Shown in pieces: positions 1 through 64,000 of a DNA stretch of 64,000 bases. The translations under genes were made by a program, and so were the position numbers. The DNA lies in the IMG/VR virus record IMGVR_UViG_3300037067_019759; one strand, given 5' to 3'. The notes beneath the pieces were generated by a model, which had not been told where the DNA came from, made no database searches, and saw only the letters and a list, made by a program, of their open reading frames with translations. Source of the stretch: a virus (taxonomy: Duplodnaviria > Heunggongvirae > Uroviricota > Caudoviricetes). Numbering within the stretch: position 1 is the stretch's first letter; each line of letters starts with the position of its first letter.

Positions 1-44
1 TTAGATTTATGGGAAGATTATTATAAAAATGAATTATTGCCTAA

Positions 45-782
45 GTGGAATCAAAATTTATGAGAAATGCGAAAGGACAATTTATAAAAGGGGAAAAAAA
101 TTATTGGGAGGGAAAACATTTTTTCGAAGAATATAAAAGAAAATTAAGTGAAGCCCATAAGGGTAAAAAAGTTTCTGAAGAAACTAAAAGAAAAATGAGT
201 GAAGCCCATAGTGGAGAAAAAAATCATAATTTTGGTAAACATTGGAAATGTTCTGAAGATACTAAGATAAGAATAGGCAATATAAATAGAGGTAAAAAAT
301 TATCAGAAGAACATAAAAGAAAAATAAGTGAATCGGAAAAGGGAAAAAAAGTTTCGGAAGAGACTAGAAGAAAATTGAGCGAAATAGGAAAAATAAAAAA
401 TAAAGGACGAATTTCTTGGATAAAGGGAAAACATCATACCGAGGAAACAAGAAGAAAAATGAGTAATAGTCGTAAAGGGAAAAAAACATGGAATTGGAAG
501 GGTGGAATTACGCCCATAAATGAAAGAATAAGAAAGGGAATTGAGTGTCGTTTATGGCGTGAATCAGTATTTGCTCGCGATAATTGGACTTGTCAAAAAA
601 CCGGTATAAAGGGTGGTAAACTACATGCTCATCATATAAATAATTTTGCGGACTTTCCAGAGTCAAGAACCTCAATCGAAAATGGTATAACATTATCGGA
701 TAAAGCACATAAAGAATTTCATAAAATATATGGAGTTAAGAATAATACTAGAGAACAACTAGAAGAATTTTTAAAATTATAA
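45..782 (+). CDS. HNH homing endonuclease with N-terminal NUMOD3 repeats. The listed ORF starts at GTG; the true start may be the ATG at 60.
   Basis: Repeated SEAHKGKKxSEETKRKMS units are NUMOD3-like. C-terminal HAHHINNF...NGITLSDKAHKEFH is an HNH His-Me finger. Confidence 0.65.
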   Translation: MESKFMRNAKGQFIKGEKNYWEGKHFFEEYKRKLSEAHKGKKVSEETKRKMSEAHSGEKNHNFGKHWKCSEDTKIRIGNINRGKKLSEEHKRKISESEKGKKVSEETRRKLSEIGKIKNKGRISWIKGKHHTEETRRKMSNSRKGKKTWNWKGGITPINERIRKGIECRLWRESVFARDNWTCQKTGIKGGKLHAHHINNFADFPESRTSIENGITLSDKAHKEFHKIYGVKNNTREQLEEFLKL

Positions 783-786
783 TTAT

Positions 787-1320
787 ATGTCAACATTGAA
801 AACTCTTGATGCCAATTGTCACATAGGTGGTGGATCCCACCTTCCCATTTTAATCAAACTTTTAAATATAACCGAAGGTCCCGTTCTTGAACTTGGTACT
901 GGTTTATTTTCCACGCCCTTTTTGCATTGGGCGTGTTTTGATAAAAAGAGAAAATTAGTATCGTATGAAAACAAAAAGAAATTTTTTGATTTTTGGATTT
1001 ATAATGATGCAAGGGAATTAAATAACGATTACAGTTATCATCAAGTAAAATTTGTGGAAAATAATAATTGGGATGCGATAGATATTTCTGAACATTGGGG
1101 GATAGTATTTATTGACCATAATCCTGGACCAAGGCGGAGGGAGGAGATGAAGCGGGTAGCAAATAATGCTGATTATGTGGTAATACACGATACTGATGAC
1201 AAAAACGATTGGTATTATAAATATTCGGAACATTTTCCTTTATTTAAATATAGATGGGATTCAAAGATTTATCCGCGGACTACAATACTATCTAATTTTT
1301 TTTCGTTAGATAAATTATAA
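787..1320 (+). CDS. SAM-dependent methyltransferase-like protein, family A. One of three paralogs with 5153 and 7132.
   Basis: Conserved HLPILIKL...GPVLELGTGxFSTP glycine-rich motif resembles methyltransferase motif I. Paralogous to ORFs at 5144 and 7060. Confidence 0.4.
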   Translation: MSTLKTLDANCHIGGGSHLPILIKLLNITEGPVLELGTGLFSTPFLHWACFDKKRKLVSYENKKKFFDFWIYNDARELNNDYSYHQVKFVENNNWDAIDISEHWGIVFIDHNPGPRRREEMKRVANNADYVVIHDTDDKNDWYYKYSEHFPLFKYRWDSKIYPRTTILSNFFSLDKL

Positions 1321-1325
1321 AAATT

Positions 1326-2102
1326 ATGCCAAAGATACAATTCGAGAGTAGTGTTCGTTGCAATGCTCGCTGTACTTTCTGCCCTCGTTACGATATTACC
1401 CGTCCGAAGGGAGAAATGTCCGACGAGTTATTTCATAAAATTATACAAGAAAGTAAAGTATTTAGAAGTCCTGAGATCGTACCTTTTCTAAACGGAGAAC
1501 CATTCGTTTTTTCAAGAATATGGGAATGGTTAGACTACATGAGAGATAATAACTGCCGGGTCTATATTTTTACTAATGCAGAATTGATGGATGTGGATAA
1601 AATAATTCAGTACAAAAATATTCGTTATGTTTGTTGCAGTATTAATGCGGCGACTGCGGAAACCCATAAAAAAGTAATGCGTGGTCCTGATTTTAAAACA
1701 GTAGTAAATAAAGTGAGAGATTTGATAGAAAAAGCATCTTTTAGAGTTTATGTTTCAATGGTAATAACAAGTGACAACCAGCATGAAGTAGAAATGTTTA
1801 AGAAACAATGGGGTAAAAATGCGATATTTGGCGAATTTAAGAATTGGGGAGGAGCCAGACATGATAAATTAGAAAAGACGGGTAAAAGAAAACCATGTCC
1901 CTCATTATTAAATTCCATTACTATATTATGGGATGGAAGAGTGGTACCATGTTGTTTGGATTTTGACGGCAAATTAATATTAGGAGATGTTAATAAGCAG
2001 ACTTTAACGGAAATTTGGCAACAAACTGGATGGTTGAGAAGAAAGCATAAAAATTTAATTTTTGACTATCCACCATGTCGTTACTGTAATCAAAATATTT
2101 AA
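1326..2102 (+). CDS. Radical SAM enzyme with C-terminal SPASM-like Cys cluster
   Basis: CNARCTFCP is a CxxxCxxC motif near the N-terminus. C-terminal CPSLL...VPCCLDFDG...PPCRYCNQ is Cys-rich, SPASM/twitch-like. Confidence 0.65.
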   Translation: MPKIQFESSVRCNARCTFCPRYDITRPKGEMSDELFHKIIQESKVFRSPEIVPFLNGEPFVFSRIWEWLDYMRDNNCRVYIFTNAELMDVDKIIQYKNIRYVCCSINAATAETHKKVMRGPDFKTVVNKVRDLIEKASFRVYVSMVITSDNQHEVEMFKKQWGKNAIFGEFKNWGGARHDKLEKTGKRKPCPSLLNSITILWDGRVVPCCLDFDGKLILGDVNKQTLTEIWQQTGWLRRKHKNLIFDYPPCRYCNQNI

Positions 2103-2111
2103 ATATCTTTT

Positions 2112-3131
2112 ATGGATAAACAAATTATTTTTGGACAAAATAAACTTTTAAATCATCCCGAAAAAGTAACTGAATGGTTGCAGGGAGGAGATAGAACAAT
2201 AGTGACGGTTGAATTGGACTTAACCAATAGATGCAATAATAGATGCCCAAAATGTGTTGGTTGGGCGGGTGGAAAGACTAAAGATGAATTGACTATTGAT
2301 GAAGTTAAAAATTATTTACAAAATATTATGTCTTTGGAAGCGAAAGGGGTAATTTTTACGGGTGGAGGAGAACCATTATTACATCCAAATTTTACGGAAG
2401 CATTAAAATATGCGAAAGAGTTAAATTTGCATGTCGGTCTTATCACTAATGGTCTAGCGCTTGCGGAACATAATACAACGTCAATTTTAGAGAATTGCGA
2501 TTGGGTTAGGATTAGTATTGATGCAGGTAATGTTGAGATGTATAAAAAAACGCATGGTATGGATGAAGTCTCATGGTGGGTAGTTATTAATAATATTAAA
2601 AGGTTGATTTTTAATAAAAAAGAATTGAATTCAAAATGCATTATTGGTCTAGGGTATTTAACTGGAAAGGATACTGCGGAAGAAAAAGAAATGGAAGATT
2701 TTGCAAAATTAGCATTAGAATTAGAAGTAGACTATGCTCAATTTAGGCCTTTTCATAATGATTTTACGGATATAAAAGATAAAATTAATATTCTTCAAAA
2801 AAAGTATGGCAATATAATAACCGCTTCTTGGCAAAAATATAACAGATTTAATGATAAAAATAAAAGACCATATAAAAAATGTTATGGTTCGAATTTCGCC
2901 GCAACAATTGGAGCCAATGGAGATATGTTTGTTTGTTGTCACATGAGAGGGATAGATAAATATAAATTAGGTTCCTTGAGGGAGAGTACGATGAAAGAAA
3001 TATGGAAAAAAAGACAAGAAATTTTTGATAAAATTGATTTTAAAGATTGTCCATTTTTTTGCCGTTGCGATGAATTTAATAGATTATTAGATGAAATTAA
3101 AAAACTTAAACAACATGTTGAATTTTTATGA
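2112..3131 (+). CDS. Radical SAM enzyme with C-terminal SPASM-like Cys cluster
   Basis: CNNRCPKCVGW is a CxxxCxxC motif. GGGEPLL is a glycine-rich SAM motif. C-terminal FVCCHMRG...CPFFCRCDEF. Confidence 0.6.
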   Translation: MDKQIIFGQNKLLNHPEKVTEWLQGGDRTIVTVELDLTNRCNNRCPKCVGWAGGKTKDELTIDEVKNYLQNIMSLEAKGVIFTGGGEPLLHPNFTEALKYAKELNLHVGLITNGLALAEHNTTSILENCDWVRISIDAGNVEMYKKTHGMDEVSWWVVINNIKRLIFNKKELNSKCIIGLGYLTGKDTAEEKEMEDFAKLALELEVDYAQFRPFHNDFTDIKDKINILQKKYGNIITASWQKYNRFNDKNKRPYKKCYGSNFAATIGANGDMFVCCHMRGIDKYKLGSLRESTMKEIWKKRQEIFDKIDFKDCPFFCRCDEFNRLLDEIKKLKQHVEFL

Positions 3132-3892
3132 AAAATTTGCTCACACACATCAGCCCTAGCAAGGAATTTTGTAATGATGAACATAAAATGGCTGTAAAAA
3201 TACAGATAGACAATAGTCTTGAGTTAGGCTGGAAAAAGGAAGATATTTCATTAATTACTAATTTTGACTATGAATATAATGGGGTTAAATCTTCAGTAAT
3301 TGGTGGTGAAAATTATTGTTCAATTACCAAAAATCGTTTATGGACAGCGACTAAAATTTATGTTATAGATTATCTTTTTAAAAATAATTTAATTGAAAAT
3401 GATTTATATTGGTATCATGATTTTGATTGTTGGCAATTAAATCCGCTTACGGATATAGAAACGGATATGGTTGGAGTTGATATGGGTTTGACTAATTACG
3501 GCAGAATGCCGAGATTATGTTCTGCCAGTATGTTTTTTAGGAATACAGCAGGCGATATTTTTAGCAAAATAAAAGAAGAAGTTAATAGAGTTCAAAGAGA
3601 TGAAGAAACTGTAATTGCCAGTTTAATAAATTCGGACGTTGATTTGAAAAAGAGAGTTAAATTGTTAAACACAACTTATGCTTTTCAAAAATGGAATATG
3701 CATCATTCTTATCATCGGTCTGACAAGCCAATAAAGGCGGTTCATTTTCACTTAACACCAGATAAATATGATTTTTTTGTTAACGGCAATAATCGGACAA
3801 ATTTAAAAATTATACCTGGGAGATTAATTGATATCTTTAACTATAATGGATTCTATGGAGAGCAAAGTAGCGGTAATAATTCCAACGTTTGA
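3128..3892 (+). CDS. Hypothetical DxD-motif protein, possibly a glycosyltransferase. Paralog of 6426..7127.
   Basis: N-terminal 60 aa near-identical to ORF 6426 (MKNLL...IQIDN..GWKKEDI.L.TNFDYEYNG.KS). WYHDFDCWQ/WFHDFDAHQ is a DxD-like motif. Confidence 0.35.
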   Translation: MKNLLTHISPSKEFCNDEHKMAVKIQIDNSLELGWKKEDISLITNFDYEYNGVKSSVIGGENYCSITKNRLWTATKIYVIDYLFKNNLIENDLYWYHDFDCWQLNPLTDIETDMVGVDMGLTNYGRMPRLCSASMFFRNTAGDIFSKIKEEVNRVQRDEETVIASLINSDVDLKKRVKLLNTTYAFQKWNMHHSYHRSDKPIKAVHFHLTPDKYDFFVNGNNRTNLKIIPGRLIDIFNYNGFYGEQSSGNNSNV

Positions 3893-4508
3893 TTTGTTGG
3901 ATATATTAAAAGATTTGATAAAAAACGTAATTGACTATACTACGGGAGATTACCAAATTTATGTTGTTGAAAATGGGCAAAAAGAGGCAACGATTGATTG
4001 GCTCAAAACTAAAGATAATATTAAATCTATTTTAAATAGTGATAATGCCGGGACTTCCCGTTCATGGAATATGGGGATAAAGGAGGGTTTGAAAGATGGT
4101 TGCACTCATTTCGCACTTTTAAGTGATGATATCCAACTTTCTCCTGGTTGGTGGGACGCTTGTAAAAAAGAATTTGATAATGATTCGCATTTAGTATCAA
4201 TAGAAGCGGGATTAAAAAATATTATTTTTTCTGGGTGGTTTTTTATTATTGATAAAGAAGCATTAGATAAAGTGGGTTATTTAGACGAACAATTTTGGCC
4301 GTTTTATTTTGAAGATTTGGATTATTCTCAGAGATTCGCACAAAGTGGATTAAAATATTCAATGGCGGATACTAAAGTTGTGCATCTCGGCAGTTTGACT
4401 AATCGTGGTTATTTTGAAAAAAAATTTCCTGATTTTTTTATGAAAGTATATCGTAGAAATAAACGTAAATTTAGAAAAAAATACCCTAATTTAAAATTTA
4501 AGATGTAA
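3846..4508 (+). CDS. Family-2 glycosyltransferase (GT-A fold). Start moved to the first ATG; the listed ORF begins at TTG 3828.
   Basis: VAVIIPTFD start motif. YVVENGQ. LLSDDIQLSPGWWD (DD). EDLDYSQR. All are typical of GT2. Confidence 0.55.
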   Translation: MDSMESKVAVIIPTFDLLDILKDLIKNVIDYTTGDYQIYVVENGQKEATIDWLKTKDNIKSILNSDNAGTSRSWNMGIKEGLKDGCTHFALLSDDIQLSPGWWDACKKEFDNDSHLVSIEAGLKNIIFSGWFFIIDKEALDKVGYLDEQFWPFYFEDLDYSQRFAQSGLKYSMADTKVVHLGSLTNRGYFEKKFPDFFMKVYRRNKRKFRKKYPNLKFKM

Positions 4509-4509
4509 T

Positions 4510-5151
4510 ATGGCAAACGATAAAAGCATCATATATTACTCAGCTTCGTCAGAAAATTTTGAGTTTGAACAAAAAATTATAGATGACTTAAAGCAAAAAG
4601 CTGGAGATATCCAAATAATCAGCGTGACACGAAAACCCCTAGACTTAGGAACTAATATTTGTGTAGGCGAAATTCCAATTTCTTATACGAGCGAATGGAT
4701 GCAACTTTTAATCGGGTTAAAAGCAGCTAAAACTAAATTTTGTATTGCAGCAGAATCTGATTGTATCTATCCCGAAGAGTATTTTACTTTTACTCCGCCA
4801 GAAGAAAGAATGATGTATAATTATAATAATATCTGGATGGTGTGGAAACGGCATAACGGTTTTTGGCAAAAAACTGGTTATTGCGAGGGAGCTCAAATGT
4901 GCGGGCGAGAGTATTGGATTGAAAGACTTGCGCCGCTTTTGCCTGAAAAATGGGAACCGTATACTAGAGAACAAGAGAATGAATTGGTTAAAAAAATTTT
5001 TTCTGAAAGAAAAGAATTTACCGGTAATCCAGTTATTTCTTTTAAAACTGGAAATGGTGTGAGTAAAAGAACGACATTTAAAAATAAGAAAGTTCTTAAT
5101 ATTGATTATTGGGGAGATATTGCGCCTTTAAAGAAGAAATATTTTGGTTAA
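4510..5151 (+). CDS. Hypothetical protein, paralog of 8231..8956
   Basis: Shared IYY...I.SV.RKPLDLG.NI motif with ORF 8231. An ExD acidic motif could be GT-like. Function unknown. Confidence 0.35.
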   Translation: MANDKSIIYYSASSENFEFEQKIIDDLKQKAGDIQIISVTRKPLDLGTNICVGEIPISYTSEWMQLLIGLKAAKTKFCIAAESDCIYPEEYFTFTPPEERMMYNYNNIWMVWKRHNGFWQKTGYCEGAQMCGREYWIERLAPLLPEKWEPYTREQENELVKKIFSERKEFTGNPVISFKTGNGVSKRTTFKNKKVLNIDYWGDIAPLKKKYFG

Positions 5152-5152
5152 T

Positions 5153-5665
5153 ATGGAAACATTTACATCTAAAGATTTTAAAGTAAGAGCAGGTTCTCAT
5201 TTACCATTATTAATTAAGTTGGTTTTTATGACCGATGGTCCAATATTAGAGTTAGGAACAGGATTTTATTCTACCCCGGTACTTCACTGGTTGTGTGCTG
5301 AAAATAAAAGAAAATTAATATCATATGAATCTAGTGAACGATATTTCGAAGTAGCAAGGCGATATATTTCTGATTGGCATGAAGTTAATTTTGTTACTGA
5401 TTGGAGTAAAATTGATACCTCTAGCAATCATTGGGGTGTTGTGTTCGTTGATCATTATCCTGCTCAACAACGTAGATTGGAAATAGAACGGGTAGCAGAT
5501 AATGCTGAATTTGTGATAGCGCATGATTCTGAATTAAAGCATGATAAAGACTATCAGTATTCTAAGATTGCTCCGTTATTTAAATATCGGTATGATTATA
5601 ATAAATTTTATCCGAATACTGTGGTATTTAGTAATTTTTTTTCGATAGATAAACTAAAAATATAA
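5153..5665 (+). CDS. SAM-methyltransferase-like protein, family A paralog. The listed ORF starts at TTG 5144; ATG is at 5153.
   Basis: GSHLPLLIKL...GPILELGTGFYSTPVLHW is nearly identical in motif to ORFs 787 and 7132. Confidence 0.4.
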   Translation: METFTSKDFKVRAGSHLPLLIKLVFMTDGPILELGTGFYSTPVLHWLCAENKRKLISYESSERYFEVARRYISDWHEVNFVTDWSKIDTSSNHWGVVFVDHYPAQQRRLEIERVADNAEFVIAHDSELKHDKDYQYSKIAPLFKYRYDYNKFYPNTVVFSNFFSIDKLKI

Positions 5666-5669
5666 ATTT

Positions 5670-6281
5670 ATGACTATTAAAGAGGGTTTAAAATTAAAAG
5701 GATCTCCTGCTCATATTCCAGATTGTAGCAGAACTGATTTGCCTCAATTTTTTGTTGATAGAGGATATAAAGTAGGAGCGGAAATAGGAATATATAAAGG
5801 AGGTTTTACTAAACGATTTTGTGAAGCGGGATTAAAAATGTTCGCGATTGATCCTTGGGTAGCTTATTACGGGGATCGTAACCAAGAAAGAGTAGATTCT
5901 ATTTATGAAGAGGCTCGTCAAACGTTATCTAAATATGATAATTGCACTATTATTAAAAAATCATCAATGGAAGCAGTAAAAGAATTTGCCAATGAATCGC
6001 TCGATTTTGTATATATAGATTCCGATCATAGATTTAAGCAAACGGCTGAAGATATTGTTGATTGGAGTAAAAAGGTCAGGCAGGGAGGAATTGTCGCTGG
6101 ACATGATTATTTTACTTCACTGCCATGGGCACGTAAGTTTCGTTGCCAAGTTGGAGTTGTCGTCGATGCTTACGCAAAAGCATTCGGTTATGATAATTTT
6201 TATACGCTTGGTGATCTTGATTATAAAACTGAACCGGAGTGGATGCAATGGATGTTAACTTGGTTTTTTATTCGTAAATAA
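5670..6281 (+). CDS. Class I SAM-dependent methyltransferase (TylF/CmcI/Methyltransf_24-like O-methyltransferase), family B
   Basis: VGAEIGIYKGGFT (motif I). FAIDPW. VYIDSDHRF...GGIVAGHDY. Paralog at 7608. Confidence 0.55.
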   Translation: MTIKEGLKLKGSPAHIPDCSRTDLPQFFVDRGYKVGAEIGIYKGGFTKRFCEAGLKMFAIDPWVAYYGDRNQERVDSIYEEARQTLSKYDNCTIIKKSSMEAVKEFANESLDFVYIDSDHRFKQTAEDIVDWSKKVRQGGIVAGHDYFTSLPWARKFRCQVGVVVDAYAKAFGYDNFYTLGDLDYKTEPEWMQWMLTWFFIRK

Positions 6282-6425
6282 ATAATAATATGCCATCAGG
6301 AGTTTATACAAGAACAGAACTACATAAAGAAATTTTACGTAAAAGCGTTAATAAAGGTTTTTTTCAAAAAGGACATAAAATTAATGTAGGAAGAAAATTT
6401 AATATACAGATTTTAAGATAAAAGC

Positions 6426-7127
6426 ATGAAAAATTTATTAATATTTGTCAATCCAGAAAAAATTTTTTTAAAGTGGTATGGACCTTCATGTGAAATCCAA
6501 ATTGATAACGCTTTTTTGATGGGATGGAAAAAAGAAGATATTCTATTGGTTACTAATTTTGACTATGAATATAATGGGATTAAATCATTGGTTGTACCCG
6601 ACTATTTGTTTTGTGAACACAGGAGAAGAGCAAGTAAAATAAATGTTATTTATTATTTATTGGAAAATAAAATAATTAAAGATCTTTGTTGGTTTCATGA
6701 TTTTGACGCTCATCAATTACAATCATTGGATGAAATAGAGGCAGAAATCAAGGGATTTGATCTGGCGATGACGGATTATGGTTATTGTGTTCGTCCGAAT
6801 TCAGCTAGTTTCTTTTTTAAACCAGAAAGTAAGGATATTATGGGAGCGGCAAAATATGTTTATGATAAAGATAAGATTAACGAGGAGACCGCATTTGATG
6901 TTTTAGTTAGAAGAAATATAAATAATATCAATGAACGATGTAAAAAATTGAATATTACGTATAGCATGGGAAGAAAAAGACAAGCTGATTATCTTATTTC
7001 TTATGAGCGAGCAATTAAACCATTTAAAGTCGTAAATATAAATCCAAGATATCCAATTTTTGAGGGATTTAAACCGTTTATGTCAAAAGAATTATTGGAT
7101 ATATTTAAACGTCATGGATTTAATTAA
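6426..7127 (+). CDS. Hypothetical DxD-motif protein, paralog of 3128
   Basis: See 3128. Same N-terminal block and HDFD motif. Confidence 0.35.
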   Translation: MKNLLIFVNPEKIFLKWYGPSCEIQIDNAFLMGWKKEDILLVTNFDYEYNGIKSLVVPDYLFCEHRRRASKINVIYYLLENKIIKDLCWFHDFDAHQLQSLDEIEAEIKGFDLAMTDYGYCVRPNSASFFFKPESKDIMGAAKYVYDKDKINEETAFDVLVRRNINNINERCKKLNITYSMGRKRQADYLISYERAIKPFKVVNINPRYPIFEGFKPFMSKELLDIFKRHGFN

Positions 7128-7131
7128 AAAT

Positions 7132-7611
7132 ATGAATTTAAAATTTGGCAAAGAGACGGCTACCCATTTACCAATTTTAATTAAATTAGTAAATATGACA
7201 AATGGTCCAATTCTTGAATTGGGTACGGGCATATTTTCGACTCCTTATTTGCATTGGGCATGTTTTGAAAATAAACGAAAACTCGTGTCCTATGAAGAAA
7301 AACAAAGTTATTTTGAAATGGTTAAACAATATGTTTGTGATTACCATTTTATTTTTACGGATTTAAATAAAATTGAAGAGGAGCATTGGAGTATTGTATT
7401 AGTTGATCAATATCCTTCAGGTAGAAAAGAATCAATAAAAAAATTGGTAAATTCGGCTGATTATATTGTTCTTCATGACTCTAATGATGAGTATGATGAA
7501 ACTTATAAGTATTCGGAAATTTATCCGTTATTCAAGTATAGATATGATTTTGACAAAGTATTGCCAAGAACAACAGTAGTTTCTAATTTTAAGGATTTAA
7601 CAAATTTATGA
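7132..7611 (+). CDS. SAM-methyltransferase-like protein, family A paralog. The listed ORF 7060 overlaps the upstream gene; the internal ATG at 7132 was chosen.
   Basis: MNLKFGKETATHLPILIKLVNMTNGPILELGTGIFSTPYLHWACFENKRKLVSYE parallels ORF 787. Confidence 0.4.
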   Translation: MNLKFGKETATHLPILIKLVNMTNGPILELGTGIFSTPYLHWACFENKRKLVSYEEKQSYFEMVKQYVCDYHFIFTDLNKIEEEHWSIVLVDQYPSGRKESIKKLVNSADYIVLHDSNDEYDETYKYSEIYPLFKYRYDFDKVLPRTTVVSNFKDLTNL

Positions 7612-8222
7612 AATTTTTAGACGCAATTAAACAAAAAGGAAATCCATTTATAATTCCCGATTGTGGAAGGGATAATTTACCCGGATTTTTTGTTGAAATG
7701 GGATATAAGGTAGGGGTAGAAATAGGAGTATTGAGAGGTAAATTTAGTAAAAAATTAAGTCAGGCGGGATTAAAATTATACGCCATTGATCCCTGGATTG
7801 GTTTTCATGGACAAGGACGCACTCAAAATGAACAAATTGTTCAAGATGGATATTATGAACAAACTAAAAAGATTTTAACTCCTTATAAAAATTGTACTAT
7901 CATTAGGAAAACATCAATGGAGGCATTGGTTAATTTTAAAGATAAAAGTTTGGACTTTGTTTTTATCGACGGGGATCATGATTTTAGGCATGCGGCAGAA
8001 GATATTTTTGAATGGAGCAAGAAAGTTAGGGCGGGTGGAGCGGTGGCAGGGCATGATTATTTTGATACAGCTCCATTTGCTCGTAATATGGTATGTAATG
8101 TAAAATCAGTATTGGATGCCTATGTTAAGGCGTTTGATATTACGGATTGGTATTTATATAGACCGGATGGGGCGACCGATGCGGATGATAAATGTTACTC
8201 GTGGATGTTTATTCGTAAATAA
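7608..8222 (+). CDS. Class I SAM-dependent methyltransferase, family B paralog
   Basis: VGVEIGVLRGKFS. AIDPW. VFIDGDHDF. AGGAVAGHDY. Same order and motifs as 5670. Confidence 0.55.
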   Translation: MKFLDAIKQKGNPFIIPDCGRDNLPGFFVEMGYKVGVEIGVLRGKFSKKLSQAGLKLYAIDPWIGFHGQGRTQNEQIVQDGYYEQTKKILTPYKNCTIIRKTSMEALVNFKDKSLDFVFIDGDHDFRHAAEDIFEWSKKVRAGGAVAGHDYFDTAPFARNMVCNVKSVLDAYVKAFDITDWYLYRPDGATDADDKCYSWMFIRK

Positions 8223-8230
8223 ATAATTAT

Positions 8231-8956
8231 ATGGAGAAAAAAGTAGGAGCGATATATTATACTGACTTTCACGCGGATTCATTGATTATGAATATATGTT
8301 TAGAACAACTTAAAAAAAGTTTTAACGGAGAAATTGTTTCCGTTTCATTAAAACGACCATTGGATTTGGGAAAAAATATTATTTTAAATGAAGTTAGAAG
8401 TTATCCTACGATGTCTTTACAAATTTTAACTGCGCTAGAAGCATTAACTGCAGATTATGTTTATTTTTTAGAGCATGACGTTTTATATGCATCCGAACAT
8501 TTTTCTTTCATTCCAGATAGAGATGATATTTATTATTATAATGTTAATAATTATCGCTGGGCTTTTGGTGCTGATACTGCGATAACTTACGATGGCTTAA
8601 CTTCGCTTTCAGGTATGTGTTGTAATAAAGAATTGGCGATTAGACATTATAAATACAGATTAAAAATAATAAAAGAACAAGGGTTAGATAAAATGAGAAG
8701 CAGGGAACCCCGCTGGGGTCGAAAATTTGGTTATGAACCAGGGACGAAATCAAAAAGAAATGGTGGTATAACTGATGAAGGACACATAAAACGAAAGTCT
8801 ATTGTTCCTAATATAGATATTAGACATAGATATACTTTTAGTGCACCTAAAATTACGTTAGAATCATTTAAACATAAACCTACGGGATGGATAGAAAAAC
8901 CTATAGAAGAAATAGAAGGTTGGAATTTGCGTAGTTTATTCAATCTTAAAAAATAA
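8231..8956 (+). CDS. Hypothetical protein, paralog of 4510
   Basis: AIYYTDF...IVSVSLKRPLDLGKNI matches ORF 4510. LEHDVLYASEHF acidic motif. Confidence 0.35.
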   Translation: MEKKVGAIYYTDFHADSLIMNICLEQLKKSFNGEIVSVSLKRPLDLGKNIILNEVRSYPTMSLQILTALEALTADYVYFLEHDVLYASEHFSFIPDRDDIYYYNVNNYRWAFGADTAITYDGLTSLSGMCCNKELAIRHYKYRLKIIKEQGLDKMRSREPRWGRKFGYEPGTKSKRNGGITDEGHIKRKSIVPNIDIRHRYTFSAPKITLESFKHKPTGWIEKPIEEIEGWNLRSLFNLKK

Positions 8957-8980
8957 AAATATAAAAAATTAATAAAGTAT

Positions 8981-9748
8981 ATGCCAGCTCCAAAAGATAT
9001 AAATAAAATTAAAAAATGGAAAGAGAATATTAGTATAGCTAACAAAGGTAGAATTTTTACTAATGAGTGGAAAGAAAAAATTGGTAAAGCTAATAAAGGT
9101 AAACATTTGACTAATGAAACTAAAGAAAAAATTAGACAAAAAGCATTGGGAAGGAAAATGCCATCACGATCAAAGGAATATAGGGATAATGTTTCAAAAC
9201 GTCATAAGGGTAGAATAGTATCAGCAGAAACAAGAAAAAAAATAAGTGAATGGCATAAAGGGAAAATTATATCTCAGGAGACTAAAGATAGAATGAGTAA
9301 AGCACACAAAGGTGAAGGATATTCAAATAGTGGACAATTTGTAAAGGGACAAGTAATATCAGGGGAAACGAGAAAAAAATTAAGTATGGTTGGCAAGGGG
9401 AGAATACCATGGAATAAAGGAAAAAAATATAAAAGTCCTAAACAATCGTTAGTTACTAGTGGTAGTAATAATCCAAATTGGAAAGGTGGAATATCGTTTG
9501 AAAAATATGGGCAAGATTGGACTGATGATTTGAAAGATAGTATTAGAAAAAGAGATAATTATACGTGTCAAGAATGTAGAATTTTGCAAGATGAATTAGA
9601 TGAATTTATTAAAGTTTTGGATGTTCATCATATTGATTATAATAAATATAATTTAAATCCAAAAAATCTTATTACACTTTGCAGAAGTTGTCACGCAAAG
9701 ACAAGTTTCAATAGAGACTATTGGATTAATTATTTTAATAATAAATAG
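8981..9748 (+). CDS. HNH homing endonuclease with NUMOD3 repeats
   Basis: Repeated KANKGKHLTNETKEKI / SKAHKGE units. C-terminal VHHIDYNKYNLNPKNLITLCRSCHAK is an HNH motif. Confidence 0.65.
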   Translation: MPAPKDINKIKKWKENISIANKGRIFTNEWKEKIGKANKGKHLTNETKEKIRQKALGRKMPSRSKEYRDNVSKRHKGRIVSAETRKKISEWHKGKIISQETKDRMSKAHKGEGYSNSGQFVKGQVISGETRKKLSMVGKGRIPWNKGKKYKSPKQSLVTSGSNNPNWKGGISFEKYGQDWTDDLKDSIRKRDNYTCQECRILQDELDEFIKVLDVHHIDYNKYNLNPKNLITLCRSCHAKTSFNRDYWINYFNNK

Positions 9749-9749
9749 T

Positions 9750-10745
9750 ATGGATAAAAGAAAGTATTTATTATCGATCGTCATTCCAACAAGGTCAGAA
9801 ATGTTTTTAGCTCGCACTATTGAAGATTTAATACAAAATACTTCCGATCAAACCGAAATAATCGCCGTATTGGATGGAAAATGGAGTGATCCGCCGATTG
9901 CTGACCATCCACGAGTTAACTTAATTTATTTACCAGAAAGTGTCGGTCAACGTGCCGCTACAAATTTGGGTGTAAAACTTTCTAGAACAAAATATGTGGC
10001 CAAAACAGATGCGCACTGTGCTTTCGACAAAGATTTTGATTTAAAAATGTTAGAGGCATTTAAAAGGACAGGAGATAACGTCACGATGGTGCCAGTTATG
10101 AAAAATCTGCATGCCTTTAGTTGGAATTGCCGAGATTGTAACTGGAAGTTGTATCAAGGCCCTACACCCAATAAATGTGGAAGATGCGGAGGAGCTAACC
10201 TCAGAAGGAAGATGATTTGGCAACCAAGGGCACATGTTAACAGCACTAGTTACTGTTTCGATGCCGAACCGCATTTCCAGTATTTTGAAGATTATAAACA
10301 TAGACCCCAATATATAAAAGATAAAGCGGAAACGGGTTTAACGGAAACTATGTCATTACAGGGTAGTTTTTTCATGTGTACAAGAGAAAAATATTGGGAA
10401 CTTAAATTATGCGATGAAGAATTTGGTTCGTGGGGGAATCAGGGGATTGAGGTAGCTGCGAAAACTTGGCTTTCAGGAGGTCGTGTTTTGTGTAATAGCA
10501 AATGTTGGTATGCCCACATGTTTAGAACTCAGGGAGGCGATTTTAGTTTTCCCTATCCTCAGTCTGGTCGTGAAGTTGCTAGATGTAAAGCAAAAGTTAG
10601 GGATATGTTTTGGAAAAATAAATATCCTAATCAGATATATCCGCTTTCATGGTTAGTGGAAAAATTCTGGCCGATACCTGGGTGGAGTGAACAAAATCTA
10701 CAAGACTTAAAAATTAGTGGAAGTAATTTTGTAAATTTAAAATAA
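9750..10745 (+). CDS. Family-2 glycosyltransferase with inserted CxxC zinc ribbon
   Basis: LLSIVIPTRSE. AVLDGKW. DAH. CRDCNW...CGRCGG insert. Confidence 0.55.
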   Translation: MDKRKYLLSIVIPTRSEMFLARTIEDLIQNTSDQTEIIAVLDGKWSDPPIADHPRVNLIYLPESVGQRAATNLGVKLSRTKYVAKTDAHCAFDKDFDLKMLEAFKRTGDNVTMVPVMKNLHAFSWNCRDCNWKLYQGPTPNKCGRCGGANLRRKMIWQPRAHVNSTSYCFDAEPHFQYFEDYKHRPQYIKDKAETGLTETMSLQGSFFMCTREKYWELKLCDEEFGSWGNQGIEVAAKTWLSGGRVLCNSKCWYAHMFRTQGGDFSFPYPQSGREVARCKAKVRDMFWKNKYPNQIYPLSWLVEKFWPIPGWSEQNLQDLKISGSNFVNLK

Positions 10746-10783
10746 GTCGAAAACAACAAAAAATAGAACAATTTTGAGATTTA

Positions 10784-10798
10784 TGTTATAATATAAAC
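10784..10798 (+). promoter_or_regulatory. Extended -10 promoter (TGtTATAATATAA) upstream of 10856
   Basis: gatttatgtTATAATataaac shares the GATTTATGkTATAATATAA motif with 17701-17719. Confidence 0.35.
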
Positions 10799-10855
10799 GC
10801 TTACTTAATAACAACTAATTGTCGCTGATACCGCCTTTTAGTTGAAGGAAATTAT

Positions 10856-11143
10856 ATGGACAAACAAACAGTGATGTCTATGATGAAGAACACCGTAGAT
10901 CAAAATCTTTATTTTACATCGAGGGGACAAGATGTCGGCGGATCCTGCTGGCATTATTGGCAGAATTGGTATTATCCTGAAGTTATAAGAGAATCTTATC
11001 CAGTGTATATTCAAGAAAAAGCGATAGATACGGGAAAAAAGGCTTTTGAAATTATAAAAGGGATGGTTGACAAAAATTTTGTAAAACTTAATACAGTTAA
11101 GGATTTTATTGAAATAATGGATTTTTTTATAAAGAATTTATAA
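10856..11143 (+). CDS. Hypothetical protein
   Basis: ORF only. No recognisable motif. Confidence 0.3.
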   Translation: MDKQTVMSMMKNTVDQNLYFTSRGQDVGGSCWHYWQNWYYPEVIRESYPVYIQEKAIDTGKKAFEIIKGMVDKNFVKLNTVKDFIEIMDFFIKNL

Positions 11144-11186
11144 TTTATGCCAACCGGAATATATAAACATACTTAATAAAAATATT

Positions 11187-11420
11187 ATGAAAAAATTATT
11201 AGAAGAAGCAACATTAGAAGAATTAAAGAGTGCGGCTTATGATACTTTACGTTTTATTGAAGCTTACCAAACGCAACTTCGGGCGATTAATGAACGCATA
11301 TTAACATTAGAAAATAGTCAAAAAGAGACTTCAAGCACAAAAGAAGCTAAGGTAGAATCAAAGTTAACACCAGAACAACAAGAAGCAGTAGCGAAAATAA
11401 GAGGTGAGGTGAGTAAATAA
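11187..11420 (+). CDS. Hypothetical small helical protein
   Basis: ORF. Charged and helical. A stem-loop plus T-run at 11457-11522 follows. Confidence 0.3.
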   Translation: MKKLLEEATLEELKSAAYDTLRFIEAYQTQLRAINERILTLENSQKETSSTKEAKVESKLTPEQQEAVAKIRGEVSK

Positions 11421-11456
11421 TTTTTAATTCTCGACAAACGAGAAAACTTATGAAGA

Positions 11457-11522
11457 ATAAATAGCCCCTAGGAAATAGTAATTTTAGATAAATAATCCTA
11501 TTTGGGGTTATTTATCTTTTTT
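11457..11522 (+). terminator. Putative rho-independent terminator after gene 11187-11420
   Basis: AATAAATAGCCCC...GGGGTTATTTAT stem followed by CTTTTTT. Confidence 0.35.
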
Positions 11523-11530
11523 ATAATATA
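11520..11530 (+). promoter_or_regulatory. TATAATATA -10 element upstream of fibre gene 11548
   Basis: ttttTATAATATAgtttattaacaaaaaaaATG. Short leader without a Shine-Dalgarno sequence. Confidence 0.3.
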
Positions 11531-11547
11531 GTTTATTAACAAAAAAA

Positions 11548-14500
11548 ATGTTTAATTTTAATGAAAAATTTTTTGAAAAATATCAAAAACAATTATTATT
11601 TATTGCAAATTGTTGGTATTTGCGATGGTTTTTGGGTTTGCATCGGTTGTCTAAAAAGATAAAAAAAGAAACAAAAATAATTTCAAAAATAACACCAAAT
11701 TCAATCTACGTAAAGATAAATGATGTAAAATATAAAAAATATTGTTTTGTTAATAATCGTTTTGCGGAATCATTATTTTATAATTTTTATCCTTTTTATT
11801 ATTTTCGATCATTGAAAAAAAATTCTTTTTGGAGATTAAGTCCGATAAAATTAGCATATCAAGTCTTTTTTTATATTATTGGAATCAAATTTTTTAATAT
11901 ACCTTTTATTATTTTTGGAACAACGGTAACTGATTTTTATTCTGGTTCTGGTGATGGGGAAGTGGCCAATTACAATGCCTCGTGGGATACTTGCCAATCG
12001 GCGACGGACGGAGTAGATGCCTTACCAGCCGGAGCGAGTAGAATAGCTGGAATTTATAAGCAAGGTGGTGGTGATTACAGCATTGAAAGATTATTTACTC
12101 CTTTTCTCACTTCCGATTTGCCTGATGATGCAAATATTACAATAGTAACTTTGACTTTATTTACCGTGAATGAAGTTATAGATAATGATAATGATGGCAA
12201 TGATTTTCTGACGGTAGTGCAAACCTCGCAAGCGGACAATACTACCTTGGGGACTGCTGATTTTGACAAGTGCGGCGATGCCATTACTAATCCAACGGAG
12301 GGAGTGGATAGTGGAAACAGAATTGATATTTCCGGTATTTCCACTTATTCATCAATTACTTTCACGCTTAATTCCACTGGCAGAGGCTGGGTTAATAAAA
12401 CGGGATATACTCTATTGGGAGTACGTGAAGGACACGATGTTTTAGACGATCCACCAACATTATCAAATGGACAAGGAAATTATGTTAGGTTTTATATGTC
12501 GGAACAGACAGGATCGGATACTGATCCTTGTTTAGAAATTACTTATGTTAGTTCCAGTACATCTCCTAGTATTTCTCCTTCCGCTAGTCCTTCGACGTCT
12601 ATCTCTCCTAGCATAAGCCCCAGTATTTCCCCTTCTGTTAGTCCATCTACATCTATTTCTCCAAGTATAAGCCATAGTGTTAGCCTTTCAATATCTCCCT
12701 CTAAAAGTCCTAGCTTTTCTCCCTCTATTAGCCCTTCTTTATCTCCTTCTAAAAGTCCCAGTATCAGTCCCTCTGTTAGTCCTTCCGTCTCTATCTCTCC
12801 TTCTAAAAGCCCTAGTGTTAGCCCTTCTTTATCTCCTTCTAAAAGTCCCAGTATCAGTCCCTCTGTTAGTCCTTCCGTCTCTATCTCTCCTTCTAAAAGC
12901 CCTAGTGTTAGCCCTTCTTTATCTCCTTCTAAAAGTCCCAGTATCAGTCCCTCTGTTAGTCCTTCCGTCTCTATCTCTCCTTCTAAAAGCCCTAGTGTTA
13001 GCTCTTCAATGTCTCCGTCCGTTAGTCCTTCTGCATCACCTAGCACTAGTATATCACCGAGTATTTCTCCTTCAATTTCTCTTTCATTTTCACCCAGCAT
13101 CAGTCCTTCTGTTAGTCCTTCTGTTTCTATAAGTCCCTCTATTTCTCCTAGTTTTTCTTTTAGTATTAGTCCCTCTATCAGTCCGAGTACTTCACCATCA
13201 GCGAGTATATCTCCCTCTATCAGCCCGAGCTTAAGTCCTTCATTAAGCTCTAGTTTTTCTTTTTCATTGAGTCCATCTTTTTCGCCATCTATTAGTCCCT
13301 CTACTTCTCCTAGCGTTAGCATCAGTCCTTCAAAATCTCCAAGTATAAGTCCAAGTAAATCTCCTTCTTTTTCTCCTAGTTTCTCTCCTTCTGCCAGTCC
13401 TTCAATTTCACCATCTGTGTCTCCTAGTACATCTTTGTCACCTTCTTTGTCTCCCTCTATTTCTCCCAGTAATTCACCATCTTTTAGCCCTTCCGTTTCT
13501 CCATCTGTTTCAATATCGCCATCCTTATCACCAAGTTTTTCTTCTTCTAAAAGTCCTAGTATTTCTCCTTCTATCAGTCCCTCTGTTTCTCCTTCAATTA
13601 TTTCTAGTTTTAGTCCATCGTTGAGTCCTTCTGTTAGTCCTTCCATATCTCCCTCTTTAAGTCCCTCTCTTAGTCCTTCTTTTTCTCCTAGTTTAAGCCC
13701 TAGTATCAGTCCTTCGGAATCTCCTAGTACTAGTATCAGTCCTTCCAAATCTCCATCTATTAGTCCTTCTTTTTCTCCTAGTTTAAGTCCCAGTATTAGT
13801 CCCTCCGAATCTCCTAGCACCAGCATCAGCCCTTCTAAATCTCCTTCTTTAAGTCCCAGCATCAGCTTTTCTTTTTCTCCCAGTTTTAGTCCAAGTGTTA
13901 GCTTTTCTAAATCTCCTTCTTTAAGTCCTAGTATCAGTCCTTCCGCATCTCCTAGTGTTAGTATTAGCCCCTCAATATCTCCTTCTTTAAGCCCCAGTAT
14001 CAGTCCTTCAATTTCTTCCTCCTTAAGTTCTAGCGTCAGTTCTTCTTTTTCTCCTTCTCTGAGCCCTAGTATTAGTCCTTCTGTTTCTCCTAGCGTTAGT
14101 ATCAGTCCTTCTTTGTCTCCCTCTTTAAGTCCTTCTCTTAGTCCTTCCGTTTCTCCTAGCGTTAGTATCAGTCCTTCTTTGTCTCCCAGTCTGTCTCCGT
14201 CTTTAAGTCCCTCAATTTCTCCTTCTTTTAGTCCTTCTTTTTCTCTTTCTTTAAGCCCAAGTATTAGTTTATCTTTTTCTCCCTCTATTAGTCCCTCCAT
14301 ATCCCCCTCTCCAAGTCCCGGCTGGTTAGATTATACGAGAGGCGATTACGCTGATTTACCTAACGATGATAACTATTTAGAAACTAATTATTCCGCACAG
14401 GATTATTTAGATGTAGCGGAAAAAGATAATATTAGAGTGGATCAGACAGCAACAGTAGAATATGCGATTCATGAATTTAAGGAATATGCTGGCGTAGTAA

Positions 14501-14727
14501 ATTCTTGTACTATAGAATGGTATGGCAGAACTAACTGTGATGCTTCTTTAAGTGCGGTTTATTTACAAATTTATAATTATATTACTCCTGGTTGGGAAAC
14601 GATTGATTCTAATAACACGGTGGCAGAAGATGTTAATTTTTCTTTAACTGCCTCTAAAGCAAATTTAACTAATTATAAAAATGGAAGTGGAGTGGCTACT
14701 TTTAGAGTATATCAATTAGCATTATAA
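11548..14727 (+). CDS. Virion fibre-like protein. N-terminal globular domain, then roughly 590 aa of (x)SPS tandem repeat, then a C-terminal domain.
   Basis: ATG at 11548. The core is hundreds of ISPS/VSPS/KSPS/LSPS units encoded by near-perfect 90-bp DNA tandem repeats (12710-12990). Flanking domains are low-complexity-free. Confidence 0.55.
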   Translation: MFNFNEKFFEKYQKQLLFIANCWYLRWFLGLHRLSKKIKKETKIISKITPNSIYVKINDVKYKKYCFVNNRFAESLFYNFYPFYYFRSLKKNSFWRLSPIKLAYQVFFYIIGIKFFNIPFIIFGTTVTDFYSGSGDGEVANYNASWDTCQSATDGVDALPAGASRIAGIYKQGGGDYSIERLFTPFLTSDLPDDANITIVTLTLFTVNEVIDNDNDGNDFLTVVQTSQADNTTLGTADFDKCGDAITNPTEGVDSGNRIDISGISTYSSITFTLNSTGRGWVNKTGYTLLGVREGHDVLDDPPTLSNGQGNYVRFYMSEQTGSDTDPCLEITYVSSSTSPSISPSASPSTSISPSISPSISPSVSPSTSISPSISHSVSLSISPSKSPSFSPSISPSLSPSKSPSISPSVSPSVSISPSKSPSVSPSLSPSKSPSISPSVSPSVSISPSKSPSVSPSLSPSKSPSISPSVSPSVSISPSKSPSVSSSMSPSVSPSASPSTSISPSISPSISLSFSPSISPSVSPSVSISPSISPSFSFSISPSISPSTSPSASISPSISPSLSPSLSSSFSFSLSPSFSPSISPSTSPSVSISPSKSPSISPSKSPSFSPSFSPSASPSISPSVSPSTSLSPSLSPSISPSNSPSFSPSVSPSVSISPSLSPSFSSSKSPSISPSISPSVSPSIISSFSPSLSPSVSPSISPSLSPSLSPSFSPSLSPSISPSESPSTSISPSKSPSISPSFSPSLSPSISPSESPSTSISPSKSPSLSPSISFSFSPSFSPSVSFSKSPSLSPSISPSASPSVSISPSISPSLSPSISPSISSSLSSSVSSSFSPSLSPSISPSVSPSVSISPSLSPSLSPSLSPSVSPSVSISPSLSPSLSPSLSPSISPSFSPSFSLSLSPSISLSFSPSISPSISPSPSPGWLDYTRGDYADLPNDDNYLETNYSAQDYLDVAEKDNIRVDQTATVEYAIHEFKEYAGVVNSCTIEWYGRTNCDASLSAVYLQIYNYITPGWETIDSNNTVAEDVNFSLTASKANLTNYKNGSGVATFRVYQLAL
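12356..12454 (+). repeat. 99-bp segment of fibre gene 11548 with an exact inverted copy at 36009-36107
   Basis: The reverse complement of 36009-36107 equals 12356-12454 base for base (TTACTTTCACGCTTAATTCC...GTTTTAGACGATCCAC). Confidence 0.7.
12543..14310 (+). repeat. Coding tandem repeat (TCN-CCN-AGN periodic, SPS) including three near-identical 90-bp units at about 12710-12990
   Basis: Visible DNA periodicity. Blocks such as tctaaaagtcccagtatcagtccctctgttagtccttccgtctctatctctcct recur exactly. Confidence 0.7.
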
Positions 14728-14734
14728 GAAATAA

Positions 14735-17683
14735 ATGAATAAATTACTTGCCAATTTAATACGAATTATAACGGAAATACTACATTGGATTTTGTCGTTT
14801 TTTGTTGATGAACAAGTATTATCAGAGTGGAAATTTTTACATCTTTGTTGGTGGTTTCGTAAACACGGGTTAAAAATTCCGAAGTATTTTATTGGGGCGG
14901 ATACTGGGGCGTTAAGTCCAGGAACAATGGCAGATGACGCAACAGTCGGCACTGTGGCGTGGACGAATCCTGATAATGCGAAGGTGAGTGATAATGTGTA
15001 TGCGAGTGCCGTATTATCGGGAGATTCTCATTATCTCAAAGCAACTAATTTTGGATTTTCTATTCCTAGCGGAGCAACTATAAACGGAGTTGTTGTAGAG
15101 ATACAAAAAAAAGGTTCATATCCAGTAGGAGACTTTCTTGTTGATAAATATGTGAAAATAGTTAAGGCAGATGGAACTATTGGAACAACAAATAAGGCAG
15201 ATACAACAACAAATTGGCCTACTAGCGAAGCATATAAAACCTATGGAGCGAATAATGATTTATGGGGAGAAACTTGGACGGCAGAAAATATAAATGATGT
15301 AGATTTTGGAGTAGTTATTTCTACACAATATACAGGAGTAAATGCTTACATTGACCACATCCGTATCACAGTTTATTACACGGAAGCAATTTCAACTTCG
15401 CCATCTATTAGTCCTTCTATTTCACCAAGTATATCATTTTCCACTTCATTAAGTCCTAGCATTTCTCCTTCTGTTAGTTCTTCTTTTTCTCCCTCTGAAA
15501 GTTCTAGTATTTCACCTTCAGTATCTCCGCCACCTCAAACTAATTTACAGACAGATTATTGGAAAGTTATTTTTGGAGAAATTCCAAGTTTTAGTCCTTC
15601 TGTTAGTCCTAGTATTAGCCCTAGTTTTTCTCTTTCAATTTCTCCTTCCGTTAGTCCTTCCGCTAGTCCAAGTACTAGTATTAGTCCTTCTATTAGTCCT
15701 AGTGTTAGTCCTAGTTTTTCTCCTTCAATTTCTTTTTCCATTAGTCCTTCTGTTAGTCCTAGCGTTAGTATTAGTCCTTCCATTTCTCCTAGCATCAGTC
15801 CATCTATAAGTCCTAGTGTTAGTTTTAGTTTTTCTCCTTCCATCAGTCCTTCTGTTAGTCCTAGCGTTAGTATCAGCCCTTCTCTTTCTCCTAGCATTAG
15901 TCCGTCTGCTAGTCCATCCATTTCTATTAGTCCTAGTTTTTCACCAAGTATTAGTCCAAGTAAAAGTCCTAGCATTTCTTCAAGTATTTCTCCTTCCATC
16001 AGCCCTAGCGCTAGTCCTTCTGCTAGCGTTAGTCCTTCCATATCTCCATCTATTAGTCTGAGTATTTCACCCTCTATATCTCCTAGCTTTAGTCCTTCCG
16101 TTTCTCCTAGCATTAGTATCAGTCCTTCATTCAGTCCTTCATTAAGTCCAAGTGTTAGTCCTTCACTAAGTCCAAGCGTTAGCTCTTCAATATCATCTTC
16201 TATTAGTCCTTCCGTTTCTCCTAGCAACAGTATCAGTCCTTCGTTAAGTCCTTCGTTAAGTCCAAGTGTTAGTCCCTCAATATCGCTTTCCGTCAGTCCT
16301 TCCGAATCTCCTAGTGTTAGTATCAGTCCTTCTATTTCTCCGAGCATTAGTCCTTCCGTTAGTCCTTCAATATCGTCAAGTTTTTCACCCTCTGTTTCAC
16401 TGAGTGTTAGTATCAGTCCTTCTTTTTCTCCCTCTGTCAGTCCTAGCTTTTCTCCCTCTGTCAGTCCTTCCGTGTCTATCTCTCCAAGCATAAGTCCTAG
16501 CGTTAGTCCTTCAATGTCTCCCTCTAAAAGTCCTAGCTTTTCTCCCTCTGTCAGTCCTTCTTTTTCTTTCTCTATTAGTCCATCTACATCTATTTCTCCA
16601 AGTATAAGCCCCAGTGTTAGCCCTTCAATATCTCCCTCTAAAAGTCCTAGCTTTTCTCCCTCCGTCAGTCCTTCCGCGTCTATCTCTCCAAGCATAAGCC
16701 CCAGCATTAGTCCCTCTGTTTCTCCTTCAATTATTTCTAGTCTTAGTCCATCGTTGAGTCCTTCTGTTAGTCCTTCCATATCTTTATCCCAGTCTCCGTC
16801 TATATCGATAAGCCCATCTTTATCGCCAAGTTTTAGTGTTTCGATTAGTTCATCTATTTCTCCGTCTATTAGCCCCTCAATATCTCCTTCTTTAAGCCCC
16901 AGTATTAGTCTCTCAATTTCTCCCTCCTTAAGCCCCAGTATCAGTCCTTCTTTTTCTCCTTCTTTTTCTCCTTCTGTCAGTCCTAGCTTTTCTCCCTCCG
17001 TCAGTCCTTCAATTTCTATAAGTCCATCATTATCACCAAGCATTAGTCCTTCCATTAGTTTTTCTTTTTCATTATCCCTTAGTCCTTCTGTCAGTCCTAG
17101 CTTTTCTCCTTCCGCCAGTCCTTCAATTTCTATAAGTCCATCAATATCACCAAGCATTAGTCCTTCTGTTAGTCCGTCTGTTTCACCGAGCGTTTCTCCC
17201 TCAATTTCTTTTAGTTTAAGTCCGAGTTTCAGTCCGTCCTTCTCTCCTAGCTTTAGTCCTTCCATTAGTTTTTCAATATCTCCTAGTGTTTCACCAAGTT
17301 TTTCATCGAGTTTTTCACCATCTTTTAGTCCATCTGTTTCACCGAGCTTTTCACCATCTTTTAGTCTATCTGTTTCACCTAGTATTAGTCCTTCTTTTAG
17401 TACTTCCATCTCTCCAAGTTTAAGCCCGAGTATAAGTCCTTCCATTAGTCCGTCGTTTTCGCCAAGTGTATCTCCCTCTATTAGTCCTTCAGTTAGTCCT
17501 TCGCCTAGTTTTGAAATCAACGATTGGGTTCCAATTGGTGAAATTGAAGTTGAATATATAAATGGATGTATAGAAACAGAAACTATGACGGGTGAAATAG
17601 ATACTGAATATATGCGCGGATGTATAGAAACAGAAACGATAATAGGCGAAATAGAGACTGAAGATATAAGAGGAACGAGATAA
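14735..17683 (+). CDS. Virion fibre-like protein with a roughly 700-aa SPS-repeat core and a C-terminal GEIETE/GCIETET repeat tail
   Basis: Same repeat class as 11548. The N-terminal domain differs. C-terminal 3x repeat EYINGCIETETM.GEI.TE. Confidence 0.55.
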   Translation: MNKLLANLIRIITEILHWILSFFVDEQVLSEWKFLHLCWWFRKHGLKIPKYFIGADTGALSPGTMADDATVGTVAWTNPDNAKVSDNVYASAVLSGDSHYLKATNFGFSIPSGATINGVVVEIQKKGSYPVGDFLVDKYVKIVKADGTIGTTNKADTTTNWPTSEAYKTYGANNDLWGETWTAENINDVDFGVVISTQYTGVNAYIDHIRITVYYTEAISTSPSISPSISPSISFSTSLSPSISPSVSSSFSPSESSSISPSVSPPPQTNLQTDYWKVIFGEIPSFSPSVSPSISPSFSLSISPSVSPSASPSTSISPSISPSVSPSFSPSISFSISPSVSPSVSISPSISPSISPSISPSVSFSFSPSISPSVSPSVSISPSLSPSISPSASPSISISPSFSPSISPSKSPSISSSISPSISPSASPSASVSPSISPSISLSISPSISPSFSPSVSPSISISPSFSPSLSPSVSPSLSPSVSSSISSSISPSVSPSNSISPSLSPSLSPSVSPSISLSVSPSESPSVSISPSISPSISPSVSPSISSSFSPSVSLSVSISPSFSPSVSPSFSPSVSPSVSISPSISPSVSPSMSPSKSPSFSPSVSPSFSFSISPSTSISPSISPSVSPSISPSKSPSFSPSVSPSASISPSISPSISPSVSPSIISSLSPSLSPSVSPSISLSQSPSISISPSLSPSFSVSISSSISPSISPSISPSLSPSISLSISPSLSPSISPSFSPSFSPSVSPSFSPSVSPSISISPSLSPSISPSISFSFSLSLSPSVSPSFSPSASPSISISPSISPSISPSVSPSVSPSVSPSISFSLSPSFSPSFSPSFSPSISFSISPSVSPSFSSSFSPSFSPSVSPSFSPSFSLSVSPSISPSFSTSISPSLSPSISPSISPSFSPSVSPSISPSVSPSPSFEINDWVPIGEIEVEYINGCIETETMTGEIDTEYMRGCIETETIIGEIETEDIRGTR
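15400..17510 (+). repeat. Coding SPS tandem repeat region of gene 14735
   Basis: Same repeat class. About 2.1 kb. Confidence 0.7.
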
Positions 17684-17700
17684 AAGTACCAAAAATACTG

Positions 17701-17719
17701 GATTTATGGTATAATATAA
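17701..17719 (+). promoter_or_regulatory. Extended -10 promoter (TGgTATAATATAA) upstream of structural gene 17738
   Basis: gatttatggTATAATataat lies 19 nt before the ATG. Confidence 0.4.
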
Positions 17720-17737
17720 TTAACTAATTTTACCAAA

Positions 17738-19123
17738 ATGGTCAATATTAAAGCCCAAAATAATATTTTGCTTAAAAGCGCAAAATTCTCCTACCTATCG
17801 GCGAATTATTTATCTGGAGTGACTTCTTTGGTTTTGTCTAATAGTGATGGATTCTATCCGTATACGATCGGCGCGTCCAGTACACAATTCGACATCACAA
17901 ATACTACCGGGACTACCTTTCGGTATACTTATGATACAACCGGTACAGACCCTGAAATAGGAGAGAATATCCAAGTAAATTCGCAAGTAGTTATTAATGG
18001 TCAAAATTTTACGGTTGCCAATAATGGCACATTTACGGTTACTGCGTTTAGCACTAATTATTTCGAAGTTACCAACGCTAGCGGGGTAGTAGAGTCAAAC
18101 AAAACTCTAGGCACGGGGTCACTTTCTGTGGGAAGAAATAATTTTGTTTTGCTCGGTGAGTTTGGTTCTGAAACGTCGGAAATAGTGACGGTGAGTAGTG
18201 TTAATAAGAGTACGCATACACTTACTTTGAGCGCGGCGACTAAATTTTCACATAGTCAAGATACTAAAGCGTATGTATTAGGTTATGATAAAGTAAAATT
18301 TTTTCATACAACGACAGCGACTTTTAATACAACTACTCCCATAAGTGGATATCTTGATATATCTGCAGATTCGTTATATACGACAGGATCAGACGCTGCA
18401 AATTCTACCGGTTTTGGTTGGTTTTATTTCTATAATAGTATTACTGCCAAAGATTCAGCTACGAGTAATGCTGTTCCATATTCTTCGTTTGGAGAAAACA
18501 GCGTTAAAAGTATATTAGAAATTTTTTATAGTTTGCTTAATGATAAAGAACGGAAATTGATAACTGATACTGACTCTTTACATTGGCTCAATGAAGCTTA
18601 TTCGATTGCTCAAAATTCTTTAAATTTGGTAAATAGAGAATATTTTGCGGATAGTATAGATACTATAACTTCTGTTTCTGGTACTGCTGAATATGATTTA
18701 GAAAATGATTTTTCATCTGTAATTAATATTTATGATGAAACTAATGAAAAAAATATAGAATGGATAGATTTGAGAAATGTATCTTCTTGGAATTATGATT
18801 CTAACAATACTACTCATTATTATTTAAAAGGAGGAAAAATTGGATTTTCTCCAATTCCCAGTTCTGCAATAGAATATTCAGTCCGTTATAATTATAAAAC
18901 AACAGCGGTTAGTTCTTATTACGAAAACATAGATTTGCCAAATGGAAATTTTTATTGTGTTATAAATTTTATGTTGCATCGTGCTGGAATAAAATTGGGT
19001 AAAAGTGATGCAATGAATTATTTAAAATTATTTGATAAAGATATTGAACGAATGAAGTTAACTAGTTTTAAACAGAATGCGAATTTAGACAGTTGGGGAA
19101 TGGAAAAAAGTAGTTGGGTTTAG
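17738..19123 (+). CDS. Virion structural protein (baseplate or tail-associated candidate)
   Basis: Thr/Ser/Asn-rich, beta-rich composition in the structural block. An extended -10 promoter lies immediately upstream. Confidence 0.4.
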   Translation: MVNIKAQNNILLKSAKFSYLSANYLSGVTSLVLSNSDGFYPYTIGASSTQFDITNTTGTTFRYTYDTTGTDPEIGENIQVNSQVVINGQNFTVANNGTFTVTAFSTNYFEVTNASGVVESNKTLGTGSLSVGRNNFVLLGEFGSETSEIVTVSSVNKSTHTLTLSAATKFSHSQDTKAYVLGYDKVKFFHTTTATFNTTTPISGYLDISADSLYTTGSDAANSTGFGWFYFYNSITAKDSATSNAVPYSSFGENSVKSILEIFYSLLNDKERKLITDTDSLHWLNEAYSIAQNSLNLVNREYFADSIDTITSVSGTAEYDLENDFSSVINIYDETNEKNIEWIDLRNVSSWNYDSNNTTHYYLKGGKIGFSPIPSSAIEYSVRYNYKTTAVSSYYENIDLPNGNFYCVINFMLHRAGIKLGKSDAMNYLKLFDKDIERMKLTSFKQNANLDSWGMEKSSWV

Positions 19124-19214
19124 ATATTATGAAGGTTTTGTTCGTTTATAGATAAAAGTTTATTTAAAAAATCTTTTTTAATCAGTATATATTTTTCATT
19201 ATTAATTTGTTCGG

Positions 19215-19580
19215 CTATCGTAGCCCATTGACAATTAAGAAGTTCATATCATCTTTAAAATTTTTAAATTCTAACCATCTATCACAAACTTTAATTCCTT
19301 TTGCTCCATAATATTTATATACTTTACGGTTAGAATTCAAACATCTTTGCTTCATTCCATGCCAAATAGCATAAAATCTTGTTTTAGATAATTTATGAAT
19401 ATTATGTGAACACCCACAACTTTTAATACCGCCACTTGTTAAATGTCGAGCTACTACAATATGTTGGTTGCCACAATTACATTTACAATACCAATAAGAT
19501 TGATGATTTTTCATATAAGCAAAACTGACAACGGTTAATTTATTAAATTTTTGACCGATTAATTTTAACTTTTTACGCAT
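19215..19580 (-). CDS. Small zinc-binding phage protein. Likely a free-standing mobile-gene or homing-endonuclease-associated DNA-binding module.
   Basis: Motif LTVV...WYCKCNCGN...SCGCS...IWHGMKQRC...YKYYGAKGIKVCDRW, a Cys4 cluster common in phages. Carries the same promoter/pseudoknot leader topology as the HNH genes. Confidence 0.4.
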   Translation of the reverse strand: MRKKLKLIGQKFNKLTVVSFAYMKNHQSYWYCKCNCGNQHIVVARHLTSGGIKSCGCSHNIHKLSKTRFYAIWHGMKQRCLNSNRKVYKYYGAKGIKVCDRWLEFKNFKDDMNFLIVNGLR

Positions 19581-19723
19581 AAAATTATAATTTATAAACA
19601 GAAAATCCCGCCTTAATAAATAGTAATCTTTCGCAAAAACTATCTATTAAAACGAGATTCTCTGTGCGAAAGATTAAAAGTAAGTTATAAATACAGTATA
19701 TCATACTTCTTAAATAAAGTCAA
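19581..19723 (-). promoter_or_regulatory. Promoter (TTGACT-17-TATACT) plus sequence-divergent pseudoknot of the same topology, upstream of zinc-protein gene 19215-19580
   Basis: -35 at 19718-19723, -10 at 19695-19700. Stem 1 is 19666-19673 with 19627-19635 (TCTTTCGCA/TGCGAAAGA). Stem 2 is 19653-19665 with 19598-19612 (13 bp including two G-U pairs). Confidence 0.45.
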
Positions 19724-19740
19724 GTATTAAATTAAATTAT

Positions 19741-21846
19741 ATGATCAGTAATTCAAATCTTCCTCTCAGAGTCGAAATTTCATATTGGGATGGAATAAAT
19801 TCCGCAGTTTCTTCATCTTTGGTTAAAAAAAATGAACTGAGTTACGCCATAAACGCCAGATCAAAATCCATTGGTAGCATAGAAAAACGTGAAGGAACAA
19901 AAAAATTAGGCAATAGTATCGTAGCTACCGCTAACTATGATATTTTTTACTTCGAGAATGCTCGAACTCCTATTGCAAGTCTTTCTCCTTCAATTTCGCC
20001 ATCAACTAGTCCTTCTATTTCTGTTAGTCCTTCAATTTCGCCATCAGAAAGTCCTTCAATTTCCCTCAGTCCATCTTTTTCGCCGTCAATTAGTCCCTCT
20101 ATTTCGCCATCAGTAAGTCCTTCGCTTTCTCCATCCTTTAGTCCATCTATTAGCCCCTCAGTAAGTCCATCTAATTCGCGTAGCCCCTCTATTTCGCCAT
20201 CTGTTAGCCCCTCGATTTCTCCCAGTTCATCCCCCTCCTCTAGTGTATCACCATCAGCTAGCACTACTACTATTAATGGTTTTTACCGCATTTCTAAAGT
20301 TGGTGGTGTAACTTCTGTTTATTATTTAGATGGTTCTGATACTTGGGTGGCGCTTATAGGAAATGGTACCAATCTTACCGCCGCTAATTTTTCTCATACC
20401 ATTACTGAAGATTGTTGTTTTTTTGTCAATGGTTATGATCTTAATCGTTATATACATTCTGACGGGGTTACTGTTACTACCGCTACAGGTTCTACGGGTC
20501 ATTTATATAATTCTCCTACGGCTCATAAAATAAATTATTATAAAAATAAATTATATTTAGGTGATTATACTGTCGGAGCGAATCGCTACAAAAACGGTAT
20601 AATGATGTCTTCGGAACCATTAGGAATTATTTCTCTTGTTAACGGCGATCATTTATCTGGTGTTACTACTATAAATGTTACTGATAGTAAATATATTTAT
20701 GCGACTGATAGTTTGGACGTATATAGAGGAAATACAAAAATCCAAACATTAACCGTATCTGCTAAAACAGAAAATACAATTACAGTTACTGCGACTACTA
20801 ATGCTTTATTAAGTTCTGATGAACTTTGGGTAAAAGATACTTATGACGGTACTACTTCTAAAAAATTCCGTTGGGCTGGCAATCCGGCAAGCGGAATAAA
20901 TGTCAAACAGTACGATACGATGTTTCTAAGCGGCGGTCAAAACGACGCGATTACGATGATGACAAATATAGGAGATGTGATGATGATAGGGAATAAACAC
21001 AATCTTGCTGTCTGGAATAATAGTAGTCTACAAAATATAGATATCGGAGTAGGTTGCGTAAGCGAACGCGGGTACGTTAAGAATGATGGCGTTTTATATT
21101 TTCTTGATTATTCCGGTGTCTATGCTACTACCGGTGGATTGCCTAAACAAGTATCTGCCAAGGTGCAGAGTTACTTCGATGGTTCTACGAAGGCGGGATT
21201 AGAAGCGGGAGCTATGGGGAAAAAAGGTTCTAGTGTCTTTTGCTCCCTTGGCGACGTTACATTATATTGGCCGGATGGATCGATACGTGAAACGCTTACT
21301 GACGTAGTAATGGAGTTCAACGTACAGCAACAAAACTGGTATATTTTAACTGGAATTTCGTCCACGCAATTTGCTACTTATATTACGTCTAGTGACACAG
21401 ATAGATTGGAGTATAGTGATGATGGTACAAATTGCGATATCCTCGAATTTTTATATAGTGGATCAGCGGTCGATAACGATGGCGTTACTAATAAAGAAAT
21501 ACTTTTTGAAATTGAAACAAATAATATAAATTTTTCAAAGCCATTTGAACGAGTGGTATTCCCGATTGAGGTAATCTTAGAAGCAGAACGCGGGCATGCC
21601 ATCCAATGTTTTGTTAAATTAGATGATGGACAACCGTACGAACTTTCGGGTGAAGGTGTCAAAGGATGCACCGTTTTCCGTATAAAGAACAAAGATATTA
21701 ATAATTCCGTTCCAGTTCGTTGTCGTAACTTGTCTGTAATTTTAAAGGATTTTAGCAAGAGTTTATGCAAAATTACAAGGATTGCAGTGACGTACCTTCC
21801 GTCTAATGAAGAATATACCCAAGATTCAGTTACTTATGGAAAATAA
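19741..21846 (+). CDS. Virion structural protein with an N-terminal roughly 90-aa SPS repeat segment and a large C-terminal domain
   Basis: ISPSTSPSISVSPS... repeat at aa 80-175, then non-repetitive beta-rich sequence. Confidence 0.5.
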   Translation: MISNSNLPLRVEISYWDGINSAVSSSLVKKNELSYAINARSKSIGSIEKREGTKKLGNSIVATANYDIFYFENARTPIASLSPSISPSTSPSISVSPSISPSESPSISLSPSFSPSISPSISPSVSPSLSPSFSPSISPSVSPSNSRSPSISPSVSPSISPSSSPSSSVSPSASTTTINGFYRISKVGGVTSVYYLDGSDTWVALIGNGTNLTAANFSHTITEDCCFFVNGYDLNRYIHSDGVTVTTATGSTGHLYNSPTAHKINYYKNKLYLGDYTVGANRYKNGIMMSSEPLGIISLVNGDHLSGVTTINVTDSKYIYATDSLDVYRGNTKIQTLTVSAKTENTITVTATTNALLSSDELWVKDTYDGTTSKKFRWAGNPASGINVKQYDTMFLSGGQNDAITMMTNIGDVMMIGNKHNLAVWNNSSLQNIDIGVGCVSERGYVKNDGVLYFLDYSGVYATTGGLPKQVSAKVQSYFDGSTKAGLEAGAMGKKGSSVFCSLGDVTLYWPDGSIRETLTDVVMEFNVQQQNWYILTGISSTQFATYITSSDTDRLEYSDDGTNCDILEFLYSGSAVDNDGVTNKEILFEIETNNINFSKPFERVVFPIEVILEAERGHAIQCFVKLDDGQPYELSGEGVKGCTVFRIKNKDINNSVPVRCRNLSVILKDFSKSLCKITRIAVTYLPSNEEYTQDSVTYGK
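19980..20262 (+). repeat. Coding SPS tandem repeat region of gene 19741
   Basis: agtccttcaatttcgccatca-type units. Confidence 0.6.
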
Positions 21847-21937
21847 AATTTAATATAATTGGGTGGTAGCTCCCGTAAGTGGGAAGAGGGGTCTAGTCTC
21901 TCTTCCCAGCCCATTAATAATTAACTAGACTAATTAT
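21847..21937 (+). ncRNA. Conserved two-stem RNA element upstream of HNH gene 21938 (copy 1)
   Basis: Outer stem tggg...ccca. Inner stem GGGAAGAG/CTCTTCCC with loop GGGTCTAGTCT. Conserved CGTAAGTGG and TAATTAACt.GACTAATTATATG. Confidence 0.45.
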
Positions 21938-22765
21938 ATGACTAAAATTTGTACAAAATGCGGGCAGGAAAAAGAATTAAGTGAATTTTATAAACAGAAA
22001 ACTCATAAAGATGGATTATCTTCATGGTGTAAAAAATGTTATAGTTTATATTATTCAAAAAATGAAAAACGTTTAGCTTATCAAAAAAAATATTATTCTA
22101 ATCCAATAGTTAAAGAAAGAGTAAAAAAATATCATAAAGAATGGAGAAAAAATAATATAGAAACAGTATTAATAAAAGGAAAAATCTATTATCAAAATAC
22201 TAAAATAATACGAAGAGAAAAAAGTAAAAATTATAGACAGAATCATAAAGAATATTTTAAGGAATATAATAAACAATATTATCAAAATAATTTAGAAAAA
22301 TTAAAAGAACAACATGAAAAATATCGTCAAAACAATTTAGAAAAAATAAAAGAACAAGCTAAAAAATATGAAAAAAATAATTGTGAAAAAATAAATGAAC
22401 GAAAACGCAATAGAAAAAAAAATGATATTCATTATAAATTAAGATTAAATATTTCCAATTTAATATATATGAGATTAAAATTTAGATTGTCTAACAAAAA
22501 TGGAAAATCTACTTTTTCCTTTCTCCCATATACTGTAGATGATTTAATTAAGCGTTTAGAGTCTTTATTCAAACCTTGGATGAGTTGGAAAAACTATGGT
22601 AATAAACCAGGATATTGGAATATTGATCACAAATATCCTGATTCTTTATTTGATTATAAATCTGTAGAAGACGAGGAATTTCAGAAATGCTGGGCATTGG
22701 ATAATTTACAACCGATGGAATATATAGAAAATATTAAAAAAAGCAATAAATTAATATATGAGTGA
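21938..22765 (+). CDS. HNH-family endonuclease, free-standing. Lys-rich with an N-terminal CxxC ribbon.
   Basis: CTKCGQEK...WCKKCY ribbon. C-terminal WNIDHKYPDS...N..P is His-Me-finger-like. Preceded by the covarying two-stem element. The 3' end overlaps the next gene by 8 nt. Confidence 0.5.
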   Translation: MTKICTKCGQEKELSEFYKQKTHKDGLSSWCKKCYSLYYSKNEKRLAYQKKYYSNPIVKERVKKYHKEWRKNNIETVLIKGKIYYQNTKIIRREKSKNYRQNHKEYFKEYNKQYYQNNLEKLKEQHEKYRQNNLEKIKEQAKKYEKNNCEKINERKRNRKKNDIHYKLRLNISNLIYMRLKFRLSNKNGKSTFSFLPYTVDDLIKRLESLFKPWMSWKNYGNKPGYWNIDHKYPDSLFDYKSVEDEEFQKCWALDNLQPMEYIENIKKSNKLIYE

Positions 22766-25700
22766 AGTTAAAACATATTCAAGCATCCAGAATCCCTACG
22801 ATTCTAATCTCCAGCGGTCATCTAACTCCTCTGACGCTGTTAGTGTTGGCGATAGTAGCAGTGATTTCAGCGACGGGGGGAGTAGCGGAGGTTCAAATAG
22901 CGGTATAACTGTTAGTAACACAGCAACCGAAACACCCTCAAATACCGCCACTATTATTGGTGATTCCTTAAGTGACTTATATCTTGAGACATGGATTCGC
23001 AGTAGATCATATATGCCTAAAGTACAAGGCATACTGATCGACGGTCGCACCGGATATTTTGAAGCGCAAAAAGCCGTAATTACTGGAGATATAACTGCGG
23101 AGACTGGATATATAGGTGGTACCACTGGCTGGACTATCGCCGCTGGTTCTATTAGTTCGGTTAATGGAAGCAACACTACCACGTTATCATCTGGCGGAAC
23201 TAACGCGTTTATTGCTGGGCCAACGGTATTGCCTACAATAACTATTTCACATGCAGGCGTACTTACAGCTACAGGAGCAATAATTAGCGGGACGTTAACA
23301 GCTACTGCAGGTTTTATCGGCGGGTGGACTATAAATACTAATTCTATAACTGATACGGCAGGAACAGTTGGTCTTTCATCAGCGATAACAGTAGGTGACG
23401 ATATTCGCTTTTGGGCTGGACATGCTACCCCTGCCAGTGCTCCTTTTAAAGTAACGGAAGCGGGCGTGTTAACAGCTACATCAGGTGCTATTGGTGGTTG
23501 GACATTAGGGGCAACTACTTTAACTGGAACTGGCGTTACTTTATCAAGCGTGGGCGACGCTTATTTAGCAATCGGAACAACCCCTCCTACTGGAGTTTCT
23601 ACTGGCACGGGAATTTTTATAAATAAAACTGGTTTATTTGGTTTAAATGCTAACGTACAAAATTTTAAAATAGACGCAACTAACGGTAATATAACAGCAA
23701 TCGCAGGGGCAATAGGCGGATTTACGATATCTTCGACTGCTTTATATGCAGGAAATGCGGCTACTAGAGTTCAATTAGACACAACATCAGGAATTCATTT
23801 AGGAGCAACTGCATTTGGGGATGCTCCGTTTAGCGTATCCTTAGCAGGATCATTTATAGCTACTAGCGCTACGATTACGGGTGCAATTACTGCTACATCA
23901 GGGACGATTGGTTCGTTTACAATCGGAACATATCTATATACTGGAACAAAGACTGCGTATAATGATACAAACGCTGGAGTTCATCTTGGCTCCGATGGTA
24001 TTGGAATAGCAAATAATCTATTTACGGTTTCGGCGGCAGGCGTTATTAATGCCGTATCGGGTACGGTAGGTGGTTGTGCCCTGGGAACCACTTCTATTGG
24101 TTCGACTGCTTTTGTGTCTGGGTCAACAGGCTGGAATATTTCCAACGTTGGTACTGCTGAATTTGAAAATATGATAGCAAGAGGAGAATTTAGAACAGCT
24201 GTTTTTGTTAAAGATGAAATTCATGCGACTGGAGGTTCTTTAATAATTTTAAGTGCTTCTACTTTAAAAACTGATTTTACTTCAGTAACTACGCCAACAA
24301 CTTCTACTTTAGATTTAACCGATCCACCATCAGGACACGCACAATTATTTTCTGTTAATGACATTATTAGAATAAAGGACGGTTCTGGAAAAGATAATTG
24401 GTTAAAAGTTACAGGCATATCGGATCAAACTACTTTTTATAGATATACCGTTGATAAGCAAAGCGGAACAAATGGAACTTTTACTGCCGGTGTCGCAGTT
24501 GTTAATTATAAACAATCTACTAACGGACATATACTACTTACGTCTGATGCGACAAATTCTCCTTATATTGACATTGCATTAAATGGTGCAACTCCATGGA
24601 CGGCATCAACATTAGACACAAAAGTTCGCTTAGGATGGTTACAAGGAATTATTGATGCGGATGTTGGATTAAATACAACGGACGTTTGGGGTTTATATAC
24701 TGACAATGCATATATTAAAGGAGTTATTGTCGCTGATACTGGTTATATTGGTGGCACCACCGGTTGGACAATTGCTACTGGTTCCATCAGTTCAATAAAT
24801 GGAGGTAACACTACGACAATAGCTTCGGGGGGAACTAATGCTTATATTGCGGGGACTACTGGATCACCACAATTTATTGTTACGCATGCGGGAGCATTAA
24901 CAGCTATCTCTGCGGATATTACCGGTACAATAAATGCTACAGCGGGATATTTTGGAGATAGCATAAATAGAATTGCAATTGAGTCAGGTGGATTAAATAT
25001 TGGAAATACAGGAGCAATTAGAGGGGGGCAGACCGCTTATGCCACTGGGACTGGTTTTTTTCTTGGTTATTCTGGTTCTGCTTATAAATTTTCTTTAGGA
25101 AATACTGCTAATTATTTTAAATGGGATGGTTCAGATCTACATCTTTCTGGTACGTTAGATGCTCCCTCCGGTTATTTAGGACATATTATTCTTTGTTCTG
25201 TGTGCCACGGATATATAAGTAGCGGTTTAACTACTTATAATTCAGGATCTGGATTTTGGATAGGACATGATGTAGCTGATAATATTTACAAAATATCAAT
25301 AGGAGATGGAACGGTTGAGGGTAGTATGACTTGGGATGGAACTAATTTATTAGTTAGAGGAACTTCGCTTGCCAATCAAAATATTTTTGGCGATGGTTCA
25401 GATGGCGATGTTACAATTTCGGCGGATACAACTTTGTCGTCAGATATGTATTATAATAACTTAACAATTAATACAACAAAAATTTTAAATACTGGTGGAT
25501 ATAGAATATTTGTAAAAGAAACTTTAACAATCAATGGTACTGGAAAAATAATAAGAAATGGAAACACTGGCGGTAATGGCGCTGATGCAACTGCATGGGA
25601 TACTCCTGGTACAACTGGAGGTGCGGGTGGTGCGGCGTTAGCGGATGGTTCAATTAAGGGAGCATTAGCTGGAATTGATGGCGTTAATGGAGTAAGTGGA

Positions 25701-26450
25701 TCGCAAGCAGTAAATGGTCCCGTGACTGGAGTTAATGGAACAGCTGGTAGTTCTGGCGTAAATATAGCAAAATCATTAGTATCTGCTGATGGTGTAAGTG
25801 GAAAGAGTGGAGGAACGGGAGGAAATGGAACAGTTGGAGCTACTACTGCCGTTGGAGGAACGGCAGGTGCTGCAGGATCGGCGGGCACAAGAACGGGAAC
25901 TGTATATAATATCATTAAAAATGCTTATTCCGCTTATTTATTATATGATTTTTTGCCAACAGGAGATAATTTAAAAGCAGCTCCTTCTAATGGTGGGGCG
26001 GCTGCTGGGTCAAGTGGCGGGGCAATGGCAACTCTTGGAGATGGTTGTAGAAGTGGAGCGACTGGAAGAAGTGGAGGTGGGGGTGGTAATGGAGGTATTG
26101 TTTCTATTTTTGCAAAAACTATTATAAATTCTGGTACTATCTCTGCAAATGGAGGAGCAGGAGGAAATGCGGGCACTACTTGGAATAGTGATGCTAGCGG
26201 TACGACAAGTTCAGGCGCTGGAGGGTCAGGCGGTTCCTCTGGAGGATCGGGTGGAAATGGTGGAATATTAATTTTAGTTTATCAAAGTTTAACTAACACA
26301 GGAACAATTCAAGCGATTGGCGGATCTGGCGGAACAAAAGCCGTTGCTGGAACAAAAGCAACGCATGGCTCGGGAACGGCAACGGACGGAACGGACGGAC
26401 AAAATGGAACAACTGGTAACGACGGTCAAATTATATATTTAGTAGTCTAA
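22758..26450 (+). CDS. Tail fibre / tail spike protein, 1230 aa, with a glycine-rich C-terminus
   Basis: Internal approximately 90-aa duplication (TGYIGGTTGWTIA.GSISS.NG.NTTT..SGGTNA.IAG at about aa 115 and 655). C-terminal GGxGGxGG collagen-like or beta-helix-like Gly-rich region. Confidence 0.55.
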   Translation: MSEVKTYSSIQNPYDSNLQRSSNSSDAVSVGDSSSDFSDGGSSGGSNSGITVSNTATETPSNTATIIGDSLSDLYLETWIRSRSYMPKVQGILIDGRTGYFEAQKAVITGDITAETGYIGGTTGWTIAAGSISSVNGSNTTTLSSGGTNAFIAGPTVLPTITISHAGVLTATGAIISGTLTATAGFIGGWTINTNSITDTAGTVGLSSAITVGDDIRFWAGHATPASAPFKVTEAGVLTATSGAIGGWTLGATTLTGTGVTLSSVGDAYLAIGTTPPTGVSTGTGIFINKTGLFGLNANVQNFKIDATNGNITAIAGAIGGFTISSTALYAGNAATRVQLDTTSGIHLGATAFGDAPFSVSLAGSFIATSATITGAITATSGTIGSFTIGTYLYTGTKTAYNDTNAGVHLGSDGIGIANNLFTVSAAGVINAVSGTVGGCALGTTSIGSTAFVSGSTGWNISNVGTAEFENMIARGEFRTAVFVKDEIHATGGSLIILSASTLKTDFTSVTTPTTSTLDLTDPPSGHAQLFSVNDIIRIKDGSGKDNWLKVTGISDQTTFYRYTVDKQSGTNGTFTAGVAVVNYKQSTNGHILLTSDATNSPYIDIALNGATPWTASTLDTKVRLGWLQGIIDADVGLNTTDVWGLYTDNAYIKGVIVADTGYIGGTTGWTIATGSISSINGGNTTTIASGGTNAYIAGTTGSPQFIVTHAGALTAISADITGTINATAGYFGDSINRIAIESGGLNIGNTGAIRGGQTAYATGTGFFLGYSGSAYKFSLGNTANYFKWDGSDLHLSGTLDAPSGYLGHIILCSVCHGYISSGLTTYNSGSGFWIGHDVADNIYKISIGDGTVEGSMTWDGTNLLVRGTSLANQNIFGDGSDGDVTISADTTLSSDMYYNNLTINTTKILNTGGYRIFVKETLTINGTGKIIRNGNTGGNGADATAWDTPGTTGGAGGAALADGSIKGALAGIDGVNGVSGSQAVNGPVTGVNGTAGSSGVNIAKSLVSADGVSGKSGGTGGNGTVGATTAVGGTAGAAGSAGTRTGTVYNIIKNAYSAYLLYDFLPTGDNLKAAPSNGGAAAGSSGGAMATLGDGCRSGATGRSGGGGGNGGIVSIFAKTIINSGTISANGGAGGNAGTTWNSDASGTTSSGAGGSGGSSGGSGGNGGILILVYQSLTNTGTIQAIGGSGGTKAVAGTKATHGSGTATDGTDGQNGTTGNDGQIIYLVV

Positions 26451-26464
26451 AAATAAAATTATTT

Positions 26465-26743
26465 ATGATAAAATATTTTTTATACGAAAAATTAAACGGA
26501 CGGCTAGCATCTTATTCAGATGATGTTATTAAATTTGATAAAAATAAATTTGAATTAAAAAAGATAAATTTAACGGAAGAAGAGTTAACAAATTTACAAA
26601 ATAATAAATATGATAAATTTAAGGATGAAAAGTTAATAATAAAAGATGATATTCAAAAAGCGATAGATGTTAAAGAAAAAATAAGTAAAGCAACAACAAT
26701 GGAAGAACTTAAAAATGTTATATTAACAGATTTAATAAAATAA
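26465..26743 (+). CDS. Hypothetical small protein
   Basis: ORF. Lys/Glu-rich. Confidence 0.3.
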   Translation: MIKYFLYEKLNGRLASYSDDVIKFDKNKFELKKINLTEEELTNLQNNKYDKFKDEKLIIKDDIQKAIDVKEKISKATTMEELKNVILTDLIK

Positions 26744-26747
26744 CAAT

Positions 26748-29579
26748 ATGCGTGTTCAAAAAGGAAATCAAATACAAGTAATAAATCCAATGGATTTAGG
26801 ATTATTTCAAGGTATGGGGTATACGATTTATAATCCTACTGATGTGAATACTTCCGCCCCGTCTAATTTATATAAAAATGAAAACGGTGGTTATGTTTTT
26901 TTTGTCAACAAAATTCAACATCCCGTGTCTGATCCTGATTCTGTAGAAAAATTATGGGGTACCAATATTAAAGATATTAGAGATATGCCAGAATACGGAG
27001 TATCGGGTACTACAGGAGCAACGCAACCATTAATAAAATCATGGCAAATGCAACCAGAAGTAATGAATGGTGGATTACCAGCTACACCAGAACTTTACGC
27101 GCAGGGGCAAAGAGATACTGGACCATTGCAACAAAGTCAAAGTGCTACTCCAAACCCAGCCACAAGTGATATTTTATCTCCAATTCAAAATGGATATGTT
27201 TATGGCGCTGATGTTTTAAATAAAAAAGCTAATGACGCATCGGTTAATACTTTATATCAAGCATATTTTAATAGAGATGCTAATGCCGCTGAATTAAAAA
27301 ATTGGGGAGTGCAAGGTGGCGCGGATACTACTGTTAAAGCATTAGAAGATTTTCTTAAAAGTGAAAGAACAAAATATAACGTAACTACTCCCGTAAAAAC
27401 CTTGGCGGAAATTACTTCTACCCCTATTCCCACTACACCTGCTGCACCTACTGCACCTACTGCACCTACTGCACCTACTGCACCTACTGCACCTACTGCA
27501 CCTACTGCACCTACTACACCTACTGCACCTACTGCACCTACTGCACCTACTGCACCTACTACACCTACTACACCCACTACCCCTACTGCGCCTGTTGCAC
27601 CCACTACACCCATAAATTCGTCTACATCAAATATCCCTTTTATAAATAGTTTAACCGACACTCAAAAACAAAGTATAATTACTCTTTCAACTAAACCAGC
27701 AGATCAGTGGACTACTACGGATAAAACTAATTGGTCATGGGCGACCAATAACTCTTCTATTCCATCAGTATCTGCTCCCACCACTGTTACTCCAACTGTT
27801 TCTGCTAATCAAAATAATATATCAGAATCTTTGATACCGTTTAGAGATGGACTTACCGACGCTCAAAAACAAAGTATTGTTACTCTTTCAACCAAGTCGG
27901 CAGATCAATGGAATGATACTGATAAGGCTAATTGGAAATGGGCGACTAATAATGCTGCGTTACCTATAACGGAACAAGCACCTAAATTGCCAGAAACTTT
28001 ACAAAATAAATTATATGATGCTTTTGGTAGATTTCCAACTGATGAAGATATAAAAAATTATCAATATAATTCTGCTCTTTTTGAAAGACAGTTAGACGAT
28101 GCTATCACGGTAAAAAATAAAAAACAAACAGATGAAACAACACAAATAACTGAACAACAAAAGGCGGATGAAGAAGCAAAAAAACAAGCGACTGATGCCG
28201 CAAATAACGATGCGTTAAAAACTATTTACGGCACAACCAAGCAACCTCTTAACGTAGAACAAAAAGTGGCTAATTTAATCGGCCAAATTTTTACTGCCAT
28301 AAAAAAAAAGGGTGGAATAATAGAAGATACTTTTAAAAACAATATTTTAAATAATCCTACGCAACTGGCAAAATACACTTCTGCCTTGCTTTATGGCGGA
28401 TATACTATTGATGACATTTATCGCGACTTAAAAATTAAAGAATTGGCGGCGCAGGGCATGACGGATTATCAAGGAAAAAGTGGTATTAGCGAAACAATGA
28501 AAGCAACGGAATGGTATAATACTTCCGAAGGGCAATCAAGCAAAAATAATCCCGTATTGGTACCGCCAACTGACACAATGGAAATTAGTGCGGAATTATT
28601 TAACAATCCTATATTTGCTATACCGGCGCAAGCTTTCTCCACATTAGTAGAACCATTAGATAAAAATTCGGCTGAATTTAAAGCTGAGGCGGAAAAGATA
28701 CAAGCGTCATATTATGATATAATGACGCAAAAAGCACAGGCGGAAACGGAACAACAAAAAGCGGTAGCGGATGAAAGTTATCGATTATTTAAAGATAAAT
28801 TAAATAAAACTTACGGAATACAATTAAGTGATAATGCTAATACCGCTTGGGGGCAACTTAATAATCTATTTTCCAGTGCAAGTGAAAAAGGATTAGGGAG
28901 TAGCGGATTACTTGCGGAAGCGACGGACAAATATATGGCGGATATAAGAAAGAAAGATCAAAGGTTAAGAGATGAAAAAGCGACTACAGCTACTACAGAA
29001 GAAATCAACCAATTATTGAAGAGCGGATCAAGTGCTGATATCCAAGCGTATATTGCCAAAGTGGGAGCGGAACGAGCAAAAGAGTTAGGGTTAGTGCCGA
29101 GCGATGAAGTAGCAAATTGGTATAGTACGAGTAATCTGAAAACTCTTTATCCCAATATGAGTGATACGGAAATTGCTAATATCAGAAACACAATGTTGGA
29201 TGAAAATGGAAATTATCGAAGTAATATTTACCAAACAATGTACGGCAATAAATATGATTTAGGACAACAAAAAAAGACTTATCAGGAAGGAAAATTAGAA
29301 GAACAAAAATTAGCGGAAGAGAAGAAAGCGTACGCTCCATTTACAGAAACTAATCCTTTCGTTGATTTAGGAATAAACGAAACAGAAACAAATACAGGAA
29401 CGCAATCTGCTACTCAAAATTATACTTTGCCGAATGCAGGAACGTCAGATATTGATACATCGGATACTAGTGGTAGTTTAGAAAATAGAACGCAGAAAGT
29501 AAAAAATAAAACTACCGGAGAAATTATTTCAGTTTATAAAGATGACGATTGGTGGAAAAATGATTACCAATCGGTTTAA
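26748..29579 (+). CDS. Large virion protein with a (TAP)n repeat and helical Gln/Lys-rich segments. Possible tape-measure-like protein.
   Basis: [10 protein letters not shown] x about 20 encoded by a 9-bp tandem DNA repeat (27430-27610). Long helical regions. Directly upstream of the M23 peptidase. Confidence 0.4.
27430..27610 (+). repeat. 9-bp tandem repeat CCTACTGCA (PTA)n, about 20 copies, in gene 26748
   Basis: Exact copies with occasional ACA/GCG variants. Confidence 0.7.
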
Positions 29580-29588
29580 CATAAAAAT

Positions 29589-30257
29589 ATGAGCGATTTA
29601 CCAATGGCAACTAAATACCAAGATTTAAGCGGAGCAATCTCGCCGATGTTGCAAGCGTCTAAAGAAATAGGGGCGAGTGTCAGTAACGCGCGAAGAAAGA
29701 GCAAGAAAGCGGTGGATGTGTCGCAATATAAAGATTTTACCAGTACGCTGGGGCAGTATAGCGGGGGACAGACGGGGACGGCGAATAGTACACCGGCGAG
29801 TATAAGCGCCCTTGGTAATATTACAACTCCCTATATGGGTTCTACAATTTATGAACCAGGTGGAGCTCCCGGTGGTGCTAATGCACATAAAGGGATAGAT
29901 ATTGCAAATTCGATTGGTACTCCAATTAGAGCTTTTGCAGGAGGAACGGTTACTGAATCTATTACTGGAAAACAACATGGTGAATCAGGGTATGGAAATT
30001 TCGTAAAAATAGTTGATGATTCAGGAAAAGAATGGCGATATAGTCATTTGTCAGAAAATTGGGTCCCTACTATTGGGACTAAAGTTTCTAAAAATCAAGA
30101 AATTGGAAAAATGGGAGCAAGTGGAAGCACTTATTCATCCCATTATGACTATGATCCAAATAATCAAAATACGTGGGGTTCTCATCTTGATTTACGAATT
30201 AAGGATTTATTTGCTGGTGGAAAATATGTAGATCCATTAAGTGTTATTAAATCTTAA
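29589..30257 (+). CDS. M23 family metallopeptidase (virion-associated peptidoglycan hydrolase candidate)
   Basis: HKGIDIANSIGTPIRAFAGGTV ... GNFVKIVDDSGKEWRYSHL ... SHYDY is a LytM/M23 signature. Confidence 0.6.
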   Translation: MSDLPMATKYQDLSGAISPMLQASKEIGASVSNARRKSKKAVDVSQYKDFTSTLGQYSGGQTGTANSTPASISALGNITTPYMGSTIYEPGGAPGGANAHKGIDIANSIGTPIRAFAGGTVTESITGKQHGESGYGNFVKIVDDSGKEWRYSHLSENWVPTIGTKVSKNQEIGKMGASGSTYSSHYDYDPNNQNTWGSHLDLRIKDLFAGGKYVDPLSVIKS

Positions 30258-30362
30258 AATAATATAGTATAATACTATTAGGTTCTTAGCGGACGTAAGT
30301 GGAGTGAGGGGTCAAGTCTCTCACTCCAGCCTAAAATTATAATAATTAACTTGACTAATTAT
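30258..30362 (+). ncRNA. Conserved two-stem RNA element upstream of HNH gene 30363 (copy 2)
   Basis: Outer stem ttagg...cctaa. Inner stem GGAGTGAG/CTCACTCC with loop GGGTCAAGTCT. Compensatory changes in both stems relative to copy 1. Confidence 0.45.
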
Positions 30363-31112
30363 ATGGTTACACTTAAATGTAAAAGATGTGGTAAAGAAAT
30401 AATAACTTATGAATGGTTAAAAAATAGAAAAAAATATTGTTCTAAAAAATGTCAAAAGGTTATTAAAATTAAAAAACAATGTATCATATGTAATAAAATT
30501 TTTGAGGTATATAAATATAGAGAAAATACGGCGAAATTTTGCTCTGATAAATGTCATCGTAAATATAATAAAGGTAAAAAAGCAGTATGGTATGGAAAAC
30601 ATCATTCTGAAAAAACGAAAGAAAAAATAAGTAAAGCAAATAAAGGAAAAAAATGTTCAGAAGAGCAAAGAAAAAAAATGAGTAAAATACAAAAAAATAG
30701 AAAACATTTACCTTGTTATGAATCAACAAAAATAAAAATAGGATTAGCAAATAAAGGAAAAAATAATGGGCAATGGAAAGGAGGAATAACTCCTTTAAGA
30801 GTAACAATTTGGCAAAATATTAAATCAAAAGAATGGCGTTTATCAGTATACGAACGAGACAAATTTACCTGCCAAATGCCAAATTGTGATAGAACAGAAA
30901 CATTTTTAAATGCACATCATATAAAAGAATTTTCTAAAATTTTAGAAGAGTATAATATAAAAACTATAGAAGATGCAATTGATTGTGAGAAACTATGGGA
31001 TATAAATAATGGTATAACTCTCTGTAAAAAATGCCATGGACTAACAAAAATGAGAGAAGAACAATACGCCTCTTTATTCCAAGAAATAGTAAAACTAAAT
31101 TCAATAATATAA
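30363..31112 (+). CDS. HNH homing endonuclease with NUMOD3 repeats. The listed ORF begins at TTG 30351; ATG is at 30363.
   Basis: SKANKGKKCSEEQRKKMSKIQ / GLANKGKNNGQWKGGITP. C-terminal NAHHIKEFSK...NGITLCKKCHG. Preceded by the covarying two-stem element. Confidence 0.65.
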   Translation: MVTLKCKRCGKEIITYEWLKNRKKYCSKKCQKVIKIKKQCIICNKIFEVYKYRENTAKFCSDKCHRKYNKGKKAVWYGKHHSEKTKEKISKANKGKKCSEEQRKKMSKIQKNRKHLPCYESTKIKIGLANKGKNNGQWKGGITPLRVTIWQNIKSKEWRLSVYERDKFTCQMPNCDRTETFLNAHHIKEFSKILEEYNIKTIEDAIDCEKLWDINNGITLCKKCHGLTKMREEQYASLFQEIVKLNSII

Positions 31113-31116
31113 CAAT

Positions 31117-32925
31117 ATGTCTGCAACAACAACAATACAGGATCACATGCAAAAATCGAAAGCTTTCGCTATACGATCTATTATGGGAGACCAAAAACTT
31201 TCCCGCGTGTTGAGCGATGCCGTAAACGCTCCAGCCGGGTCTTTGAAAAAAGCAAAAGCCAAAGCAATTCTTGAATCTTTCTCTAATGCGCATAAAAATT
31301 ATTTGGCGAGTAAGGTGGTAGAGGATGGCAAGGGAGGCGTTGGATTACCGGCAAGTACGGGGTTTAGTATGAATAATGCGCCATTTGCGAAATATGCTCC
31401 GACCGGGTTTAGTTTATTGCCGTACCAACAGAATAAGACACCACAAGTAAACGCTAGTATTGATTCTTCTACTGGATTATTTAGTATACCATCTACAACT
31501 ACTTCAACCCAAACATCTGCTCCGTCGTTAACAAGCGCTCCATCTAGTGTTACCAATCTAGGATATAGTATTAATCCCTCTACTGGTTTGATGGAAAAGT
31601 CAGGATTTCAACTGCCAAAAACGCCAACCTCTGCGACTGTCACTAAACCGACCGCTCCGACCGCGCCTACTTCTGTCGTGTCTGCCACACCAATTGTCCC
31701 GACAGCAACTCCTACTACGCCGATTGCACCTAAAAATATTGAAACTCCAGAGGCAAAAGATTTTTCTACTTTAAATAATATAAAGTCTAGTTTTGGCGAT
31801 AGTTATTTTGAATCGTTTGTAAGTTCTTTAAGCGACTCAGAAAAAGAAAGATTATCGCCAGTAATAGAATCTATCAGATTGGGTGAAGGTGAATCAACTT
31901 TTGTTACTAAAATTCTTAATGATAAAACACAATTAGCCAAAATTTTAGGTACGCCGTTAGAAGTAGTAAATAATTTTCCCACCGGTTTACTCTCAAAAAA
32001 TTTAGGAGAACTTCAAGACACGGTAAAACAAAAATATAAACTCGATGAACAATTAGATAATATTACTAATCTTACCAACCAAAATGTTTCCGTTAAATCT
32101 GATTTAGAGCATTATATTAGAATACAGGATACTTATCTATCAGCGATTGATAAATTATTGAACGATTTTGAATATAATCGCAGTTATCAAGATGAGTCAA
32201 ACCCGAACACAAAATTACGTAATGATAATTATGCCTCGTATTTAAATTTGCTTAAAAATCGCCAAAATTCTCGATATGTCAATTACCTCGATACAGCCGT
32301 AACAACACAAAATAATAAATTAGAACGCGCACAAAATACTTATAATGCTATATTAGGACAAGCGGAGAAAGAATATACAAAACAAGCGGCGATTACGGAA
32401 GAGTCGTACAAAACGGTGAGTAATATGTTATCAGATTTATTTAAAAATGTGGCTGGACGTAGTGATGATTTGAGACAGCTGGAGACGTATGAATTAAGCA
32501 AAACAAAAACTTTGCAAAACATGGTAGATGATTTTAAGAAAAAACAAGATACGGAAACTTATAGTTATAGTAATGTTAAACAAATATTAGAATCATCAAG
32601 AGGGGATGATTTTGGCTCGATTATAAATCCTAACAATATTCCAAAACAGGGTTATGTTGATACTGGTATATATAAAGAATATCGTGATAAAGCAAGCGAC
32701 AAAACGAGTTTCGATAAAAATTTCAGTTATCTCCTTAATCCTAACGATACTACGGCACAAGCATTTATTAAAGAATCAAATTCTGATTTAAGCCAATGGG
32801 AATATGACGCACTCATTTGGCAATGGTTAGCATCTGATGGCAAAGATGCGTCAGACGAAGAAAAATCACAACAAATTAAATCATTAGGCAGAAATCCTGA
32901 ATCTTTTGGAATTTATGGTTATTAA
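31117..32925 (+). CDS. Virion structural protein (unknown role)
   Basis: Large ORF in the structural block. Ser/Thr/Pro-rich linker followed by a helical domain. Confidence 0.4.
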   Translation: MSATTTIQDHMQKSKAFAIRSIMGDQKLSRVLSDAVNAPAGSLKKAKAKAILESFSNAHKNYLASKVVEDGKGGVGLPASTGFSMNNAPFAKYAPTGFSLLPYQQNKTPQVNASIDSSTGLFSIPSTTTSTQTSAPSLTSAPSSVTNLGYSINPSTGLMEKSGFQLPKTPTSATVTKPTAPTAPTSVVSATPIVPTATPTTPIAPKNIETPEAKDFSTLNNIKSSFGDSYFESFVSSLSDSEKERLSPVIESIRLGEGESTFVTKILNDKTQLAKILGTPLEVVNNFPTGLLSKNLGELQDTVKQKYKLDEQLDNITNLTNQNVSVKSDLEHYIRIQDTYLSAIDKLLNDFEYNRSYQDESNPNTKLRNDNYASYLNLLKNRQNSRYVNYLDTAVTTQNNKLERAQNTYNAILGQAEKEYTKQAAITEESYKTVSNMLSDLFKNVAGRSDDLRQLETYELSKTKTLQNMVDDFKKKQDTETYSYSNVKQILESSRGDDFGSIINPNNIPKQGYVDTGIYKEYRDKASDKTSFDKNFSYLLNPNDTTAQAFIKESNSDLSQWEYDALIWQWLASDGKDASDEEKSQQIKSLGRNPESFGIYGY

Positions 32926-32929
32926 ATAA

Positions 32930-35572
32930 ATGGCAAAATCACTTCAACAATTTATACAAGATAAAGGATTAAAAACTCCAAATATTGGCGTTACTTTGCC
33001 AACTGTTTCTACTAAGGTGACTACTCCCATTGCTACTATTGATAAAGTAACTCCTTTAGACGTTATAAAAGAAATGCCCGCGACAGCTGGCAAAGGGTTA
33101 AGATGGATAGGCAGTCAACTCATGAAACCAGTTTCTACGGTAGCAGTAACGACTGAACAGGTAGGGAAAGCAATTGGTACGGGTGATGTTAGCCAATTAG
33201 GTCAAATCCCTAGTAAGATTGGTAATATTTTAACCGGTAAAACGACTAGAAGTTTTTCTGATATTTGGCGTGAAAGTTTACCTAATCATCCTACTGCTGG
33301 CACTGTTATCGGGACAGTTATTGATATTGCCGCTGATCCATTAAATTTTACTGGAGGCGCTTTATGGAAAGGAACGCAATTAGCGGGCAAAGGATTAACT
33401 AAAATACCTGGTGTCCAAGGAGCGATAGATTTAACTAAACCTCTTTTTTCTACTGCTACAAAAAATAAAGAGTTTGATTTAATGATACAACATTTTAGAG
33501 ATTTAGGAGATTATCGGAGGGCAGATATTATAGAACAATCTAAAAATGTTCAAAAAGAAGTAGCAAAACTAAAACCAAATGAGATAATTGAAGTTTCCAA
33601 TAAAATAGAAAAAGGAATAAAAAGTAATAATGAAATTATTAATACTTTAGCTGACAAATTAAAAAATACATATAAAAATTGGAAAACAGTAGAAAAAGAA
33701 TTGGGAATTAAAGGTGGTGAATTGGCGCAATATGCGCCACATGTTTCCACCTCTAAATTAGAAGGAGGCAAAGGACTATTAGGAACAATAAAAGAATTCA
33801 CTAGTAAATTAGGCGGGGCGGAAAAGAAGAGAACTATATTGAAATTTGTAGCTGATGATGGAGAAGAATTAATAGGTAAATTTGGAACGTTAGGATTAAG
33901 AGAAGTAAAAGATGGGTTTAAAGATAAGACAGGAAAATTATTTAAACCAGAACAGGCATCAATTGACGAAATTAATAAAGCGTTTGAGACTAAATTTTTT
34001 GAAGAAAATCCATCTATCCAAATGGCTTATCGCGGATTAGGACATGTAAAAGCGGTTACAGGAAAAGAATTTTTTGAAGGAGTAAAAAAATTTGCTAATG
34101 ATAGTTTAGGTACTGTTGCTTCTACCGCTCCTGATTTAAAAGGTTTGAAATTTGAGCCGGATGTAGCAAGGGCAATAGATACTTATTACCAAAGTATTCA
34201 ACCTGAAGAAATAAATGCTTTATTTAAAACATACGATTCAGTGTTAAATTGGTGGAAAGCCCAGGCTCTCCTTGGCCCAAGTTATCATACTCGTAATTTT
34301 GTATCCAATATTTGGAATAATTTTTTAGCTGGCGTGAAGAGTCCAATAGAATATATCCAAGCTGGTATGCTACAAAAAGGTGGTAAGTTAAATATTACTG
34401 ATAAAACTGGTAAAGTATGGGCTGAAAAAGGATTAATTGATTCTGCTAAAAGAACAGGTGTAATAAACGAGGGTTGGTATGCGAAAGATATTCCTGAAGC
34501 GCTTGATGTTGAAATGTCAAAAGGAAATTGGAATCCGCTTTCTCGTAAATTTGTAGGATTTAAATTAAATAAACAAATTGGATCAGCCGTAGAAAATAAT
34601 GCTCGGCTAGCTTTATTTTTAAAAGAGATCAAAGATGGAAAATCAATAGACCAAGCGGCAATGACCGTAAAAAAATATCTTTTTGATTATGGAAATTTAA
34701 CTAAATATGAACAAAGTATATTAAAAAGAGTATTCCCATTTTATACATGGTCTAGATTTAATGTACCTCTTCAGCTTGAAAATTTAATTAGACAACCCGG
34801 AAAATACGCCGGATTGGAGAAAGTAATTGGTGCGGTAGAAAAAATAACGATGGGTGATAATAAACCAGCTAATGAAAAATATTTGTCTGATTATATAAAG
34901 AACAACACGGCGATGCGCGTAGGATATAATGACAAAGAAAAAACTTATTATTATTTTTTGCTTGGTAATTGGATGCCTGGATATCAAATGATGGACTTTT
35001 TATCACAGCCAGCAACTAATTTAATGCAATCCATGACTCCGATTATAAAAACTCCAATAGAAATGTTGTCTAATAAATCAAGATTTTTTAAGGATACTTT
35101 AGGAGAATACGATACTATAGAAAATTATCCGGGAGAAACAACCAATTTTTTAGGTTTTAATATGTCTAAAAAGACGGCGACTGTATTAAGAAATATTAGA
35201 ATTTTAAACGAATTAGACAAATTAAACCCAGGCAAGATATTTGGCGGTAAACAAGGAGAATCTAGTATTTGGGCAAAAGCTAAAATACCAGCAGTTGAAA
35301 TACCTAAGTTAGGATCTATTTCTCCAGCAATGGAAAAATATCGTAAAACAGAACCAGCTCCTCCCATTTCTGCCAGAACTAGTAATTTATTTTTAGGAAA
35401 ATTACAATCTTATAAAGAAGCATCTTCTAGAGATTACTATCAACAAGATACAGATAGAAGAGTTGAGGAATACAAAAGACAAATAAAAGCTTCCGCTAAA
35501 AAAGGAGATAAAGAAAGAGTAAAATTACTTAATAAACAATTAAGAGATTTTATTAAAGAAAGAGGACGTTAA
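32930..35572 (+). CDS. Large virion protein (portal or other structural candidate; uncertain)
   Basis: 880-aa ORF ending the plus-strand block. No diagnostic motif recognised. Confidence 0.35.
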   Translation: MAKSLQQFIQDKGLKTPNIGVTLPTVSTKVTTPIATIDKVTPLDVIKEMPATAGKGLRWIGSQLMKPVSTVAVTTEQVGKAIGTGDVSQLGQIPSKIGNILTGKTTRSFSDIWRESLPNHPTAGTVIGTVIDIAADPLNFTGGALWKGTQLAGKGLTKIPGVQGAIDLTKPLFSTATKNKEFDLMIQHFRDLGDYRRADIIEQSKNVQKEVAKLKPNEIIEVSNKIEKGIKSNNEIINTLADKLKNTYKNWKTVEKELGIKGGELAQYAPHVSTSKLEGGKGLLGTIKEFTSKLGGAEKKRTILKFVADDGEELIGKFGTLGLREVKDGFKDKTGKLFKPEQASIDEINKAFETKFFEENPSIQMAYRGLGHVKAVTGKEFFEGVKKFANDSLGTVASTAPDLKGLKFEPDVARAIDTYYQSIQPEEINALFKTYDSVLNWWKAQALLGPSYHTRNFVSNIWNNFLAGVKSPIEYIQAGMLQKGGKLNITDKTGKVWAEKGLIDSAKRTGVINEGWYAKDIPEALDVEMSKGNWNPLSRKFVGFKLNKQIGSAVENNARLALFLKEIKDGKSIDQAAMTVKKYLFDYGNLTKYEQSILKRVFPFYTWSRFNVPLQLENLIRQPGKYAGLEKVIGAVEKITMGDNKPANEKYLSDYIKNNTAMRVGYNDKEKTYYYFLLGNWMPGYQMMDFLSQPATNLMQSMTPIIKTPIEMLSNKSRFFKDTLGEYDTIENYPGETTNFLGFNMSKKTATVLRNIRILNELDKLNPGKIFGGKQGESSIWAKAKIPAVEIPKLGSISPAMEKYRKTEPAPPISARTSNLFLGKLQSYKEASSRDYYQQDTDRRVEEYKRQIKASAKKGDKERVKLLNKQLRDFIKERGR

Positions 35573-35742
35573 TTGCATCCTCCCATATAGTTCGGTTCGC
35601 ATTGATAACTATCTTTTGGAATATTATAATTAGTATCGTAAGATACTGTATCTTTTGTTGAATACCAAAAAATTAAAGAGGTACAAATAAAACCTATTAT
35701 AATTCCTAAAAAAATTGAATTAGGGTCTAATTCTTTTGTCAT
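35570..35742 (-). CDS. Small membrane peptide (holin-like candidate), about 57 aa. Not in the ORF table because it is under 60 aa.
   Basis: Translation MTKELDPNSIFLGIIIGFICTSLIFWYS... has one clear TM helix. Located at the strand-switch next to another membrane protein. Confidence 0.25.
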
Positions 35743-35751
35743 ATATTTTAA

Positions 35752-36297
35752 TTATTTATTCATTCCTACTCCAGTAATAACAGATGCTATTAATGTTATA
35801 AATATAGCAAACATTACTATTAGAAATATTTCTATTAAACCACTAACAAAAGCTGGAAATAAATAAAATAAATATTTAACTAAAAAATAAAATCCTATAA
35901 GGATTAAAATACCAATAGAGGAAACCCAACCTCCATTTTTTTTATCATTAATCCAATTTAATGATTTATCAAATTTATCCATTATTTTTTCTTTTAAATT
36001 ACGGATGAGTGGATCGTCTAAAACATCGTGTCCTTCACGTACTCCCAATAGAGTATATCCCGTTTTATTAACCCAGCCTCTGCCAGTGGAATTAAGCGTG
36101 AAAGTAAAAGTTTTAGATTTTTTATATTCATAAATTGTAATCATCAAAAATCCATAAAAATAAGTAAATACAAAATTACCTATAAAAAATCCTATTTCAT
36201 CTCCTTCTCCCATGGTATCGTTTAAATATTCTAATAATAATACAAAAATTGCTGTTGTTAGAAAATAAGCGATAGTTTGTTTTGTTTTTTTTGTCAT
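35752..36297 (-). CDS. Membrane protein carrying an embedded 33-aa segment identical to fibre protein 11548
   Basis: Hydrophobic N- and C-terminal helices. The central FTFTLNSTGRGWVNKTGYTLLGVREGHDVLDDP is encoded by a 99-bp exact inverted copy of 12356-12454. Confidence 0.3.
   Translation of the reverse strand: MTKKTKQTIAYFLTTAIFVLLLEYLNDTMGEGDEIGFFIGNFVFTYFYGFLMITIYEYKKSKTFTFTLNSTGRGWVNKTGYTLLGVREGHDVLDDPLIRNLKEKIMDKFDKSLNWINDKKNGGWVSSIGILILIGFYFLVKYLFYLFPAFVSGLIEIFLIVMFAIFITLIASVITGVGMNK
36009..36107 (-). repeat. Inverted exact copy of 12356-12454 embedded in membrane-protein ORF 35752-36297
   Basis: See partner feature. Confidence 0.7.
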
Positions 36298-36302
36298 ATA
36301 AT

Positions 36303-36917
36303 TTATTTTTCTTTATAAGCAAATTTACCATAATATTTTTGTTCAGCTTCTTTACGAGCATTAATAGCATCTTGTTCTTCTTTGAAATAACCTAAATTAA
36401 CTTTTATACTATTTATTTGAATATATGTTTCCCATCTTTTATATTGTTTATTCCAACAATATCCTTTACATTTTTTGTTCATTGAATTTTGTTGATGCGT
36501 AACAAATCTTAAATTACTTTTTCTATTATCTAAAGTATTTCCAAAACTATGGTCTACTTCATATCCTTTGGGTGGATTTCCAAATATTAAATGATGTAAA
36601 AAATATTTTTTTTTATTAATCGTTGTAATTATATATTTTTTACCTTTTTTTGCTCTTATCCCCCATTTATATCCCTTAATTTTCTCCAAGTCTTCTTTAT
36701 CTATCAATGCTCTTGCAACTTCTATTTGTTCCCCACTACCTTGATATAAACAAATCTCATAATAATCACCGCAGTCTATAATTTCATTAGGATCATATCT
36801 TGTTCTTTTTAATATTTTTCCATAAGTACGAAATTGTAAATAATGTCTTCCGCAGTATCCTTTTTCAAAATATTTATTTTCACAATTATCAACTTTACAT
36901 TTTTTTCCTTCTAACAT
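36303..36917 (-). CDS. HNH-AP2 homing endonuclease
   Basis: CKVDNCENKYFEKGYCGRHY zinc motif. HHLIFG...YEVDHSFGNTLDNRKSNLRFVTHQQN (HNH_3). C-terminal WETYIQINSIKVNLGYFKEEQDAINARKEAEQKYYG (AP2 fold). Confidence 0.6.
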   Translation of the reverse strand: MLEGKKCKVDNCENKYFEKGYCGRHYLQFRTYGKILKRTRYDPNEIIDCGDYYEICLYQGSGEQIEVARALIDKEDLEKIKGYKWGIRAKKGKKYIITTINKKKYFLHHLIFGNPPKGYEVDHSFGNTLDNRKSNLRFVTHQQNSMNKKCKGYCWNKQYKRWETYIQINSIKVNLGYFKEEQDAINARKEAEQKYYGKFAYKEK

Positions 36918-37043
36918 AAATTTTATAAATAAAAGCCCAGAATCTATTAGTAACCTGTTGAGAAAACTAATAGAATATCCGGGTTTTTATTTCAACAGGT
37001 TAATTAACTCCTTCCATTATATCATACTTTTATTATTTGTCAA
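36918..37043 (-). promoter_or_regulatory. Promoter (TTGACA-16-TATAAT) plus 5'-UTR pseudoknot cassette upstream of HNH-AP2 gene 36303-36917
   Basis: Minus strand: -35 at 37038-37043, -10 at 37016-37021. Stem 1 is 36993-36999 with 36954-36960 (CCTGTTG/CAACAGG). Stem 2 is 36977-36992 with 36927-36940. The two stems are interleaved. Confidence 0.5.
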
Positions 37044-37203
37044 TACTTACGCTAATCCTTCCCTCGCAAAGGGCAACGTCATCGGCTTTGCTAGATATTT
37101 CCTGCATTATATTTCAAATGCTATCGGTTTTTACGCCTAATATCCGCCATGGCTTGGCCGAGAGGAGATCCAAAGACCTCACGTTGCCCTATGCCAAGAA
37201 ATA

Positions 37204-37461
37204 TTATTCCTTACGTTCTTCATCTTTATAACCACAATGGGGGCATTTCCAATTATTCCATAAATCCTTACTTTTCTTCGGCACGAAATCTAATTTTGTC
37301 TTTTCACCGCATTTACTGCAAATAACTTCTGGTAAATTTAATCTTCCTTCCTTTAGTGCCTTGTTATAATTATCTTTATAACACTTCATTGTACAAAATT
37401 TTTTTCTATTGCGGATAGTATAAAACTTTTGGCCGCAGCCTAAACATAGTTTGGTGTGCAT
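37204..37461 (-). CDS. Small zinc-ribbon protein
   Basis: CLGCGQKF...CSKCGEKT...CPHCG. Three CxxC pairs. Confidence 0.4.
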   Translation of the reverse strand: MHTKLCLGCGQKFYTIRNRKKFCTMKCYKDNYNKALKEGRLNLPEVICSKCGEKTKLDFVPKKSKDLWNNWKCPHCGYKDEERKE

Positions 37462-37565
37462 GGTACCTCCTATGGTTAATTTAATATAATTTTAATAATA
37501 ATAACAGATACTATTATCGCCGTTAATAATATGGCGAGTATGATGATGGGATCGGTTTGCCACAT

Positions 37566-37931
37566 TTAGATACCGGCACTGTTACTAAGCTCCGCCAATA
37601 ATCCACGTTGTAGAAATTTTAATGAACCAATATACATCTCAATATTTGAAAGTTCACCTTTTGCGATAGCAGATTCTCTATATTGGTCGGTATCTCTAAT
37701 AAGAATATCACATTTAGCTACGCTTATAGGTTTTAAAGTTGATTCATCGATTGAATTGGCAGTTTCCACATAGCGTTTATTAAGTTTTTCTTCTTTAGAG
37801 ATTACGATTAAATTAGCATCGGCATAATATTGGGCAAGTCTGCAAATCAATATTCCTACATCCTCCGGACTAATGGCTGTTTTTTTATAATTATTTACGA
37901 ATTCATTAAATTCTTCTTGGTACGTTGGCAT
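37566..37931 (-). CDS. Hypothetical protein
   Basis: ORF only. Confidence 0.3.
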   Translation of the reverse strand: MPTYQEEFNEFVNNYKKTAISPEDVGILICRLAQYYADANLIVISKEEKLNKRYVETANSIDESTLKPISVAKCDILIRDTDQYRESAIAKGELSNIEMYIGSLKFLQRGLLAELSNSAGI

Positions 37932-37944
37932 AAGATTATTTTAA

Positions 37945-38721
37945 TTAATTATTATTGTTATTAGTATATTCCCCGAAATATGTCTGTTCAGCCTTTTTGC
38001 GAGCATTGATAGCGTCTTGTTCATTGATAAAATATCCTAAAAAAATAGATTTATGGTTTGTTGTTATTCTTACCCTCCATTTATTATTTGATTTATGCCA
38101 AGAATATCCTTTACTTTTGTTATTCATTCCATTTTGACTTCGTGTAGCAAATCTTAAATTTTGTTTTCTATTATCTAAAGTATTATGATTAATATGATCT
38201 ATTTCATACCCTATTAATGGTTTACCTAAAATTAGATGATGTAAAAATAACATTTTTTTTGTGTAAATAGTTTGTATGTTAGTTATTACGTAACCTTTAT
38301 TAAGACCCCATATATATACTTTAACTTTTTCCAAGTCTTCTTTATCTATTAATGCTCTGCCAACCTCTTTATGTTTTACATTATAAAGATAAATTTCATA
38401 ATGATTGTTGCAGTCTATTATTTTATTTTTATCTTTGATTGTTCTTTTTAAAATTTTTTTGTATTTTTTAATTTGTGCATAATGTTTCATGCAATATCCA
38501 CATCTTCCATGATTTTTCCAGTATGAACTTCTATTGCATTCTTCCACCTTACATATTCTATTTTTTCTTTTCTCTTTTTCTTTTGTCCGTTGTTCATCCA
38601 TTATTTTTCCATATTTTTGCATTTGTTGATAATGTTTACAACAATATTTGTTATGTCCATTATCTTTAAATAATGAACTATTTTCACAACTACTTACCTT
38701 ACACTTTTTGTACGTTTCCAT
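37945..38721 (-). CDS. HNH-AP2 homing endonuclease (duplicated N-terminal zinc motif)
   Basis: CKVSSCEN...CCKHY and CKVEECNR...CMKHY. HHLILGKPLIGYEIDHINHNTLDNRKQNLRFATRSQN. C-terminal AP2-like segment. Promoter and pseudoknot leader upstream. Confidence 0.6.
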   Translation of the reverse strand: METYKKCKVSSCENSSLFKDNGHNKYCCKHYQQMQKYGKIMDEQRTKEKEKRKNRICKVEECNRSSYWKNHGRCGYCMKHYAQIKKYKKILKRTIKDKNKIIDCNNHYEIYLYNVKHKEVGRALIDKEDLEKVKVYIWGLNKGYVITNIQTIYTKKMLFLHHLILGKPLIGYEIDHINHNTLDNRKQNLRFATRSQNGMNNKSKGYSWHKSNNKWRVRITTNHKSIFLGYFINEQDAINARKKAEQTYFGEYTNNNNN

Positions 38722-38867
38722 ATACTTTTCCTATAACACAAATCCCATCAACAAGAACAGCTAGTTACCCGCAAAGATAATTGTTGCTATTCTACGTTAA
38801 TGGGATTTGTGTCTTTGCGGGTTATAAATTATATCACCAGTATACCAAAAGTATATTAAGTTGTCAA
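38722..38867 (-). promoter_or_regulatory. Promoter (TTGACA-17-TATACT) plus 5'-UTR pseudoknot upstream of HNH-AP2 gene 37945-38721
   Basis: -35 at 38862-38867, -10 at 38839-38844. Stem 1 is 38813-38821 with 38768-38776 (CCCGCAAAG/CTTTGCGGG). Stem 2 is 38800-38812 with 38746-38758 (ACACAAATCCCAT/ATGGGATTTGTGT). Confidence 0.55.
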
Positions 38868-38871
38868 ATTA

Positions 38872-39201
38872 TTATATCACAATCCAGTCCCCTCCATTCG
38901 TATCACCTTCGCTCACTACCCAATTATAAAATTTATCATCTTCTTTGTGTAACATTAAATATCCGTCTTTCATTAATCCATAAATATTTTTATTACCCCA
39001 TTCCACTTTAGTGACTTTTTTCCCATCAATAACCTCTCGGATAGCAGCACTAAACCCCATTTCTTCGTCAATTAGCACCTCATCGAACTCTTCTTTAACT
39101 ACTTCGGTAGGAAGTACGTCGGATGGCAAAGGACTACGTGAAATTTTGTTTTCCATAGATTTTAATTTAGTTAGTAAATTTTTAAAGTATTCAGTTAACA
39201 T
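38872..39201 (-). CDS. Hypothetical protein
   Basis: ORF only. Confidence 0.3.
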   Translation of the reverse strand: MLTEYFKNLLTKLKSMENKISRSPLPSDVLPTEVVKEEFDEVLIDEEMGFSAAIREVIDGKKVTKVEWGNKNIYGLMKDGYLMLHKEDDKFYNWVVSEGDTNGGDWIVI

Positions 39202-39208
39202 ATGTTAA

Positions 39209-39802
39209 TTAATTGTTTTTATATGCGAATTCGCCGAAATAACGTTGGCGAGCTTCTTGAGCTACTTTGGCGGCGGTTTGTTCATTTTCGAAACGACCTA
39301 AATTAATTTCTTTTTTATTTATTTTTATTCTTACTTGCCAACAATTATTATCCCATTTATATCCTTTACATTTTTTATTCATCCCATTTTGACTTCTAGT
39401 GGCAAATCTTAAATTTTTTTTTCGGTTGTCAAATTTGTCATGGTTAATATGATCTATTTCATATCCTTCTTTTTTTCCTAAAATTAATTGATGTAGTTTT
39501 GTAGTATAATTTTTTTTTCTTGTAGATACGTAACCTCTACTTAAATACCACTTATATCCTTTAATTTTTTCTAAATCTTCTTTATCTATTAATGTTCTGC
39601 CAACTTCTTCATGTTTTCTATTATATAGACAAATCTCATAATAATCATCACAGTCTATAATTTCATTTGGATCAAACATTGTTCTTTCTAAAATTTTTCC
39701 ATGTTGTTTTATTTGTTGATAATGTTTACAACAATATCCTTTTTTTAAATATTTTTGTTTTTTTCCACAATTAGTTACCTTACATTTTTTAAACGTCTCC
39801 AT
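39209..39802 (-). CDS. HNH-AP2 homing endonuclease
   Basis: CKVTNCGKK...CCKHY. LHQLILGKKEGYEIDHINHDKFDNRKKNLRFATRSQN. AP2-like C-terminus. Promoter and pseudoknot leader. Confidence 0.6.
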   Translation of the reverse strand: METFKKCKVTNCGKKQKYLKKGYCCKHYQQIKQHGKILERTMFDPNEIIDCDDYYEICLYNRKHEEVGRTLIDKEDLEKIKGYKWYLSRGYVSTRKKNYTTKLHQLILGKKEGYEIDHINHDKFDNRKKNLRFATRSQNGMNKKCKGYKWDNNCWQVRIKINKKEINLGRFENEQTAAKVAQEARQRYFGEFAYKNN

Positions 39803-39937
39803 ATACTTTTGTCCTCAACACAAAACCCAGTCTCCTAACAGCCAACCTTCAGAGAAAGCCGTTATTTAACTGGGTTTTGTGTCTGAAGGTTAATTAAATT
39901 ATGAACCCAGTATACCAAAAGTATTTTAAGTTGTCAA
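39803..39937 (-). promoter_or_regulatory. Promoter plus 5'-UTR pseudoknot upstream of HNH-AP2 gene 39209-39802
   Basis: -35 at 39932-39937, -10 at 39909-39914. Stem 1 is 39883-39889 with 39846-39852 (CCTTCAG/CTGAAGG). Stem 2 is 39870-39882 with 39818-39830. Confidence 0.55.
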
Positions 39938-42039
39938 ATAACAATAACACTACTATTCCCATTTAACTTAGTTACTTCTATACGTTCCTCAAAAATATCC
40001 TTAATTTCCTGTAGGTGACTTATCACTAGCAACTGTTGTGTTTCTTCTTTAAGTTTTAAAATCACTTCTGCGAATGAAGACACCATTTCGCTATCAAGAC
40101 CTGTTATTGATTCATCAAGAATTCTCCAACCAAATCTTTGAAGCCCGCCCAGACCTTCATGGATAGCAGTTAAAATTTTACATTTTTCTCCGCCGCTAAA
40201 ATTTGAAAGTTCCATCTCCTCATTTTGATCGTTGATAATATTTAAAAATAAGCCCTCCACTAATTTTTCTCCATCTGCGCTAGATCGTTGAGTATCAATG
40301 TGAATTTTTAAGTCTGATAATTTACTGAGCACTTTATTAATTTTATCTTCTAATTCTGGTACAAGGTAATCTATAACCATAGCTTTGACCCCGTTTGGAG
40401 ACAGTGCCATTTTAAGTAGTTCTAATGCCTCTATTTTAATATCAAGGTCATTAGCGCTACCCTCTATCCTTTTAAGACTTTCCTCGCTAGAAACAGCGCG
40501 TAGCACAGCATTTTTAGCCAAGGATGCCCCTTCCACAACTAACCTCAACTCCATTTCTATCTTAAACTTTTCACCATTCAACTCCATCTCCTGTTTCTTA
40601 ATATCCTCACTTCCCATTATTTCAACCATTAACGCTTGTATTTCCGCGATTAACACTGTTATTTTACCTTCTTTCTCTACTTTTTCCGCTTCTTTAGCAG
40701 TTATTTTCTCCTGAAAAGTAGTCTTTCTTAAATCTCTAGTGTTGATAATATTGTTTATATTAACCAATTTCTGTTCCTTATTGTAAATATCAACTTCCAA
40801 CGCCCTTATTTTGCTACTATCAACTGCCGGACGTTCTCCCAACGCTTTTACTTTGATTTCGTACTCTTCAAGTCCTTTGTTATAATCAATTCTAGCTTGG
40901 TTTGTGTCGGCTAGAACGCGTTCTAATCGCTTAGAGGTACTATCTACCGTCTTAGGCGCAAATTTATGTCCACACTGAGGGCATTGCTCCTGCGGATATG
41001 TCATCAATTCAATCAGTTGTTTGTTGATTTCCGCTATTTCTTTATCAAAATCTCTAGTAACCGGCTTATCCTTCATAATATCCAGCATTTTGACGTTCCA
41101 TTCGTTGCCAATAGTTTCTACCACCTTTAATCCATTCAGTTCCGCTTTTAAAGAACTTATATCCCCTACCTCCGCTTGCATCGCGGTTATATCCATCTCG
41201 TCAATCTTTTTTATTTCATTTTTAAAAGTGTTTATCTCAATATCAATTATTTGGATTGATTGCTTGGTAATGTTTAATTCTCGTTCTTTTTCCGCTTTAC
41301 TGGTAATTTTAAAATCTATATTGGCTAATTGAGAGGTAATTGATTTTAGATTGGTGTTAACTATTTCTAACTTTGCTTTTATTTCTTGCTCTTGTATTTC
41401 CAGAGTTGGCAAATTGGCGGCGACTTGTCTGTCGGCGATGAGGGATTGGTTAATAATGACCGAGTTGCTTTCGTTATTTGATTTTTCTTGCTCAAATTCA
41501 GATAATTTTTCCTTGGTTTGTTTTAGGTAGGTGTCTAGATCGTTGATATTTACTATTTGCAAGAGTAAATCTTTTCTGGCAGAAGCTGGCAAATCAGTAA
41601 ACGATTCATTGTTAGCTTGGGGTGACACTACAGAATTAACAAACAATGTATAGGAACAATGGAGTATCTGTTTTTCTAGATATTCTTGAGTAGTTTTTAA
41701 TCCTGATATTTGTAGGGGTTTATATGCTTTATCTCCGTCTTTAATATGAATTTCTAATGAATTTTTACCTTTTGAGTCCACGCCTCGTTCTATTCGGTAT
41801 GTCAAGTTATCGTCCGTAAAAGTAAGCAACACAGAACATGCTTTTTTGCTTTTTTTAATTAAAAAACGATTGTCTACTCGACCTTTGCCGTAAAATGCAA
41901 ATATTATCGCTTCCACAAGCGAACTCTTACCAGAACCGCTAATTCCAGTAATTGCTATCTTACAATTTTTTTCAAAATCAATGGAAGTAGATGAATGAGA
42001 TAGAAAATTATTTAGTTTTAGACTCTGGATCAATATCAT
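39934..42039 (-). CDS. sbcC: SbcC/Rad50-like SMC-family ATPase (recombination nuclease complex, large subunit)
   Basis: Walker A GISGSGKSSLVEAIIFAFYG. Long coiled-coil middle. C-terminal signature LSGGEKCK plus a Walker B-like ILDES.TGLDSE. Confidence 0.6.
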   Translation of the reverse strand: MILIQSLKLNNFLSHSSTSIDFEKNCKIAITGISGSGKSSLVEAIIFAFYGKGRVDNRFLIKKSKKACSVLLTFTDDNLTYRIERGVDSKGKNSLEIHIKDGDKAYKPLQISGLKTTQEYLEKQILHCSYTLFVNSVVSPQANNESFTDLPASARKDLLLQIVNINDLDTYLKQTKEKLSEFEQEKSNNESNSVIINQSLIADRQVAANLPTLEIQEQEIKAKLEIVNTNLKSITSQLANIDFKITSKAEKERELNITKQSIQIIDIEINTFKNEIKKIDEMDITAMQAEVGDISSLKAELNGLKVVETIGNEWNVKMLDIMKDKPVTRDFDKEIAEINKQLIELMTYPQEQCPQCGHKFAPKTVDSTSKRLERVLADTNQARIDYNKGLEEYEIKVKALGERPAVDSSKIRALEVDIYNKEQKLVNINNIINTRDLRKTTFQEKITAKEAEKVEKEGKITVLIAEIQALMVEIMGSEDIKKQEMELNGEKFKIEMELRLVVEGASLAKNAVLRAVSSEESLKRIEGSANDLDIKIEALELLKMALSPNGVKAMVIDYLVPELEDKINKVLSKLSDLKIHIDTQRSSADGEKLVEGLFLNIINDQNEEMELSNFSGGEKCKILTAIHEGLGGLQRFGWRILDESITGLDSEMVSSFAEVILKLKEETQQLLVISHLQEIKDIFEERIEVTKLNGNSSVIVI

Positions 42040-42328
42040 TTGTTTTATTTATTAATTGGTAAATTACAGAGCTCGTATCTTCCGGACCAAAAATATTATT
42101 TTTATCTTCTAACCATTCCATTGCTTTTTGTTTTTCTTTTTCATCAAAAAATTTTATAGTTTTTAATTGTTGTTTTACTGTTTCTTTTGCTTTATTTATA
42201 TTTTTTTTAGATAATATCCAATTTAACCACGGAGGAATAAGCGCGATAGAAATAACAATATCTTCGTTACATTCTGGACATTTGACATTATACATTAATT
42301 TAATTGTTTCATCTTTTTCTTTTGACAT
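42008..42328 (-). CDS. Small zinc-ribbon protein
   Basis: CPECNEDIV motif. ORF overlaps the sbcC start. Confidence 0.3.
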   Translation of the reverse strand: MSKEKDETIKLMYNVKCPECNEDIVISIALIPPWLNWILSKKNINKAKETVKQQLKTIKFFDEKEKQKAMEWLEDKNNIFGPEDTSSVIYQLINKTNDIDPESKTK

Positions 42329-42340
42329 AATATATTTTAA

Positions 42341-43090
42341 TTAATTTTTTATATAAGCAAATTCACCAAAATATTTTTGTTCAGCTTTTTTACGAGCGTT
42401 GATGGCATTTTGTTCATTGATAAAGTATCCTAAAGTAATTTGTTTATGGTTTATATAAATTTGTACTTTCCATTTTTTTACATCCTTAACCCAAATATAT
42501 CCTTTTGATTTTCTATTCATTGAATTTTGACTATATGTGACGAATCTTAAATTTTGTTTACGATTATCTAATGTATTATGGTTAATATGATCAATATTAT
42601 ATCCCCTTAATGGTTTTCCTAAAATTAAATGATGTAATAATATAATTTTTTTATTTTTTATTGTCATCACATATCCAAAATTATTTAAACACCATTTATA
42701 TCCCTTAATTTTATCTAAATCCTTTTTATCTATTAACGCTCTACCAATTTCTTTATGTTTTACGTTATATAAACATATCTCACGATAATTTCCGCAATCT
42801 ATAACTTCATTAATATCAAATTTTGTTCTTTTTAATATTTTTTTATATTGATATATTTGTGATTGATGTTTATTACAAAAACCATTAGCACCGCCTTTTT
42901 TATAATAAGAACTATTATTACAATTCTTTACTTTACATACTTTGTTCATTCTTTTTTCTTTTTCTTGTTTCTTTTGTTCATCTATTATTTTTCCATATCT
43001 CCATATTTGCATGTAATGAGAAATGCAATATCCTTTACTACGATATTTATTTTCACAATTTTTTACTTTACATTTTTTAAATATTTCCAT
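42341..43090 (-). CDS. HNH-AP2 homing endonuclease inserted between sbcD and sbcC
   Basis: Two CxxC...H zinc motifs. HHLILGKPLRGYNIDHINHNTLDNRKQNLRFVTYSQN. AP2-like C-terminus. Promoter and pseudoknot leader. Confidence 0.6.
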   Translation of the reverse strand: MEIFKKCKVKNCENKYRSKGYCISHYMQIWRYGKIIDEQKKQEKEKRMNKVCKVKNCNNSSYYKKGGANGFCNKHQSQIYQYKKILKRTKFDINEVIDCGNYREICLYNVKHKEIGRALIDKKDLDKIKGYKWCLNNFGYVMTIKNKKIILLHHLILGKPLRGYNIDHINHNTLDNRKQNLRFVTYSQNSMNRKSKGYIWVKDVKKWKVQIYINHKQITLGYFINEQNAINARKKAEQKYFGEFAYIKN

Positions 43091-43228
43091 ATTTTTGCTA
43101 ACACAAAACCCATCTATCGCTTGGCTATACCGACTAAGATATAATTTGCCATTAAATAAATGGGTTTTGTGTCTTAGTCGGTTATTAAGTTATGTATCTA
43201 TCGTAGCAAAAGTATATTAAGTTGTCAA
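43091..43228 (-). promoter_or_regulatory. Promoter plus 5'-UTR pseudoknot upstream of HNH-AP2 gene 42341-43090
   Basis: -35 at 43223-43228, weaker -10 TACGAT at 43200-43205. Stem 1 is 43173-43181 with 43130-43138 (CCGACTAAG/CTTAGTCGG). Stem 2 is 43160-43172 with 43101-43113. Confidence 0.5.
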
Positions 43229-43230
43229 AT

Positions 43231-43578
43231 TTATATTATATTTTCTTTTTTTAACATCTTCAAAAGTTCATAAAAATCATTTTTATTCATAGTTATAAAT
43301 TCTCCTACTGATACTACTTTTGTAAACACTATATTATAGTTACTATCTTGTGGCATTTCCATTAAAACATGAGTAGGATTGCCAAATTTATTTTTACATT
43401 TTGCTTGTACTGAAAAAGGTATAGTATTACAAAGATCTATTTTTTTGCTATCAGTATTTCTACTTTCTGCGCGAGCAGTAACACAATCATGCCAACCTAG
43501 TTCTCTAAATTCTTGAGCTAATTGTCTTTCATAATTATTTCCTCTGTTTCGTACTCCTGCACCTCCTTTATGAATCAT
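43231..43578 (-). CDS. Small nuclease-like protein (Hjc/RecU-type Holliday-junction-resolvase-like PD-(D/E)xK candidate)
   Basis: RGNNYERQLAQEFRELGW...ARAESRNTDSKKIDL...FSVQAKCK matches the G-ER-L-L-G...D...Q-K pattern of archaeal-type resolvases. Not verified. Confidence 0.3.
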   Translation of the reverse strand: MIHKGGAGVRNRGNNYERQLAQEFRELGWHDCVTARAESRNTDSKKIDLCNTIPFSVQAKCKNKFGNPTHVLMEMPQDSNYNIVFTKVVSVGEFITMNKNDFYELLKMLKKENII

Positions 43579-43584
43579 ATAAAA

Positions 43585-44604
43585 TTATTTTATCAAGTTA
43601 AAAGCAAAGTTGAGTTTATCTAGCGGCACATTTTTCTCTCTACTATATAATTCGAGCAAATTGTTTATTCCAAAGTCCATCATCTCTCCTTGCTTTATAT
43701 TATGTATTTTTTTTCTTTCGGTTGTTATATTTTCTAATATCATATTTGCGTCAAATCTTTCAAGTGTCGTCTTTATTTTATCTATATCTTTTTTTGCTTC
43801 TGCGGTGGTTATCGTCACCTTCACTATCGAATTGGCAGGGAGTTCTTCTAGGTCGGCAACAGTTGGATTTTCTAATCCATAAATACCGCGTCCTGGTAAT
43901 GCTATTTGTTTTATTTCTAAAGTATTTTCATCTAAAATATGAATATATTTTTGGATTTCTCCTACTTCGTTATTTATAATAGATCCATTTACTATCACAT
44001 TATTAGATAAAATACTATTTTTATGAATGTGTCCTCCAAATACAAATTTATATTTTTTTGATAATTCTTTCCAAGGCAATACAATTTCGTCAAAAAAATT
44101 AGTATTACAACCAGACGTTGTTTTACTGTCAGACATTGAAAAATGATGAAAAAGAAAATCACCCTCTGGCAACATTTTAATTAATTTTTTAGTTGCTGAA
44201 ACATTATCTTTACAATTTAAAAAATTTTTTGTGATATATGGAGCAAATACAAAATTTTTTATTTTTTTAGGTTCTTTAGTTATAACATTCCATTTTTTGT
44301 CAAGAATTTCATTAATATAATCTAATGCCGTTTCTCCATTATCTTTTAAACAGTGGTTTCCTGATATTATGAATATTTCTTTATCTTTAAATTTTTCAAG
44401 AAATGATGTAAATTCTTTTATAGTTTCTGACAATGGATTTTTTACATTAAAAATATCACCTAAAAAAATTATTTTTTCACAGTTTTTAAACGAATCAACA
44501 ATAAAATTTAATATTTCTTCTTTTTCTGATATTCTTTTATCTTTAATATATTCAGAATATCCTAATTTTTGGAGATGCAAATCTCCGAGTATACCAGTTA
44601 ACAT
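43585..44604 (-). CDS. sbcD: SbcD/Mre11-like calcineurin-fold nuclease
   Basis: GDLHLQ, IIFLGDIFN, ISGNHC, FGGHIHK are metallophosphoesterase motifs I-V. Confidence 0.65.
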   Translation of the reverse strand: MLTGILGDLHLQKLGYSEYIKDKRISEKEEILNFIVDSFKNCEKIIFLGDIFNVKNPLSETIKEFTSFLEKFKDKEIFIISGNHCLKDNGETALDYINEILDKKWNVITKEPKKIKNFVFAPYITKNFLNCKDNVSATKKLIKMLPEGDFLFHHFSMSDSKTTSGCNTNFFDEIVLPWKELSKKYKFVFGGHIHKNSILSNNVIVNGSIINNEVGEIQKYIHILDENTLEIKQIALPGRGIYGLENPTVADLEELPANSIVKVTITTAEAKKDIDKIKTTLERFDANMILENITTERKKIHNIKQGEMMDFGINNLLELYSREKNVPLDKLNFAFNLIK

Positions 44605-44689
44605 AAATTAATTATTATTTTTTCTTTTTATAATTATATTTTTAACCTTTCCTTTAATTCTTTAACACTCCCACAAAAACTAAAAATTT

Positions 44690-44977
44690 TTAATTTAAAT
44701 ATTTACCGCATTTACTGCAAATATAACTATGCCCATATTGTGTAATCCCAATATAATCATGTTCTCCATTTTTACAATATGCAGATTCTCTTTTTTCCTT
44801 TTCTAATTTATATTCTTCTTGATGTTTTTCTTCTAAACATTTTTGACATAAATCTTCTCCTTTGTAACCTATTTTCCACCTCCAATCATCAATTCCACAT
44901 TTACTACATTTAATAAATACTTTTTGTTCATTTTCTTTTTCTTCTTTAGTTTTAAAATTAATTCCAAATATTTTCAT
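44690..44977 (-). CDS. Zinc-ribbon protein
   Basis: CSKCG...CQKC...C..NGEHDY...CSKCG. Confidence 0.35.
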   Translation of the reverse strand: MKIFGINFKTKEEKENEQKVFIKCSKCGIDDWRWKIGYKGEDLCQKCLEEKHQEEYKLEKEKRESAYCKNGEHDYIGITQYGHSYICSKCGKYLN

Positions 44978-45109
44978 ATATTTAATATACTTTAATTAAA
45001 CGTAAAGGCTGGTCCTAAGTATCATAGGAATTTCACCTATACCCATTTATCCTATCCTTGGCGGTGTTAACTCGCGTCTTAACTCGTTGACAATAGGCAC
45101 CTTATTTAA

Positions 45110-45910
45110 TTATTTAATCACATTTAGAAACGGAACCGCACCTCCTGGAATCATAGCCGCTGGCACCTCTCCTTTCCATTTTTCAATCGCTTTCATCTGT
45201 ACTTCTAATGCTTTCAACTGGACATACTTGTCATTATTTGCTGCTTCCGACTGTAATTTAATTGCCTCTGCTTCTGCTCTTGCTTGTGCTACTCTTTGCT
45301 CGGCTTCGGTTTTTATTCTATCCAAATCATTCTTGGCTTTTAAAGCATTTTGCTGGGCTACCTGTTTTTGTTCAACTGCTTTTTCATATTCATCACTAAA
45401 ATCAAAGTTAGCGATAGAAAATTCATCAACACTAATATTCCAAGTGCTTAATCTGTCTTTTAAAGATGTCTTAATCCCCTCTTTAACCTTTGGTCTTTCT
45501 TCAATCAATTCTTGGGCATTAAATTGGGCTGTTATCGCTTTTACACTTTCTTGGATAGCTGGTTGAATTATAGTGTCTACAAAATTAGTACCTACTTTTT
45601 GATAAACATTATTCACTCCCTCTGGCAATAAGTGGTAATTTAAAGCAATTTTAGAGTTGACTGTCTGGATATCCTTGGAGTAAGTAGCCACTTCTACCTC
45701 AATTTTTTGAGTACGCACATCCATTTTATGCACTTGCTGCTTAATAGGCACCACCCAATGTATTCCTTCATTTAAAACTTTATCACTAACTGCTCCCCAA
45801 TTAGTTACCACTCCTCGGTAACCTGCTTTTACAATCACCATCGGATTGATAATCAGGAATAAAATAAATGCCACTGAGATTATTATTCCTGCTACAACTT
45901 TTTTTGTCAT
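45110..45910 (-). CDS. SPFH/band-7 (stomatin/prohibitin-like) membrane-associated protein
   Basis: N-terminal TM. VIVKAGYRGVVTNWGAV...NEGIHWVVP. C-terminal Ala/Glu-rich coiled coil EAEQRVAQARAEAEA. Confidence 0.55.
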   Translation of the reverse strand: MTKKVVAGIIISVAFILFLIINPMVIVKAGYRGVVTNWGAVSDKVLNEGIHWVVPIKQQVHKMDVRTQKIEVEVATYSKDIQTVNSKIALNYHLLPEGVNNVYQKVGTNFVDTIIQPAIQESVKAITAQFNAQELIEERPKVKEGIKTSLKDRLSTWNISVDEFSIANFDFSDEYEKAVEQKQVAQQNALKAKNDLDRIKTEAEQRVAQARAEAEAIKLQSEAANNDKYVQLKALEVQMKAIEKWKGEVPAAMIPGGAVPFLNVIK

Positions 45911-45961
45911 AATTTTAGCACAATTTAATTAGTTAATCGCTTATTTAATTTATTTAATTGG

Positions 45962-46282
45962 TTAATTATTTTTTTTAAATTCTTCAAAACATTCCAGCAT
46001 TTCTTCTCCCATTTCACTTCCAAAAAAAAATATAGATTCTACTATAAAAATAATAATAGATGACATCAATCCCAATGCTGCTCTGTTCTCCATAAAAGCA
46101 AGAATATCGTATCCAAAAAATACCCAAACAACAAAAGCAATAAAAAATAAAATAAAGAAAATGGCAGAAAATAAAGCAGGAAAAATACCAGCCACTAAAA
46201 ATATTTTAGTTCTTAATCTTAACAATTTCCAATATTCTTTAAATTTCATATTCCTCCTTACTTTCATTTTCTTCACTTTCAT
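45962..46282 (-). CDS. Small membrane protein (NfeD-like partner candidate of the SPFH protein)
   Basis: Two hydrophobic helices. Directly upstream of the SPFH gene. Confidence 0.3.
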   Translation of the reverse strand: MKVKKMKVRRNMKFKEYWKLLRLRTKIFLVAGIFPALFSAIFFILFFIAFVVWVFFGYDILAFMENRAALGLMSSIIIFIVESIFFFGSEMGEEMLECFEEFKKNN

Positions 46283-46393
46283 CTTCTTCTTTGTTTTTCT
46301 CTTTCGAAAATAGAAAGCGATATACTACGAAAGCAGCCATTATTAAAATAGCGGCTAAAATAATTTCAAATAATATACGCATAAATTTTTATA

Positions 46394-47233
46394 TTAAAAT
46401 ACATTAGGTAATTTTTTTAATTGTTCAATAATAGATGGTAAATTAGCTTCCACGAATGCTAATCCGGTAGCGGACATAACTTTGCTTGGTATTTCTTCCG
46501 GCACGGTTACGTTCAATTTTATTAATGCCAATTCATTAATCTCCAATAACATTTGTTCTTTTATTTTAACGCTATCAACATTTTTTGTTGGGGAATCCTC
46601 AAAAGGTGCTTCTGTAGTAACGTCAGGCATGGCAGTATCCGTAGTTTCTTCTGCCGGAGTATATTGCAATTTGGGAATAATATTGCTTTCAATATATTGT
46701 TGCAAAAATTTTCTTGTTCCTAAAAAATAAATTTTCCAATCGTCGCTATCGTATTCTTTAATCTCTTTAGTAAATCCCGGATATCCATTGATTGGTTGAT
46801 TATTTGTATCATGAAAATAACTTTTAATTTTTTGTCCGTTTTGAATAATGGATATTCCTTTTTTTAATTTCTTTTTATCGTCTTCAAAAGCGTACGGTTT
46901 GAATATTACTATATTGTCTAAATTAATATTAGGAAGTTTTTTCATTAAATCTTCCGCAAAATTAGTGGAAACATTCATGCACAATACTATTTCTTCTTCA
47001 TTGTCAGACACGGTTACTTGCAATATTTTTCCGTAATCTCCTTCGTAAAAAGCAAGAGCAGTGATAATACCGGATAGTTCGTTATAAACTCGTTCTATTT
47101 TTGTGCCTTTTGTGCCGTCTTTTAATTCGTAGTCTCTTTTCACTGCTTTGGGATCGCTTTCGTCGCATTTGATGCGGATAGTTCCATCGCTAATGATGTT
47201 CGCGTATGTTCGTTGTTCGTAAGAAGTTAACAT
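46394..47233 (-). CDS. Hypothetical protein
   Basis: ORF only. Confidence 0.3.
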   Translation of the reverse strand: MLTSYEQRTYANIISDGTIRIKCDESDPKAVKRDYELKDGTKGTKIERVYNELSGIITALAFYEGDYGKILQVTVSDNEEEIVLCMNVSTNFAEDLMKKLPNINLDNIVIFKPYAFEDDKKKLKKGISIIQNGQKIKSYFHDTNNQPINGYPGFTKEIKEYDSDDWKIYFLGTRKFLQQYIESNIIPKLQYTPAEETTDTAMPDVTTEAPFEDSPTKNVDSVKIKEQMLLEINELALIKLNVTVPEEIPSKVMSATGLAFVEANLPSIIEQLKKLPNVF

Positions 47234-47251
47234 AAGTTTTTTATAAGTTAA

Positions 47252-47815
47252 TTAATTATTTATATTATCTTTCCATTCCCCACAAATTTCACAATATTCA
47301 TCTTCTGTCCATGGCTCTTTGCACCAATTTTGATGTTTACAATTAAAATTACCAATACGTGTATTGCAATATCGGCATACTCCAAAACAATCAGCTTCGT
47401 GGTTGCATTGTTTTTGCGCTTGACTTAAATCCAGTCCACATTTTTTACAAGAGATATACGCCGACTTAACCCCATATCGCGTAAAAGGATTAGTTTCAAT
47501 TGATATCATTTCATGTTGGCAGTACGGTTTCTGATCTAATGTTTCCCAATAATCAAGAGTGTCTTGCAAATAATTAATTATATTTTTGATTTCGTTTTTA
47601 TCCGCTAAAATTCCGTAGTTCTCAAATTCACCCGTTTTTAAAATCGACCAAATTGTTTTTAATTTATCAATACCGGAAATACGATGATCGCCAACGAAAT
47701 TAATATAAATTTCTCTATCTTCTTTATTCCCAAACGGTTCTTGTTCAAAGGAAAGAAATTTGAGTATTTCGTCCCCATCACAAGAGCAATTAATTAATAG
47801 TTTTTTATTTTCCAT
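47252..47815 (-). CDS. Cys-rich hypothetical protein. Promoter abuts the start codon, so it is probably leaderless.
   Basis: Multiple CxxC pairs. The -10 lies about 8 nt upstream of the ATG. Confidence 0.35.
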   Translation of the reverse strand: MENKKLLINCSCDGDEILKFLSFEQEPFGNKEDREIYINFVGDHRISGIDKLKTIWSILKTGEFENYGILADKNEIKNIINYLQDTLDYWETLDQKPYCQHEMISIETNPFTRYGVKSAYISCKKCGLDLSQAQKQCNHEADCFGVCRYCNTRIGNFNCKHQNWCKEPWTEDEYCEICGEWKDNINN

Positions 47816-47823
47816 ATAGTCAC

Positions 47824-47852
47824 AGTATACACCTAAAAAAATAACTTGTCAA
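47824..47852 (-). promoter_or_regulatory. Consensus promoter CTTGACAAGTTAT-N-TATACT, abutting the start codon of gene 47252-47815 (leaderless-type)
   Basis: Minus strand TTGACAagttatttttttaggtgTATACTgtgactatATG. Confidence 0.5.
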
Positions 47853-47859
47853 GTGTACA

Positions 47860-48144
47860 TTATTTATCTAAAAATTGTTCTAAATATTTTAATGGATTTT
47901 CTTCTAAAATCATTTGTTGTAGATTTATTTTCCATATAGGAATATTTCCAATTTGAGTACCATTTAAATTTACTTCTGGTCTTATTTCTTCTCCAAAAAA
48001 TTTTTTAGCGAAATCGTGAGAAAAAATAAGAGTATAATAAGTGCCTTCTTCAATTATTTTATTAAAATATTTTTTTGTCTGTATGTCCATTTGTCTATTA
48101 GCACATTTTTCAATCACTTTTTTTAAAATTTCTTCATTTGTCAT
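47860..48144 (-). CDS. Hypothetical protein
   Basis: ORF. Overlaps the next gene by 4 nt (ATGA). Confidence 0.3.
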   Translation of the reverse strand: MTNEEILKKVIEKCANRQMDIQTKKYFNKIIEEGTYYTLIFSHDFAKKFFGEEIRPEVNLNGTQIGNIPIWKINLQQMILEENPLKYLEQFLDK

Positions 48145-48533
48145 ATTTTTTTTAATTTCATTATTTTAAAATTTATTATAGTCATTTGCCCCGTGCTATG
48201 ATATGATCTGTAATCGTCTTCATTTAAATATATTGATGAATTTATACATGGATTATCATTTTTTTTATTAAAATCTACATTGCATTTTCCTTTCCATTTT
48301 TCAACATCTCCGAGCATTATAATTTGAGTATAAATATTATTTTCTTTGTCTTGAAATTGAATTTTATCTCCAATATAAAGTTTTTTATTATCCATATCAT
48401 AAAAACCGGTAAATTTACTCCTTTTAAAAATCTGCCATTCTATTTGTTCTTTTACGGGATAAATTAAATTTTTTATTTTTCCTATATATTCTTTTTGATT
48501 GTTGTTCAGATTTACTTTTTCTTTATTTTCCAT
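48141..48533 (-). CDS. Hypothetical protein
   Basis: ORF. Leaderless-type promoter at 48543-48580. Confidence 0.3.
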   Translation of the reverse strand: MENKEKVNLNNNQKEYIGKIKNLIYPVKEQIEWQIFKRSKFTGFYDMDNKKLYIGDKIQFQDKENNIYTQIIMLGDVEKWKGKCNVDFNKKNDNPCINSSIYLNEDDYRSYHSTGQMTIINFKIMKLKKI

Positions 48534-48542
48534 ATAGTTACA

Positions 48543-48580
48543 GTATATACCTAAAAAATTAGCTTGTCAAGTGTATAAAT
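48543..48580 (-). promoter_or_regulatory. Consensus promoter (near-identical cassette to 47824-47852) for gene 48141-48533, leaderless-type
   Basis: Minus strand TTGACAagctaattttttaggtaTATACTgtaactatATG. Confidence 0.5.
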
Positions 48581-49083
48581 TATTTATTTAATGTATTCCT
48601 TCCTCTTTTTGTTTTATTATGACATTCTTTACATAATGTAATACCATTATTTAAGTCCCATAATTCTTTACAATTTTCTGCATCTTCTATTGTTTTTATA
48701 TTATGTTCGTTAATAATAACGGAAAATTCTTTTCTATGATGTGCTTCTAAATAAATTGTTTTTCCAATCCCATTCCCATTACGCAAACCACAATATTGAC
48801 AAGTAAAATTATCTCTTTTAAATATTGTTGTGTGCCATTGTTTATATATTTTGCTTTCACGTATTTTTTTAATTAAAGGTGTAATTCCATTTTTCCAATT
48901 CCAATGTAATTTTCCTTTTTTAAATTCACTTTTTGGACTAAGCCTTCTACCTTTTAAAATAATGCTATTTTTTTTGCTTATTTTATCTTTGGTAGATTCT
49001 GAACGTTTTTTGCCTATCATCCATTTGCCATAACCTCTTTCTTTTGCAACTTTACTTTTTTTTAATCTTTCCTCCATTGGCAT
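48580..49083 (-). CDS. HNH homing endonuclease (NUMOD-like N-terminus)
   Basis: WHTTIFKRDNFTCQYCG...EAHHRKEFS...NGITLCKECHN. Pseudoknot leader at 49256-49331, then about 165 nt of additional leader. Confidence 0.6.
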   Translation of the reverse strand: MPMEERLKKSKVAKERGYGKWMIGKKRSESTKDKISKKNSIILKGRRLSPKSEFKKGKLHWNWKNGITPLIKKIRESKIYKQWHTTIFKRDNFTCQYCGLRNGNGIGKTIYLEAHHRKEFSVIINEHNIKTIEDAENCKELWDLNNGITLCKECHNKTKRGRNTLNK

Positions 49084-49255
49084 TGTTCTTCTTCGACACT
49101 TACTAGAACAAAATTTTCTATTTTTTATATAATTAAAACTAAAAAATACTTTATTACATGTTAAGCAAATAAATTGATACTTTTTATTTTTATATTTACA
49201 TTGTTTATTTTTCCAATATCGTTTATTTTTTAATGTTTTTATACTTTTGTCCTCA

Positions 49256-49377
49256 ACACAAAACCCATCCGCCTAGTGGCAACCTATCAGAGTTAATCCA
49301 CTAAAAGCAAATGGGCTTTGTGTCTGATAGGTTATAAATTATATAACCAGTATACCAAAAGTATATTAAGTTGTCAA
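49256..49377 (-). promoter_or_regulatory. Promoter plus 5'-UTR pseudoknot upstream of HNH gene 48580-49083, with an additional roughly 165-nt leader
   Basis: -35 at 49372-49377, -10 at 49349-49354. Stem 1 is 49324-49331 with 49283-49290 (CCTATCAG/CTGATAGG). Stem 2 is 49311-49323 with 49256-49268. Confidence 0.5.
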
Positions 49378-50688
49378 ATATTTATTATTTTTAATAATTT
49401 TTAATAAATCATTAACTAAGTTATCTTGTTGTTTTTTTAACAAATTTTCTTTCTTTTTTTCATCGCTTATTCTAAAAGTAAATAAAGGTTTGTTTGTTAT
49501 AATTCCCACCTCAGTTTCTATTCTATCTCTAAATCCGTCATCCTCTTTGGTAATAATAATGGTTTCTGGTCTGCCTAATTTTTTGATTGTATCAGTACAG
49601 TCAACAACTAAAAAATTTTTTTTACTTGGATGGGGACGAAAACCGCGACCAATCATCTGGTACAACAATGCCAACGAAATAGTTGGTCTAGCTAAAATTA
49701 TACAATCAAGTTCTGGAAAATCAAAACCGAGCGTAAGGACTTTAACATTTATTACGATTCTATTTTTACCGCTTTTAAAATTATTTATTATCTCATCTCT
49801 TTCCCCTGCTGGCGTATGTCCAAATACCATTTCATTGCCAAAACTATTCTCTTGCAATAACTTGCTTAATTCATTTGCTTGTCGTATTGATGATGCAAAA
49901 ATTAAAAAATATTTACGTTCATTATAATATTTTGCTACTGAATATAATACTTTTTTAAGACGACTGGGATTGGTAGTATAATTTTCCAAACTTTCACTAT
50001 CAAAATCATTACCAATTGAATTCATTTTTATTTCTTCTGATTTAAAATTAGGATCAGGAAATACGTATGTTGGTTTGGCTAAGTAGCCTTGTTCAATTAA
50101 TTCATGGTTTTCAATTTTATAAATTATATTTTTAAAGAAAAATGGATGAATTCTATTAAGCATTTGCAGGTGTCCAGTATAAAATAAATCATTTCCTTTC
50201 TTAGTATATTTATTTACTATTCTGTATGGCGTGGCTGTGAGTCCAACAATGTGAGGATCGCCAATAGCTCTAAAAAATTTATTGTACATGCCATCTATAT
50301 TTTTTGGTGAATACAGATGCGCTTCATCAATTAAAATAACTTTAAAGTGTTTGAATAGTTCAGGCTTTTTATATATTGAACCGATTGTTGCGTAAGTAAA
50401 TCGTCCTATCTTTTTAGAATTAAAACTGGCTGAATATATTTTAATATCATTAAAACCATACATCAGCATCTTATCATAATTTTGCTGTAATATTTCTTTA
50501 GTTGGTTGTAAAATTAAAATATTATCATTAATTTCATGAGCTATGCCTGAAATTACATGTGATTTACCTCCACCTGTCGGAATAGATATAATGCCAGCGT
50601 TATTTTGGGTTTTTAAATACTCAACACCTTTGGCAACAGCTATTTTTTGATAAGTTCGCAATTCCATAATTCTTCTAATTAATGTCAC
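49366..50688 (-). CDS. Superfamily-2 DEAH-box DNA helicase
   Basis: PTGGGKSHV (motif I). ILIDEAH (II). GLTATP (III). QMIGRGFR (VI). Confidence 0.6.
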   Translation of the reverse strand: MTLIRRIMELRTYQKIAVAKGVEYLKTQNNAGIISIPTGGGKSHVISGIAHEINDNILILQPTKEILQQNYDKMLMYGFNDIKIYSASFNSKKIGRFTYATIGSIYKKPELFKHFKVILIDEAHLYSPKNIDGMYNKFFRAIGDPHIVGLTATPYRIVNKYTKKGNDLFYTGHLQMLNRIHPFFFKNIIYKIENHELIEQGYLAKPTYVFPDPNFKSEEIKMNSIGNDFDSESLENYTTNPSRLKKVLYSVAKYYNERKYFLIFASSIRQANELSKLLQENSFGNEMVFGHTPAGERDEIINNFKSGKNRIVINVKVLTLGFDFPELDCIILARPTISLALLYQMIGRGFRPHPSKKNFLVVDCTDTIKKLGRPETIIITKEDDGFRDRIETEVGIITNKPLFTFRISDEKKKENLLKKQQDNLVNDLLKIIKNNKYLTT

Positions 50689-50689
50689 T

Positions 50690-50851
50690 TATAATATTCA
50701 AATCCTTAAACCGCCATTTCTTATCCGAGAAATTAAATTCTTGCCAACCGTATTTTTCTTTCAAAGAACGGCAAAATTCCACCACCGCCATATCAAAATC
50801 ATAGACAAAAGCATACTGGTAATATTTAGTCGATTCTTTTAAAATGGTCAT
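50690..50851 (-). CDS. Small hypothetical protein (about 53 aa, not in the ORF table)
   Basis: ATG overlaps the stop of the SPOUT gene (aTGAcc). Translation MTILKESTKYYQYAFVYDFDMAVVEF... Confidence 0.2.
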
Positions 50852-51282
50852 AATTTATTTTTTCTGTCAAACATAACTATTGATCCCGCTACTGCTACAT
50901 TAAGACACATAGGAGTATCAATAAATACTTTTTGATGACCAATCATTATATCCTCTGGTATTCCATCATCCTCTGCTCCCAATATATAAATAGCATTTTC
51001 GGGATGAATCATATTTTTAATATCTCTTGATCCTTCCGTTTGTTCAATAAAAACAAGATGACATTTGATTGGCAAATTATTTTTAAAATCTTCAAATGTT
51101 TTATATTCATATAAAGGAATATGCTTAGATGCATCGGTAGTGTCACTACCTTGTTTTTTATAACGAAAACCAATAGTAAAAATAAAATCAGCTCCAAAAT
51201 TATGGGCAGACCTCCATAATGTTCCGATATTGGTTTCAGTCTTTGGCCGGTATATTCCTATACCAAAATATCCTCTTTTCAT
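50848..51282 (-). CDS. SPOUT-class (SpoU/TrmH/TrmL-like) RNA 2'-O-methyltransferase
   Basis: IYILGAEDDGIPEDIM ... VFIDTPMCLNVAVAGSIVMF matches SpoU motifs II and III. Confidence 0.5.
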   Translation of the reverse strand: MKRGYFGIGIYRPKTETNIGTLWRSAHNFGADFIFTIGFRYKKQGSDTTDASKHIPLYEYKTFEDFKNNLPIKCHLVFIEQTEGSRDIKNMIHPENAIYILGAEDDGIPEDIMIGHQKVFIDTPMCLNVAVAGSIVMFDRKNKL

Positions 51283-51283
51283 T

Positions 51284-51643
51284 TTATTTCTTTATTTTTT
51301 TCCATCCTGCCGCCTTCATTAAATCTTCATTATTTTCTGATTTTAAAAAATCTTTATAAGTAATTATCAACCATTCGCTTCCGCAGGCGCTAAAAAAAGG
51401 ATCTTCTTCTTTTTTGCAAATAGAACACATGCAAGAAATTATATATTTTTCAGTTAATTTTTTTGTTTTAAACCATTTATTATATTCTTTATCTTTCGGA
51501 TAACATGGAAGATAATAAGCAACCCAACCTTTTTTTCCTTCAGCTTCTACGAGTTTATGTATTCTCTCGCTATATTTTTTGAAACGTGGGTCTTTTCTAG
51601 CTTCAGCCATTACGTCAATATTTTTTTTATGAATTAATGACAT
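51284..51643 (-). CDS. Hypothetical protein
   Basis: ORF. Confidence 0.3.
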   Translation of the reverse strand: MSLIHKKNIDVMAEARKDPRFKKYSERIHKLVEAEGKKGWVAYYLPCYPKDKEYNKWFKTKKLTEKYIISCMCSICKKEEDPFFSACGSEWLIITYKDFLKSENNEDLMKAAGWKKIKK

Positions 51644-51645
51644 AA

Positions 51646-51876
51646 TTATTTGTCTAATATATTAACAATCTCTTTAGTAGTTTTTCCTTCGCTTTGCAAC
51701 TTTTTTACTTTTTCCATTTTTTCAACTGTTTTATTTTCATCAAACAGCATTGTCCGCCCTCTTAAAGTCATCGGTTCGATAATCCCCATAAGGTAATAAT
51801 AATTCAATTTTGATTTATTGATTTGCATTTTCAACGCTAACTCGCTTAACGTCGTTATTTTGTTTTTTTCCGGCAT
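51646..51876 (-). CDS. Hypothetical small protein
   Basis: ORF. Confidence 0.3.
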   Translation of the reverse strand: MPEKNKITTLSELALKMQINKSKLNYYYLMGIIEPMTLRGRTMLFDENKTVEKMEKVKKLQSEGKTTKEIVNILDK

Positions 51877-52004
51877 ATTTTATTTTAGTAATTTTATTAA
51901 TTTTTCAAAATCAAAAATTCCATTCATAATAACAAGACCTAACTCATCATAACTTATATATTCAGTTTTTCCTTCTTTTTTTAACCATTCTTCTATTTTT
52001 TTTC

Positions 52005-52550
52005 TTATTTTTTGTTCTCTATCAAACATATTTTTTTAATTTGTTTTTTAACATCTTTCATCCTGCCAAGAATTATATTTTTATGTTTTTCCGCCTGCTT
52101 TTCATTACCGTAAAAAGTTATTTCCCAAATAAAATGAGCAATAATATCCTCAAATGAATAATGGGATATTGTATCGTGGCTGATCGGCATATTAACCAAT
52201 TTTTTCCAAGGGATAAATGAAATAGACCAATGAATTTTTTCTATATCGTTCTGTTTTATCATGCAAATGCCATAGCCAGTATCATCCATCATTTCCTTAA
52301 CATCATTTAAAAATTTTTGCACTCGCTCCGGGTGTTCTGTGTAAAATGGAGTATTTAAATCTCTGCCACCATAAATTTTTAATTTTTCATTTGGTCTAAC
52401 TTTTATTTTTGGCATCTTTCCCAATCGATAAAATAATTTTTCGTAATTATTATGATCGGTTGCATAATGGTATCTGAGAGCACGTTTAACTTCTATCCAA
52501 TTAATGCATGGAATTAAATCTCTGATAGTAAGTGTTATCTTTGTAGGCAT
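52005..52550 (-). CDS. Hypothetical protein
   Basis: ORF. Confidence 0.3.
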   Translation of the reverse strand: MPTKITLTIRDLIPCINWIEVKRALRYHYATDHNNYEKLFYRLGKMPKIKVRPNEKLKIYGGRDLNTPFYTEHPERVQKFLNDVKEMMDDTGYGICMIKQNDIEKIHWSISFIPWKKLVNMPISHDTISHYSFEDIIAHFIWEITFYGNEKQAEKHKNIILGRMKDVKKQIKKICLIENKK

Positions 52551-52552
52551 AA

Positions 52553-52834
52553 TTAATATCTAATACCCATTATTTTATGACCGTTAATTTCATCATATAC
52601 AAATCCAGTATCATCCTCTAACGTCAATTCGCCTTCACCGGCATCTCCCAATAAAGAATAATTTTTCATAGCAACTTCAATCATATTCCAAACATGTTCA
52701 ATATAATTAGCATCATAATGAGCATAAATTATTGTTCCGTTATCTAATATTAATTCAGTAGTCGCCCATTCTATTTCTGGCTCTTTTTTTATTTCTTCTT
52801 GTTTAACAATCGCGGTTTCTTTTTTGTTTGACAT
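52553..52834 (-). CDS. Hypothetical small acidic protein
   Basis: ORF. Confidence 0.3.
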   Translation of the reverse strand: MSNKKETAIVKQEEIKKEPEIEWATTELILDNGTIIYAHYDANYIEHVWNMIEVAMKNYSLLGDAGEGELTLEDDTGFVYDEINGHKIMGIRY

Positions 52835-52848
52835 AAAATTATGTTTAA

Positions 52849-53250
52849 TTAATTAATTAATATATCTAATGATTTAACGTATCTTTCCAACATTGATGGA
52901 GAAATTATTGATATTGTATCTGATAAATTATCAATAATATCCGCTATTTTTATTTCTGCGGCGGTTTCATGAAGAGAAATTTTTTTGATATAATCAAAAT
53001 ATTTTTCTTCCTTTTTTCTCGATAATAAACCAATTACAACAACAACATTTTTAGGAAATAATTTATCCAAATCTTCTAATGTCGTATCAGTATCTTCCAC
53101 TACATCATGCAAAATAGCAATTGTCTTTTTTAAATCATCATTAAAATATCCGCTTACTCTGATAGGATGGACTATATAGGGAACATTACTATCTTTTCGG
53201 CATTGATTTTTATGAGCTTTATAAGCTATTTTTAAGGCTTTAAGATACAT
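52849..53250 (-). CDS. HD-domain hydrolase of the RelA/SpoT (p)ppGpp-hydrolase type (small alarmone hydrolase-like)
   Basis: AYKAHKNQCRKDSNVPYIVHPIRV ... AILHDVVEDTD ... IKIADIIDNL is a classic HD/SpoT hydrolase motif string in a 133-aa protein. Confidence 0.5.
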   Translation of the reverse strand: MYLKALKIAYKAHKNQCRKDSNVPYIVHPIRVSGYFNDDLKKTIAILHDVVEDTDTTLEDLDKLFPKNVVVVIGLLSRKKEEKYFDYIKKISLHETAAEIKIADIIDNLSDTISIISPSMLERYVKSLDILIN

Positions 53251-53582
53251 AGTTTATATTTTATCGTTTCCCAAAGGATGTCGCAAAGTTGTTCTAAATT
53301 TATAATTTCTGCTATTTGAAAATCAGAATTTAATGTTATCACAATTCCAATATGTATTTTTTTCGTTACTAAATTTGTGCTTGTATGTTTTATTTTTATA
53401 TCATTATCTAAAAATTCAATCATTTGCCCAATATTTGGTAATTTAAATATTCTAAATAAAAAAGTAGCTGTTTTCCATAATTCTTCTTCATCGATATATT
53501 CTTTATAAAATATTTTATACCATTTTTTTTGTTGTTCTTCATTCAATTCATTCCATTGTTCTTTTGTTATATTTTGTTTCAT
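53232..53582 (-). CDS. Hypothetical protein
   Basis: ORF. Confidence 0.3.
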   Translation of the reverse strand: MKQNITKEQWNELNEEQQKKWYKIFYKEYIDEEELWKTATFLFRIFKLPNIGQMIEFLDNDIKIKHTSTNLVTKKIHIGIVITLNSDFQIAEIINLEQLCDILWETIKYKLCILKP

Positions 53583-54151
53583 ATTTTATTTTTATTTTTA
53601 TGATATCTGTCTCTCATTCTTTTCAATAGTTTATCTCTATTCTTTAAATAATATTTTTTTCTAGTTTTATTTATTCTATCACAATTTTTTTTTCTCCACT
53701 TTCGCAAATATTCATTAATTTTTTCTTTATTATCTTTACGATATTTTAAAATTTTTTCTTTATTTTTTTGATAGTAACGCTTTGTGTATCCGTTTTTAAT
53801 GTGACGTTCATTGTTTAATTTATAACGTTCTTTTAACCGTCCTTTTCTTTCCTCGGGAGATAATTTTTGACAATTTTTATCACAATATTTACGATTTTTC
53901 CATGACGGATTAACTAAAAAAATTTTACCACAGCGTAAACAAGTTATATTAATTCTCTTCGCTATCCTTTCCTTTCTTTTCTGTTCCATAAATTCATCTC
54001 TCGCTTCTTTTGGAACAATTTTTTTTATTATTTGGTCAACTCGTTGCCGGGAGATATTATATTTTTTACCAATATTTAATACTGATTCTCCGTTTAAAAA
54101 AGAATCTACTATTTCGAGATTGCGATCTAATTTTAATTTGTTAGATGACAT
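53579..54151 (-). CDS. DNA-binding protein with a sigma-70 region-4-like HTH and a zinc ribbon (putative transcription regulator or late-gene activator)
   Basis: VLNIGKKYNISRQRVDQIIKK is an HTH. CLRCGKIF...CDKNCQ. Very basic C-terminus. Confidence 0.35.
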   Translation of the reverse strand: MSSNKLKLDRNLEIVDSFLNGESVLNIGKKYNISRQRVDQIIKKIVPKEARDEFMEQKRKERIAKRINITCLRCGKIFLVNPSWKNRKYCDKNCQKLSPEERKGRLKERYKLNNERHIKNGYTKRYYQKNKEKILKYRKDNKEKINEYLRKWRKKNCDRINKTRKKYYLKNRDKLLKRMRDRYHKNKNKI

Positions 54152-54554
54152 AATTTTAATTATTTTCTATTTTCATATCTTTTAATCAATTCTTTTTATT
54201 CCGTCTATTGCCCATTTAGTATCCTTTGTACTCTTTATAATTTCTGTTATCATATGCTCCATACTTCTATAAAATGGACGATATATCCATCTTTTTTTTC
54301 TTTCCATTTCATTTCTTGTTACTAAATTTATCTCGTAAGTTTTCATATTTAAAAATTATTTATTATCCTAACGACTAAATAGCAGGTAAAGATTTGACCG
54401 AGATACGCTCCATTGATGCTATCGCTGGGAATACAACTCGTATAGTCACTTTACATATTTCTTAGCTATTATCCACAAAGAATGACTTTATGTCCAAGAA
54501 ATTAGTGGCGTCTACCTATTCCGCCACTGCTATTTATGCGTAAGAACAATAAAC

Positions 54555-54857
54555 TTATATTTTAAAACTTTCTTGCTTAAACATCGGTTGACATTTTAAC
54601 TTTTGTTGATCAATGGCTTGATTCATAATCGTATCTACCAATTCTTTTCCACAATATCGATAAAGCACACAGCCATCTACAATTTTCTTTTCAAAAATAC
54701 CTTTATTAACCAACTCTCGGCATCTCCTAGCGGCATTATCGCCCTCATAATGAAGTTGATTAATCACCATCTTTTCTAATTCTCCTTTATGCGCCCAATT
54801 TGGATAAATAGACATTACATAGTCTACCAAATATTGACGCAACGATTGTTTAATCAT
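54555..54857 (-). CDS. Hypothetical protein
   Basis: ORF. Confidence 0.3.
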   Translation of the reverse strand: MIKQSLRQYLVDYVMSIYPNWAHKGELEKMVINQLHYEGDNAARRCRELVNKGIFEKKIVDGCVLYRYCGKELVDTIMNQAIDQQKLKCQPMFKQESFKI

Positions 54858-54991
54858 ATGAGAAAATTAATGGTTCGGGTTCAATTCTAATTTCTTTAAC
54901 TTTTTTATTTTTAGGTTTTGCTTTCCAATCTATTTTGTCAAAATTTTTGTTAAAATCATCATTAATACTTACATTAGCTTTGGTACGATGG

Positions 54992-55312
54992 TTAGTTTTT
55001 ATCAACATAATGTTTATTTTTAAGTATTGATATATTTAAAGTCTCACCTGGGTTTATATCTCCTAAAATATTCCCCAAACACCATTCTTTCTTAGCAAAC
55101 CAAATCGTATCTATGCCTTTTTCTTTTATCAATTCTTTTAATTCTTTTTCATTATGAATTTTCTCATCCCATTCTCCTACTTCATCTTCACTATACGTCC
55201 AATTATAATTTTGATTTTTATCTAAAATTTTAACTAAAAGTCCAACTATAATTTTATATCCAAAATATAAATCATATTTTTCTAATAATTTTTTAGCTGT
55301 TTTAACTAACAT
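54992..55312 (-). CDS. Hypothetical protein (first gene of the minus-strand transcription unit from the 55339-55367 promoter)
   Basis: ORF. Consensus promoter 27 nt upstream. Confidence 0.3.
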   Translation of the reverse strand: MLVKTAKKLLEKYDLYFGYKIIVGLLVKILDKNQNYNWTYSEDEVGEWDEKIHNEKELKELIKEKGIDTIWFAKKEWCLGNILGDINPGETLNISILKNKHYVDKN

Positions 55313-55338
55313 AATTTTAATTTATTTTAAATATATTA

Positions 55339-55367
55339 CCAGTATATACCTTATCTTATAACTTGTC
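55339..55367 (-). promoter_or_regulatory. Consensus promoter heading the minus-strand block (gene 54992-55312)
   Basis: Minus strand TTGACAagttataagataaggtaTATACT. 27-nt leader. Confidence 0.5.
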
Positions 55368-55375
55368 AAGCTAAA

Positions 55376-55418
55376 ACAAAAACTCCCGCCTATTTAAAGA
55401 CAGGAGTTTTTGCGTTTT
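55376..55418. terminator. Perfect 9-bp hairpin flanked by T/A runs (bidirectional terminator or insulator-like) at the strand-switch
   Basis: AAAAACTCC-N16-GGAGTTTTT followed by GCGTTTT. The reverse complement also gives a hairpin plus T-run. Confidence 0.4.
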
Positions 55419-55643
55419 CCCCATGCTTTGGGAATCCGTGTTGTGTGCTTATTAACACTCGGCATTATCAGTATAGCGTGAATCCGTTTTTTGTCAATAC
55501 AAAAGGCCATCTTCAAAAGATGACCCTAGTGCGTCCCACTCATGGAGGGAACTAAAATACAATACAATTTAATTTAGTTAGGTTGAAAATCCTTTTCTCG
55601 TTTCTATAATATTAATTTGTATAGCGTCCAGTATCGAGTATGT

Positions 55644-55713
55644 GGGGATGGCAGGTTTGCGACATACCTGGTTATCCAGCCCGGAGTCAGGGGTTCAATT
55701 CCCCTCATCTCCA
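55644..55713 (+). other. tRNA-like fragment: acceptor stem plus canonical T-arm without a valid D or anticodon arm
   Basis: GGGGATG pairs with CATCTCC (one G-U). T-arm AGGGG-TTCAATT-CCCCT. Discriminator A. The middle folds as a 4-bp tetraloop hairpin instead of an anticodon arm. Confidence 0.35.
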
Positions 55714-56336
55714 CATGCTCTTAAAACTAGACATTACAAATGTTGTTAAGTTAAATACCATTATACCACTTTTTAATAATATGTCAATACTTTGGATTTA
55801 TGGTATAATGGGGATATTATTAAATAATATGAAATGTATGCAAAATGAAGAGTATTTTTCGACGAGGGACATCTCGTTGGCCGCGACACTTTTAACGCTT
55901 AAATTTAAAATGGTTGGATTAGATATGCAATATGAAGGAACAGTATCTCGACCAGTTGGTTATTTTTTATTTCAACGCACAGAAGATGTACTCGAAACAG
56001 AAAAAAAATATTGGGCGAGATCTCTGGCTATCGAACCCATGTTGTACCAAACACATTTAAAGAGTTTGAAGGCGCAAGTAATGAATGTGTATAAGTCTCC
56101 CCAAAGTGGATATAATAAAAAATATAAGACATATTAAGGGGTTGACTTTTCCCAGGATTTTGCTTATACTGACAATAGATAATAAAAATTGAATATATGC
56201 TCAAAAAACAAATTCATAAACAAAGAATCCTTACTAATGGTTCATGCCACAAAGGCATGGCAGTCACGAATTTGTACTGTTGAGCAACTATTGGTAAGGT
56301 TTTTTTGTTTATTTTTGATTAATTAACTATAAAAAT

Positions 56337-57374
56337 ATGCAACACAAAGAACATCATTTCATTGTGGAAGAAGCCACAAAATATGGAGTAGAAAAAGCTA
56401 TTCTACTCTACAATATTAGATTTTGGCTAGATAAAAATAAAGCTAACGATAAACATATCCACCAACATTCAAACGGAAAATATTATTATTTTACTTATAA
56501 TAGCGGTACAGCATTTGGAAAATTATTTCCCTATATGAACGCTAAAAGCATAAATAGATGGTTATTGGAACTAGAAAACGATGGTATTCTAATAAGCGGA
56601 AATTTTAATAATACTTCGTATGATAGAACAAAATGGTACTCTATTATCCAAGAATTTGAATATAATGAGAAATCCATTACGCTAGATGAGAAATCCATTA
56701 CGCTAGATGAGCAATCAAATACGCTAGATGAGCAATCAAATACGCTAGATGAGCAACCAATACCAGATAATAATACACATAATAATACAAATAATAATAC
56801 TCTCTCTTGTGCAGCTGACGCTGCACCAGACATCAAAAATGAAACTGACTCTACCAATCTCTTTATTGATACTCCCCCTCCAGTTTCTGAACCCACGGAT
56901 CTAAAGCCCAAGAAAGACAAACAGACAATGACAGAAGAAGACTTTGGTAAATTTTGGAATATCTACCCCAGAAAAAAAGGAAAGGGAGATGCGTTAAAAA
57001 AATTTCTTAAAATTAATAAAGATAAATTTGATGTTATTATAAAAGCAGTGGGAGAATGTAAAAAAACTAAACAATGGCAGGATGTACAGTATATACCGTT
57101 CCCTGGTACTTGGTTAAACCAAGAAAGATGGGAGGATGAATCTTCATCCACGGATTATATTGCCTTAAGTGGCGAAGAACAAATATTGGCAAGACAGAAG
57201 GTAGATGATTCCTACCAAAGGGGAGAGATAACTATCGAAGATGTGGCGAGAGCTTATGTTGCTATAAGTAATGATACTTTAGAAACCGGCCATTGCTACG
57301 CTATTTTCCCTTTTTCTACAAAATACGGAGATCAAATGCTACTAAAACTCAAGAATCTGTTCCCCAACTTTTAA
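56337..57374 (+). CDS. Replication initiator / replisome-organiser-like protein with origin iterons inside the gene
   Basis: N-terminal winged-helix-like domain. Four 21-bp tandem repeats followed by an AT-rich tract inside the ORF (lambda O-like arrangement). Primase-helicase immediately downstream. Confidence 0.4.
   Translation: MQHKEHHFIVEEATKYGVEKAILLYNIRFWLDKNKANDKHIHQHSNGKYYYFTYNSGTAFGKLFPYMNAKSINRWLLELENDGILISGNFNNTSYDRTKWYSIIQEFEYNEKSITLDEKSITLDEQSNTLDEQSNTLDEQPIPDNNTHNNTNNNTLSCAADAAPDIKNETDSTNLFIDTPPPVSEPTDLKPKKDKQTMTEEDFGKFWNIYPRKKGKGDALKKFLKINKDKFDVIIKAVGECKKTKQWQDVQYIPFPGTWLNQERWEDESSSTDYIALSGEEQILARQKVDDSYQRGEITIEDVARAYVAISNDTLETGHCYAIFPFSTKYGDQMLLKLKNLFPNF
56667..56750 (+). repeat. 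Four direct 21-bp iterons (2x GAGAAATCCATTACGCTAGAT, 2x GAGCAATCAAATACGCTAGAT) plus a degenerate fifth. Candidate replication origin.
   Basis: Exact tandem copies read from the sequence, followed by AT-rich 56757-56805 (ATAATAATACACATAATAATACAAATAATAATAC). Confidence 0.5.
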
Positions 57375-57394
57375 CCATTGGTATTGTCCGTGGT

Positions 57395-57430
57395 ATCTGT
57401 TCCGAAATTATTATAATATAAAAGTTAATT
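57395..57430 (-). promoter_or_regulatory. Possible minus-strand promoter antisense to the 3' end of gene 56337-57374
   Basis: Minus strand TTGACAagaattaacttttatatTATAAT with no gene downstream on that strand. Could be an antisense RNA or non-functional. Confidence 0.25.
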
Positions 57431-57664
57431 CTTGTCAATTAAATGGTTAAATCACAGAGGGCAGTTCCGTTTTTTAGACGGCTAAAATGGTACATACCCA
57501 TTTTAAGCCGTGTGGAGTGCCTTTAAAACGTAGTTGCTAGTCGAGACGGTAGATTAGACCTTTAAGGGGTGCAACGCGTGTTTAAGACATCACCATCAAT
57601 GACAGAATGGCAAGGAATTGATTCTATCGCTCGACTGCAGTCGTAAAATTATAAATTTAAAACC

Positions 57665-59344
57665 ATGCTTAACAACCTCACAATCAACAAATTAGATTCG
57701 CTCCTTGGCAAGGCAGAGTTAAGCGTGGAAGCGTCAAGAGAAGAATTACGAACGGCCGCTATCGGTTATTGCAAGAAAAATATATCCGTAATACCCGTGG
57801 CGAAAGACAAGAAACCCCTAGTAAAATGGCAAGAGTTCCAGACTAGGCGCGCTAATGAGCAGGAAATAAATAAATGGTTCAAACAATTTCCCGACATGCA
57901 GATAGCAATAGTTTGCGGAAAAATTTCCGGGTTGATAGTCGTCGACATAGACAAACCGGATATGGATTTATCTTGGTTGCCAGAAACGTCAATCATAAAA
58001 ACAGGGTCGGGAGGATTTCATTATTACTATAAATATTGTCCGGGCGTTAATAACAAGGTGCGGATTAAAGATTATATTGACTTGAGAGGGGATGGCGGTT
58101 TTGTGATCTGCCCCCCCAGCGTAAATTTAAAAGGAAAATATGAAATTATAAATAGAAAAAATTTAGCGTCATTCCCAATTAATCTTTTTTCTCAAAATAT
58201 AGATCTGTTAGCATATCGGCAATCATACCAAGGCGATTATATCGGTTACGGTCAAGGTGAACGGAACGACCAGATGACGAGGTGGATTGGTCATTTATTG
58301 GCAAAAATACATCCGTCCGAATGGGAGAGTATCGCTTGGAACGCGGTGGTTGACGCTAACGCTAAAAATATTCCTCCGCTTGGAGAGGGAGAATTACGGT
58401 CTATTTTTAATAGTATATCCGGCAAGGAGCGTAATAATACTACCGAACGTTGGTATAAAAAAGCGGAAGATGAAAAAATAAATTTAATCGTTAAGAATGA
58501 TTACAAGAGTCGTTATACTTGGGGCACGAATGAATTAGATAGTCATTTCGCGATTATCAAACGAGGAAATTTTATTATAATCGGCGCACGAAGAAATTCT
58601 GGAAAAACTGTTTTTTCGTTTGACATGGCGTTTAAAAATGCTTTGCTTGGGCATAATGTTCTTTATTTATCGCTTGAAATGGACGAGGAAAAAATACTTT
58701 CCGATTTTGCTCGCAAGTATGCTGGGATTAGCATTGAGGAGGAATATAATTATTTGATACCGGATTATAAACAGCAAGCGTTCCAACGGAAAATAGCGGA
58801 AATAAAATCAGTCGGTAATTTATATTTTCGCGGGATGCGGCGAGGCAATGGCACAACTTGGAATATTATCGTTAAAAAGATAAATGAGTTTTCGGATTTG
58901 GATTTAATTTTTATTGATAATTTGGATTTGATTGACGGCGAGGTAAAGGAGAACGATTTTGACAGACAGAAAAGAATTTCCAAGTTGATAATGAATTTTA
59001 CGGAGGAGAAGAAAATACCAGTGGTGTTAATCCATCATCATCGCAAAATACAAGCGAAAGATTTCGGCGCGGATGAATTAGCAGGGTCGGGAAAGATAGC
59101 TGACAACGCTGATATAATTTTAAAAATTCAGAGGAATGATGATCCCAATTCTGTCTATCCTGAAAAATATAAAAGTAAGTTGTTTCAACAAAAAGGTCGT
59201 GGATATGGCGAGGCAAGTTGCAGTATATATTTTGTTAGAGGTACTTTTTGTGATACTTATCCGTCAGTACCTCCAAATTGGGACGAACCAACAGAAGAAG
59301 AAATTAAAAAAGCCCAAGAGAAAATGAGTTGGGCTGATAAATAA
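57665..59344 (+). CDS. Bifunctional primase-polymerase (Prim-Pol) N-terminal domain fused to a DnaB-like replicative helicase ATPase
   Basis: VIPVAKDKKP..VKWQEFQ...IAIVCGKISGLIVVDID is a Prim-Pol signature. GARRNSGKTVFSFDMA...LYLSLEMDE is DnaB-type Walker A/B. Confidence 0.6.
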   Translation: MLNNLTINKLDSLLGKAELSVEASREELRTAAIGYCKKNISVIPVAKDKKPLVKWQEFQTRRANEQEINKWFKQFPDMQIAIVCGKISGLIVVDIDKPDMDLSWLPETSIIKTGSGGFHYYYKYCPGVNNKVRIKDYIDLRGDGGFVICPPSVNLKGKYEIINRKNLASFPINLFSQNIDLLAYRQSYQGDYIGYGQGERNDQMTRWIGHLLAKIHPSEWESIAWNAVVDANAKNIPPLGEGELRSIFNSISGKERNNTTERWYKKAEDEKINLIVKNDYKSRYTWGTNELDSHFAIIKRGNFIIIGARRNSGKTVFSFDMAFKNALLGHNVLYLSLEMDEEKILSDFARKYAGISIEEEYNYLIPDYKQQAFQRKIAEIKSVGNLYFRGMRRGNGTTWNIIVKKINEFSDLDLIFIDNLDLIDGEVKENDFDRQKRISKLIMNFTEEKKIPVVLIHHHRKIQAKDFGADELAGSGKIADNADIILKIQRNDDPNSVYPEKYKSKLFQQKGRGYGEASCSIYFVRGTFCDTYPSVPPNWDEPTEEEIKKAQEKMSWADK

Positions 59345-59351
59345 TAAAATT

Positions 59352-60191
59352 ATGAATATACTATCAGAGTATCAAAAATTTTGCGAGAATGAAGGAATTT
59401 TTTTAAAAGTAGATAATAACGTGAAGTCTTATGATGACACAACATTATTTTGTCCCGCGGGGATGCAACAATTCAAGGATAAATTTATCGACAAGAGTTA
59501 TAAGGGGACGATTGCTAATGTTCAAAGTTGCATTAGGTTAAATGATTTTGACGAGATTGGCGATGGAACGCATTTCGCTTATTTCAACATGCTTGGGTTG
59601 TTCTCTTTCAGAGAATTATCAGTTAAACAAACAATTAATCTTTTTTTAAAATTTATAAAAAATTTAGGATTAAAGATTGATTACGCGACAATTCATCCTG
59701 ATAAAAGAGATTGGAAATATTATTATCCTGATTATATGCCATTAAAAAATGATGATGATTGTAAATGGACGGATGGCAAAATTGGCGGTTATTGCACGGA
59801 ATTTTATGTTGACGGCATAGAAATTGGGAATATAGTTAATCCGCTCGGAGATTGTATTGATGTTGGTTTTGGATTAGAAAGATTAGACATGCTAGTTAAT
59901 GGTAAAAAACAAAAGAGTAGAATTGAATTATTAAAAGAGTGCGCTTTAAAAATAATAGAAGCCGGTTTTAAGCCGAGTAATCTAAAACAAGGATATGTTT
60001 TAAGAAAAATTTTAAGAGAAATATATAAAAGTGGTGAAGTTTTGGATCATCAATATTTTAAAGATGAAATAGAGAGGCAGAAAATAATAAAAAATAGATA
60101 TGAAAAATTAAAAAATAAAAATAAAGATAAAACTAAGGAGTGGTGGTTTGATACTCATGGGATAGATTTAGAAGAAGTTAATAACAAATAA
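59352..60191 (+). CDS. Hypothetical protein
   Basis: ORF. Confidence 0.3.
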   Translation: MNILSEYQKFCENEGIFLKVDNNVKSYDDTTLFCPAGMQQFKDKFIDKSYKGTIANVQSCIRLNDFDEIGDGTHFAYFNMLGLFSFRELSVKQTINLFLKFIKNLGLKIDYATIHPDKRDWKYYYPDYMPLKNDDDCKWTDGKIGGYCTEFYVDGIEIGNIVNPLGDCIDVGFGLERLDMLVNGKKQKSRIELLKECALKIIEAGFKPSNLKQGYVLRKILREIYKSGEVLDHQYFKDEIERQKIIKNRYEKLKNKNKDKTKEWWFDTHGIDLEEVNNK

Positions 60192-61010
60192 ATGGAAATA
60201 AATACTATCATAAATGAAAATTGTTTAAATATTTTATCACAAATGCCGGAAGAATCGGTTGACTTAGTTGTTTCAGATATCCCCTATAAAATAATTGCGG
60301 GAGGAGTAAGAGTAATTTATCAAAGTGATGAATGTGGTGGAATATTTAATAAAAGGGATTATAGCAAAACCGATCCGCAAGGAGTGCTAGGGAGAGGAAG
60401 AGTGATTGTGCAGACGGATGATAATCCTATTGGCAGAAAGTGTCTTAAGAAAGGAGGCAATACTCCATCAGCGGTAAAAGACGGCAAGATGTTTGAGCAC
60501 AATGAAATAGAATTCAGTGAGTGGTTGCCGTTGGTGTATAAAGTGTTAAAAAAAGGAACACATTGTTATTTGATGATTAATGGCAGAAATTTAGCGGAAC
60601 TTACCAAACAGGCGGAAAAAGTTGGTTTCACTTGGCAGCAATTGTTGGTGTGGAAAAAAGGGAATGCAACTCCTAATAAATATTACATGAACGCTTGCGA
60701 ATATATTTTAATGCTTTCCAAACGTCCGGCACGCAATATAGATAACATGGGAAGAAAGAATGTGATCGAAGTAAATAATATAATCGGTAATAAAACTCAT
60801 CCGACAGAGAAGCCGTTATCATTATTAAAAGTATTGATAGAGGCAAGTTCAAATAAGGGAGATTTGGTGTTGGACATGTTTTGCGGAACGGGTAGTGCTT
60901 GCGTATCGGCAAAAGAATTAGGCAGAAATTATATCGGCGTGGATATTGATGGCGGGTATTGTAAAGTGGCGAGAGAAAGATTGAATAGAGTGCAAAGTAA
61001 TATGTTTTAG
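60192..61010 (+). CDS. DNA methyltransferase (beta-class N6-adenine or N4-cytosine amino-methyltransferase)
   Basis: LVVSDIPYK (motif IV DPPY variant) N-terminal. LDMFCGTGSACVSAKELGRNYIGVDID (motif I FxGxG) C-terminal. Confidence 0.6.
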   Translation: MEINTIINENCLNILSQMPEESVDLVVSDIPYKIIAGGVRVIYQSDECGGIFNKRDYSKTDPQGVLGRGRVIVQTDDNPIGRKCLKKGGNTPSAVKDGKMFEHNEIEFSEWLPLVYKVLKKGTHCYLMINGRNLAELTKQAEKVGFTWQQLLVWKKGNATPNKYYMNACEYILMLSKRPARNIDNMGRKNVIEVNNIIGNKTHPTEKPLSLLKVLIEASSNKGDLVLDMFCGTGSACVSAKELGRNYIGVDIDGGYCKVARERLNRVQSNMF

Positions 61011-61018
61011 TTATTAAC

Positions 61019-61046
61019 TTGACAAGTTATTTTTTTAGGTGTATAC
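61019..61046 (+). promoter_or_regulatory. Consensus promoter on the plus strand (same 32-bp cassette as 47824-47852) followed by a leader hairpin
   Basis: TTGACAagttatttttttaggtgTATACT. Hairpin CGCCTTGC-N15-GCAAGGCG at 61076-61106. Confidence 0.5.
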
Positions 61047-61110
61047 TGTTTATAGATGATTTATTTTTAATTTCGCCTTGCGGAGAAAGTATCAAAGCAA
61101 GGCGAATTGG

Positions 61111-61261
61111 TGGCTTGATGAATTGTTTATTGTTGACGGCGGCAAGTATACTAATGGCTCTATTTATTTATACAACAATCTTCTATTATATGGTGCTCAT
61201 CAGTTTATTTGTTTTGATTGTTTATTGTCTCTTTAACGAGAGACAAGAGATAGATAAATAA
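61111..61261 (+). CDS. Small hydrophobic peptide. The ORF table's 61019 start is a TTG that overlaps the promoter; ATG is at 61111.
   Basis: MNCLLLTAASILMALFIYTTIFYYMVLISLFVLIVYCLF is TM-like. Preceded by a promoter and an 8-bp perfect hairpin. Confidence 0.3.
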
Positions 61262-61303
61262 CCATTACTGCCGTCAATAGTAAATAACTTTAAATTAAAA
61301 GAT

Positions 61304-61411
61304 ATGCGCAAAACTTGTTCTCATTATATTAAAAGAAAAAAGAAAAAGATATTAACTAAAAAAGGATTTTCTCCTTATTTGTGCGGGAAATGTAATTGTT
61401 ATGTGGTTTAA
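61304..61411 (+). CDS. Micro-protein, zinc-ribbon (35 aa)
   Basis: MRKTCSHY...CGKCNC. Preceded by the junction motif AACTTTAAATTAAAAGAT. Confidence 0.3.
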   Translation: MRKTCSHYIKRKKKKILTKKGFSPYLCGKCNCYVV

Positions 61412-61432
61412 AATAACTTTAATTTAAAATAT

Positions 61433-61570
61433 ATGAAATACATATGTCCAGAATGCGAAGAAGAATATTCAAGTAAAGACGCAGACGCTTTGCATTTTAT
61501 TTGTCCTGTTTGTGAAAAAGACCTTATTTCTAAATTTAGCAAAGAAGAAGCAATAAATTTATTCAAATAA
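61433..61570 (+). CDS. Micro-protein, zinc-ribbon (45 aa)
   Basis: CPECEEEY...CPVCEK. Junction motif upstream. Confidence 0.3.
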   Translation: MKYICPECEEEYSSKDADALHFICPVCEKDLISKFSKEEAINLFK

Positions 61571-61586
61571 CTTTAAATTAAAAGAT

Positions 61587-61751
61587 ATGAAAACAATTAA
61601 AGAATTAAGAGAAGAAGTAAGCAAAATGGACCCACAAAAAATAGATGCAGAAACTTTATTAGTTCAAACAAGAATAGCAAGAGCTTGCGAAAATATTGCT
61701 TTTAACTTAGAAAAAATCAGTGATAATATAGAGAAGTTTAAATTATATTAA
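61587..61751 (+). CDS. Micro-protein (54 aa), helical
   Basis: Junction motif upstream. ORF. Confidence 0.3.
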   Translation: MKTIKELREEVSKMDPQKIDAETLLVQTRIARACENIAFNLEKISDNIEKFKLY

Positions 61752-61760
61752 ATTAAAACT

Positions 61761-62054
61761 ATGACAAAACAAGAAGTACAACAAAGAGTTTTACAAAACG
61801 GCAAACCGCTTGATTTAGAAAAATTTGAGTGGGATGAAAAAACTAATGTATTCTCAAGTGAAGAAAATGGTTTAGTTTTAGATTTTAAGGGTATAGACGA
61901 CTGTACCTTTAAGACTTGGTTTGACTGTACCTTTAAGACTGGGTCTGGCTGTGTAGTTGTAAGACGAGATATTTACGAAGTTATTGAGTTAAAAGAAAAT
62001 CAAAAAATTAAACTGCACGATTATAGTGTAAAAGGATTTGATATTTTAAATTAA
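61761..62054 (+). CDS. Hypothetical small protein
   Basis: ORF. Contains an exact 18-bp direct repeat (gactgtacctttaagact x2). Confidence 0.3.
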   Translation: MTKQEVQQRVLQNGKPLDLEKFEWDEKTNVFSSEENGLVLDFKGIDDCTFKTWFDCTFKTGSGCVVVRRDIYEVIELKENQKIKLHDYSVKGFDILN

Positions 62055-62070
62055 CTTTAAATTAAAAGAT

Positions 62071-62421
62071 ATGACTTATAATTTTATATCATTTGAAAAT
62101 AAAAGAAAAAATTTAGATTGTTATATTTGTTCAGGAAAAGGTTCGGGTTCAATAATTTTCAAAAAAAAATTTGTAGATAAAATAAAAGATAAAAATTTTA
62201 AATATGTTAATTTATTTTATGATGAAAATAATAAAACGCTTGCTTTTAAATTTTTAGAAAGTAAAGAAAGAAATTCTTTTCTTCTTTCTGGAAAACAATA
62301 TGCTTTAAATTCAGTTAGATTTTTTAGAGTAAATAATCTATTAAATATAAAAGACAGTTTTAAAATTGAAGAATATCAAGATGAAAAATTAGGTATGCTT
62401 TATTTAGTAAAATTTTGTTAG
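62071..62421 (+). CDS. Hypothetical small protein
   Basis: Junction motif upstream. ORF. Confidence 0.3.
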   Translation: MTYNFISFENKRKNLDCYICSGKGSGSIIFKKKFVDKIKDKNFKYVNLFYDENNKTLAFKFLESKERNSFLLSGKQYALNSVRFFRVNNLLNIKDSFKIEEYQDEKLGMLYLVKFC

Positions 62422-62446
62422 AAAAAATAACTTTAAATTAAAATAT

Positions 62447-62866
62447 ATGGTCAATAAAACTTTATTAAAAAGTTTAAAGCAAGACGCAATGGCAGAAGAA
62501 GCGATAGCGAGCGCGGAATTAGCGTCTAACAAAACTGAAAACTGGGAAGAAGAATTTAATGCAATTATAAATGAATGGAAAGAACCATACTATTGTTTTG
62601 AAAGACACGATGCTTTAATTGATTATATGAATATAGTAATTAAAAAAATGAAATTATTGATTGAGAAAATTTTAAAACAACAAGGAGAAGAAAACTTCCA
62701 CTCAACTTGCCCGACTTGCAAAAAGTTAATACCTAACAAGCATTTTGATTGCGAGAGAGAAATGAAAGAACATTTTTTAAAACAACAAAAATTAGAAATT
62801 AAAAATCAATTATTATCCAAAGGACACGGAGGTGGAAATTGGAGAAGATTGATAATGGAATTATGA
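62447..62866 (+). CDS. Hypothetical small protein with a CxxC pair
   Basis: Junction motif upstream. CPTCKK...C. Confidence 0.3.
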   Translation: MVNKTLLKSLKQDAMAEEAIASAELASNKTENWEEEFNAIINEWKEPYYCFERHDALIDYMNIVIKKMKLLIEKILKQQGEENFHSTCPTCKKLIPNKHFDCEREMKEHFLKQQKLEIKNQLLSKGHGGGNWRRLIMEL

Positions 62867-63201
62867 CAAATAAAACTGAAAAAATAAAAGAAGAATTTTT
62901 AAAAAATTTTTGGGAAGCATTGGAGATGTCAAAAAAAACAAATTATCCTTGGCTACACCATTTTAATATTCATTTTGAAGAAATTGAAAATCTTTTAAAA
63001 CAGCAAAGAGAAGAAATTATTAAGATAGCAGAGAGGATGAAAATAGACGATGAGATGAAAATTTATTCAGAAGAAGAAATGGAATTATTAAAAAAATTAT
63101 ATAGCTCCAATACTGATTTAAAAAATTATCTCGTGGCAGTTAAAACGGGAGCAAACTATATTATGGATTTATTCATCTCAAAAATTAAAGAACTAAAATA
63201 A
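62839..63201 (+). CDS. Hypothetical small protein
   Basis: ORF. Confidence 0.3.
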   Translation: MEKIDNGIMTNKTEKIKEEFLKNFWEALEMSKKTNYPWLHHFNIHFEEIENLLKQQREEIIKIAERMKIDDEMKIYSEEEMELLKKLYSSNTDLKNYLVAVKTGANYIMDLFISKIKELK

Positions 63202-63205
63202 CTTT

Positions 63206-63382
63206 ATGAAAATTATTTATAAATCAGTAAAGATGATAATGCCCTCTTGTCCCGTTTGTAAATCCATATTAGGCGGAAATGGAAGCCAATTATTGCCTTA
63301 TTATTGTAAATGTGGGGAGTGGCTAGCAAAAGATTTTTTTGATTTTAAGGGTGAATACGAAATTGTTAAAAAACTAACTTAA
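63206..63382 (+). CDS. Micro-protein, zinc-ribbon (58 aa)
   Basis: CPVCKS...CKCGEW. Junction-like motif AAAATAACTTTATG upstream. Confidence 0.3.
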   Translation: MKIIYKSVKMIMPSCPVCKSILGGNGSQLLPYYCKCGEWLAKDFFDFKGEYEIVKKLT

Positions 63383-63396
63383 TTAAATAAAAAATT

Positions 63397-63738
63397 ATGT
63401 CAACACAAAAGTACCAAGGCGATGTGTCTATAATAAACGCAGATACACCGCAAGCAAAAGAATTTTTAGCTAAAACAATTTTTAAAAAATTTCCCAAAAA
63501 AGGATTAACTGTCGCTTATGGGGAAATCACGGGTCATCATCACACTATTGTCGCCGAACGCGAAGCGGATGTGGAATACGCGGAAACAGAATTTGGTTTT
63601 GTGATGAAAATAAATTCAGGTGAAACAACGGTTACTCATCAAGAACACAAAAATTATACATTAGGAAAAGGAATTTATTTTATTGGCAGACAAGACGAGT
63701 ACGACCCAATTTTGGAATTCAAACAAGTACAAGATTAA
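63397..63738 (+). CDS. Hypothetical small protein
   Basis: ORF. Confidence 0.3.
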   Translation: MSTQKYQGDVSIINADTPQAKEFLAKTIFKKFPKKGLTVAYGEITGHHHTIVAEREADVEYAETEFGFVMKINSGETTVTHQEHKNYTLGKGIYFIGRQDEYDPILEFKQVQD

Positions 63739-63747
63739 ATAATAATT

Positions 63748-64000
63748 ATGGATTACTCACAAGAAACAAAAGACCTTATAGACCGTATATGTCGCAATGT
63801 AGAACGCGAAGATTTTAAATTAAATAAGGAAAAAGCAGGTGAATGCTTAATGAAAACTTATGATTTATTTAATTTAAAACGTCCAAAAAAAGTTGTGTGG
63901 TGTATAGATATTTTTGATAAAAAATTTCAAAACGCGGCGCGGTCGGCGCGGTCGGCGCGGTCGGAGGGGTCGGCATGGTCGGCATGGTCGGCGCGGTCGG
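63748..64000 (+). CDS. Partial CDS running off the window. C-terminal part is an (ARS)n repeat encoded by a GC-rich 9-bp tandem repeat.
   Basis: ATG at 63748. Frame stays open through CGGCGCGGT repeats to the window end. Confidence 0.3.
   Translation, partial: MDYSQETKDLIDRICRNVEREDFKLNKEKAGECLMKTYDLFNLKRPKKVVWCIDIFDKKFQNAARSARSARSEGSAWSAWSARS
63931..64000 (+). repeat. GC-rich 9-bp tandem repeat CGGCGCGGT (variants CGGAGGGGT, CGGCATGGT), at least 7 copies, truncated by the window end
   Basis: Read directly. Sharp compositional contrast with the surrounding AT-rich DNA. Confidence 0.7.

Follow-up and report, generated by a model that had tools for sequence, protein, structure and literature searches.

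A glycosyltransferase and methyltransferase cassette syntenic with giant xSPS-array genes in phage contigs and Patescibacteria chromosomes

The polypeptide GalNAc-transferases (ppGalNAc-Ts, family GT27) start mucin O-glycosylation in animals, and a context with proline at positions -1 and +3 is favoured by these enzymes. Among phages, the mycobacteriophages are an example of capsid or tail proteins being the targets of glycans. Here we describe, in a 64,000-nucleotide stretch of DNA from a virus of the Caudoviricetes (the window), a cassette of enzyme genes followed by genes encoding proteins with long x-S-P-S arrays; all window features given below lie on the plus strand. The original prediction had read this arrangement as a phage-encoded protein glyco-modification system. 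This reading is supported by a GT27-like enzyme, by GT-A folds, by synteny and by the structural context, glycosylation itself being inferred. The system is not phage-specific, the same module being also present in Patescibacteria (CPR) chromosomes.

Enzymes encoded by the cassette

The last enzyme gene ahead of the SPS genes, GT2b (9750..10745; PF00535), encodes a GT27-like (polypeptide GalNAc-transferase-like) protein. When its family profile was compared with the PDB, the top 13 matches were all ppGalNAc-Ts (E from 1.7e-15 to 1e-11), spanning the DxH region and the Gal/GalNAc-T motif, and the single sequence also matched ppGalNAc-Ts. Besides these two motifs, GT2b carries a CxxC..CxxC insertion. 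Residues D87, H89 and H256 were invariant in 100/100 family members (37 orthologues and 63 paralogues), and C127, C130, C143 and C146 were kept in 36-37 of the 37 orthologues. In contrast to canonical GT27 enzymes, GT2b has neither lectin domain nor membrane anchor, and its identity to them is only about 25-30%, limited to parts of the catalytic domain; homology therefore does not reveal which donor and acceptor it uses. We propose GT2b as the putative initiating protein O-glycosyltransferase, an inference for which there is no biochemical evidence.

The gene content predicted for positions 787-10745 was upheld overall by Pfam searches, blastp and translation. This interval encodes six GT-A glycosyltransferases (GT2a, GT2b, C1, C2, D1, D2), two Methyltransf_24 proteins, three copies of family A and two radical-SAM enzymes. 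Both predicted GT2 glycosyltransferases were confirmed (PF00535), GT2b being further GT27-like. GT2a (3828..4508, with a likely start at the ATG at 3846 or 3855) is a generic family-2 enzyme (Pfam Glycos_transf_2, 1e-11) that matches PHROG glycosyltransferase and galactosyl transferase families. The two paralogue pairs announced as DxD-type (3128/6426 and 4510/8231) held as GT-A enzymes, with a DxD motif in family C and an E-x-D motif in family D. C1 (3128..3892; motif H97-D98-F-D100) and C2 (6426..7127) show a GT8-like, retaining-type fold, and D1 (4510..5151) and D2 (8231..8956; invariant E81-x-D83) a GT2-like fold. The previously unassigned C and D enzymes are thus soluble GT-A transferases. 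Family assignment by HHpred or Foldseek had been suggested as a check; C, D and GT2b were placed as GT-A, and the refuting outcome, an assignment to DNA-modification or cell-wall enzymes, did not occur. According to blastp, paralogy is far above chance in families A (48-52% mutual identity, E 1e-55 to 1e-60), B (50%, 4e-71), C (39%, 1e-46) and D (29%, 5e-13).

The two family B O-methyltransferases of the original prediction held as Methyltransf_24 methyltransferases (PF13578): B1 (5670..6281; SAM-dependent, score 56 bits, cut-off 26) and B2 (7608..8222; 61 bits), the best PDB match of the family profile being a methyltransferase (6g7d, 5.5e-6). B1 is probably a sugar O-methyltransferase, although its substrate is inferred. 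For the three family A copies, described as SAM-methyltransferase-like paralogues, the paralogy held and the methyltransferase identity was not confirmed. A1 (787..1320; 177 aa), A2 (5144..5665; 52% identity to A1, 50% to A3) and A3 (7132..7611, from a likely ATG start in an ORF opening at 7060) are unclassified: searches of Pfam, NCBIfam, PHROG and the PDB returned no match, and aligning the family A and B profiles with hhalign gave E=0.06-0.14. The motif layout of A1 resembles that of a class-I methyltransferase, but such an activity is unproven. Family A is represented by about 2000 representative clusters in metagenomes, and some relatives show fusions with GT2 domains.

Both radical-SAM/SPASM enzymes also held, with an amendment for rSAM1 (1326..2102; 258 aa; Pfam Radical_SAM 1e-15, SPASM 4e-14), whose sole PDB match is BtrN (3e-8). 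The cysteines invariant in 14 orthologues (C12/C16/C19 and C191/C209-210/C251/C254) suffice for only one auxiliary Fe-S cluster, and rSAM1 is therefore Twitch/BtrN-like. The second enzyme, rSAM2 (2112..3131; 339 aa; Radical_SAM 3e-19, SPASM 5e-8), matched no NCBIfam family at its cut-off. Both are accessory components, found in 12/36 (rSAM1) and, more rarely, 1/36 (rSAM2) of the long related loci defined below, and their suggested role in protein, peptide or sugar chemistry is unsettled.

Two HNH/NUMOD3 homing-endonuclease genes, missing from the original prediction, are located just 5′ of the cassette (45..782; NUMOD3 E=7e-25, and HNH_2) and inside it (8981..9748; NUMOD3 4e-13, HNH 6e-5). Their products share 31% identity, and we consider the first a mobile insertion outside the pathway. 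Between GT2b and SPS1, a small ORF of unknown function (10856..11143; 95 aa) had no family match and no counterpart in 36 related loci; a terminator-like hairpin followed by a T-run (11486..11517) lies 5′ of SPS1. No hydrophobic or membrane segment was seen in any cassette enzyme, and family searches of the window ORFs revealed no flippase, polymerase, lipid-carrier enzyme or undecaprenyl-phosphate transferase.

The xSPS-array proteins in the structural module

Three SPS proteins with repeat cores of 90-700 residues had been predicted. They were confirmed, with arrays of 579, 707 and 97 residues, but the predicted interval ended at 17683 and thus excluded SPS3. SPS1 (11548..14727; array at ~12553-14292 with 120 SPS) and SPS2 (14735..17683; array at ~15389-17509 with 137 SPS) are giant array proteins without match to known structural families, and SPS3 (19741..21846; xSPS insertion at ~19975-20265 with 21 SPS) is a post-adaptor protein, nozzle-like by its position. 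Their genes are co-oriented inside a head-tail module and adjoin the gene of an SU10-type head-to-tail adaptor (17738..19123; Pfam SU10_adaptor E=1e-15, score 59 bits, cut-off 27), which marks the structural module. The location of the SPS proteins in virions is an inference from this position and their presence there was not shown.

At the C-terminus of SPS1, a globular domain of about 135 aa recurs with 38-60% identity in 6 other loci, where it ends the SPS proteins behind arrays of widely differing length. Since the first ~125 codons of the ORF have 20% GC and no homologues, the true start of SPS1 is uncertain and might lie near 11920; a hydrophobic stretch near residue 106 falls within this doubtful leader. 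SPS2 consists of an N-terminal globular domain, partly conserved in the SPS proteins of two loci (L032 and L007), followed by the array and by short 18-aa repeats at the C-terminus. The C-terminal part of SPS3 is homologous to post-adaptor proteins without SPS (L034, L035, L042) and also to one bearing SPS (L236), and we regard its array as inserted into a post-adaptor protein that relatives retain without it.

Serine is encoded by both TCN and AGY codons in the giant array genes (167:129 and 187:165), which indicates that the plus frame is under selection at the amino-acid level and isn't a DNA microsatellite; self-similarity of the array DNA is only 65-85%. Public gene calls truncate SPS genes: only fragments of 87-237 aa of SPS1 were found in public protein databases, and the annotation of the window contig itself holds only a 96-aa C-terminal fragment.

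Synteny across phage contigs and Patescibacteria chromosomes

Through family C, 44 distinct loci were gathered, 36 of them of at least 12 kb, an SPS array being defined as an ORF with at least 9 SPS. Such an array was present in 34/44 loci and in 30/36 of the long ones. A GT2b orthologue followed by a same-strand downstream SPS ORF was found in 21 loci, with a gap below 1 kb in 19, and in phage contigs as in CPR chromosomes this gene pair is retained with 45-72% identity. About 70 viral loci whose arrays are of the TP, TPTx, (SP)n or RP type were devoid of GT2b, C, D and B genes, an (SPSA/SPSP)n locus (L075) giving a single family A match; the three xSPS loci of this control sample all possessed GT2b and D. 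In the reverse scan of loci with at least 19 SPS, cassette genes accompanied 10/19 arrays within short flanks and were not seen within such flanks for the other 9/19. The cassette is thus syntenic with xSPS arrays over dozens of divergent loci, and not with other Ser/Thr/Pro repeats. Related loci add NDP-sugar enzymes (GFO_IDH_MocA with Hexapep, epimerase/RmlD-like, UDP-GlcNAc 2-epimerase), and in L004 the cassette follows GP7 capsid and Bbp16 genes by ~0.7 kb.

Patescibacteria chromosomes with cellular flanks carry GT2b orthologues (52-68% identity), the cassette and SPS proteins; the phage host is therefore probably a member of this group. In these chromosomes the GT2b orthologue is immediately followed by SPS proteins, which reach 2372 aa, and the module sits among general glycan-biosynthesis genes. 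The cellular SPS proteins have no detectable signal peptides, so their location is unknown. They differ from those of phages in their C-terminal domains, a GFN..LE..G..W motif being present in 7/14 cellular tails versus 0/43 phage tails. The module is common to phages and ultrasmall Patescibacteria, and is not phage-specific.

A putative glycosylation pathway and its alternatives

On balance we lean, without great confidence, towards the window holding a phage copy of a two-part SPS-glycoprotein module, in which soluble cytoplasmic enzymes would modify array acceptors; glycosylation is inferred. GT2b, C1, C2, D1, D2, B1 and B2 would form the core, and GT2a, family A and the radical-SAM enzymes would be accessory. 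The presumed acceptors are the proteins with long x-S-P-S array cores, where the second serine of each unit has proline at -1 and +3. Late in infection, GT2b would attach the first sugar to array serines; this sugar is probably a HexNAc, taken from a UDP-sugar of the host. The C, D and GT2a enzymes would then lengthen the glycan, the B enzymes, and possibly A, would O-methylate it, and the BtrN-like rSAM1, for which sugar tailoring is only proposed, may oxidise or otherwise tailor a sugar hydroxyl without O2. Stiff mucin-like "bottle-brush" segments would result in SPS1, SPS2 and the post-adaptor SPS3, as putative fibres or decorations of the virion surface. The sugar identity and the order of steps are inferred as well. 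The masking or adhesion role originally suggested for the fibres remains conjecture; a host-like glycan coat, adhesion or protection are possible, inferred roles. Synteny of cassette and SPS genes alone does not prove an enzyme-substrate relation.

The glycan could instead go to another virion protein, a host envelope polysaccharide or a surface protein, the arrays being unmodified flexible or polyproline-II spacers that are neighbours by chance. Phage glycosyltransferases are known in seroconversion and DNA modification (review text), two cassettes (L009 and L041) have no SPS array as far as their sequence extends, and the CPR module neighbours general glycan-biosynthesis genes. We nevertheless find this explanation unlikely, given the conservation of the GT2b-SPS pair in phages and CPR, the absence of core enzymes near other Ser/Thr/Pro repeats (~70 loci), the solubility of the enzymes with no flippase, polymerase or undecaprenyl-phosphate transferase found, and the action of the nearest solved relatives of GT2b on polypeptides. 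It is also conceivable that the cassette glycosylates the SPS proteins without these being virion components. They would then be host-like glycoproteins that are produced during infection and either secreted or placed on the surface, serving for instance in superinfection exclusion or in manipulation of the episymbiotic host cell. The cellular nature of the same module in CPR, the lack of structural matches for SPS1 and SPS2, and the hydrophobic stretch in the doubtful SPS1 leader speak for it. Against these stand the co-oriented position in the head-tail module next to the adaptor gene, the SPS3 array, which interrupts a post-adaptor protein shared with relatives, and the C-terminal domains unlike the cellular ones, which make this alternative very improbable.

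We give even less credit to glycosylation and methylation of phage DNA (base hypermodification) as a defence against restriction, even if DNA-hypermodifying phage glycosyltransferases are known (review text), the PHROG family nearest to B is labelled "DNA methyltransferase", and radical-SAM enzymes take part in some nucleoside pathways. No dNMP hydroxymethylase, thymidylate-synthase-like enzyme or DNA-base kinase/transferase was found in the scanned ORFs of the 64 kb; moreover, the cassette lies in the late structural module rather than among the replication genes, its counterparts in cellular chromosomes likewise stand beside giant SPS genes, and GT2b has GT27-like motifs. Finally, the SPS ORFs might be accidental openings in non-coding or antisense stop-free repeat DNA, as suggested by their being missed by public gene callers and by a minus strand that is open too (585 and 654 codons). 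This is practically ruled out: the mixture of TCN and AGY codons keeps the plus-frame peptide but scrambles that of the minus frame, non-repeat N- and C-terminal domains are joined in frame, with a conserved C-terminal domain, and the genes are tightly spaced in the orientation of their neighbours.

If our reading is true, the SPS-glycoprotein module would constitute an undescribed glycoprotein system, encoded by viruses or by bacteria.

Enzymes of the cassette

The last gene of the cassette (787-10745) is GT2b (9750-10745), one of the two GT2 glycosyltransferase genes of the original prediction. Both were found, and GT2b could be further resolved as GT27-like. Its best matches among all PDB sequences were the polypeptide GalNAc-transferases (ppGalNAc-Ts). 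The sequence TDAHC of GT2b aligned with LDSHCE/LDAHCE of these enzymes, the D-x-H Mn2+-binding motif being present, and the segment WGNQGIEVAAKTWLSGGRVL...AHMFR aligned with the Gal/GalNAc-T motif WGGEN..E.S.R.W.CGG ... H.FR. When a profile of the GT2b family (38 members) was compared with PDB, the first 13 matches, without exception, were ppGalNAc-Ts (E 1.7e-15 to 1e-11). For generic bacterial GT2 enzymes in PDB the match was confined to the N-terminal half of this profile, and the half carrying the Gal/GalNAc-T motif matched exclusively ppGalNAc-Ts. D87, H89 and H256 were invariant in 100/100 family members (37 orthologues and 63 paralogues), H256 falling in the alignment at the third metal-ligand His position of the Gal/GalNAc-T motif.

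GT2b (331 aa) has no ricin-type lectin domain, its sole Pfam match being PF00535, and no hydrophobic segment was found that would form a type II membrane anchor (maximum KD19 0.91); its context is prokaryotic. Because lectin domain and anchor are missing, we consider that GT2b would work like a ppGalNAc-T core, and we do not file it as a GT27 member. This assignment is inferred from sequence alone: there are no enzyme data for GalNAc transfer to Ser/Thr, and the donor sugar is unknown. In GT2b and its orthologues, a conserved, zinc-ribbon-like CxxC..CxxC insertion (residues 127-146) lies between the two GT-A halves. This insertion, missing from the GT2b paralogues and from ppGalNAc-Ts, is possibly an acceptor-binding element.

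The + strand carries, in order, an HNH gene (45-782), A1, the radical-SAM genes rSAM1 and rSAM2, C1, the second GT2 gene GT2a, D1, A2, B1, C2, A3, B2, D2, another HNH gene (8981-9748) and GT2b, then two small ORFs with a terminator-like hairpin, SPS1, SPS2, an adaptor gene and SPS3. The arrangement C-(GT2a)-D-A-B / C-A-B-D suggests a segmental duplication. All the genes listed in the original prediction were present, and the claimed paralogue pairs and triplet (families A to D) held, with E values from 5e-13 to 4e-71. That list was without the HNH genes, one of which interrupts the cassette (8981-9748) while the other lies at its edge (45-782). HNH (NUMOD3/HNH_3) homing-endonuclease genes number at least eight in the 64 kb, plus an endonuclease-VII-like gene; the others are at 30351-31112, 36303-36917, 37945-38721, 39209-39802, 42341-43090 and 48580-49083, with an additional entry of this HNH/endonuclease-VII-like list at 21938-22765.

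Families C and D had no match in Pfam, NCBIfam, PHROGs or PDB sequences, single-sequence PDB matches being at chance level, and a Pfam GT domain was found in none of 120 listed family C homologues. Each family has hundreds of metagenomic homologues, and AlphaFold2 models built on alignments of these were confident (pLDDT 90.6 for C, 92.5 for D). The fold of C was closest to GT-A enzymes of families GT8, GT77 and GT24, with the DxD motif present, and its structural matches included PBCV-1 A64R and mimivirus R699 and R655; GlyE and GalT1 were among the structural or sequence matches of the cassette glycosyltransferases. From these models, C1 and C2 are predicted to be GT8-like retaining GT-A glycosyltransferases by fold, without a curated GT sequence family, and D1 and D2 GT2-like GT-A glycosyltransferases, for which the metal motif and the exclusion of a nucleotidyltransferase are not settled. 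None of the 13 cassette enzymes has a membrane-spanning segment.

B1 and B2 matched PF13578 (Methyltransf_24) at 56.4 and 61.4 bits (cut-off 26.3), and the best PDB match of the family B profile was the methyltransferase entry 6g7d (5.5e-6), whose further identity is not asserted. The earlier label TylF/CmcI-like held as to the broad kind of enzyme, the Pfam match being Methyltransf_24 and not those families. The assignment of family A to SAM-methyltransferases was not confirmed. This family had no match in Pfam, NCBIfam, PHROG or PDB by single sequence or profile, and hhalign placed it in register with family B, with small and large alignments, at only E = 0.06-0.14. An invariant motif I-like LELGTG is present and the motif layout resembles that of a class-I methyltransferase, from which a methyltransferase identity can be inferred as a possibility; we leave the family unclassified. 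Family A is very large (about 2000 clusters at 50% identity), and a related-locus search of viral contigs with the single A2 sequence returned no locus. C occurs naturally fused to Methyltransf_24 (P0013), and A to GT2 domains (P0354, P0446), the latter domains being found by Pfam scans in some of the fusion proteins carrying family A. These fusions are consistent with the cassette families acting in one pathway.

Both rSAM1 and rSAM2 exceeded the Pfam cut-offs for Radical_SAM and SPASM, and no specific NCBIfam subfamily reached its cut-off. The only PDB match of rSAM1 (258 aa) was BtrN (3e-8), over ~45 residues of the auxiliary-cluster region. C12/C16/C19 (CxxxCxxC) and four or five C-terminal Cys are invariant in rSAM1, a pattern that fits one auxiliary cluster. 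BtrN is a radical-SAM 2-deoxy-scyllo-inosamine dehydrogenase with a Twitch domain, acting on an aminocyclitol hydroxyl. rSAM1 shares with it the size (258 vs ~250 aa) and the single auxiliary-cluster Cys set; however, the match is short, the substrate is unknown, and the enzyme occurs in only about a third of cassettes. That rSAM1 oxidizes a sugar is a possibility that we can only infer. It is highly conserved (54-75% identity), yet present in only 12 of 36 long loci, and rSAM2 is nearly unique to the window. Because of this patchy or rare presence, both are regarded as accessory tailoring enzymes and not as the core of the system.

Other roles were considered for the radical-SAM enzymes. One was a viperin-like or peptide-maturase role; with all NCBIfam models far below their cut-offs and no Cys in the arrays, thioether-type chemistry on these was rejected. 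Conversion of array Ser to formylglycine, as by anaerobic sulfatase maturases, is only a remote possibility, xSPS being a misfit to C/S-x-P-x-R.

Linkage of the cassette with xSPS arrays

Three proteins with long x-Ser-Pro-Ser (xSPS) arrays follow the cassette: SPS1 (11548-14727), SPS2 (14735-17683) and SPS3 (19741-21846), with 120, 137 and 21 SPS tripeptides, respectively. The original prediction had placed all three within 787-17683, which held in part, SPS3 lying beyond this end. At the variable position, I, V, L, F and K predominate. A 77-aa ORF (11187-11420), followed by a 14-bp-stem hairpin with a T-run (11486-11517), lies just 5′ of SPS1 and suggests that the SPS genes form a transcription unit apart from the enzyme cassette. 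Within the otherwise degenerate array of SPS1, a 90-nt unit is repeated 3.1 times with 99% identity (12728-13007); this points to a recent expansion, so that array length is probably changing fast. The C-terminus of SPS2 (17564-17667) consists of short acidic 18-aa repeats (GEIExEYxxGCIETET) of unknown function.

The association was examined from both directions. In the forward direction, 44 distinct loci were collected from an IMG/VR scan with the C-family alignment and from homologues looked up in databases. An ORF containing 9 or more SPS was present in 34 of these 44 C-family loci, and in 30 of the 36 loci of at least 12 kb. A GT2b orthologue was followed by a same-strand SPS gene in 21 loci, with a gap below 1 kb in 19, and many loci had a second SPS gene upstream of the cassette. 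The long loci had a core of C, D, B and GT2b, the last in about 2.3 copies, as a rule an orthologue together with a paralogue; accessory genes were less constant (A 58%, rSAM1 33%, GT2a 17%). Relatives also carried extra nucleotide-sugar enzymes (an oxidoreductase with an acetyltransferase, epimerases/reductases, UDP-GlcNAc 2-epimerase).

In the reverse direction, a degenerate DNA pattern for seven [ST]P[ST]x units returned mostly TP linkers, which were kept as a specificity control. The ~70 viral loci whose arrays were of the TP, TPTx, (SP)n or RP type had no GT2b, C, D or B gene, and a locus with (SPSA/SPSP)n (L075) gave a single family-A match. The genuine xSPS loci of this test had GT2b and D in 3/3 cases. 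With a second, Ser-specific DNA pattern, for which flanks of a few kb only were examined, cassette genes were found in the short flanks of 10 of 19 loci with at least 19 SPS, and beside only 2 of ~55 short perfect SPSx microsatellites, many of them in giant-virus MAGs. These other repeats and the SPSx microsatellites are phenomena distinct from long degenerate xSPS arrays. Viral contigs of IMG/VR (L046-L125, L166-L242) often carry TPTx, (TP)n, (SP)n and RP arrays, and core cassette enzymes are never adjacent to these arrays.

Two related loci, L009 (ERZ27249422 k141_38087, 1-16315) and L041, have the cassette without an SPS array in the available DNA, and are possibly exceptions with a different acceptor. 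The GT2b orthologue of L009 lies directly before an SU10-type adaptor gene.

The SPS genes lie inside the morphogenesis module, in the same orientation, and SPS3 follows the SU10-type head-to-tail adaptor gene (17738-19123, + strand, E = 1e-15). The non-repeat part of SPS3 is homologous to post-adaptor proteins of other loci, without an array in L034, L035 and L042 and with one in L236. Given this position and these homologues, the array is an insertion in a conserved structural-module protein. In the related locus L004, the cassette begins about 0.7 kb after genes with GP7 capsid and Bbp16 Pfam families. Evidence that the SPS proteins are virion parts is indirect, resting on position and homology, and there are no virion data.

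Six other loci also have the C-terminal 135-aa domain of SPS1 (38-60% identity), placed after arrays that vary widely in length. In public databases all 57 relatives of this domain are found as 87-237-aa proteins only. The contig's own gene call for SPS1 is a 96-aa C-terminal fragment (P0241), and the L004 array (15650-18142) is annotated as minus-strand ORFs. Judging from such fragments and minus-strand calls, gene callers truncate or miss the arrays, so that protein databases contain hardly any member of this class; this may be why it has remained undescribed.

Phage setting and Patescibacteria relatives

The window DNA is low in GC (about 30%), and a 97,961-bp JGI metagenome contig is the recorded source of its proteins. 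Neither a megablast of 1-12000 nor a tblastn of a 1230-aa protein gave any match against 50,697 deposited phage records. The source has no cultured relative that we could find, and its phage nature is clear from the encoded proteins. Besides the adaptor, it encodes an M23 peptidase, a protein matching a PHROG tail-fibre family, and Prim-Pol/DnaB primase-helicase and SbcCD-like genes; no tRNA was found in the window. The early region on the minus strand includes a SpoU-type RNA methylase (50848-51282), an HD-domain protein (52849-53250) and an SPFH/Band-7 protein (45110-45910). Also, a 279-aa ORF (59352-60191) has its match in the N-terminal portion of class-II alanyl-tRNA synthetase (tRNA-synt_2c, E = 1e-20) and represents an AlaRS-like fragment encoded by the phage, its role being unknown.

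In GTDB, searched at one genome per species, the GT2b alignment retrieved 147 relatives with 52-68% identity. They were mostly in Patescibacteria-named MAGs (Woesebacteria, Daviesbacteria, Levybacteria, WWE3, Saccharibacteria, as well as Paceibacterota, Zambryskibacteria, Yanofskybacteria and Microgenomates), and some were on complete or near-complete chromosomes of 0.74-0.94 Mb. The genome loci (L283-L362, for example L309, CP066693.1 208632-225618, and L311, OZ246401.1 278426-295418) carry the same cassette, and 46/80 have an SPS ORF too, usually right after the GT2b orthologue and reaching 2372 aa with 378 SPS. On large contigs the flanks are cellular, with a CapD-like dehydratase, UDP-GlcNAc 2-epimerase, carbamoyltransferase, RmlD, DegT, TylF, ComM, TatC, a response regulator, IS200, and Ig-like, dockerin and PG-binding proteins; families of phage structural proteins were absent from these flanks. 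The sole genome locus with adaptor- and nozzle-like genes (L322) is likely a mis-binned phage contig. The module is not phage-specific. The GTDB genomes gave no match in a C-family scan that relied on two chosen peptide patterns; this was a false negative caused by the patterns, as the loci retrieved with GT2b do contain C homologues.

No signal peptide was detectable in the cellular SPS proteins; what they do in the cell and how they are exported is unknown. Among those that end in a C-terminal tail, half have a GFN..T..LE...G..W..LP motif, which was found in 0/43 phage SPS tails. This difference indicates that arrays and enzymes are common to phage and cell, whereas the terminal domains on which they are used differ. 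The GT2b orthologues of the viral and genome collections interleave, a sign of repeated exchange, mis-binning or both. As the module occurs in Patescibacteria, the host of the window phage is likely a member of this group, an inference from shared genes, GC content and the habitat names in the records.

Proposed function and known systems

Overall, the reading of the cassette as a virion glyco-modification system is supported computationally, and is extended here by a GT27-like initiator, a conserved module and a distribution over Patescibacteria and phages. On balance we lean towards a model of glycosylated SPS fibres, in which glycosylation is inferred, without biochemical data. Late in infection, the soluble enzymes would act in the cytoplasm; GT2b would initiate on array Ser, and C, D and GT2a would lengthen the glycan, which B, and perhaps A, would methylate, rSAM1 tailoring the sugar. 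Virion fibres or decorations would thereby gain an extended segment that is mucin-like and resists proteases.

The main rival to this model is that the glycan goes elsewhere and that the arrays are bare linkers. It cannot be excluded, but it is unlikely: the synteny is specific and GT2b has its affinity with polypeptide transferases, and both points speak against it. It is also very unlikely that the cassette glycosylates DNA. A role of the enzymes in DNA modification had been named beforehand as what would refute the glyco-modification reading, and a comparison of ~50 window ORFs with Pfam showed no base hydroxymethylase (thymidylate-synthase-like) or related DNA-base enzyme; an ordinary N6/N4 DNA methylase (60192-61010) was the only DNA-modifying enzyme among the scanned ORFs. 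Finally, the SPS arrays might not be genes. The minus strand is open across them too, but its peptide is irregular there, and the 5′ 375 nt of the SPS1 ORF (20% GC) may not be coding. In the arrays, TCN and AGY Ser codons are nearly equal in number (167:129 and 187:165), and the DNA is only 65-85% self-similar, except for one recent 90-nt x3 duplication. Mixed codons and low DNA self-similarity indicate that the motif is maintained at the protein level, in the + frame, and this last rival is very unlikely.

The glycosylated-fibre model invites comparison with eukaryotic mucin-type O-glycosylation by GT27 enzymes. GT2b likewise has a GT-A core, the DxH motif and the Gal/GalNAc-T motif with its third His, and the presumed acceptor is likewise a long domain of Ser/Pro tandem repeats. 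One Ser per xSPS unit has Pro at both -1 and +3, a context that ppGalNAc-Ts are known to favour. In contrast with GT27 enzymes, GT2b has no lectin domain, membrane anchor or Golgi context, has the CxxC..CxxC insertion instead, is encoded by phage and CPR bacteria, and its donor sugar is not known; the acceptor motif is Ser-only xSPS, whereas mucin repeats are Thr-rich.

The serine-rich-repeat adhesins of Gram-positive bacteria are O-glycosylated in the cytoplasm, on very long Ser-rich repeats, by a dedicated cluster of adjacent genes that includes GT8-like and GT2-like extension enzymes; the same is inferred for the window system. However, the window cassette and the scanned cellular flanks showed no Glycos_transf_1 (GT4 GtfA/GtfB) or SecA/SecY family and no LPXTG anchor, the repeat is xSPS and not S-[AVT]-S-[ETM], and the cassette has a GT27-like initiator, plus methyltransferases and radical-SAM enzymes. 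The capsid glycans of chlorovirus PBCV-1 (A64R and others) and the mimivirus fibrils also involve virus-owned soluble GT-A glycosyltransferases and methyltransferases. Those are giant eukaryotic viruses, whose acceptors are capsid or fibril proteins without xSPS arrays and which, unlike the cassette, are not known to have a GT27-like initiating enzyme or radical-SAM enzymes.

Virion O-glycosylation has been described in mycobacteriophages (Freeman et al., 2023, Cell Host Microbe, as cited in PMC12619734), where phage glycosyltransferases encoded near structural genes reportedly modify virion proteins, the glycans reportedly being carried on C-terminal extensions of capsid and tail-tube subunits, with few GT genes. 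Glycosyltransferase genes near structural genes are common to both, whereas the window has at least 10 enzymes, kilobase-long dedicated acceptor arrays, a different phage lineage and a probable CPR host. The module combines features of the mucin-type, serine-rich-repeat and virus-encoded systems and is a member of none, since it has no GT27 lectin domain, no GtfAB or accessory-Sec genes and no capsid C-terminal acceptor. A search of the accessible literature (phage GT27, Ser-Pro-Ser repeats, Patescibacteria glycoproteins) found no description of such a system.

A bolder reading is that mucin-type O-glycosylation has an unrecognised prokaryotic and viral branch. It would rely on a GT27-like transferase bearing a zinc ribbon, on extenders of the GT8-like and GT2-like kinds, on methyltransferases for sugars and on a BtrN-like radical-SAM tailoring enzyme that needs no O2, and its products, on kilobase-long xSPS arrays, would be “bacterial and phage mucins”. 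Patescibacteria would apply this toolkit to their own giant proteins, and their phages would carry all of it and coat virion fibres with a host-like glycan, for camouflage or sticking at the episymbiont/host interface. Taken as a whole this reading is tentative, and we judge the balance to be slightly against it.

The annotation gap is systematic, proteins of one to two thousand or more residues being reduced to public gene-call fragments of ~100 aa. If the glycosylation reading is true, a large clade of uncultivated phages and their probable Patescibacteria hosts make mucin-like glycoproteins, with an enzyme related to the animal mucin-initiating transferases, which would bear on the origin of GT27. 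The module would also serve as a marker linking phage contigs to hosts, and would open a concrete molecular route into the surface biology, so far almost unknown, of CPR bacteria and their viruses.

What the first reader, a model, noticed from the sequence alone, without database searches (positions are those of the whole stretch)
11548..21846. Three virion proteins built around extremely long (I/V/L/K/F)SPS tandem repeats encoded by near-perfect DNA repeats
Gene 11548 has about 590 aa of repeat, gene 14735 about 700 aa and gene 19741 about 90 aa. At the DNA level some 90-bp units are repeated exactly three times (12710-12990). That predicts high recombinational instability and length polymorphism, a contingency-locus-like behaviour, in fibre length or spacing. 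Each gene's repeat is flanked by distinct globular N- and C-terminal domains that are probably receptor-binding or attachment domains. The C-terminus of 14735 carries its own GEIETE.I.GCIETET repeats. The reverse-strand ORFs at 12543-14300 and 15556-17520 are mirror artefacts of the repeat.
Basis: seen in the sequence. Interest (0 to 1): 0.55.

Follow-up and report, generated by a model that had tools for sequence, protein, structure and literature searches.

The report
Likely glycosylated serine-repeat phage fibre proteins
Three genes of this phage encode proteins with stretches of 100 to 700 residues in which every second amino acid is serine, and such stretches always sit next to a mucin-type sugar-adding enzyme, both in related phages and in the tiny CPR bacteria they probably infect, which points to an undescribed family of sugar-coated stalk proteins rather than to unstable DNA repeats.

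Summary
The repeats are real: 597, 713 and 102 residues in the three genes. They are stricter than described. Serine fills every second position without losing register, and the other positions alternate proline with I/V/L/F/K.

The DNA is not near-perfect. Only about 280 bp of gene 1 is (90 bp x3.1). Gene 2 has no exact repeat over 32 bp, and serine uses both codon families, so selection acts on the protein.

The flanking domains model as carbohydrate-binding-module folds.

The key finding lies outside the given coordinates. A glycosyltransferase just upstream (9750-10745) most resembles polypeptide GalNAc-transferases, the enzymes that start mucin O-glycosylation. Its homologues are followed by SPS-repeat genes in 15 of 20 phage-type loci. 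The same holds in 25 of 28 Patescibacteria (CPR) genome loci with at least 8 kb downstream, where repeats reach 2050 residues.

Best reading (inferred, not shown): the repeats are O-glycosylated, extended stalks or loops on virion appendages, built by a cassette shared with the probable CPR host.

Contingency-locus behaviour is not supported. Independent assemblies are identical across the repeats.

No description was found in the literature searched. I rate it a new variant of a known kind.

The parts
9750..10745 (+). Glycosyltransferase (GT-A fold, Pfam GT2) resembling polypeptide GalNAc-transferases. It has a DAH motif at 10008, a WGNQGIE Gal/GalNAc-T-like motif at 10431 and an inserted 4-Cys ribbon (CRDC 10128, CGRC 10176). 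Proposed initiating O-glycosyltransferase for the SPS repeats.
   Evidence: Pfam PF00535 E 1e-15. The best PDB hits are GALNT7/9/10/1/2. With a family profile, 14 of 16 PDB hits are named polypeptide GalNAc-transferases, best 1xhb at E 6e-8, and both motifs align. Invariant Cys columns. Synteny with SPS genes.
3828..4508 (+). Second family-2 glycosyltransferase (rhamnosyl/galactosyl-transferase-like). Candidate glycan-extending enzyme.
   Evidence: Pfam PF00535 E 1e-11. PHROG glycosyltransferase and galactosyl transferase hits. NCBIfam rhamnosyltransferase, below its cut-off.
4510..8956 (+). Conserved accessory cassette, partly duplicated in this phage. Unknown proteins are 4510-5151 and 8231-8956 (paralogues), 5144-5665 and 7060-7611 (paralogues, also 787-1320), and 6426-7127 (paralogue of 3128-3892). 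Two Methyltransf_24 enzymes lie at 5670-6281 and 7608-8222.
   Evidence: Pfam. Homologues of 4510, the methyltransferase, 8231 and the GT occur in nearly all 18 IMG/VR loci and most of the 80 CPR loci. In cellular loci the cassette sits with TylF sugar O-methyltransferase and UDP-sugar enzymes.
1326..3131 (+). Two radical SAM/SPASM enzymes (1326-2102, 2112-3131). Facultative neighbours, not part of the conserved core. Role unknown.
   Evidence: Pfam PF04055 plus PF13186. No NCBIfam family reaches its cut-off. The 1326 homologue is in 9 of 18 IMG/VR loci and the 2112 homologue in none. They occur in only 3 of 80 CPR loci.
11548..14727 (+). g1, 1059 aa. It has a conserved N-terminal region (aa 1-125), a DNRLRE/CBM96-like beta-sandwich (aa 135-335, 11950-12552), a 597-aa (X-Ser)n SPS repeat (12541-14331) and a C-terminal beta-sandwich domain (aa 930-1059, 14335-14724).
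   Evidence: The C-domain family has 921 representatives. In 88 of 118 an SPS-type repeat lies directly upstream.
12728..13007 (+). The only near-perfect DNA repeat: a 90-bp unit (30 aa, seven xSPS plus one xS), 3.1 copies, 99% matches. It is a recent duplication. Its copy number is the one feature a short-read assembly could get wrong.
   Evidence: Longest exact repeat 185 bp.
14735..17683 (+). g2, 982 aa. It has three N-terminal helices, a CBM32/lectin-like jelly roll (aa 55-218, 14897-15388), an SPS repeat in two segments (15383-17521) separated by the conserved LQTDYWKV motif (15530-15586), and a 57-aa C-terminal tail of 9-residue repeats with two Cys (17510-17680).
   Evidence: The same interruption motif occurs in the L004 homologue. 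Analogous short tandem-repeat tails occur in relatives.
17738..19123 (+). SU10-type adaptor protein. It marks the virion tail module.
   Evidence: Pfam PF24175 E 1e-15. Homologues lie next to g3 homologues in L043 and L044.
19741..21846 (+). g3, 701 aa. It is a conserved structural-module protein that follows the adaptor. A 102-aa SPS repeat (19966-20271) is inserted as a loop after residue 75.
   Evidence: 189 homologues. About 107 of 120 lack any Ser-rich insert, and others carry SPS inserts at different sites. Nozzle identity is not shown.
12543..14300 (-). Mirror ORF (GLxEGE-like). Not a gene. The same applies to 15556-17520 and 19947-20264 on the - strand.
   Evidence: A gene caller annotated the equivalent mirror ORF on the Logan contig.

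Best explanation
The three proteins are appendage proteins of a roughly 100-kb tailed phage. Its host is probably a Patescibacteria (CPR) bacterium.

Their (X-Ser)n 'SPS' segments are acceptor domains for dense O-glycosylation, analogous to mucin tandem repeats or to the serine-rich repeats of Gram-positive adhesins.

Proposed pathway:
- The soluble polypeptide-GalNAc-transferase-like enzyme encoded just upstream (9750-10745) adds the first sugar to the serines in the host cytoplasm.
- The second GT2 and the Methyltransf_24 enzymes extend and O-methylate the glycan.
- The result is an extended, protease-resistant 'bottle-brush'.

In g1 and g2 the brush acts as a long stalk (contour up to about 200-250 nm) joining carbohydrate-binding-module-like domains to the particle. 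In g3 and its relatives it is a surface loop that simply displays glycan.

Shown: the repeat anatomy, selection on the protein rather than the DNA, the CBM-like folds, the GT's similarity to GalNAc-transferases, and the strict GT-to-SPS gene order in phages and CPR genomes.

Inferred: that the serines are glycosylated, by which sugar, that g1 and g2 are in the virion, and what the stalk is for.
For: 1. Ser sits at every second residue over 597 and 640 residues, with both Ser codon families in use. The constraint is therefore on the protein.
2. The repeat is uncharged, has Pro every fourth residue, and models as coil with pLDDT below 50.
3. The best solved relatives of the GT are polypeptide GalNAc-transferases, with the DxH and Gal/GalNAc-T motifs aligned.
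4. Fifteen of 20 phage-type loci that carry a GT homologue have an SPS ORF directly downstream. Two more have one upstream. The other three end less than 2 kb after the GT.
5. In GTDB genomes, 25 of 28 loci with at least 8 kb downstream have an SPS ORF, always downstream on the same strand. Median Ser-phase occupancy is 0.99 and repeats reach 2050 aa.
6. In closed CPR chromosomes the cassette sits with UDP-GlcNAc 4,6-dehydratase, UDP-GlcNAc 2-epimerase, a carbamoyltransferase and a TylF sugar O-methyltransferase.
7. A relative with no GT homologue in the 10 kb upstream of its g3 homologue uses (TSSS)n instead of SPS. Two contigs with repeat-less g1/g2 homologues also show no GT homologue, but they hold only 2.6-3.6 kb upstream.
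8. SPS segments are inserted at different loop positions of the g3 family. This fits a display or coat role.
9. g1 and g2 carry CBM-like domains.
10. Known precedents exist: SdgA/SdgB glycosylate Ser-Asp dipeptide repeats and protect them from proteolysis (PMC3794999); SRR adhesins are O-glycosylated in the cytoplasm (PMC6973325, PMC7948813); and mycobacteriophage capsid and tail-tube subunits carry glycans at their C-termini (as summarised in PMC12619734).
Against: - There is no biochemical evidence; everything rests on sequence, synteny and models.
- The similarity to GalNAc-transferases is modest (E 1e-6 to 6e-8 against PDB) and covers about 120-240 residues. The enzyme lacks the lectin domain and membrane anchor of true GT27 enzymes.
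- The sugar donor is unknown.
- A quarter of the repeat residues are large hydrophobics, which is unusual for mucin-like domains.
- Three of 28 well-covered CPR loci lack an SPS ORF.
- The phage cassette could instead modify host envelope components, as has been suggested for surface-modification genes of CPR phages (10.1101/2025.02.25.640227).
- The virion location of g1 and g2 is inferred from gene position only.
- g3 shows no detectable similarity to solved nozzle or fibre proteins.
Confidence: 0.6

Rival explanations
1. The repeats are plain, unglycosylated flexible or PPII-like linkers. The upstream glycosyltransferase cassette is an auxiliary module acting on something else, such as the host cell envelope or a polysaccharide.
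For: AF2 gives coil. Ser/Pro-rich linkers between CBMs are common (my own knowledge). CPR phages are reported to carry surface-modification genes, read as host-directed (10.1101/2025.02.25.640227).
Against: A simple linker does not need Ser at 99% of alternate positions over hundreds of residues. The GT-to-SPS gene order is kept in phages and in cellular genomes. The GT resembles protein O-glycosyltransferases. A relative with no GT homologue nearby uses a different repeat.
Confidence: 0.2
2. One reading: the repeats are contingency-like loci. Recombination between near-identical DNA units gives frequent length variants of the fibres within a population.
For: One 90-bp unit is repeated 3.1 times at 99%. 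g1 and g2 share six exact segments of 33-41 nt, which suggests occasional exchange. Repeat length ranges from about 50 to 2050 aa among relatives.
Against: Outside 12728-13007 the DNA has diverged: the longest exact repeat is 32 bp in g2 and 19 bp in g3. Units are multiples of 6 bp, so no frame switching occurs. L017 equals L018 and L020 equals L025, both 100% identical across long repeats in different samples. The window and L001 differ by 1 base in 10,491.
Confidence: 0.1
3. g1 and g2 are not virion parts. They are phage-borne copies of the host's SPS surface glycoprotein, expressed on the infected cell, for example for exclusion or adhesion.
For: CPR chromosomes carry the same cassette followed by a giant SPS protein, with TatC next to it in six loci. 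Phage and cellular SPS proteins share N-terminal domain types.
Against: g1 and g2 lie inside the tail module next to the adaptor. Repeat-less homologues with the same N-terminal region sit at that position in other phage contigs. There is no signal peptide or TatC in the window. g3, a conserved structural-module protein, also carries SPS.
Confidence: 0.15
4. The radical SAM/SPASM enzymes modify these proteins in a RiPP-like way, for example by thioether links at the Cys-containing C-terminal tail of g2 or by epimerisation in the repeat.
For: Two rSAM/SPASM genes lie at the head of the cluster. Cys occurs in the tails of the window, L017/L018 and L019, all of which have the rSAM gene. It is absent from five tails in loci without the gene.
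Against: L036 and L039 have the rSAM gene but Cys-free tails. The 1326 homologue is in only 9 of 18 phage loci and the two rSAM genes together in only 3 of 80 cellular loci. No family assignment reaches its cut-off. No C/S-x-P-x-R motif occurs in the repeats.
Confidence: 0.08
5. The long repeats are assembly artefacts (expanded or chimeric).
For: The Logan short-read contig breaks inside the g2 repeat. Many related contigs end in the repeat. The 90-bp x3 block could be mis-counted.
Against: There are zero stops over 597 and 713 codons, in frame with domains homologous to other proteins on both sides. Apart from one block the sequence is unique at k of 45 or more. The same architecture appears in dozens of independent contigs, including closed chromosomes. 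Independent assemblies are identical.
Confidence: 0.03

Closest known systems
Serine-rich repeat glycoproteins of Gram-positive bacteria (Fap1, GspB, Srr1/2)
   Same: They have hundreds of residues of Ser-X dipeptide repeats that form a stalk carrying a binding region. Dedicated glycosyltransferases encoded beside the gene O-glycosylate them in the cytoplasm (PMC6973325, PMC7948813, PMC5207161).
   Different: Here X alternates between Pro and a hydrophobic residue. The neighbouring enzyme is a GT-A GalNAc-transferase-like protein, not GtfA/GtfB. There is no SecA2/SecY2, signal peptide or LPXTG. The carriers are a phage and CPR bacteria.
Staphylococcal Ser-Asp repeat proteins with SdgA/SdgB
   Same: A strict dipeptide repeat with Ser at every second position acts as a stalk. 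Two glycosyltransferases decorate it stepwise, and the sugars protect it from proteolysis (PMC3794999).
   Different: There the partner residue is Asp, so the repeat is acidic. Here it is uncharged Pro or a hydrophobic residue. The GT family and the organisms differ.
Eukaryotic mucin-type O-glycosylation (GT27 polypeptide GalNAc-transferases acting on Pro/Thr/Ser tandem repeats)
   Same: These are the best solved relatives of the adjacent GT, with the DxH and Gal/GalNAc-T motifs. The acceptor is a long Ser/Pro tandem repeat. In P-S-x-S-P, one serine has Pro at -1 and +3 and the other has Pro at +1. These are positions known to favour GalNAc-transferases (my own knowledge).
   Different: The phage enzyme has no ricin-type lectin domain and no membrane anchor, and it carries an extra 4-Cys insert. 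Mucins use mostly Thr. The sugar here is unknown.
Mycobacteriophage virion glycosylation
   Same: Phage-encoded glycosyltransferases decorate structural proteins. Glycans at the C-termini of capsid and tail-tube subunits are thought to shield the particle (as summarised in PMC12619734, citing Freeman et al. 2023).
   Different: Those acceptor segments are at the C-termini of capsid and tail-tube subunits. Here the acceptors would be arrays of 100-700 residues (up to about 1400 in relatives) in fibre-like and loop positions. The enzyme type differs, and the system is shared with the host lineage.
Ser/Thr/Pro-rich O-glycosylated linkers joining carbohydrate-binding modules in cellulases and other glycoside hydrolases (my own knowledge)
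   Same: CBM-fold domains are joined by Pro- and hydroxy-amino-acid-rich extended linkers. Where studied, these are glycosylated.
   Different: Those linkers are tens of residues long and lack a strict register. These are up to 700 residues with Ser at every second position.

Membership tests
GT27 polypeptide GalNAc-transferase (mucin-type initiation) | GT-A catalytic domain with a DxH metal-binding motif | tested here: met
   DAH at residues 87-89 aligns with the DAHCE of GalNAc-T1. D87 and H89 are invariant in 15 homologues.
GT27 polypeptide GalNAc-transferase (mucin-type initiation) | Gal/GalNAc-T motif (WGGENxE ... GG ... H.FR) | tested here: met
   WGNQGIEVAAKTWLSGG...YAHMFR aligns to GALNT1/2/7/9/10.
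GT27 polypeptide GalNAc-transferase (mucin-type initiation) | C-terminal ricin-type lectin domain and type II membrane anchor | tested here: not met
   The protein is 331 aa. Pfam finds only PF00535 in the N-terminal part. No hydrophobic N-terminus is seen.
GT27 polypeptide GalNAc-transferase (mucin-type initiation) | Transfers GalNAc to Ser/Thr of a peptide | not testable with these tools
   Needs an enzyme assay or mass spectrometry.
Serine-rich repeat glycoprotein / accessory Sec system | Long Ser-X dipeptide repeat region | tested here: met
   Ser at 294/298, 317/320 and 48/51 alternate positions.
Serine-rich repeat glycoprotein / accessory Sec system | GtfA/GtfB glycosyltransferase pair, SecA2/SecY2/Asp export genes, LPXTG anchor | tested here: not met
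   Pfam, PHROG and NCBIfam scans of the cluster ORFs show only GT2, methyltransferases and rSAM. No LPXTG or signal peptide appears in the sequences.
Contingency locus (simple-sequence length or phase variation) | Tracts of identical short units prone to slippage | tested here: not met
   Only 12728-13007 is near-perfect. The longest exact repeat is 32 bp in g2 and 19 bp in g3.
Contingency locus (simple-sequence length or phase variation) | Length differs between samples of the same strain | tested here: not met
   L017 equals L018 and L020 equals L025 at 100%, and the window matches L001. These are consensus assemblies only. Read-level variation was not testable.
SU10-like podophage tail module | Adaptor protein of family PF24175 | tested here: met
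   17738-19123, E 1e-15.
SU10-like podophage tail module | g3 is homologous to the SU10 nozzle or fibre | tested here: not met
   hhalign of the g3 family against SU10 gp13 and gp12 gives probability below 1%. There is no PDB sequence hit.
DNRLRE / CBM96 carbohydrate-binding module (g1 N-domain) | Fold and sequence match | tested here: inconclusive
anSME / formylglycine maturation | C/S-x-P/A-x-R acceptor motif in the substrate | tested here: not met
   No match in any repeat. The single match, in the globular part of g3 (aa 656), has a Ser that is not conserved in homologues.

The most novel reading that the evidence does not exclude
CPR/Patescibacteria and their phages share an undescribed, mucin-like protein O-glycosylation system. 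It consists of a GalNAc-transferase-like enzyme with a methyltransferase cassette, plus (X-Ser)n acceptor arrays up to 2050 residues long. The phage has taken over both enzyme and acceptor, so its fibres carry the same glycan brush as the host's giant surface proteins. This would serve mimicry, or homotypic penetration and adhesion to the host's coat.
Probability: 0.35. Interest if true: 0.85.

Novelty: new variant of a known kind. Interest (0 to 1): 0.7.

Why it matters
If the serines are glycosylated, this would be a prokaryotic and viral counterpart of mucin-type glycosylation. The acceptor 'code' (Ser at every second residue, Pro at every fourth) can be read straight from sequence.

It would explain a large set of unannotated giant proteins in CPR genomes. 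It would also link a roughly 100-kb phage lineage to CPR hosts, and extend virion glycosylation from mycobacteriophages to a quite different phage group and enzyme family.

There are practical consequences. The repeats break short-read assemblies, and their reverse strand is called as false genes. Knowing the pattern improves both annotation and binning.

Tried and rejected
- The adaptor protein found nothing in INPHARED phages or in IMG/VR.
- Full g3 against PDB gave only low-complexity hits to circumsporozoite protein.
- Pfam on the isolated domains gave nothing useful. PF27237, precomputed for one C-domain homologue, is not in the local Pfam copy.
- The g2 N-domain profile against PDB sequences found nothing; only the fold search worked.
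- The g3 family profile against PDB found nothing. hhalign against SU10 gp12 and gp13 also found nothing, so 'nozzle' stays a guess from gene order.
- Proteins 8231-8956 and 3128-3892 gave nothing against PDB. PHROGs gave nothing informative on the unknown cassette proteins.
- I tested whether the rSAM gene co-occurs with Cys in the C-terminal tails. It looked perfect in eight loci but broke with L036 and L039, so I rejected it as a rule.
- The assembly-artefact and contingency-locus readings were considered and largely rejected.
- Literature searches found no description of this system. Terms covered the repeat string, mucin-like or glycosylated phage fibres, GalNAc-transferase in phages, Patescibacteria glycoproteins and CPR phages. 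The Freeman 2023 paper itself is not held.

Full report
**What is there**

The window is part of a tailed phage. It has an SU10-type adaptor (17738-19123, PF24175, E 1e-15), an M23 peptidase, a primase-polymerase/DnaB helicase and several HNH/NUMOD3 homing endonucleases. There are no tRNAs, and G+C is about 31%. A gene product identical to most of g3 is on record from a JGI contig of 97,961 bp.

- g1 is 11548-14727. Its repeat spans aa 332-928, 597 aa.
- g2 is 14735-17683. Its repeat spans aa 217-929, 713 aa. It is interrupted once by PPQTNLQTDYWKVIFGEIP.
- g3 is 19741-21846. Its repeat spans aa 76-177, 102 aa.

**The repeat is stricter at the protein level and looser at the DNA level than described**

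Serine occupies every second residue without losing register: 294 of 298 positions in g1, 317 of 320 in the main g2 segment, and 48 of 51 in g3. The other positions alternate Pro with I/V/L/F/K. An occasional extra 'xS' step makes every tandem-repeat period equal to 12k+6 bp. The segments are almost uncharged.

At the DNA level, only 12728-13007 is near-perfect (90 bp x3.1, 99%). The longest exact repeat is 185 bp in g1, 32 bp in g2 and 19 bp in g3.

Ser is written with both AGY (about 43%) and TCN (about 57%) codons. These cannot interconvert by a single change without leaving Ser. So the invariance is maintained on the protein in the + frame.

In the mirror frame the same position splits between Leu and Glu. 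The reverse ORFs are therefore artefacts. A gene caller nevertheless annotated one on a Logan contig.

**Is it an assembly artefact?**

This is unlikely. There are no stops in 597 and 713 codons, and homologous globular domains lie in frame on both sides.

A Logan assembly of SRR18595300 matches the window with one mismatch in 10,491 bp. The match includes 540 bp of the g2 repeat and all of g3. That contig does end inside the repeat.

Only the copy number of the 90-bp block is open to doubt.

**The flanking domains**

The full g1 model has three confident parts and a coil.
- The N-terminal region has pLDDT about 80.
- The beta-sandwich at aa 135-335 has pLDDT above 90.
- The repeat has pLDDT below 50.
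- The C-terminal beta-sandwich at aa 930-1059 is also confident.

The C-domain family has 921 representatives. In 88 of 118 with enough upstream sequence, an SPS-type repeat lies directly before it, ending in the conserved SPSPSPG(W/Y) junction.

**g3**

This is a conserved protein that follows the adaptor in many contigs. About 107 of the 120 best homologues have no Ser-rich insert.

g3 and P0181 carry the SPS segment after residue 75. P0207 carries one near residue 159, and P0204 near residue 482.

So SPS segments are insertable loops as well as linkers. I could not show that g3 is a nozzle.

**The neighbourhood gives the main lead**

Directly upstream lies a cluster: two rSAM/SPASM enzymes, a GT2, two Methyltransf_24 enzymes, several unknown paralogous proteins, and a second GT2 at 9750-10745.

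That last enzyme's best solved relatives are polypeptide GalNAc-transferases. With a profile of 15 homologues, 14 of 16 PDB hits are named polypeptide GalNAc-transferases, the best at E 6e-8. Both the DxH motif (DAH) and the Gal/GalNAc-T motif align.

Scanning IMG/VR with this enzyme gave 18 loci at 48-72% identity. With L004 and L044 that makes 20 phage-type loci.
- Fifteen have an SPS-repeat ORF directly downstream.
- Two have one upstream.
- The remaining three contigs stop less than 2 kb after the GT.

Repeats in these loci run from about 50 to 1389 residues and sit in many different domain contexts. The conserved core is the 4510-like protein, Methyltransf_24, the 8231-like protein and the GT. 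The first rSAM enzyme is present in only half of the loci, and the second in none.

One relative has no homologue of this GT in the 10 kb upstream of its g3 homologue. It uses (TSSS)n repeats in the equivalent proteins.

**The same system in CPR bacteria**

A scan of one genome per GTDB species found at least 94 loci with the GT at 51-68% identity. Where the record title gives a specific name, it is nearly always a Patescibacteria/CPR lineage. These include Woese-, Davies-, Levy-, Roizman- and Zambryski-bacteria, WWE3, Saccharibacteria and Paceibacterota. Many other records are titled only 'uncultured Gammaproteobacteria' or 'uncultured Pseudomonadales' MAGs. I suspect these are default labels, but I did not check. 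The loci include closed chromosomes.

Forty-six of the 80 loci kept have an SPS ORF, always downstream on the same strand. Among loci with at least 8 kb downstream, the figure is 25 of 28. Median Ser-phase occupancy is 0.99, Pro makes up 20%, and repeats reach 2050 residues.

These loci are cellular, not prophage.
- In two closed chromosomes the flanking genes include UDP-GlcNAc 4,6-dehydratase, UDP-GlcNAc 2-epimerase and a carbamoyltransferase.
- A TylF-type sugar O-methyltransferase also lies in these flanks.
- Downstream lie TatC, a ComM/ChlI-type ATPase and RibD_C.
- TatC lies directly after the SPS gene in six loci.
- Only one of the 80 loci has hits to the phage adaptor and g3.

Named homologues of g1 and g3 also come from Parcubacteria, Patescibacteria and Nanoarchaeota bins. 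The probable host of this phage is therefore a CPR bacterium. The cassette plus acceptor appears to be shared between host and phage.

**Mechanism proposed**

The SPS segments are acceptor domains for dense O-glycosylation of serine. The GalNAc-transferase-like enzyme would act first. The second GT2 would extend the glycan, and the Methyltransf_24 enzymes would O-methylate it. All of this would happen in the cytoplasm, before virion assembly.

Pro at every fourth residue and bulky sugars on every second would keep the chain extended. Contour lengths are about 185-215 nm for g1 and 221-257 nm for g2.

In g1 and g2 this makes a stalk that carries lectin-like modules. In g3-type proteins it makes a glycan-bearing loop.

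Possible roles are reach for host capture, protection from proteases, and mimicry of, or adhesion to, the host's own SPS coat. These roles are inference only. No tool here can show a sugar on a serine.

**Comparison with known systems**

The nearest analogues are four.
- The serine-rich repeat adhesins of Gram-positive bacteria (PMC6973325, PMC7948813).
- The Ser-Asp repeat proteins glycosylated by SdgA/SdgB (PMC3794999).
- Eukaryotic mucins with GT27 enzymes.
- Mycobacteriophage virion glycosylation (as summarised in PMC12619734).

The present system works like these, but it is not a member of any of them. It lacks GtfA/B, the accessory Sec system, LPXTG, the lectin domain of GT27 enzymes and the Asp of SDR repeats.

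Work on CPR phages has noted lectin-like and nucleotide-sugar genes, read as host-directed auxiliary genes (10.1101/2025.02.25.640227). I found no description of the SPS repeats or of this enzyme.

The contingency-locus idea is not supported. The DNA is mostly diverged, and units stay in frame. Two pairs of contigs from different samples are identical across repeats of 452 and 576 residues.

Length clearly evolves by unit duplication. The 90-bp block and the 33-41-nt segments shared by g1 and g2 are traces of this. Rapid switching would need read-level data to show.

The rSAM enzymes are not part of the conserved core.

**Verdict**

[quoted passage not shown] I rate it a new variant of a known kind.

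Confidence by claim:
- About 0.97 that the repeats are genuine coding sequence under selection on the protein.
- About 0.85 that they link or display CBM-like modules.
- About 0.6 that they are O-glycosylated by the adjacent enzyme.
- About 0.75 that the host is a CPR bacterium.

Noticed in passing
window 27432-27610 (in ORF 26748-29579): A second kind of linker: (TAP)n, about 60 residues, encoded by a 9-bp unit repeated 19.9 times at 89%. This is far more DNA-perfect than the SPS repeats. It is followed by two copies of a module of about 55 aa (IPFxxxLTDxQKQSIxTLSTKxADQW).
   Followed up: partly
window 17738-19123 (adaptor, aa ~45-135) and protein P0180: The adaptor carries an inserted domain of about 90 aa (STQFDITN..GTFTVT..). 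The same domain is inserted into a g3 homologue of another phage. It looks like a mobile decoration domain that moves between tail proteins.
   Followed up: partly
L069, L071, L078, L085, L092, L097 (CPR genome loci): TatC is encoded directly downstream of the giant SPS protein gene in six cellular loci, and never in the phage loci. This hints that the cellular glycoprotein is exported folded or glycosylated through Tat. No twin-arginine signal is visible at the N-termini, however.
   Followed up: partly
L043 174-8843 (JGI 3300033145 contig, relative of this phage): In a related phage with no GalNAc-transferase-like enzyme in the 10 kb upstream of its g3 homologue, four ORFs upstream of the adaptor (one with a g1-like C-domain) carry (TSSS)n repeats instead of xSPS.
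   Followed up: partly
window 17510-17680; L010, L017, L019, L020, L022, L024, L027, L036, L039; CPR loci L054, L065, L076, L088: Proteins that end with an SPS repeat nearly always finish in a tail of 30-70 aa. The tail is made of 2-5 short tandem peptide repeats of 9-12 aa, for example GEIETExxxGCIETET, DGHTTLLTR, DRTKPTTTFTN and IKTVNG. Their function is unknown; they may be an anchoring or oligomerisation element.
   Followed up: partly
window 15530-15586; L004 8984-9913; L019; L027; L017: Short hydrophobic motifs (LQTDYWKV, NLKVNYWHI, LSTDLWEV, ILLEDGSYLLLESG) interrupt the SPS arrays at conserved places.
   Followed up: no
window 787-8956: The modification cassette is internally duplicated. 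Paralogue sets are 787/5144/7060, 3128/6426, 4510/8231 and 5670/7608. An HNH endonuclease (8981-9748) is inserted between the cassette and the GT.
   Followed up: partly
window 45-782, 8981-9748, 19215-19580 (-), 21938-22765, 30351-31112: There are five homing-endonuclease-type genes (HNH/NUMOD3, endonuclease VII-like) scattered through the structural module. This is an unusually high density.
   Followed up: no
window 22758-26450 (C-terminal third): This fibre-like protein ends in a long Gly-rich region (GGxGG runs). The region resembles those fused to g1-type N-domains in CPR proteins P0135, P0147, P0153 and P0156; PF21722 is on record for P0135 and P0153.
   Followed up: no
window 63935-64000: A GC-rich 9-bp repeat (CGGCGCGGT, 7.3 copies or more) encodes (ARS)n inside an ORF that starts near 63749. 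It runs off the window end and stands out in a 31% G+C genome.
   Followed up: no
window 56665-56760: A 21-bp unit is repeated 4.6 times (94%) inside ORF 56337-57374, just upstream of the primase-polymerase/helicase gene. It could be iterons or a protein repeat.
   Followed up: no
proteins P0061, P0068, P0086: Some homologues of the g2 N-domain are interrupted by Hint/intein domains just before the conserved DHIRITVYYT strand.
   Followed up: no

What the first reader, a model, noticed from the sequence alone, without database searches (positions are those of the whole stretch)
12356..36107. Perfect 99-bp inverted duplication linking fibre gene 11548 to a membrane-protein ORF 23.6 kb away
Positions 12356-12454 lie inside the fibre gene's N-terminal domain and encode TFTLNSTGRGWVNKTGYTLLGVREGHDVLDDP. 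They are 100% identical to the reverse complement of 36009-36107. The copy is in frame inside the minus-strand ORF 35752-36297, between hydrophobic helices, at the boundary where transcription switches strand. The identity is exact and there are no adenine-specific differences. That argues against a diversity-generating retroelement TR/VR pair, and no reverse transcriptase is present. The duplication is therefore recent, or is maintained by gene conversion. Inverted identical repeats this long are substrates for RecA-independent inversion of the intervening 23.6 kb, which holds the entire fibre and tail module. Alternatively the copy marks a past recombination or insertion junction that created a chimeric membrane protein.
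Basis: seen in the sequence. Interest (0 to 1): 0.6.

Follow-up and report, generated by a model that had tools for sequence, protein, structure and literature searches.

The report
Fibre-gene fragment copied into membrane gene
A 99-base piece of this uncultured phage's own fibre-like gene was recently pasted, backwards, into the end of a small membrane-protein gene 23.6 kb away. It fuses two small genes into one, and looks like an ordinary scar of sloppy DNA-break repair rather than a new genetic system.

Summary
Positions 12356-12454 are 100% identical to the reverse complement of 36009-36107, with none expected by chance. It is not an assembly artefact. Two other assemblies give contigs 100% identical to the window across the 36-kb copy and both flanks. 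In a third dataset, k=31 contigs stop exactly 30 nt into the repeat from two sides.

The 36-kb copy is derived. Eleven related phage contigs carry the same HNH gene followed by a 66-aa membrane ORF, with an empty site at that point. The insert has 43% GC in 21% GC flanks. It encodes the most conserved motif and two core strands of a CBM96/DNRLRE-like beta-sandwich that is native to the fibre-like gene.

The net gain is 98 nt, two codons before the 66-aa ORF's stop. Junction microhomology is 1-2 nt, and there are no target duplications or terminal repeats. The insertion fuses that ORF in frame to the next small membrane ORF, at about 1/9 by chance.

No reverse transcriptase, invertase, integrase or transposase was found.

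Best reading: a recent, strain-specific templated ("filler") insertion at a module junction.

Inversion of the 23.6 kb between the copies is physically possible. It could not be tested here, and it would break the fibre domain. Interest is low to moderate.

The parts
11548..14727 (+). Donor gene. It encodes a fibre-like structural protein of 1059 aa: a conserved N-terminal region (aa 1-120), a CBM96/DNRLRE-like beta-sandwich (aa ~125-335), about 640 aa of (S-P-S-x)n repeats, and a C-terminal domain.
   Evidence: ORF list and translation. The closest homologue, P0155, is 45% identical over the N-terminal 341 aa. NF033679 DNRLRE_dom is sub-threshold here (E 0.018) but passes the cut-off in family member P0007. 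The AF2 model has pLDDT >90 for aa 125-335. Foldseek top hits are the chondroitin-sulfate-binding and alginate-binding CBMs 8wab and 7vbo.
12356..12454 (+). Native copy of the 99-nt repeat (R). It covers aa 270-302 of the fibre-like protein.
   Evidence: Ten of the 19 invariant or near-invariant columns of a 41-sequence family alignment fall in this segment: L274, G278, W281, G286, G291, R293, E294, G295, H296, D297. It covers strands E269-273 and E287-294 of the model. More than 200 unrelated proteins match only this motif.
36009..36107 (-). Ectopic, inverted copy of R. The net insertion is 98 nt, and it is absent from all relatives.
   Evidence: GC is 43% against 21% in both flanks. Gaps of 98 columns in L007, L008, L010, L011 and L017. 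BLAST of relatives breaks at window 36106 and 36008.
36108..36297 (-). N-terminal part of the fused ORF. It is the homologue of the free-standing 66-aa 2-TM ORF of relatives (P0153, P0154).
   Evidence: In relatives the ORF ends ...SKTF(R/H)P* just past the insertion point.
35999..36001 (-). Relic TAA stop codon of the ancestral 66-aa ORF. The 98-nt insertion has put it out of frame.
   Evidence: Read. Window minus 98 nt reads TCT AAA ACT TTT CAT CCG TAA, which is colinear with L008 (CGC CCG TAA) and L007 (CAT CCG TGA).
35752..36008 (-). C-terminal part of the fused ORF. It is the homologue of the separate 91/93-aa 2-TM ORF of L007 (P0002, P0152). A conserved internal Met (aa 106 of the 181-aa ORF) may still start a 76-aa product.
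   Evidence: P0002 is 92% identical to aa 97-181. L007 ORFs. DNA is 93% identical.
35752..36297 (-). The fused 181-aa ORF: 2 TM, then the 33-aa fibre fragment, then 2 TM.
   Evidence: Hydropathy. The exact protein is on record only for this strain.
36303..36917 (-). HNH_3 homing-endonuclease-like gene immediately upstream. The same position is occupied by an HNH_3 gene in all relatives.
   Evidence: PF13392 at 2.4e-9. Gene tables of L007-L017.
35569..35742 (-). 57-aa single-TM ORF, the last gene of the minus-strand unit. It is present in L007 and absent in L008-type relatives.
37016..37043 (-). Consensus sigma-70-type promoter (TTGACA-16-TGnTATAAT, 12/12). It probably drives the HNH gene, the 181-aa ORF and the 57-aa ORF.
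   Evidence: This is a consensus match only.
35560..35584 (-). Terminator-like hairpin at the convergence point of the two transcription directions.
   Evidence: This is a consensus match only.
32930..35572 (+). Last plus-strand structural gene (880 aa), converging on the minus-strand unit. L008-type relatives have a non-homologous 1038-aa gene here, so this point is a module junction.

Best explanation
The 36-kb copy is a recent, strain-specific ectopic insertion of a 98-99-nt piece of the phage's own fibre-like gene, in inverted orientation, into the last two codons of a 66-aa membrane-protein gene.

Shown:
- The fibre copy is native. The segment encodes the signature motif and two core strands of a widespread CBM96/DNRLRE-like domain.
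- The other site is empty in every relative found.
- The insert keeps fibre-like base composition in very AT-rich flanks.
- The junctions have only 1-2 nt of shared sequence, with no target-site duplication and no terminal repeats.
- Because the net gain is 98 nt (2 mod 3) and the fibre reading frame is open, the 66-aa ORF now reads through the fragment into the next small 2-TM ORF, giving a 181-aa chimera.

Inferred mechanism:
- A DNA break or stalled replication end arose at this spot. The spot lies about 10 nt from a module junction and about 200 nt downstream of an HNH endonuclease gene, in a homing-endonuclease-dense genome that replicates by recombination (SbcCD-like genes).
- The end primed on another genome copy at a 1-2-nt microhomology, copied about 97 nt of the fibre gene, then rejoined. 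This is a templated 'filler DNA' or template-switch insertion.
- The fragment cannot fold alone. It probably sits as a tolerated hydrophilic loop.
- The in-frame state is either luck (about 1/9) or weak purifying selection for expression of the downstream half.

A side effect is a pair of 99-nt perfect inverted repeats. Homologous recombination between them could flip the 23.6-kb structural block. That would split the fibre's beta-sandwich, so such isomers should be selected against.
For: - The repeat is exact and non-random.
- It is real in independent assemblies.
- The site is empty in L007, L008-L013 and L015-L017. Relatives read AATCTAAAA(C/T)TTTTC(A/G)(T/C)CCGT(A/G)A where the window has the insert. 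Nineteen contigs carry the free-standing 66-aa ORF.
- Composition: R 43% GC, both flanks 21%, the fibre domain region 40%. GC3 is 0.30 in R against 0.10 in the rest of the ORF.
- The motif is native to the family: more than 200 proteins hit only aa 61-100 of the 181-aa ORF. See also the family alignment, the DNRLRE match, and the structure and fold hits.
- The nearest fibre homologue elsewhere is only 45% identical, with 20 of 33 residues shared in R. A 100% copy must therefore come from this strain's own allele.
- Zero differences in 99 nt gives a 95% upper bound of about 3% divergence (-ln0.05/99). The flanks are 7% diverged from L007.
- No RT, integrase, invertase or transposase was found in 46 ORFs, which include every ORF of 250 aa or more except one HNH paralogue and a GT2 gene already annotated.
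- The genome is HEG-dense with an SbcCD-like pair.
- No comparable repeat exists elsewhere in the window or in the relatives' loci.
Against: - The mechanism itself is inferred from the junction anatomy. No intermediate or second example was seen.
- The copied piece is the single most conserved stretch of the domain, is in sense orientation, and is in frame with both neighbours. That is mildly more order than a random filler needs: about 1/9, or about 1/18 counting the sense orientation.
- In L007 the downstream ORF has its own ATG that the window lacks. The fusion may therefore matter for expression.
- The three supporting datasets may come from the same site or even the same library (3300014205 is a municipal landfill sample). 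Their independence is of assemblers rather than certainly of samples.
- I could not test whether inverted isomers exist.
Confidence: 0.72

Rival explanations
1. The inverted repeats act as a recombination switch. Homologous or site-specific recombination between the two copies flips 12455-36008. Because R is in frame in both ORFs, this gives two alternative in-frame chimeras: fibre N-terminus with a 2-TM tail, and a 2-TM head with the rest of the fibre. This would resemble Mu G-segment or shufflon fibre switching.
For: - There are 99 nt of perfect inverted identity inside two ORFs in the same frame.
- The phage encodes SbcCD-like recombination functions.
- The fibre-like gene is involved, as in known invertible host-range switches (own knowledge of Mu Gin and P1 Cin).
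Against: - No invertase or integrase was found.
- The copy is absent from all 11 related loci, so it is not a conserved device.
- The k141 and JGI contigs pass through the 36-kb copy in one configuration without a graph break.
- The crossover point lies in the middle of the beta-sandwich, so both chimeras would carry a broken domain.
- The flipped block holds the whole tail module.
- Occasional non-programmed flipping remains likely but was not tested.
Confidence: 0.05
2. The chimera is a selected functional graft. The 33-aa fibre motif displayed in the loop of the membrane protein has a role of its own, for example as a decoy or docking peptide for a fibre chaperone or glycosyltransferase, or as a sensor for lysis timing or superinfection exclusion.
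For: - The insert is in sense orientation, in frame, and is exactly the most conserved motif of the domain.
- The motif holds two N-x-T sequons (NST, NKT), and the genome carries several glycosyltransferases.
- The fusion replaces the start codon used by the downstream ORF in L007.
Against: - It is present in one strain only.
- The fragment is two internal strands of a beta-sandwich and is unlikely to fold or be recognised out of context.
- The chance of an open, in-frame insertion is about 1/9.
- The perfect nucleotide identity gives no time for selection to be visible.
Confidence: 0.1
3. The repeat is an assembly or library artefact, such as a chimeric join, an MDA inversion chimera, or a mis-bridged repeat.
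For: - 99 is a common de Bruijn k value.
- The fibre-side copy was not recovered in the JGI collection.
- The source contig itself cannot be inspected.
Against: - Three assemblies with k=31, k=141 and JGI's pipeline agree base for base.
- The k141 contig needs reads that span all 99 nt plus both flanks.
- The Logan contigs stop k-1 nt into R from two different arms, which requires two contexts in the reads.
- The fibre context is natural on both sides by homology.
Confidence: 0.02
4. The two copies are a diversity-generating retroelement or other reverse-transcription-based copy, forming a TR/VR pair.
For: The length of about 100 nt and the location in a fibre-like gene resemble DGR targets (own knowledge of BPP-1 Mtd).
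Against: - There are zero differences, so no adenine-specific changes.
- No RT was found in any ORF of 250 aa or more.
- The segment is the invariant core of the domain, not a variable ligand-binding face.
- The copies are 23.6 kb apart and inverted.
- Relatives have an empty site.
Confidence: 0.01
5. The copy has a regulatory antisense role. Read-through of late plus-strand transcription past 35572 would produce RNA complementary to 99 nt of the fibre mRNA.
For: The hairpin at 35560-35584 has a T-tail only on the minus strand, so plus-strand read-through is conceivable (sequence).
Against: - There is no promoter or terminator evidence specific to such an RNA.
- R has no special fold (z = -1.3) and no Rfam match.
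- It is strain-specific.
Confidence: 0.03

Closest known systems
Templated ('filler DNA') insertions and microhomology-mediated template switching at repaired DNA breaks (MMBIR or alt-EJ type events)
   Same: - A short stretch copied from elsewhere in the same genome appears at a single site.
- Junction microhomology is 0-2 nt.
- There is no target-site duplication, no terminal repeats and no mobility gene of its own.
- The donor is unchanged.
- The site is empty in relatives.
   Different: - These events are described mainly in eukaryotic break repair and in bacterial or cancer rearrangements (own knowledge). A literature search returned only genome-editing papers, none on phage genomes.
- Here the donor is 23.6 kb away and inverted, in a phage.
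- The enzymes involved are unknown.
Invertible fibre-switch segments (Mu G/Gin, P1 C/Cin, Min, plasmid shufflons)
   Same: - There are inverted repeats inside a fibre-type gene.
- Recombination would swap what is fused to the fibre's N-terminal part.
   Different: - No serine or tyrosine recombinase is present.
- The repeats are 99 nt of coding sequence rather than a ~26-34-bp crossover site.
- There is no alternative fibre C-terminus on the other side.
- The segment is 23.6 kb and holds the tail module.
- It is not conserved in relatives.
Diversity-generating retroelements (TR/VR pairs in phage receptor-binding genes)
   Same: There are two copies of about 100 nt, one of them inside a fibre-like gene.
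   Different: - There is no RT.
- The copies are identical.
- The copy covers an invariant core, not a variable surface.
- The two copies are far apart and in inverted orientation.
Large inverted repeats that give genome isomers by flip-flop recombination (plastid IRs, herpesvirus segments)
   Same: Perfect inverted repeats flank a large block, so homologous recombination can invert the block.
   Different: - Those repeats are kilobases long, ancient and neutral to gene structure.
- Here the repeat is 99 nt, new, and lies inside two ORFs, so a flip changes both proteins.
CBM96 / DNRLRE-domain proteins (NF033679; PDB 8wab, 7vbo)
   Same: The donor domain has the same beta-sandwich fold and a weak profile match. 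R carries its signature L-G-x-R-E-G-H-D stretch.
   Different: - This relates only to the donor protein, not to the duplication.
- The window's protein scores below the NCBIfam cut-off (15 bits against 34).

Membership tests
Diversity-generating retroelement | Reverse transcriptase gene near the TR | tested here: not met
   Pfam scans of 46 ORFs, including every ORF of 250 aa or more except an HNH paralogue and a GT2 gene. No RVT family was found. Only 64 kb of a possibly 98-kb genome was visible.
Diversity-generating retroelement | TR and VR differ mainly at adenines of the TR | tested here: not met
   0 differences in 99 nt.
Diversity-generating retroelement | The VR encodes a variable ligand-binding surface at the C-terminus of the target protein | tested here: not met
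   R is the most conserved part of an N-terminal domain.
Site-specific invertible segment (Gin/Cin/Hin, shufflon) | Serine or tyrosine recombinase encoded next to the segment | tested here: not met
   No resolvase or integrase family was found in the scans. The 190-aa HTH protein at 53579-54151 matches only HTH families.
Site-specific invertible segment (Gin/Cin/Hin, shufflon) | Both orientations present in a population | not testable with these tools
   This needs raw reads. The only indirect sign is that the k141 and JGI contigs run through the 36-kb copy in one arrangement.
Site-specific invertible segment (Gin/Cin/Hin, shufflon) | Alternative fibre C-terminal exons on either side, and conservation in related phages | tested here: not met
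   The partner ORF is a small membrane protein. The copy is absent from 11 related loci.
Templated / filler-DNA insertion | Insert identical to a sequence elsewhere in the same genome, with the donor intact | tested here: met
   The donor context is natural by homology.
Templated / filler-DNA insertion | Empty site in close relatives with colinear flanks | tested here: met
   Alignments A2 and A3 and the BLAST breakpoints.
Templated / filler-DNA insertion | Zero to few nt of junction microhomology, with no TSD and no TIR | tested here: met
   1-2 T shared at one junction and none at the other. No similarity in the flanks.
Templated / filler-DNA insertion | Arises at a DNA break or stalled fork | not testable with these tools
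   Inferred only, from the adjacency to an HNH endonuclease gene and to a module junction.
Transposable element / MITE | Terminal inverted repeats, target-site duplication, several copies or a transposase | tested here: not met
   There are two copies only, one of them native coding sequence. No TIR, TSD or transposase was found.
Intein / intron / homing-endonuclease cassette | Self-splicing element or endonuclease ORF within the insert | tested here: not met
   The 33 aa are identical to fibre residues 270-302. There is no ORF of its own, no Rfam intron match and no special fold.
DNRLRE / CBM96-like domain (donor protein only) | Profile match above the curated cut-off | tested here: inconclusive
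   The window protein scores 15.1 bits against a cut-off of 34. Family member P0007 scores 46.1 bits. Fold matches to 8wab and 7vbo have E 5e-6 and 3e-4.

The most novel reading that the evidence does not exclude
The 99-nt inverted pair is used, not merely tolerated. Recombination between the copies flips the 23.6-kb structural block at an appreciable rate and produces two in-frame chimeras. One is a membrane-anchored version of the SPS-repeat fibre, driven by the early/middle minus-strand promoter. The other is a fibre N-terminus with a 2-TM tail. This would be a recombinase-free phase switch of virion or cell-surface display.
Probability: 0.04. Interest if true: 0.7.

Novelty: new member of a known kind. 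Interest (0 to 1): 0.25.

Why it matters
The finding is a clean natural example, with donor, target and empty site all in hand. It shows that a phage genome can pick up a short templated copy of its own coding sequence at a module junction and in one step fuse two small genes into a new ORF.

Such events are rarely documented in phages. They are one plausible route to new chimeric proteins and to internal inverted repeats that destabilise genome order.

For the scan itself, the main value is negative. The repeat is not a DGR, not an invertible host-range switch and not a misassembly.

Tried and rejected
- **Close relatives in GenBank phages.** Only weak HNH matches for the 36-kb region and nothing for the fibre N-terminus.
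- **IMG/VR.** A 38-mer of R, a conserved 32-mer of the membrane ORF, and the 880-aa neighbour all gave nothing.
- **JGI metagenome scan with the 38-mer.** Only the 1078-bp contig came back. The fibre-side copy is not assembled there.
- **Word-indexed protein search with the 181-aa ORF.** It found only itself. The exhaustive HMMER search was needed to find P0002 and the motif family.
- **Exact look-ups of the fibre protein and the HNH protein.** Not on record.
- **Search for inversion chimeras.** Neither protein search returned a protein joining fibre and membrane parts. The test is weak, because the native fibre is not in that database either.
- **RNA roles.** No Rfam family, no tRNA, and the fold of R is unremarkable.
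- **Longer homology between donor and target flanks that could have guided recombination.** None.
- **Other ectopic exact repeats in the window or in the relatives' loci.** None.
- **Literature on templated insertions in phages.** Only genome-editing papers came up.
- **Ancestral state.** I first read the ancestor as a continuous 148-aa ORF frameshifted in L007. I rejected this after 19 further contigs showed the 66-aa ORF as a free-standing gene with the same stop position.

Full report
**1. The observation**

The two stretches were read directly. Positions 12356-12454 (+) equal the reverse complement of 36009-36107, 99 of 99 nt. The repeat finder lists this as I2. A search allowing three mismatches finds just these two sites, with zero expected in 100 dinucleotide-preserving shuffles. 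No other long-range exact repeat in the window exceeds 41 nt. The rest are SPS-repeat or promoter motifs.

Both copies start in codon phase 1 and are read in the same frame, giving TFTLNSTGRGWVNKTGYTLLGVREGHDVLDDP. In the minus-strand ORF 35752-36297 (181 aa) the fragment is aa 65-96. It is hydrophilic (mean hydropathy -0.5) and lies between two N-terminal and two C-terminal hydrophobic segments.

**2. Not an artefact**

- The exact 181-aa protein is encoded on JGI contig Ga0172380_10370690 (1078 bp; a municipal landfill sample) and on ENA contig ERZ27247358 k141_2040912 (1070 bp).
- Both contigs are 100% identical to the window and carry the 36-kb copy with both flanks. A k=141 contig can only cross a 99-nt repeat if reads span it.
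- In a third dataset, Logan SRR18595300, contig L004 equals window 27531-36038 and contig L005 equals window 3402-12385. Each ends exactly 30 nt inside the repeat.
- Logan contigs are built so that every 31-mer is unique (PMC12424806). Stopping k-1 nt into R from two different arms therefore means R has two contexts in those reads.
- The samples may be related, so this is at least independence of assemblers.
- One oddity: the protein record lists a longest contig of 97,961 bp, although the look-up returned only the 1-kb contigs. The long contig is presumably the window's own source.

**3. Which copy is original**

- An exhaustive HMMER search with the 181-aa ORF gave 211 hits. All but one align only to aa ~61-100, that is to the fragment, at 40-77% identity, in proteins of 84-2854 aa. 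They share a domain whose consensus reads …FTLNxTGRGWIxKxGxTxLGVREGHD…SExTGTxxDPxLxVTY.
- In a 41-sequence alignment, ten of the 19 invariant or near-invariant columns fall within aa 270-302 of the fibre-like protein.
- The domain matches NCBIfam DNRLRE_dom. The match is weak for the window protein (15 bits) and above the cut-off for member P0007.
- An AlphaFold model has pLDDT >90 over aa 125-335. It is a beta-sandwich whose best PDB matches are the chondroitin-sulfate-binding and alginate-binding modules 8wab and 7vbo. R covers two core strands (269-273, 287-294) and the loops between them.
- The fibre copy is therefore native. The nearest homologue of the fibre N-terminus anywhere is only 45% identical, with 20 of 33 residues shared in R. 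A perfect copy must come from this strain's own allele.
- Composition agrees: R is 43% GC, the membrane-ORF flanks are 21%, and the fibre domain region is 40%.

**4. The empty site**

- The one other hit, P0002 (91 aa), is 92% identical to aa 97-181. Its contig L007 (groundwater, 1160 bp) has an HNH_3 gene, a 66-aa 2-TM ORF, an overlapping 91-aa 2-TM ORF in another frame, and the 57-aa ORF. There is no R.
- The 66-aa ORF clusters with P0154, which is found on 19 contigs of up to 31 kb from NCBI, JGI, ENA and Logan.
- In those contigs (L008-L017) the 66-aa ORF is the last minus-side gene. It abuts a converging 1038-aa gene that is not homologous to the window's 880-aa gene.
- Alignment of five relatives with the window shows …AATCTAAAA(C/T)TTTTC(A/G)(T/C)CCGT(A/G)A… in all of them, and a 98-column gap where the window has R. 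BLAST alignments of the relatives break at window 36106 and 36008.
- The window minus 98 nt reads TCT AAA ACT TTT CAT CCG TAA, which is the same SKTFHP* end as in the relatives. The old stop survives at 36001-35999, out of frame.
- The net gain is thus 98 nt (2 mod 3). One or two T's are ambiguous between donor and target. There is no target duplication, no terminal repeats and no flank similarity.
- Only one of the three sense frames of R is open, plus one antisense frame. An insertion that is both open and fuses the two ORFs has a chance of roughly 1/9.

**5. Age**

Zero differences in 99 nt bounds the divergence of the copies at about 3% (95%). The flanks differ from L007 by 7%. Relatives lack the copy, so gene conversion need not be invoked.

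**6. Context**

- The window is an AT-rich (about 31% GC) uncultured phage with no close relative in GenBank phages or IMG/VR.
- Minus-strand genes from about 55.3 kb down to 35.57 kb include a helicase, a Band_7 gene, SbcD-like and SbcC-like genes, and four HNH_3 paralogues.
- Plus-strand genes from 60 to 35572 include modification enzymes, the two SPS-repeat proteins, a SU10-adaptor-like protein, large structural proteins and an M23 peptidase.
- A 12/12 consensus promoter at 37043-37016 (-) and a terminator-like hairpin at 35584-35560 (-) bracket the HNH gene, the 181-aa ORF and the 57-aa ORF.
- No reverse transcriptase, integrase, invertase or transposase was found among 46 ORFs scanned.
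- There is no Rfam family or tRNA in the window, and R has no special fold.

**7. Interpretation**

- What is shown: a strain-specific, recent, inverted copy of 98-99 nt of the phage's own fibre-like gene sits two codons before the end of a small membrane-protein gene and fuses it to the next one.
- What is inferred: it arose as a templated (filler) insertion during repair of a break or restart of a stalled end.
- The anatomy fits this: minimal microhomology, no transposon features and an intact donor. So does the setting: a homing-endonuclease-dense genome, recombination nuclease genes, an HNH gene about 200 nt upstream, and a lineage-specific module junction about 10 nt away.
- The fragment cannot fold by itself. 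It most likely sits as a tolerated loop between transmembrane pairs.

**8. Consequences and rivals**

- The pair of 99-nt inverted repeats can in principle recombine and invert 12455-36008. Because R is in frame in both ORFs, both products would be open chimeras. Each would carry only part of the beta-sandwich, and the whole tail module would be turned round.
- There is no recombinase and no conservation. The longer-k contigs show only the parental junction at 36 kb.
- I rate a programmed switch at about 5% and occasional passive inversion as likely but unmeasured.
- A selected role for the displayed motif cannot be excluded (about 10%).
- An artefact (2%), a DGR (1%) and an antisense role (3%) are unlikely.

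**9. Verdict**

Of its two readings, the 'insertion junction creating a chimeric membrane protein' is supported, and the inversion idea remains untested. This is a well-resolved example of an ordinary kind of event, with modest interest.

Noticed in passing
window 1326-10745 (+) and 11548-17683 (+): Two radical-SAM/SPASM genes, at least two family-2 glycosyltransferases and two Methyltransf_24 genes lie directly upstream of two tandem proteins. Each of those proteins holds about 640-700 aa of (S-P-S-x)n repeats. This suggests a dedicated modification cluster, possibly glycosylation, for these fibre-like proteins.
   Followed up: partly
window 37045-37205 (-): A GC-rich non-coding stretch lies between an 85-aa zinc-ribbon ORF and the consensus promoter. 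It folds to -52 kcal/mol, z = -2.9. It has no Rfam match and was not found in the relatives' loci.
   Followed up: partly
window 63926-64000 (+): A 9-nt GC-rich tandem repeat (CGGCGCGGT-like) lies inside an ORF starting at 63749 and gives an ARS-ARS peptide repeat. It runs off the end of the window and is compositionally unlike the rest of the genome.
   Followed up: no
window 36303-36917, 37945-38721, 39209-39802, 42341-43090 (-); 60-782, 8981-9748, 30363-31112 (+); 48580-49083 (-): The density of homing-endonuclease-like genes is very high. There are four HNH_3 paralogues at 69-84% nt identity over aligned repeat segments, and four NUMOD3/HNH genes.
   Followed up: partly
window 38872-39201 (-); L008 6467-6799: The 109-aa ORF is 79% identical in DNA to a relative's gene that carries a Tad2-like (PF11195) hit, so it may be an anti-defence gene. 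Relatives also carry a Fic-domain gene beside it that the window lacks.
   Followed up: no
window ~35570-36010 versus L008 9657-9700: The strand-switch point is a module junction. L008-type relatives lack the 91-aa and 57-aa ORFs and have a 1038-aa converging gene with no detectable similarity to the window's 880-aa gene. Meanwhile the replication side is 78-85% identical.
   Followed up: yes
window 38820-38875, 39890-39945, 43181-43236, 49330-49385, 47813-47854, 55331-55374, 61014-61058: A repeated motif of about 45-56 nt contains TTGACAA…TATAC. It is probably the phage's early/middle promoter family (D20, I3, I5).
   Followed up: no
window 59352-60191 (+), 50848-51282 (-), 45110-45910 (-): There is a short alanyl-tRNA-synthetase-like ORF (tRNA-synt_2c N-terminal part, 279 aa), a SpoU-type RNA methylase and a Band_7/SPFH protein. 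These are unusual accessory genes for a phage of this size.
   Followed up: no
L007 706-760 versus window 36009-36140: In L007 and P0152 the downstream 2-TM ORF has its own ATG (ATGGAAAAT) inside the end of the 66-aa ORF. The window has ATAAAAAAT there, so expression of the C-terminal half in the window depends on the fusion or on the conserved internal Met106.
   Followed up: partly
protein record P0001: The cluster table lists a longest contig of 97,961 bp for the 181-aa protein, but the contig look-up returned only 1078-bp and 1070-bp contigs. The long contig is probably the window's own source and suggests a genome of about 98 kb.
   Followed up: no
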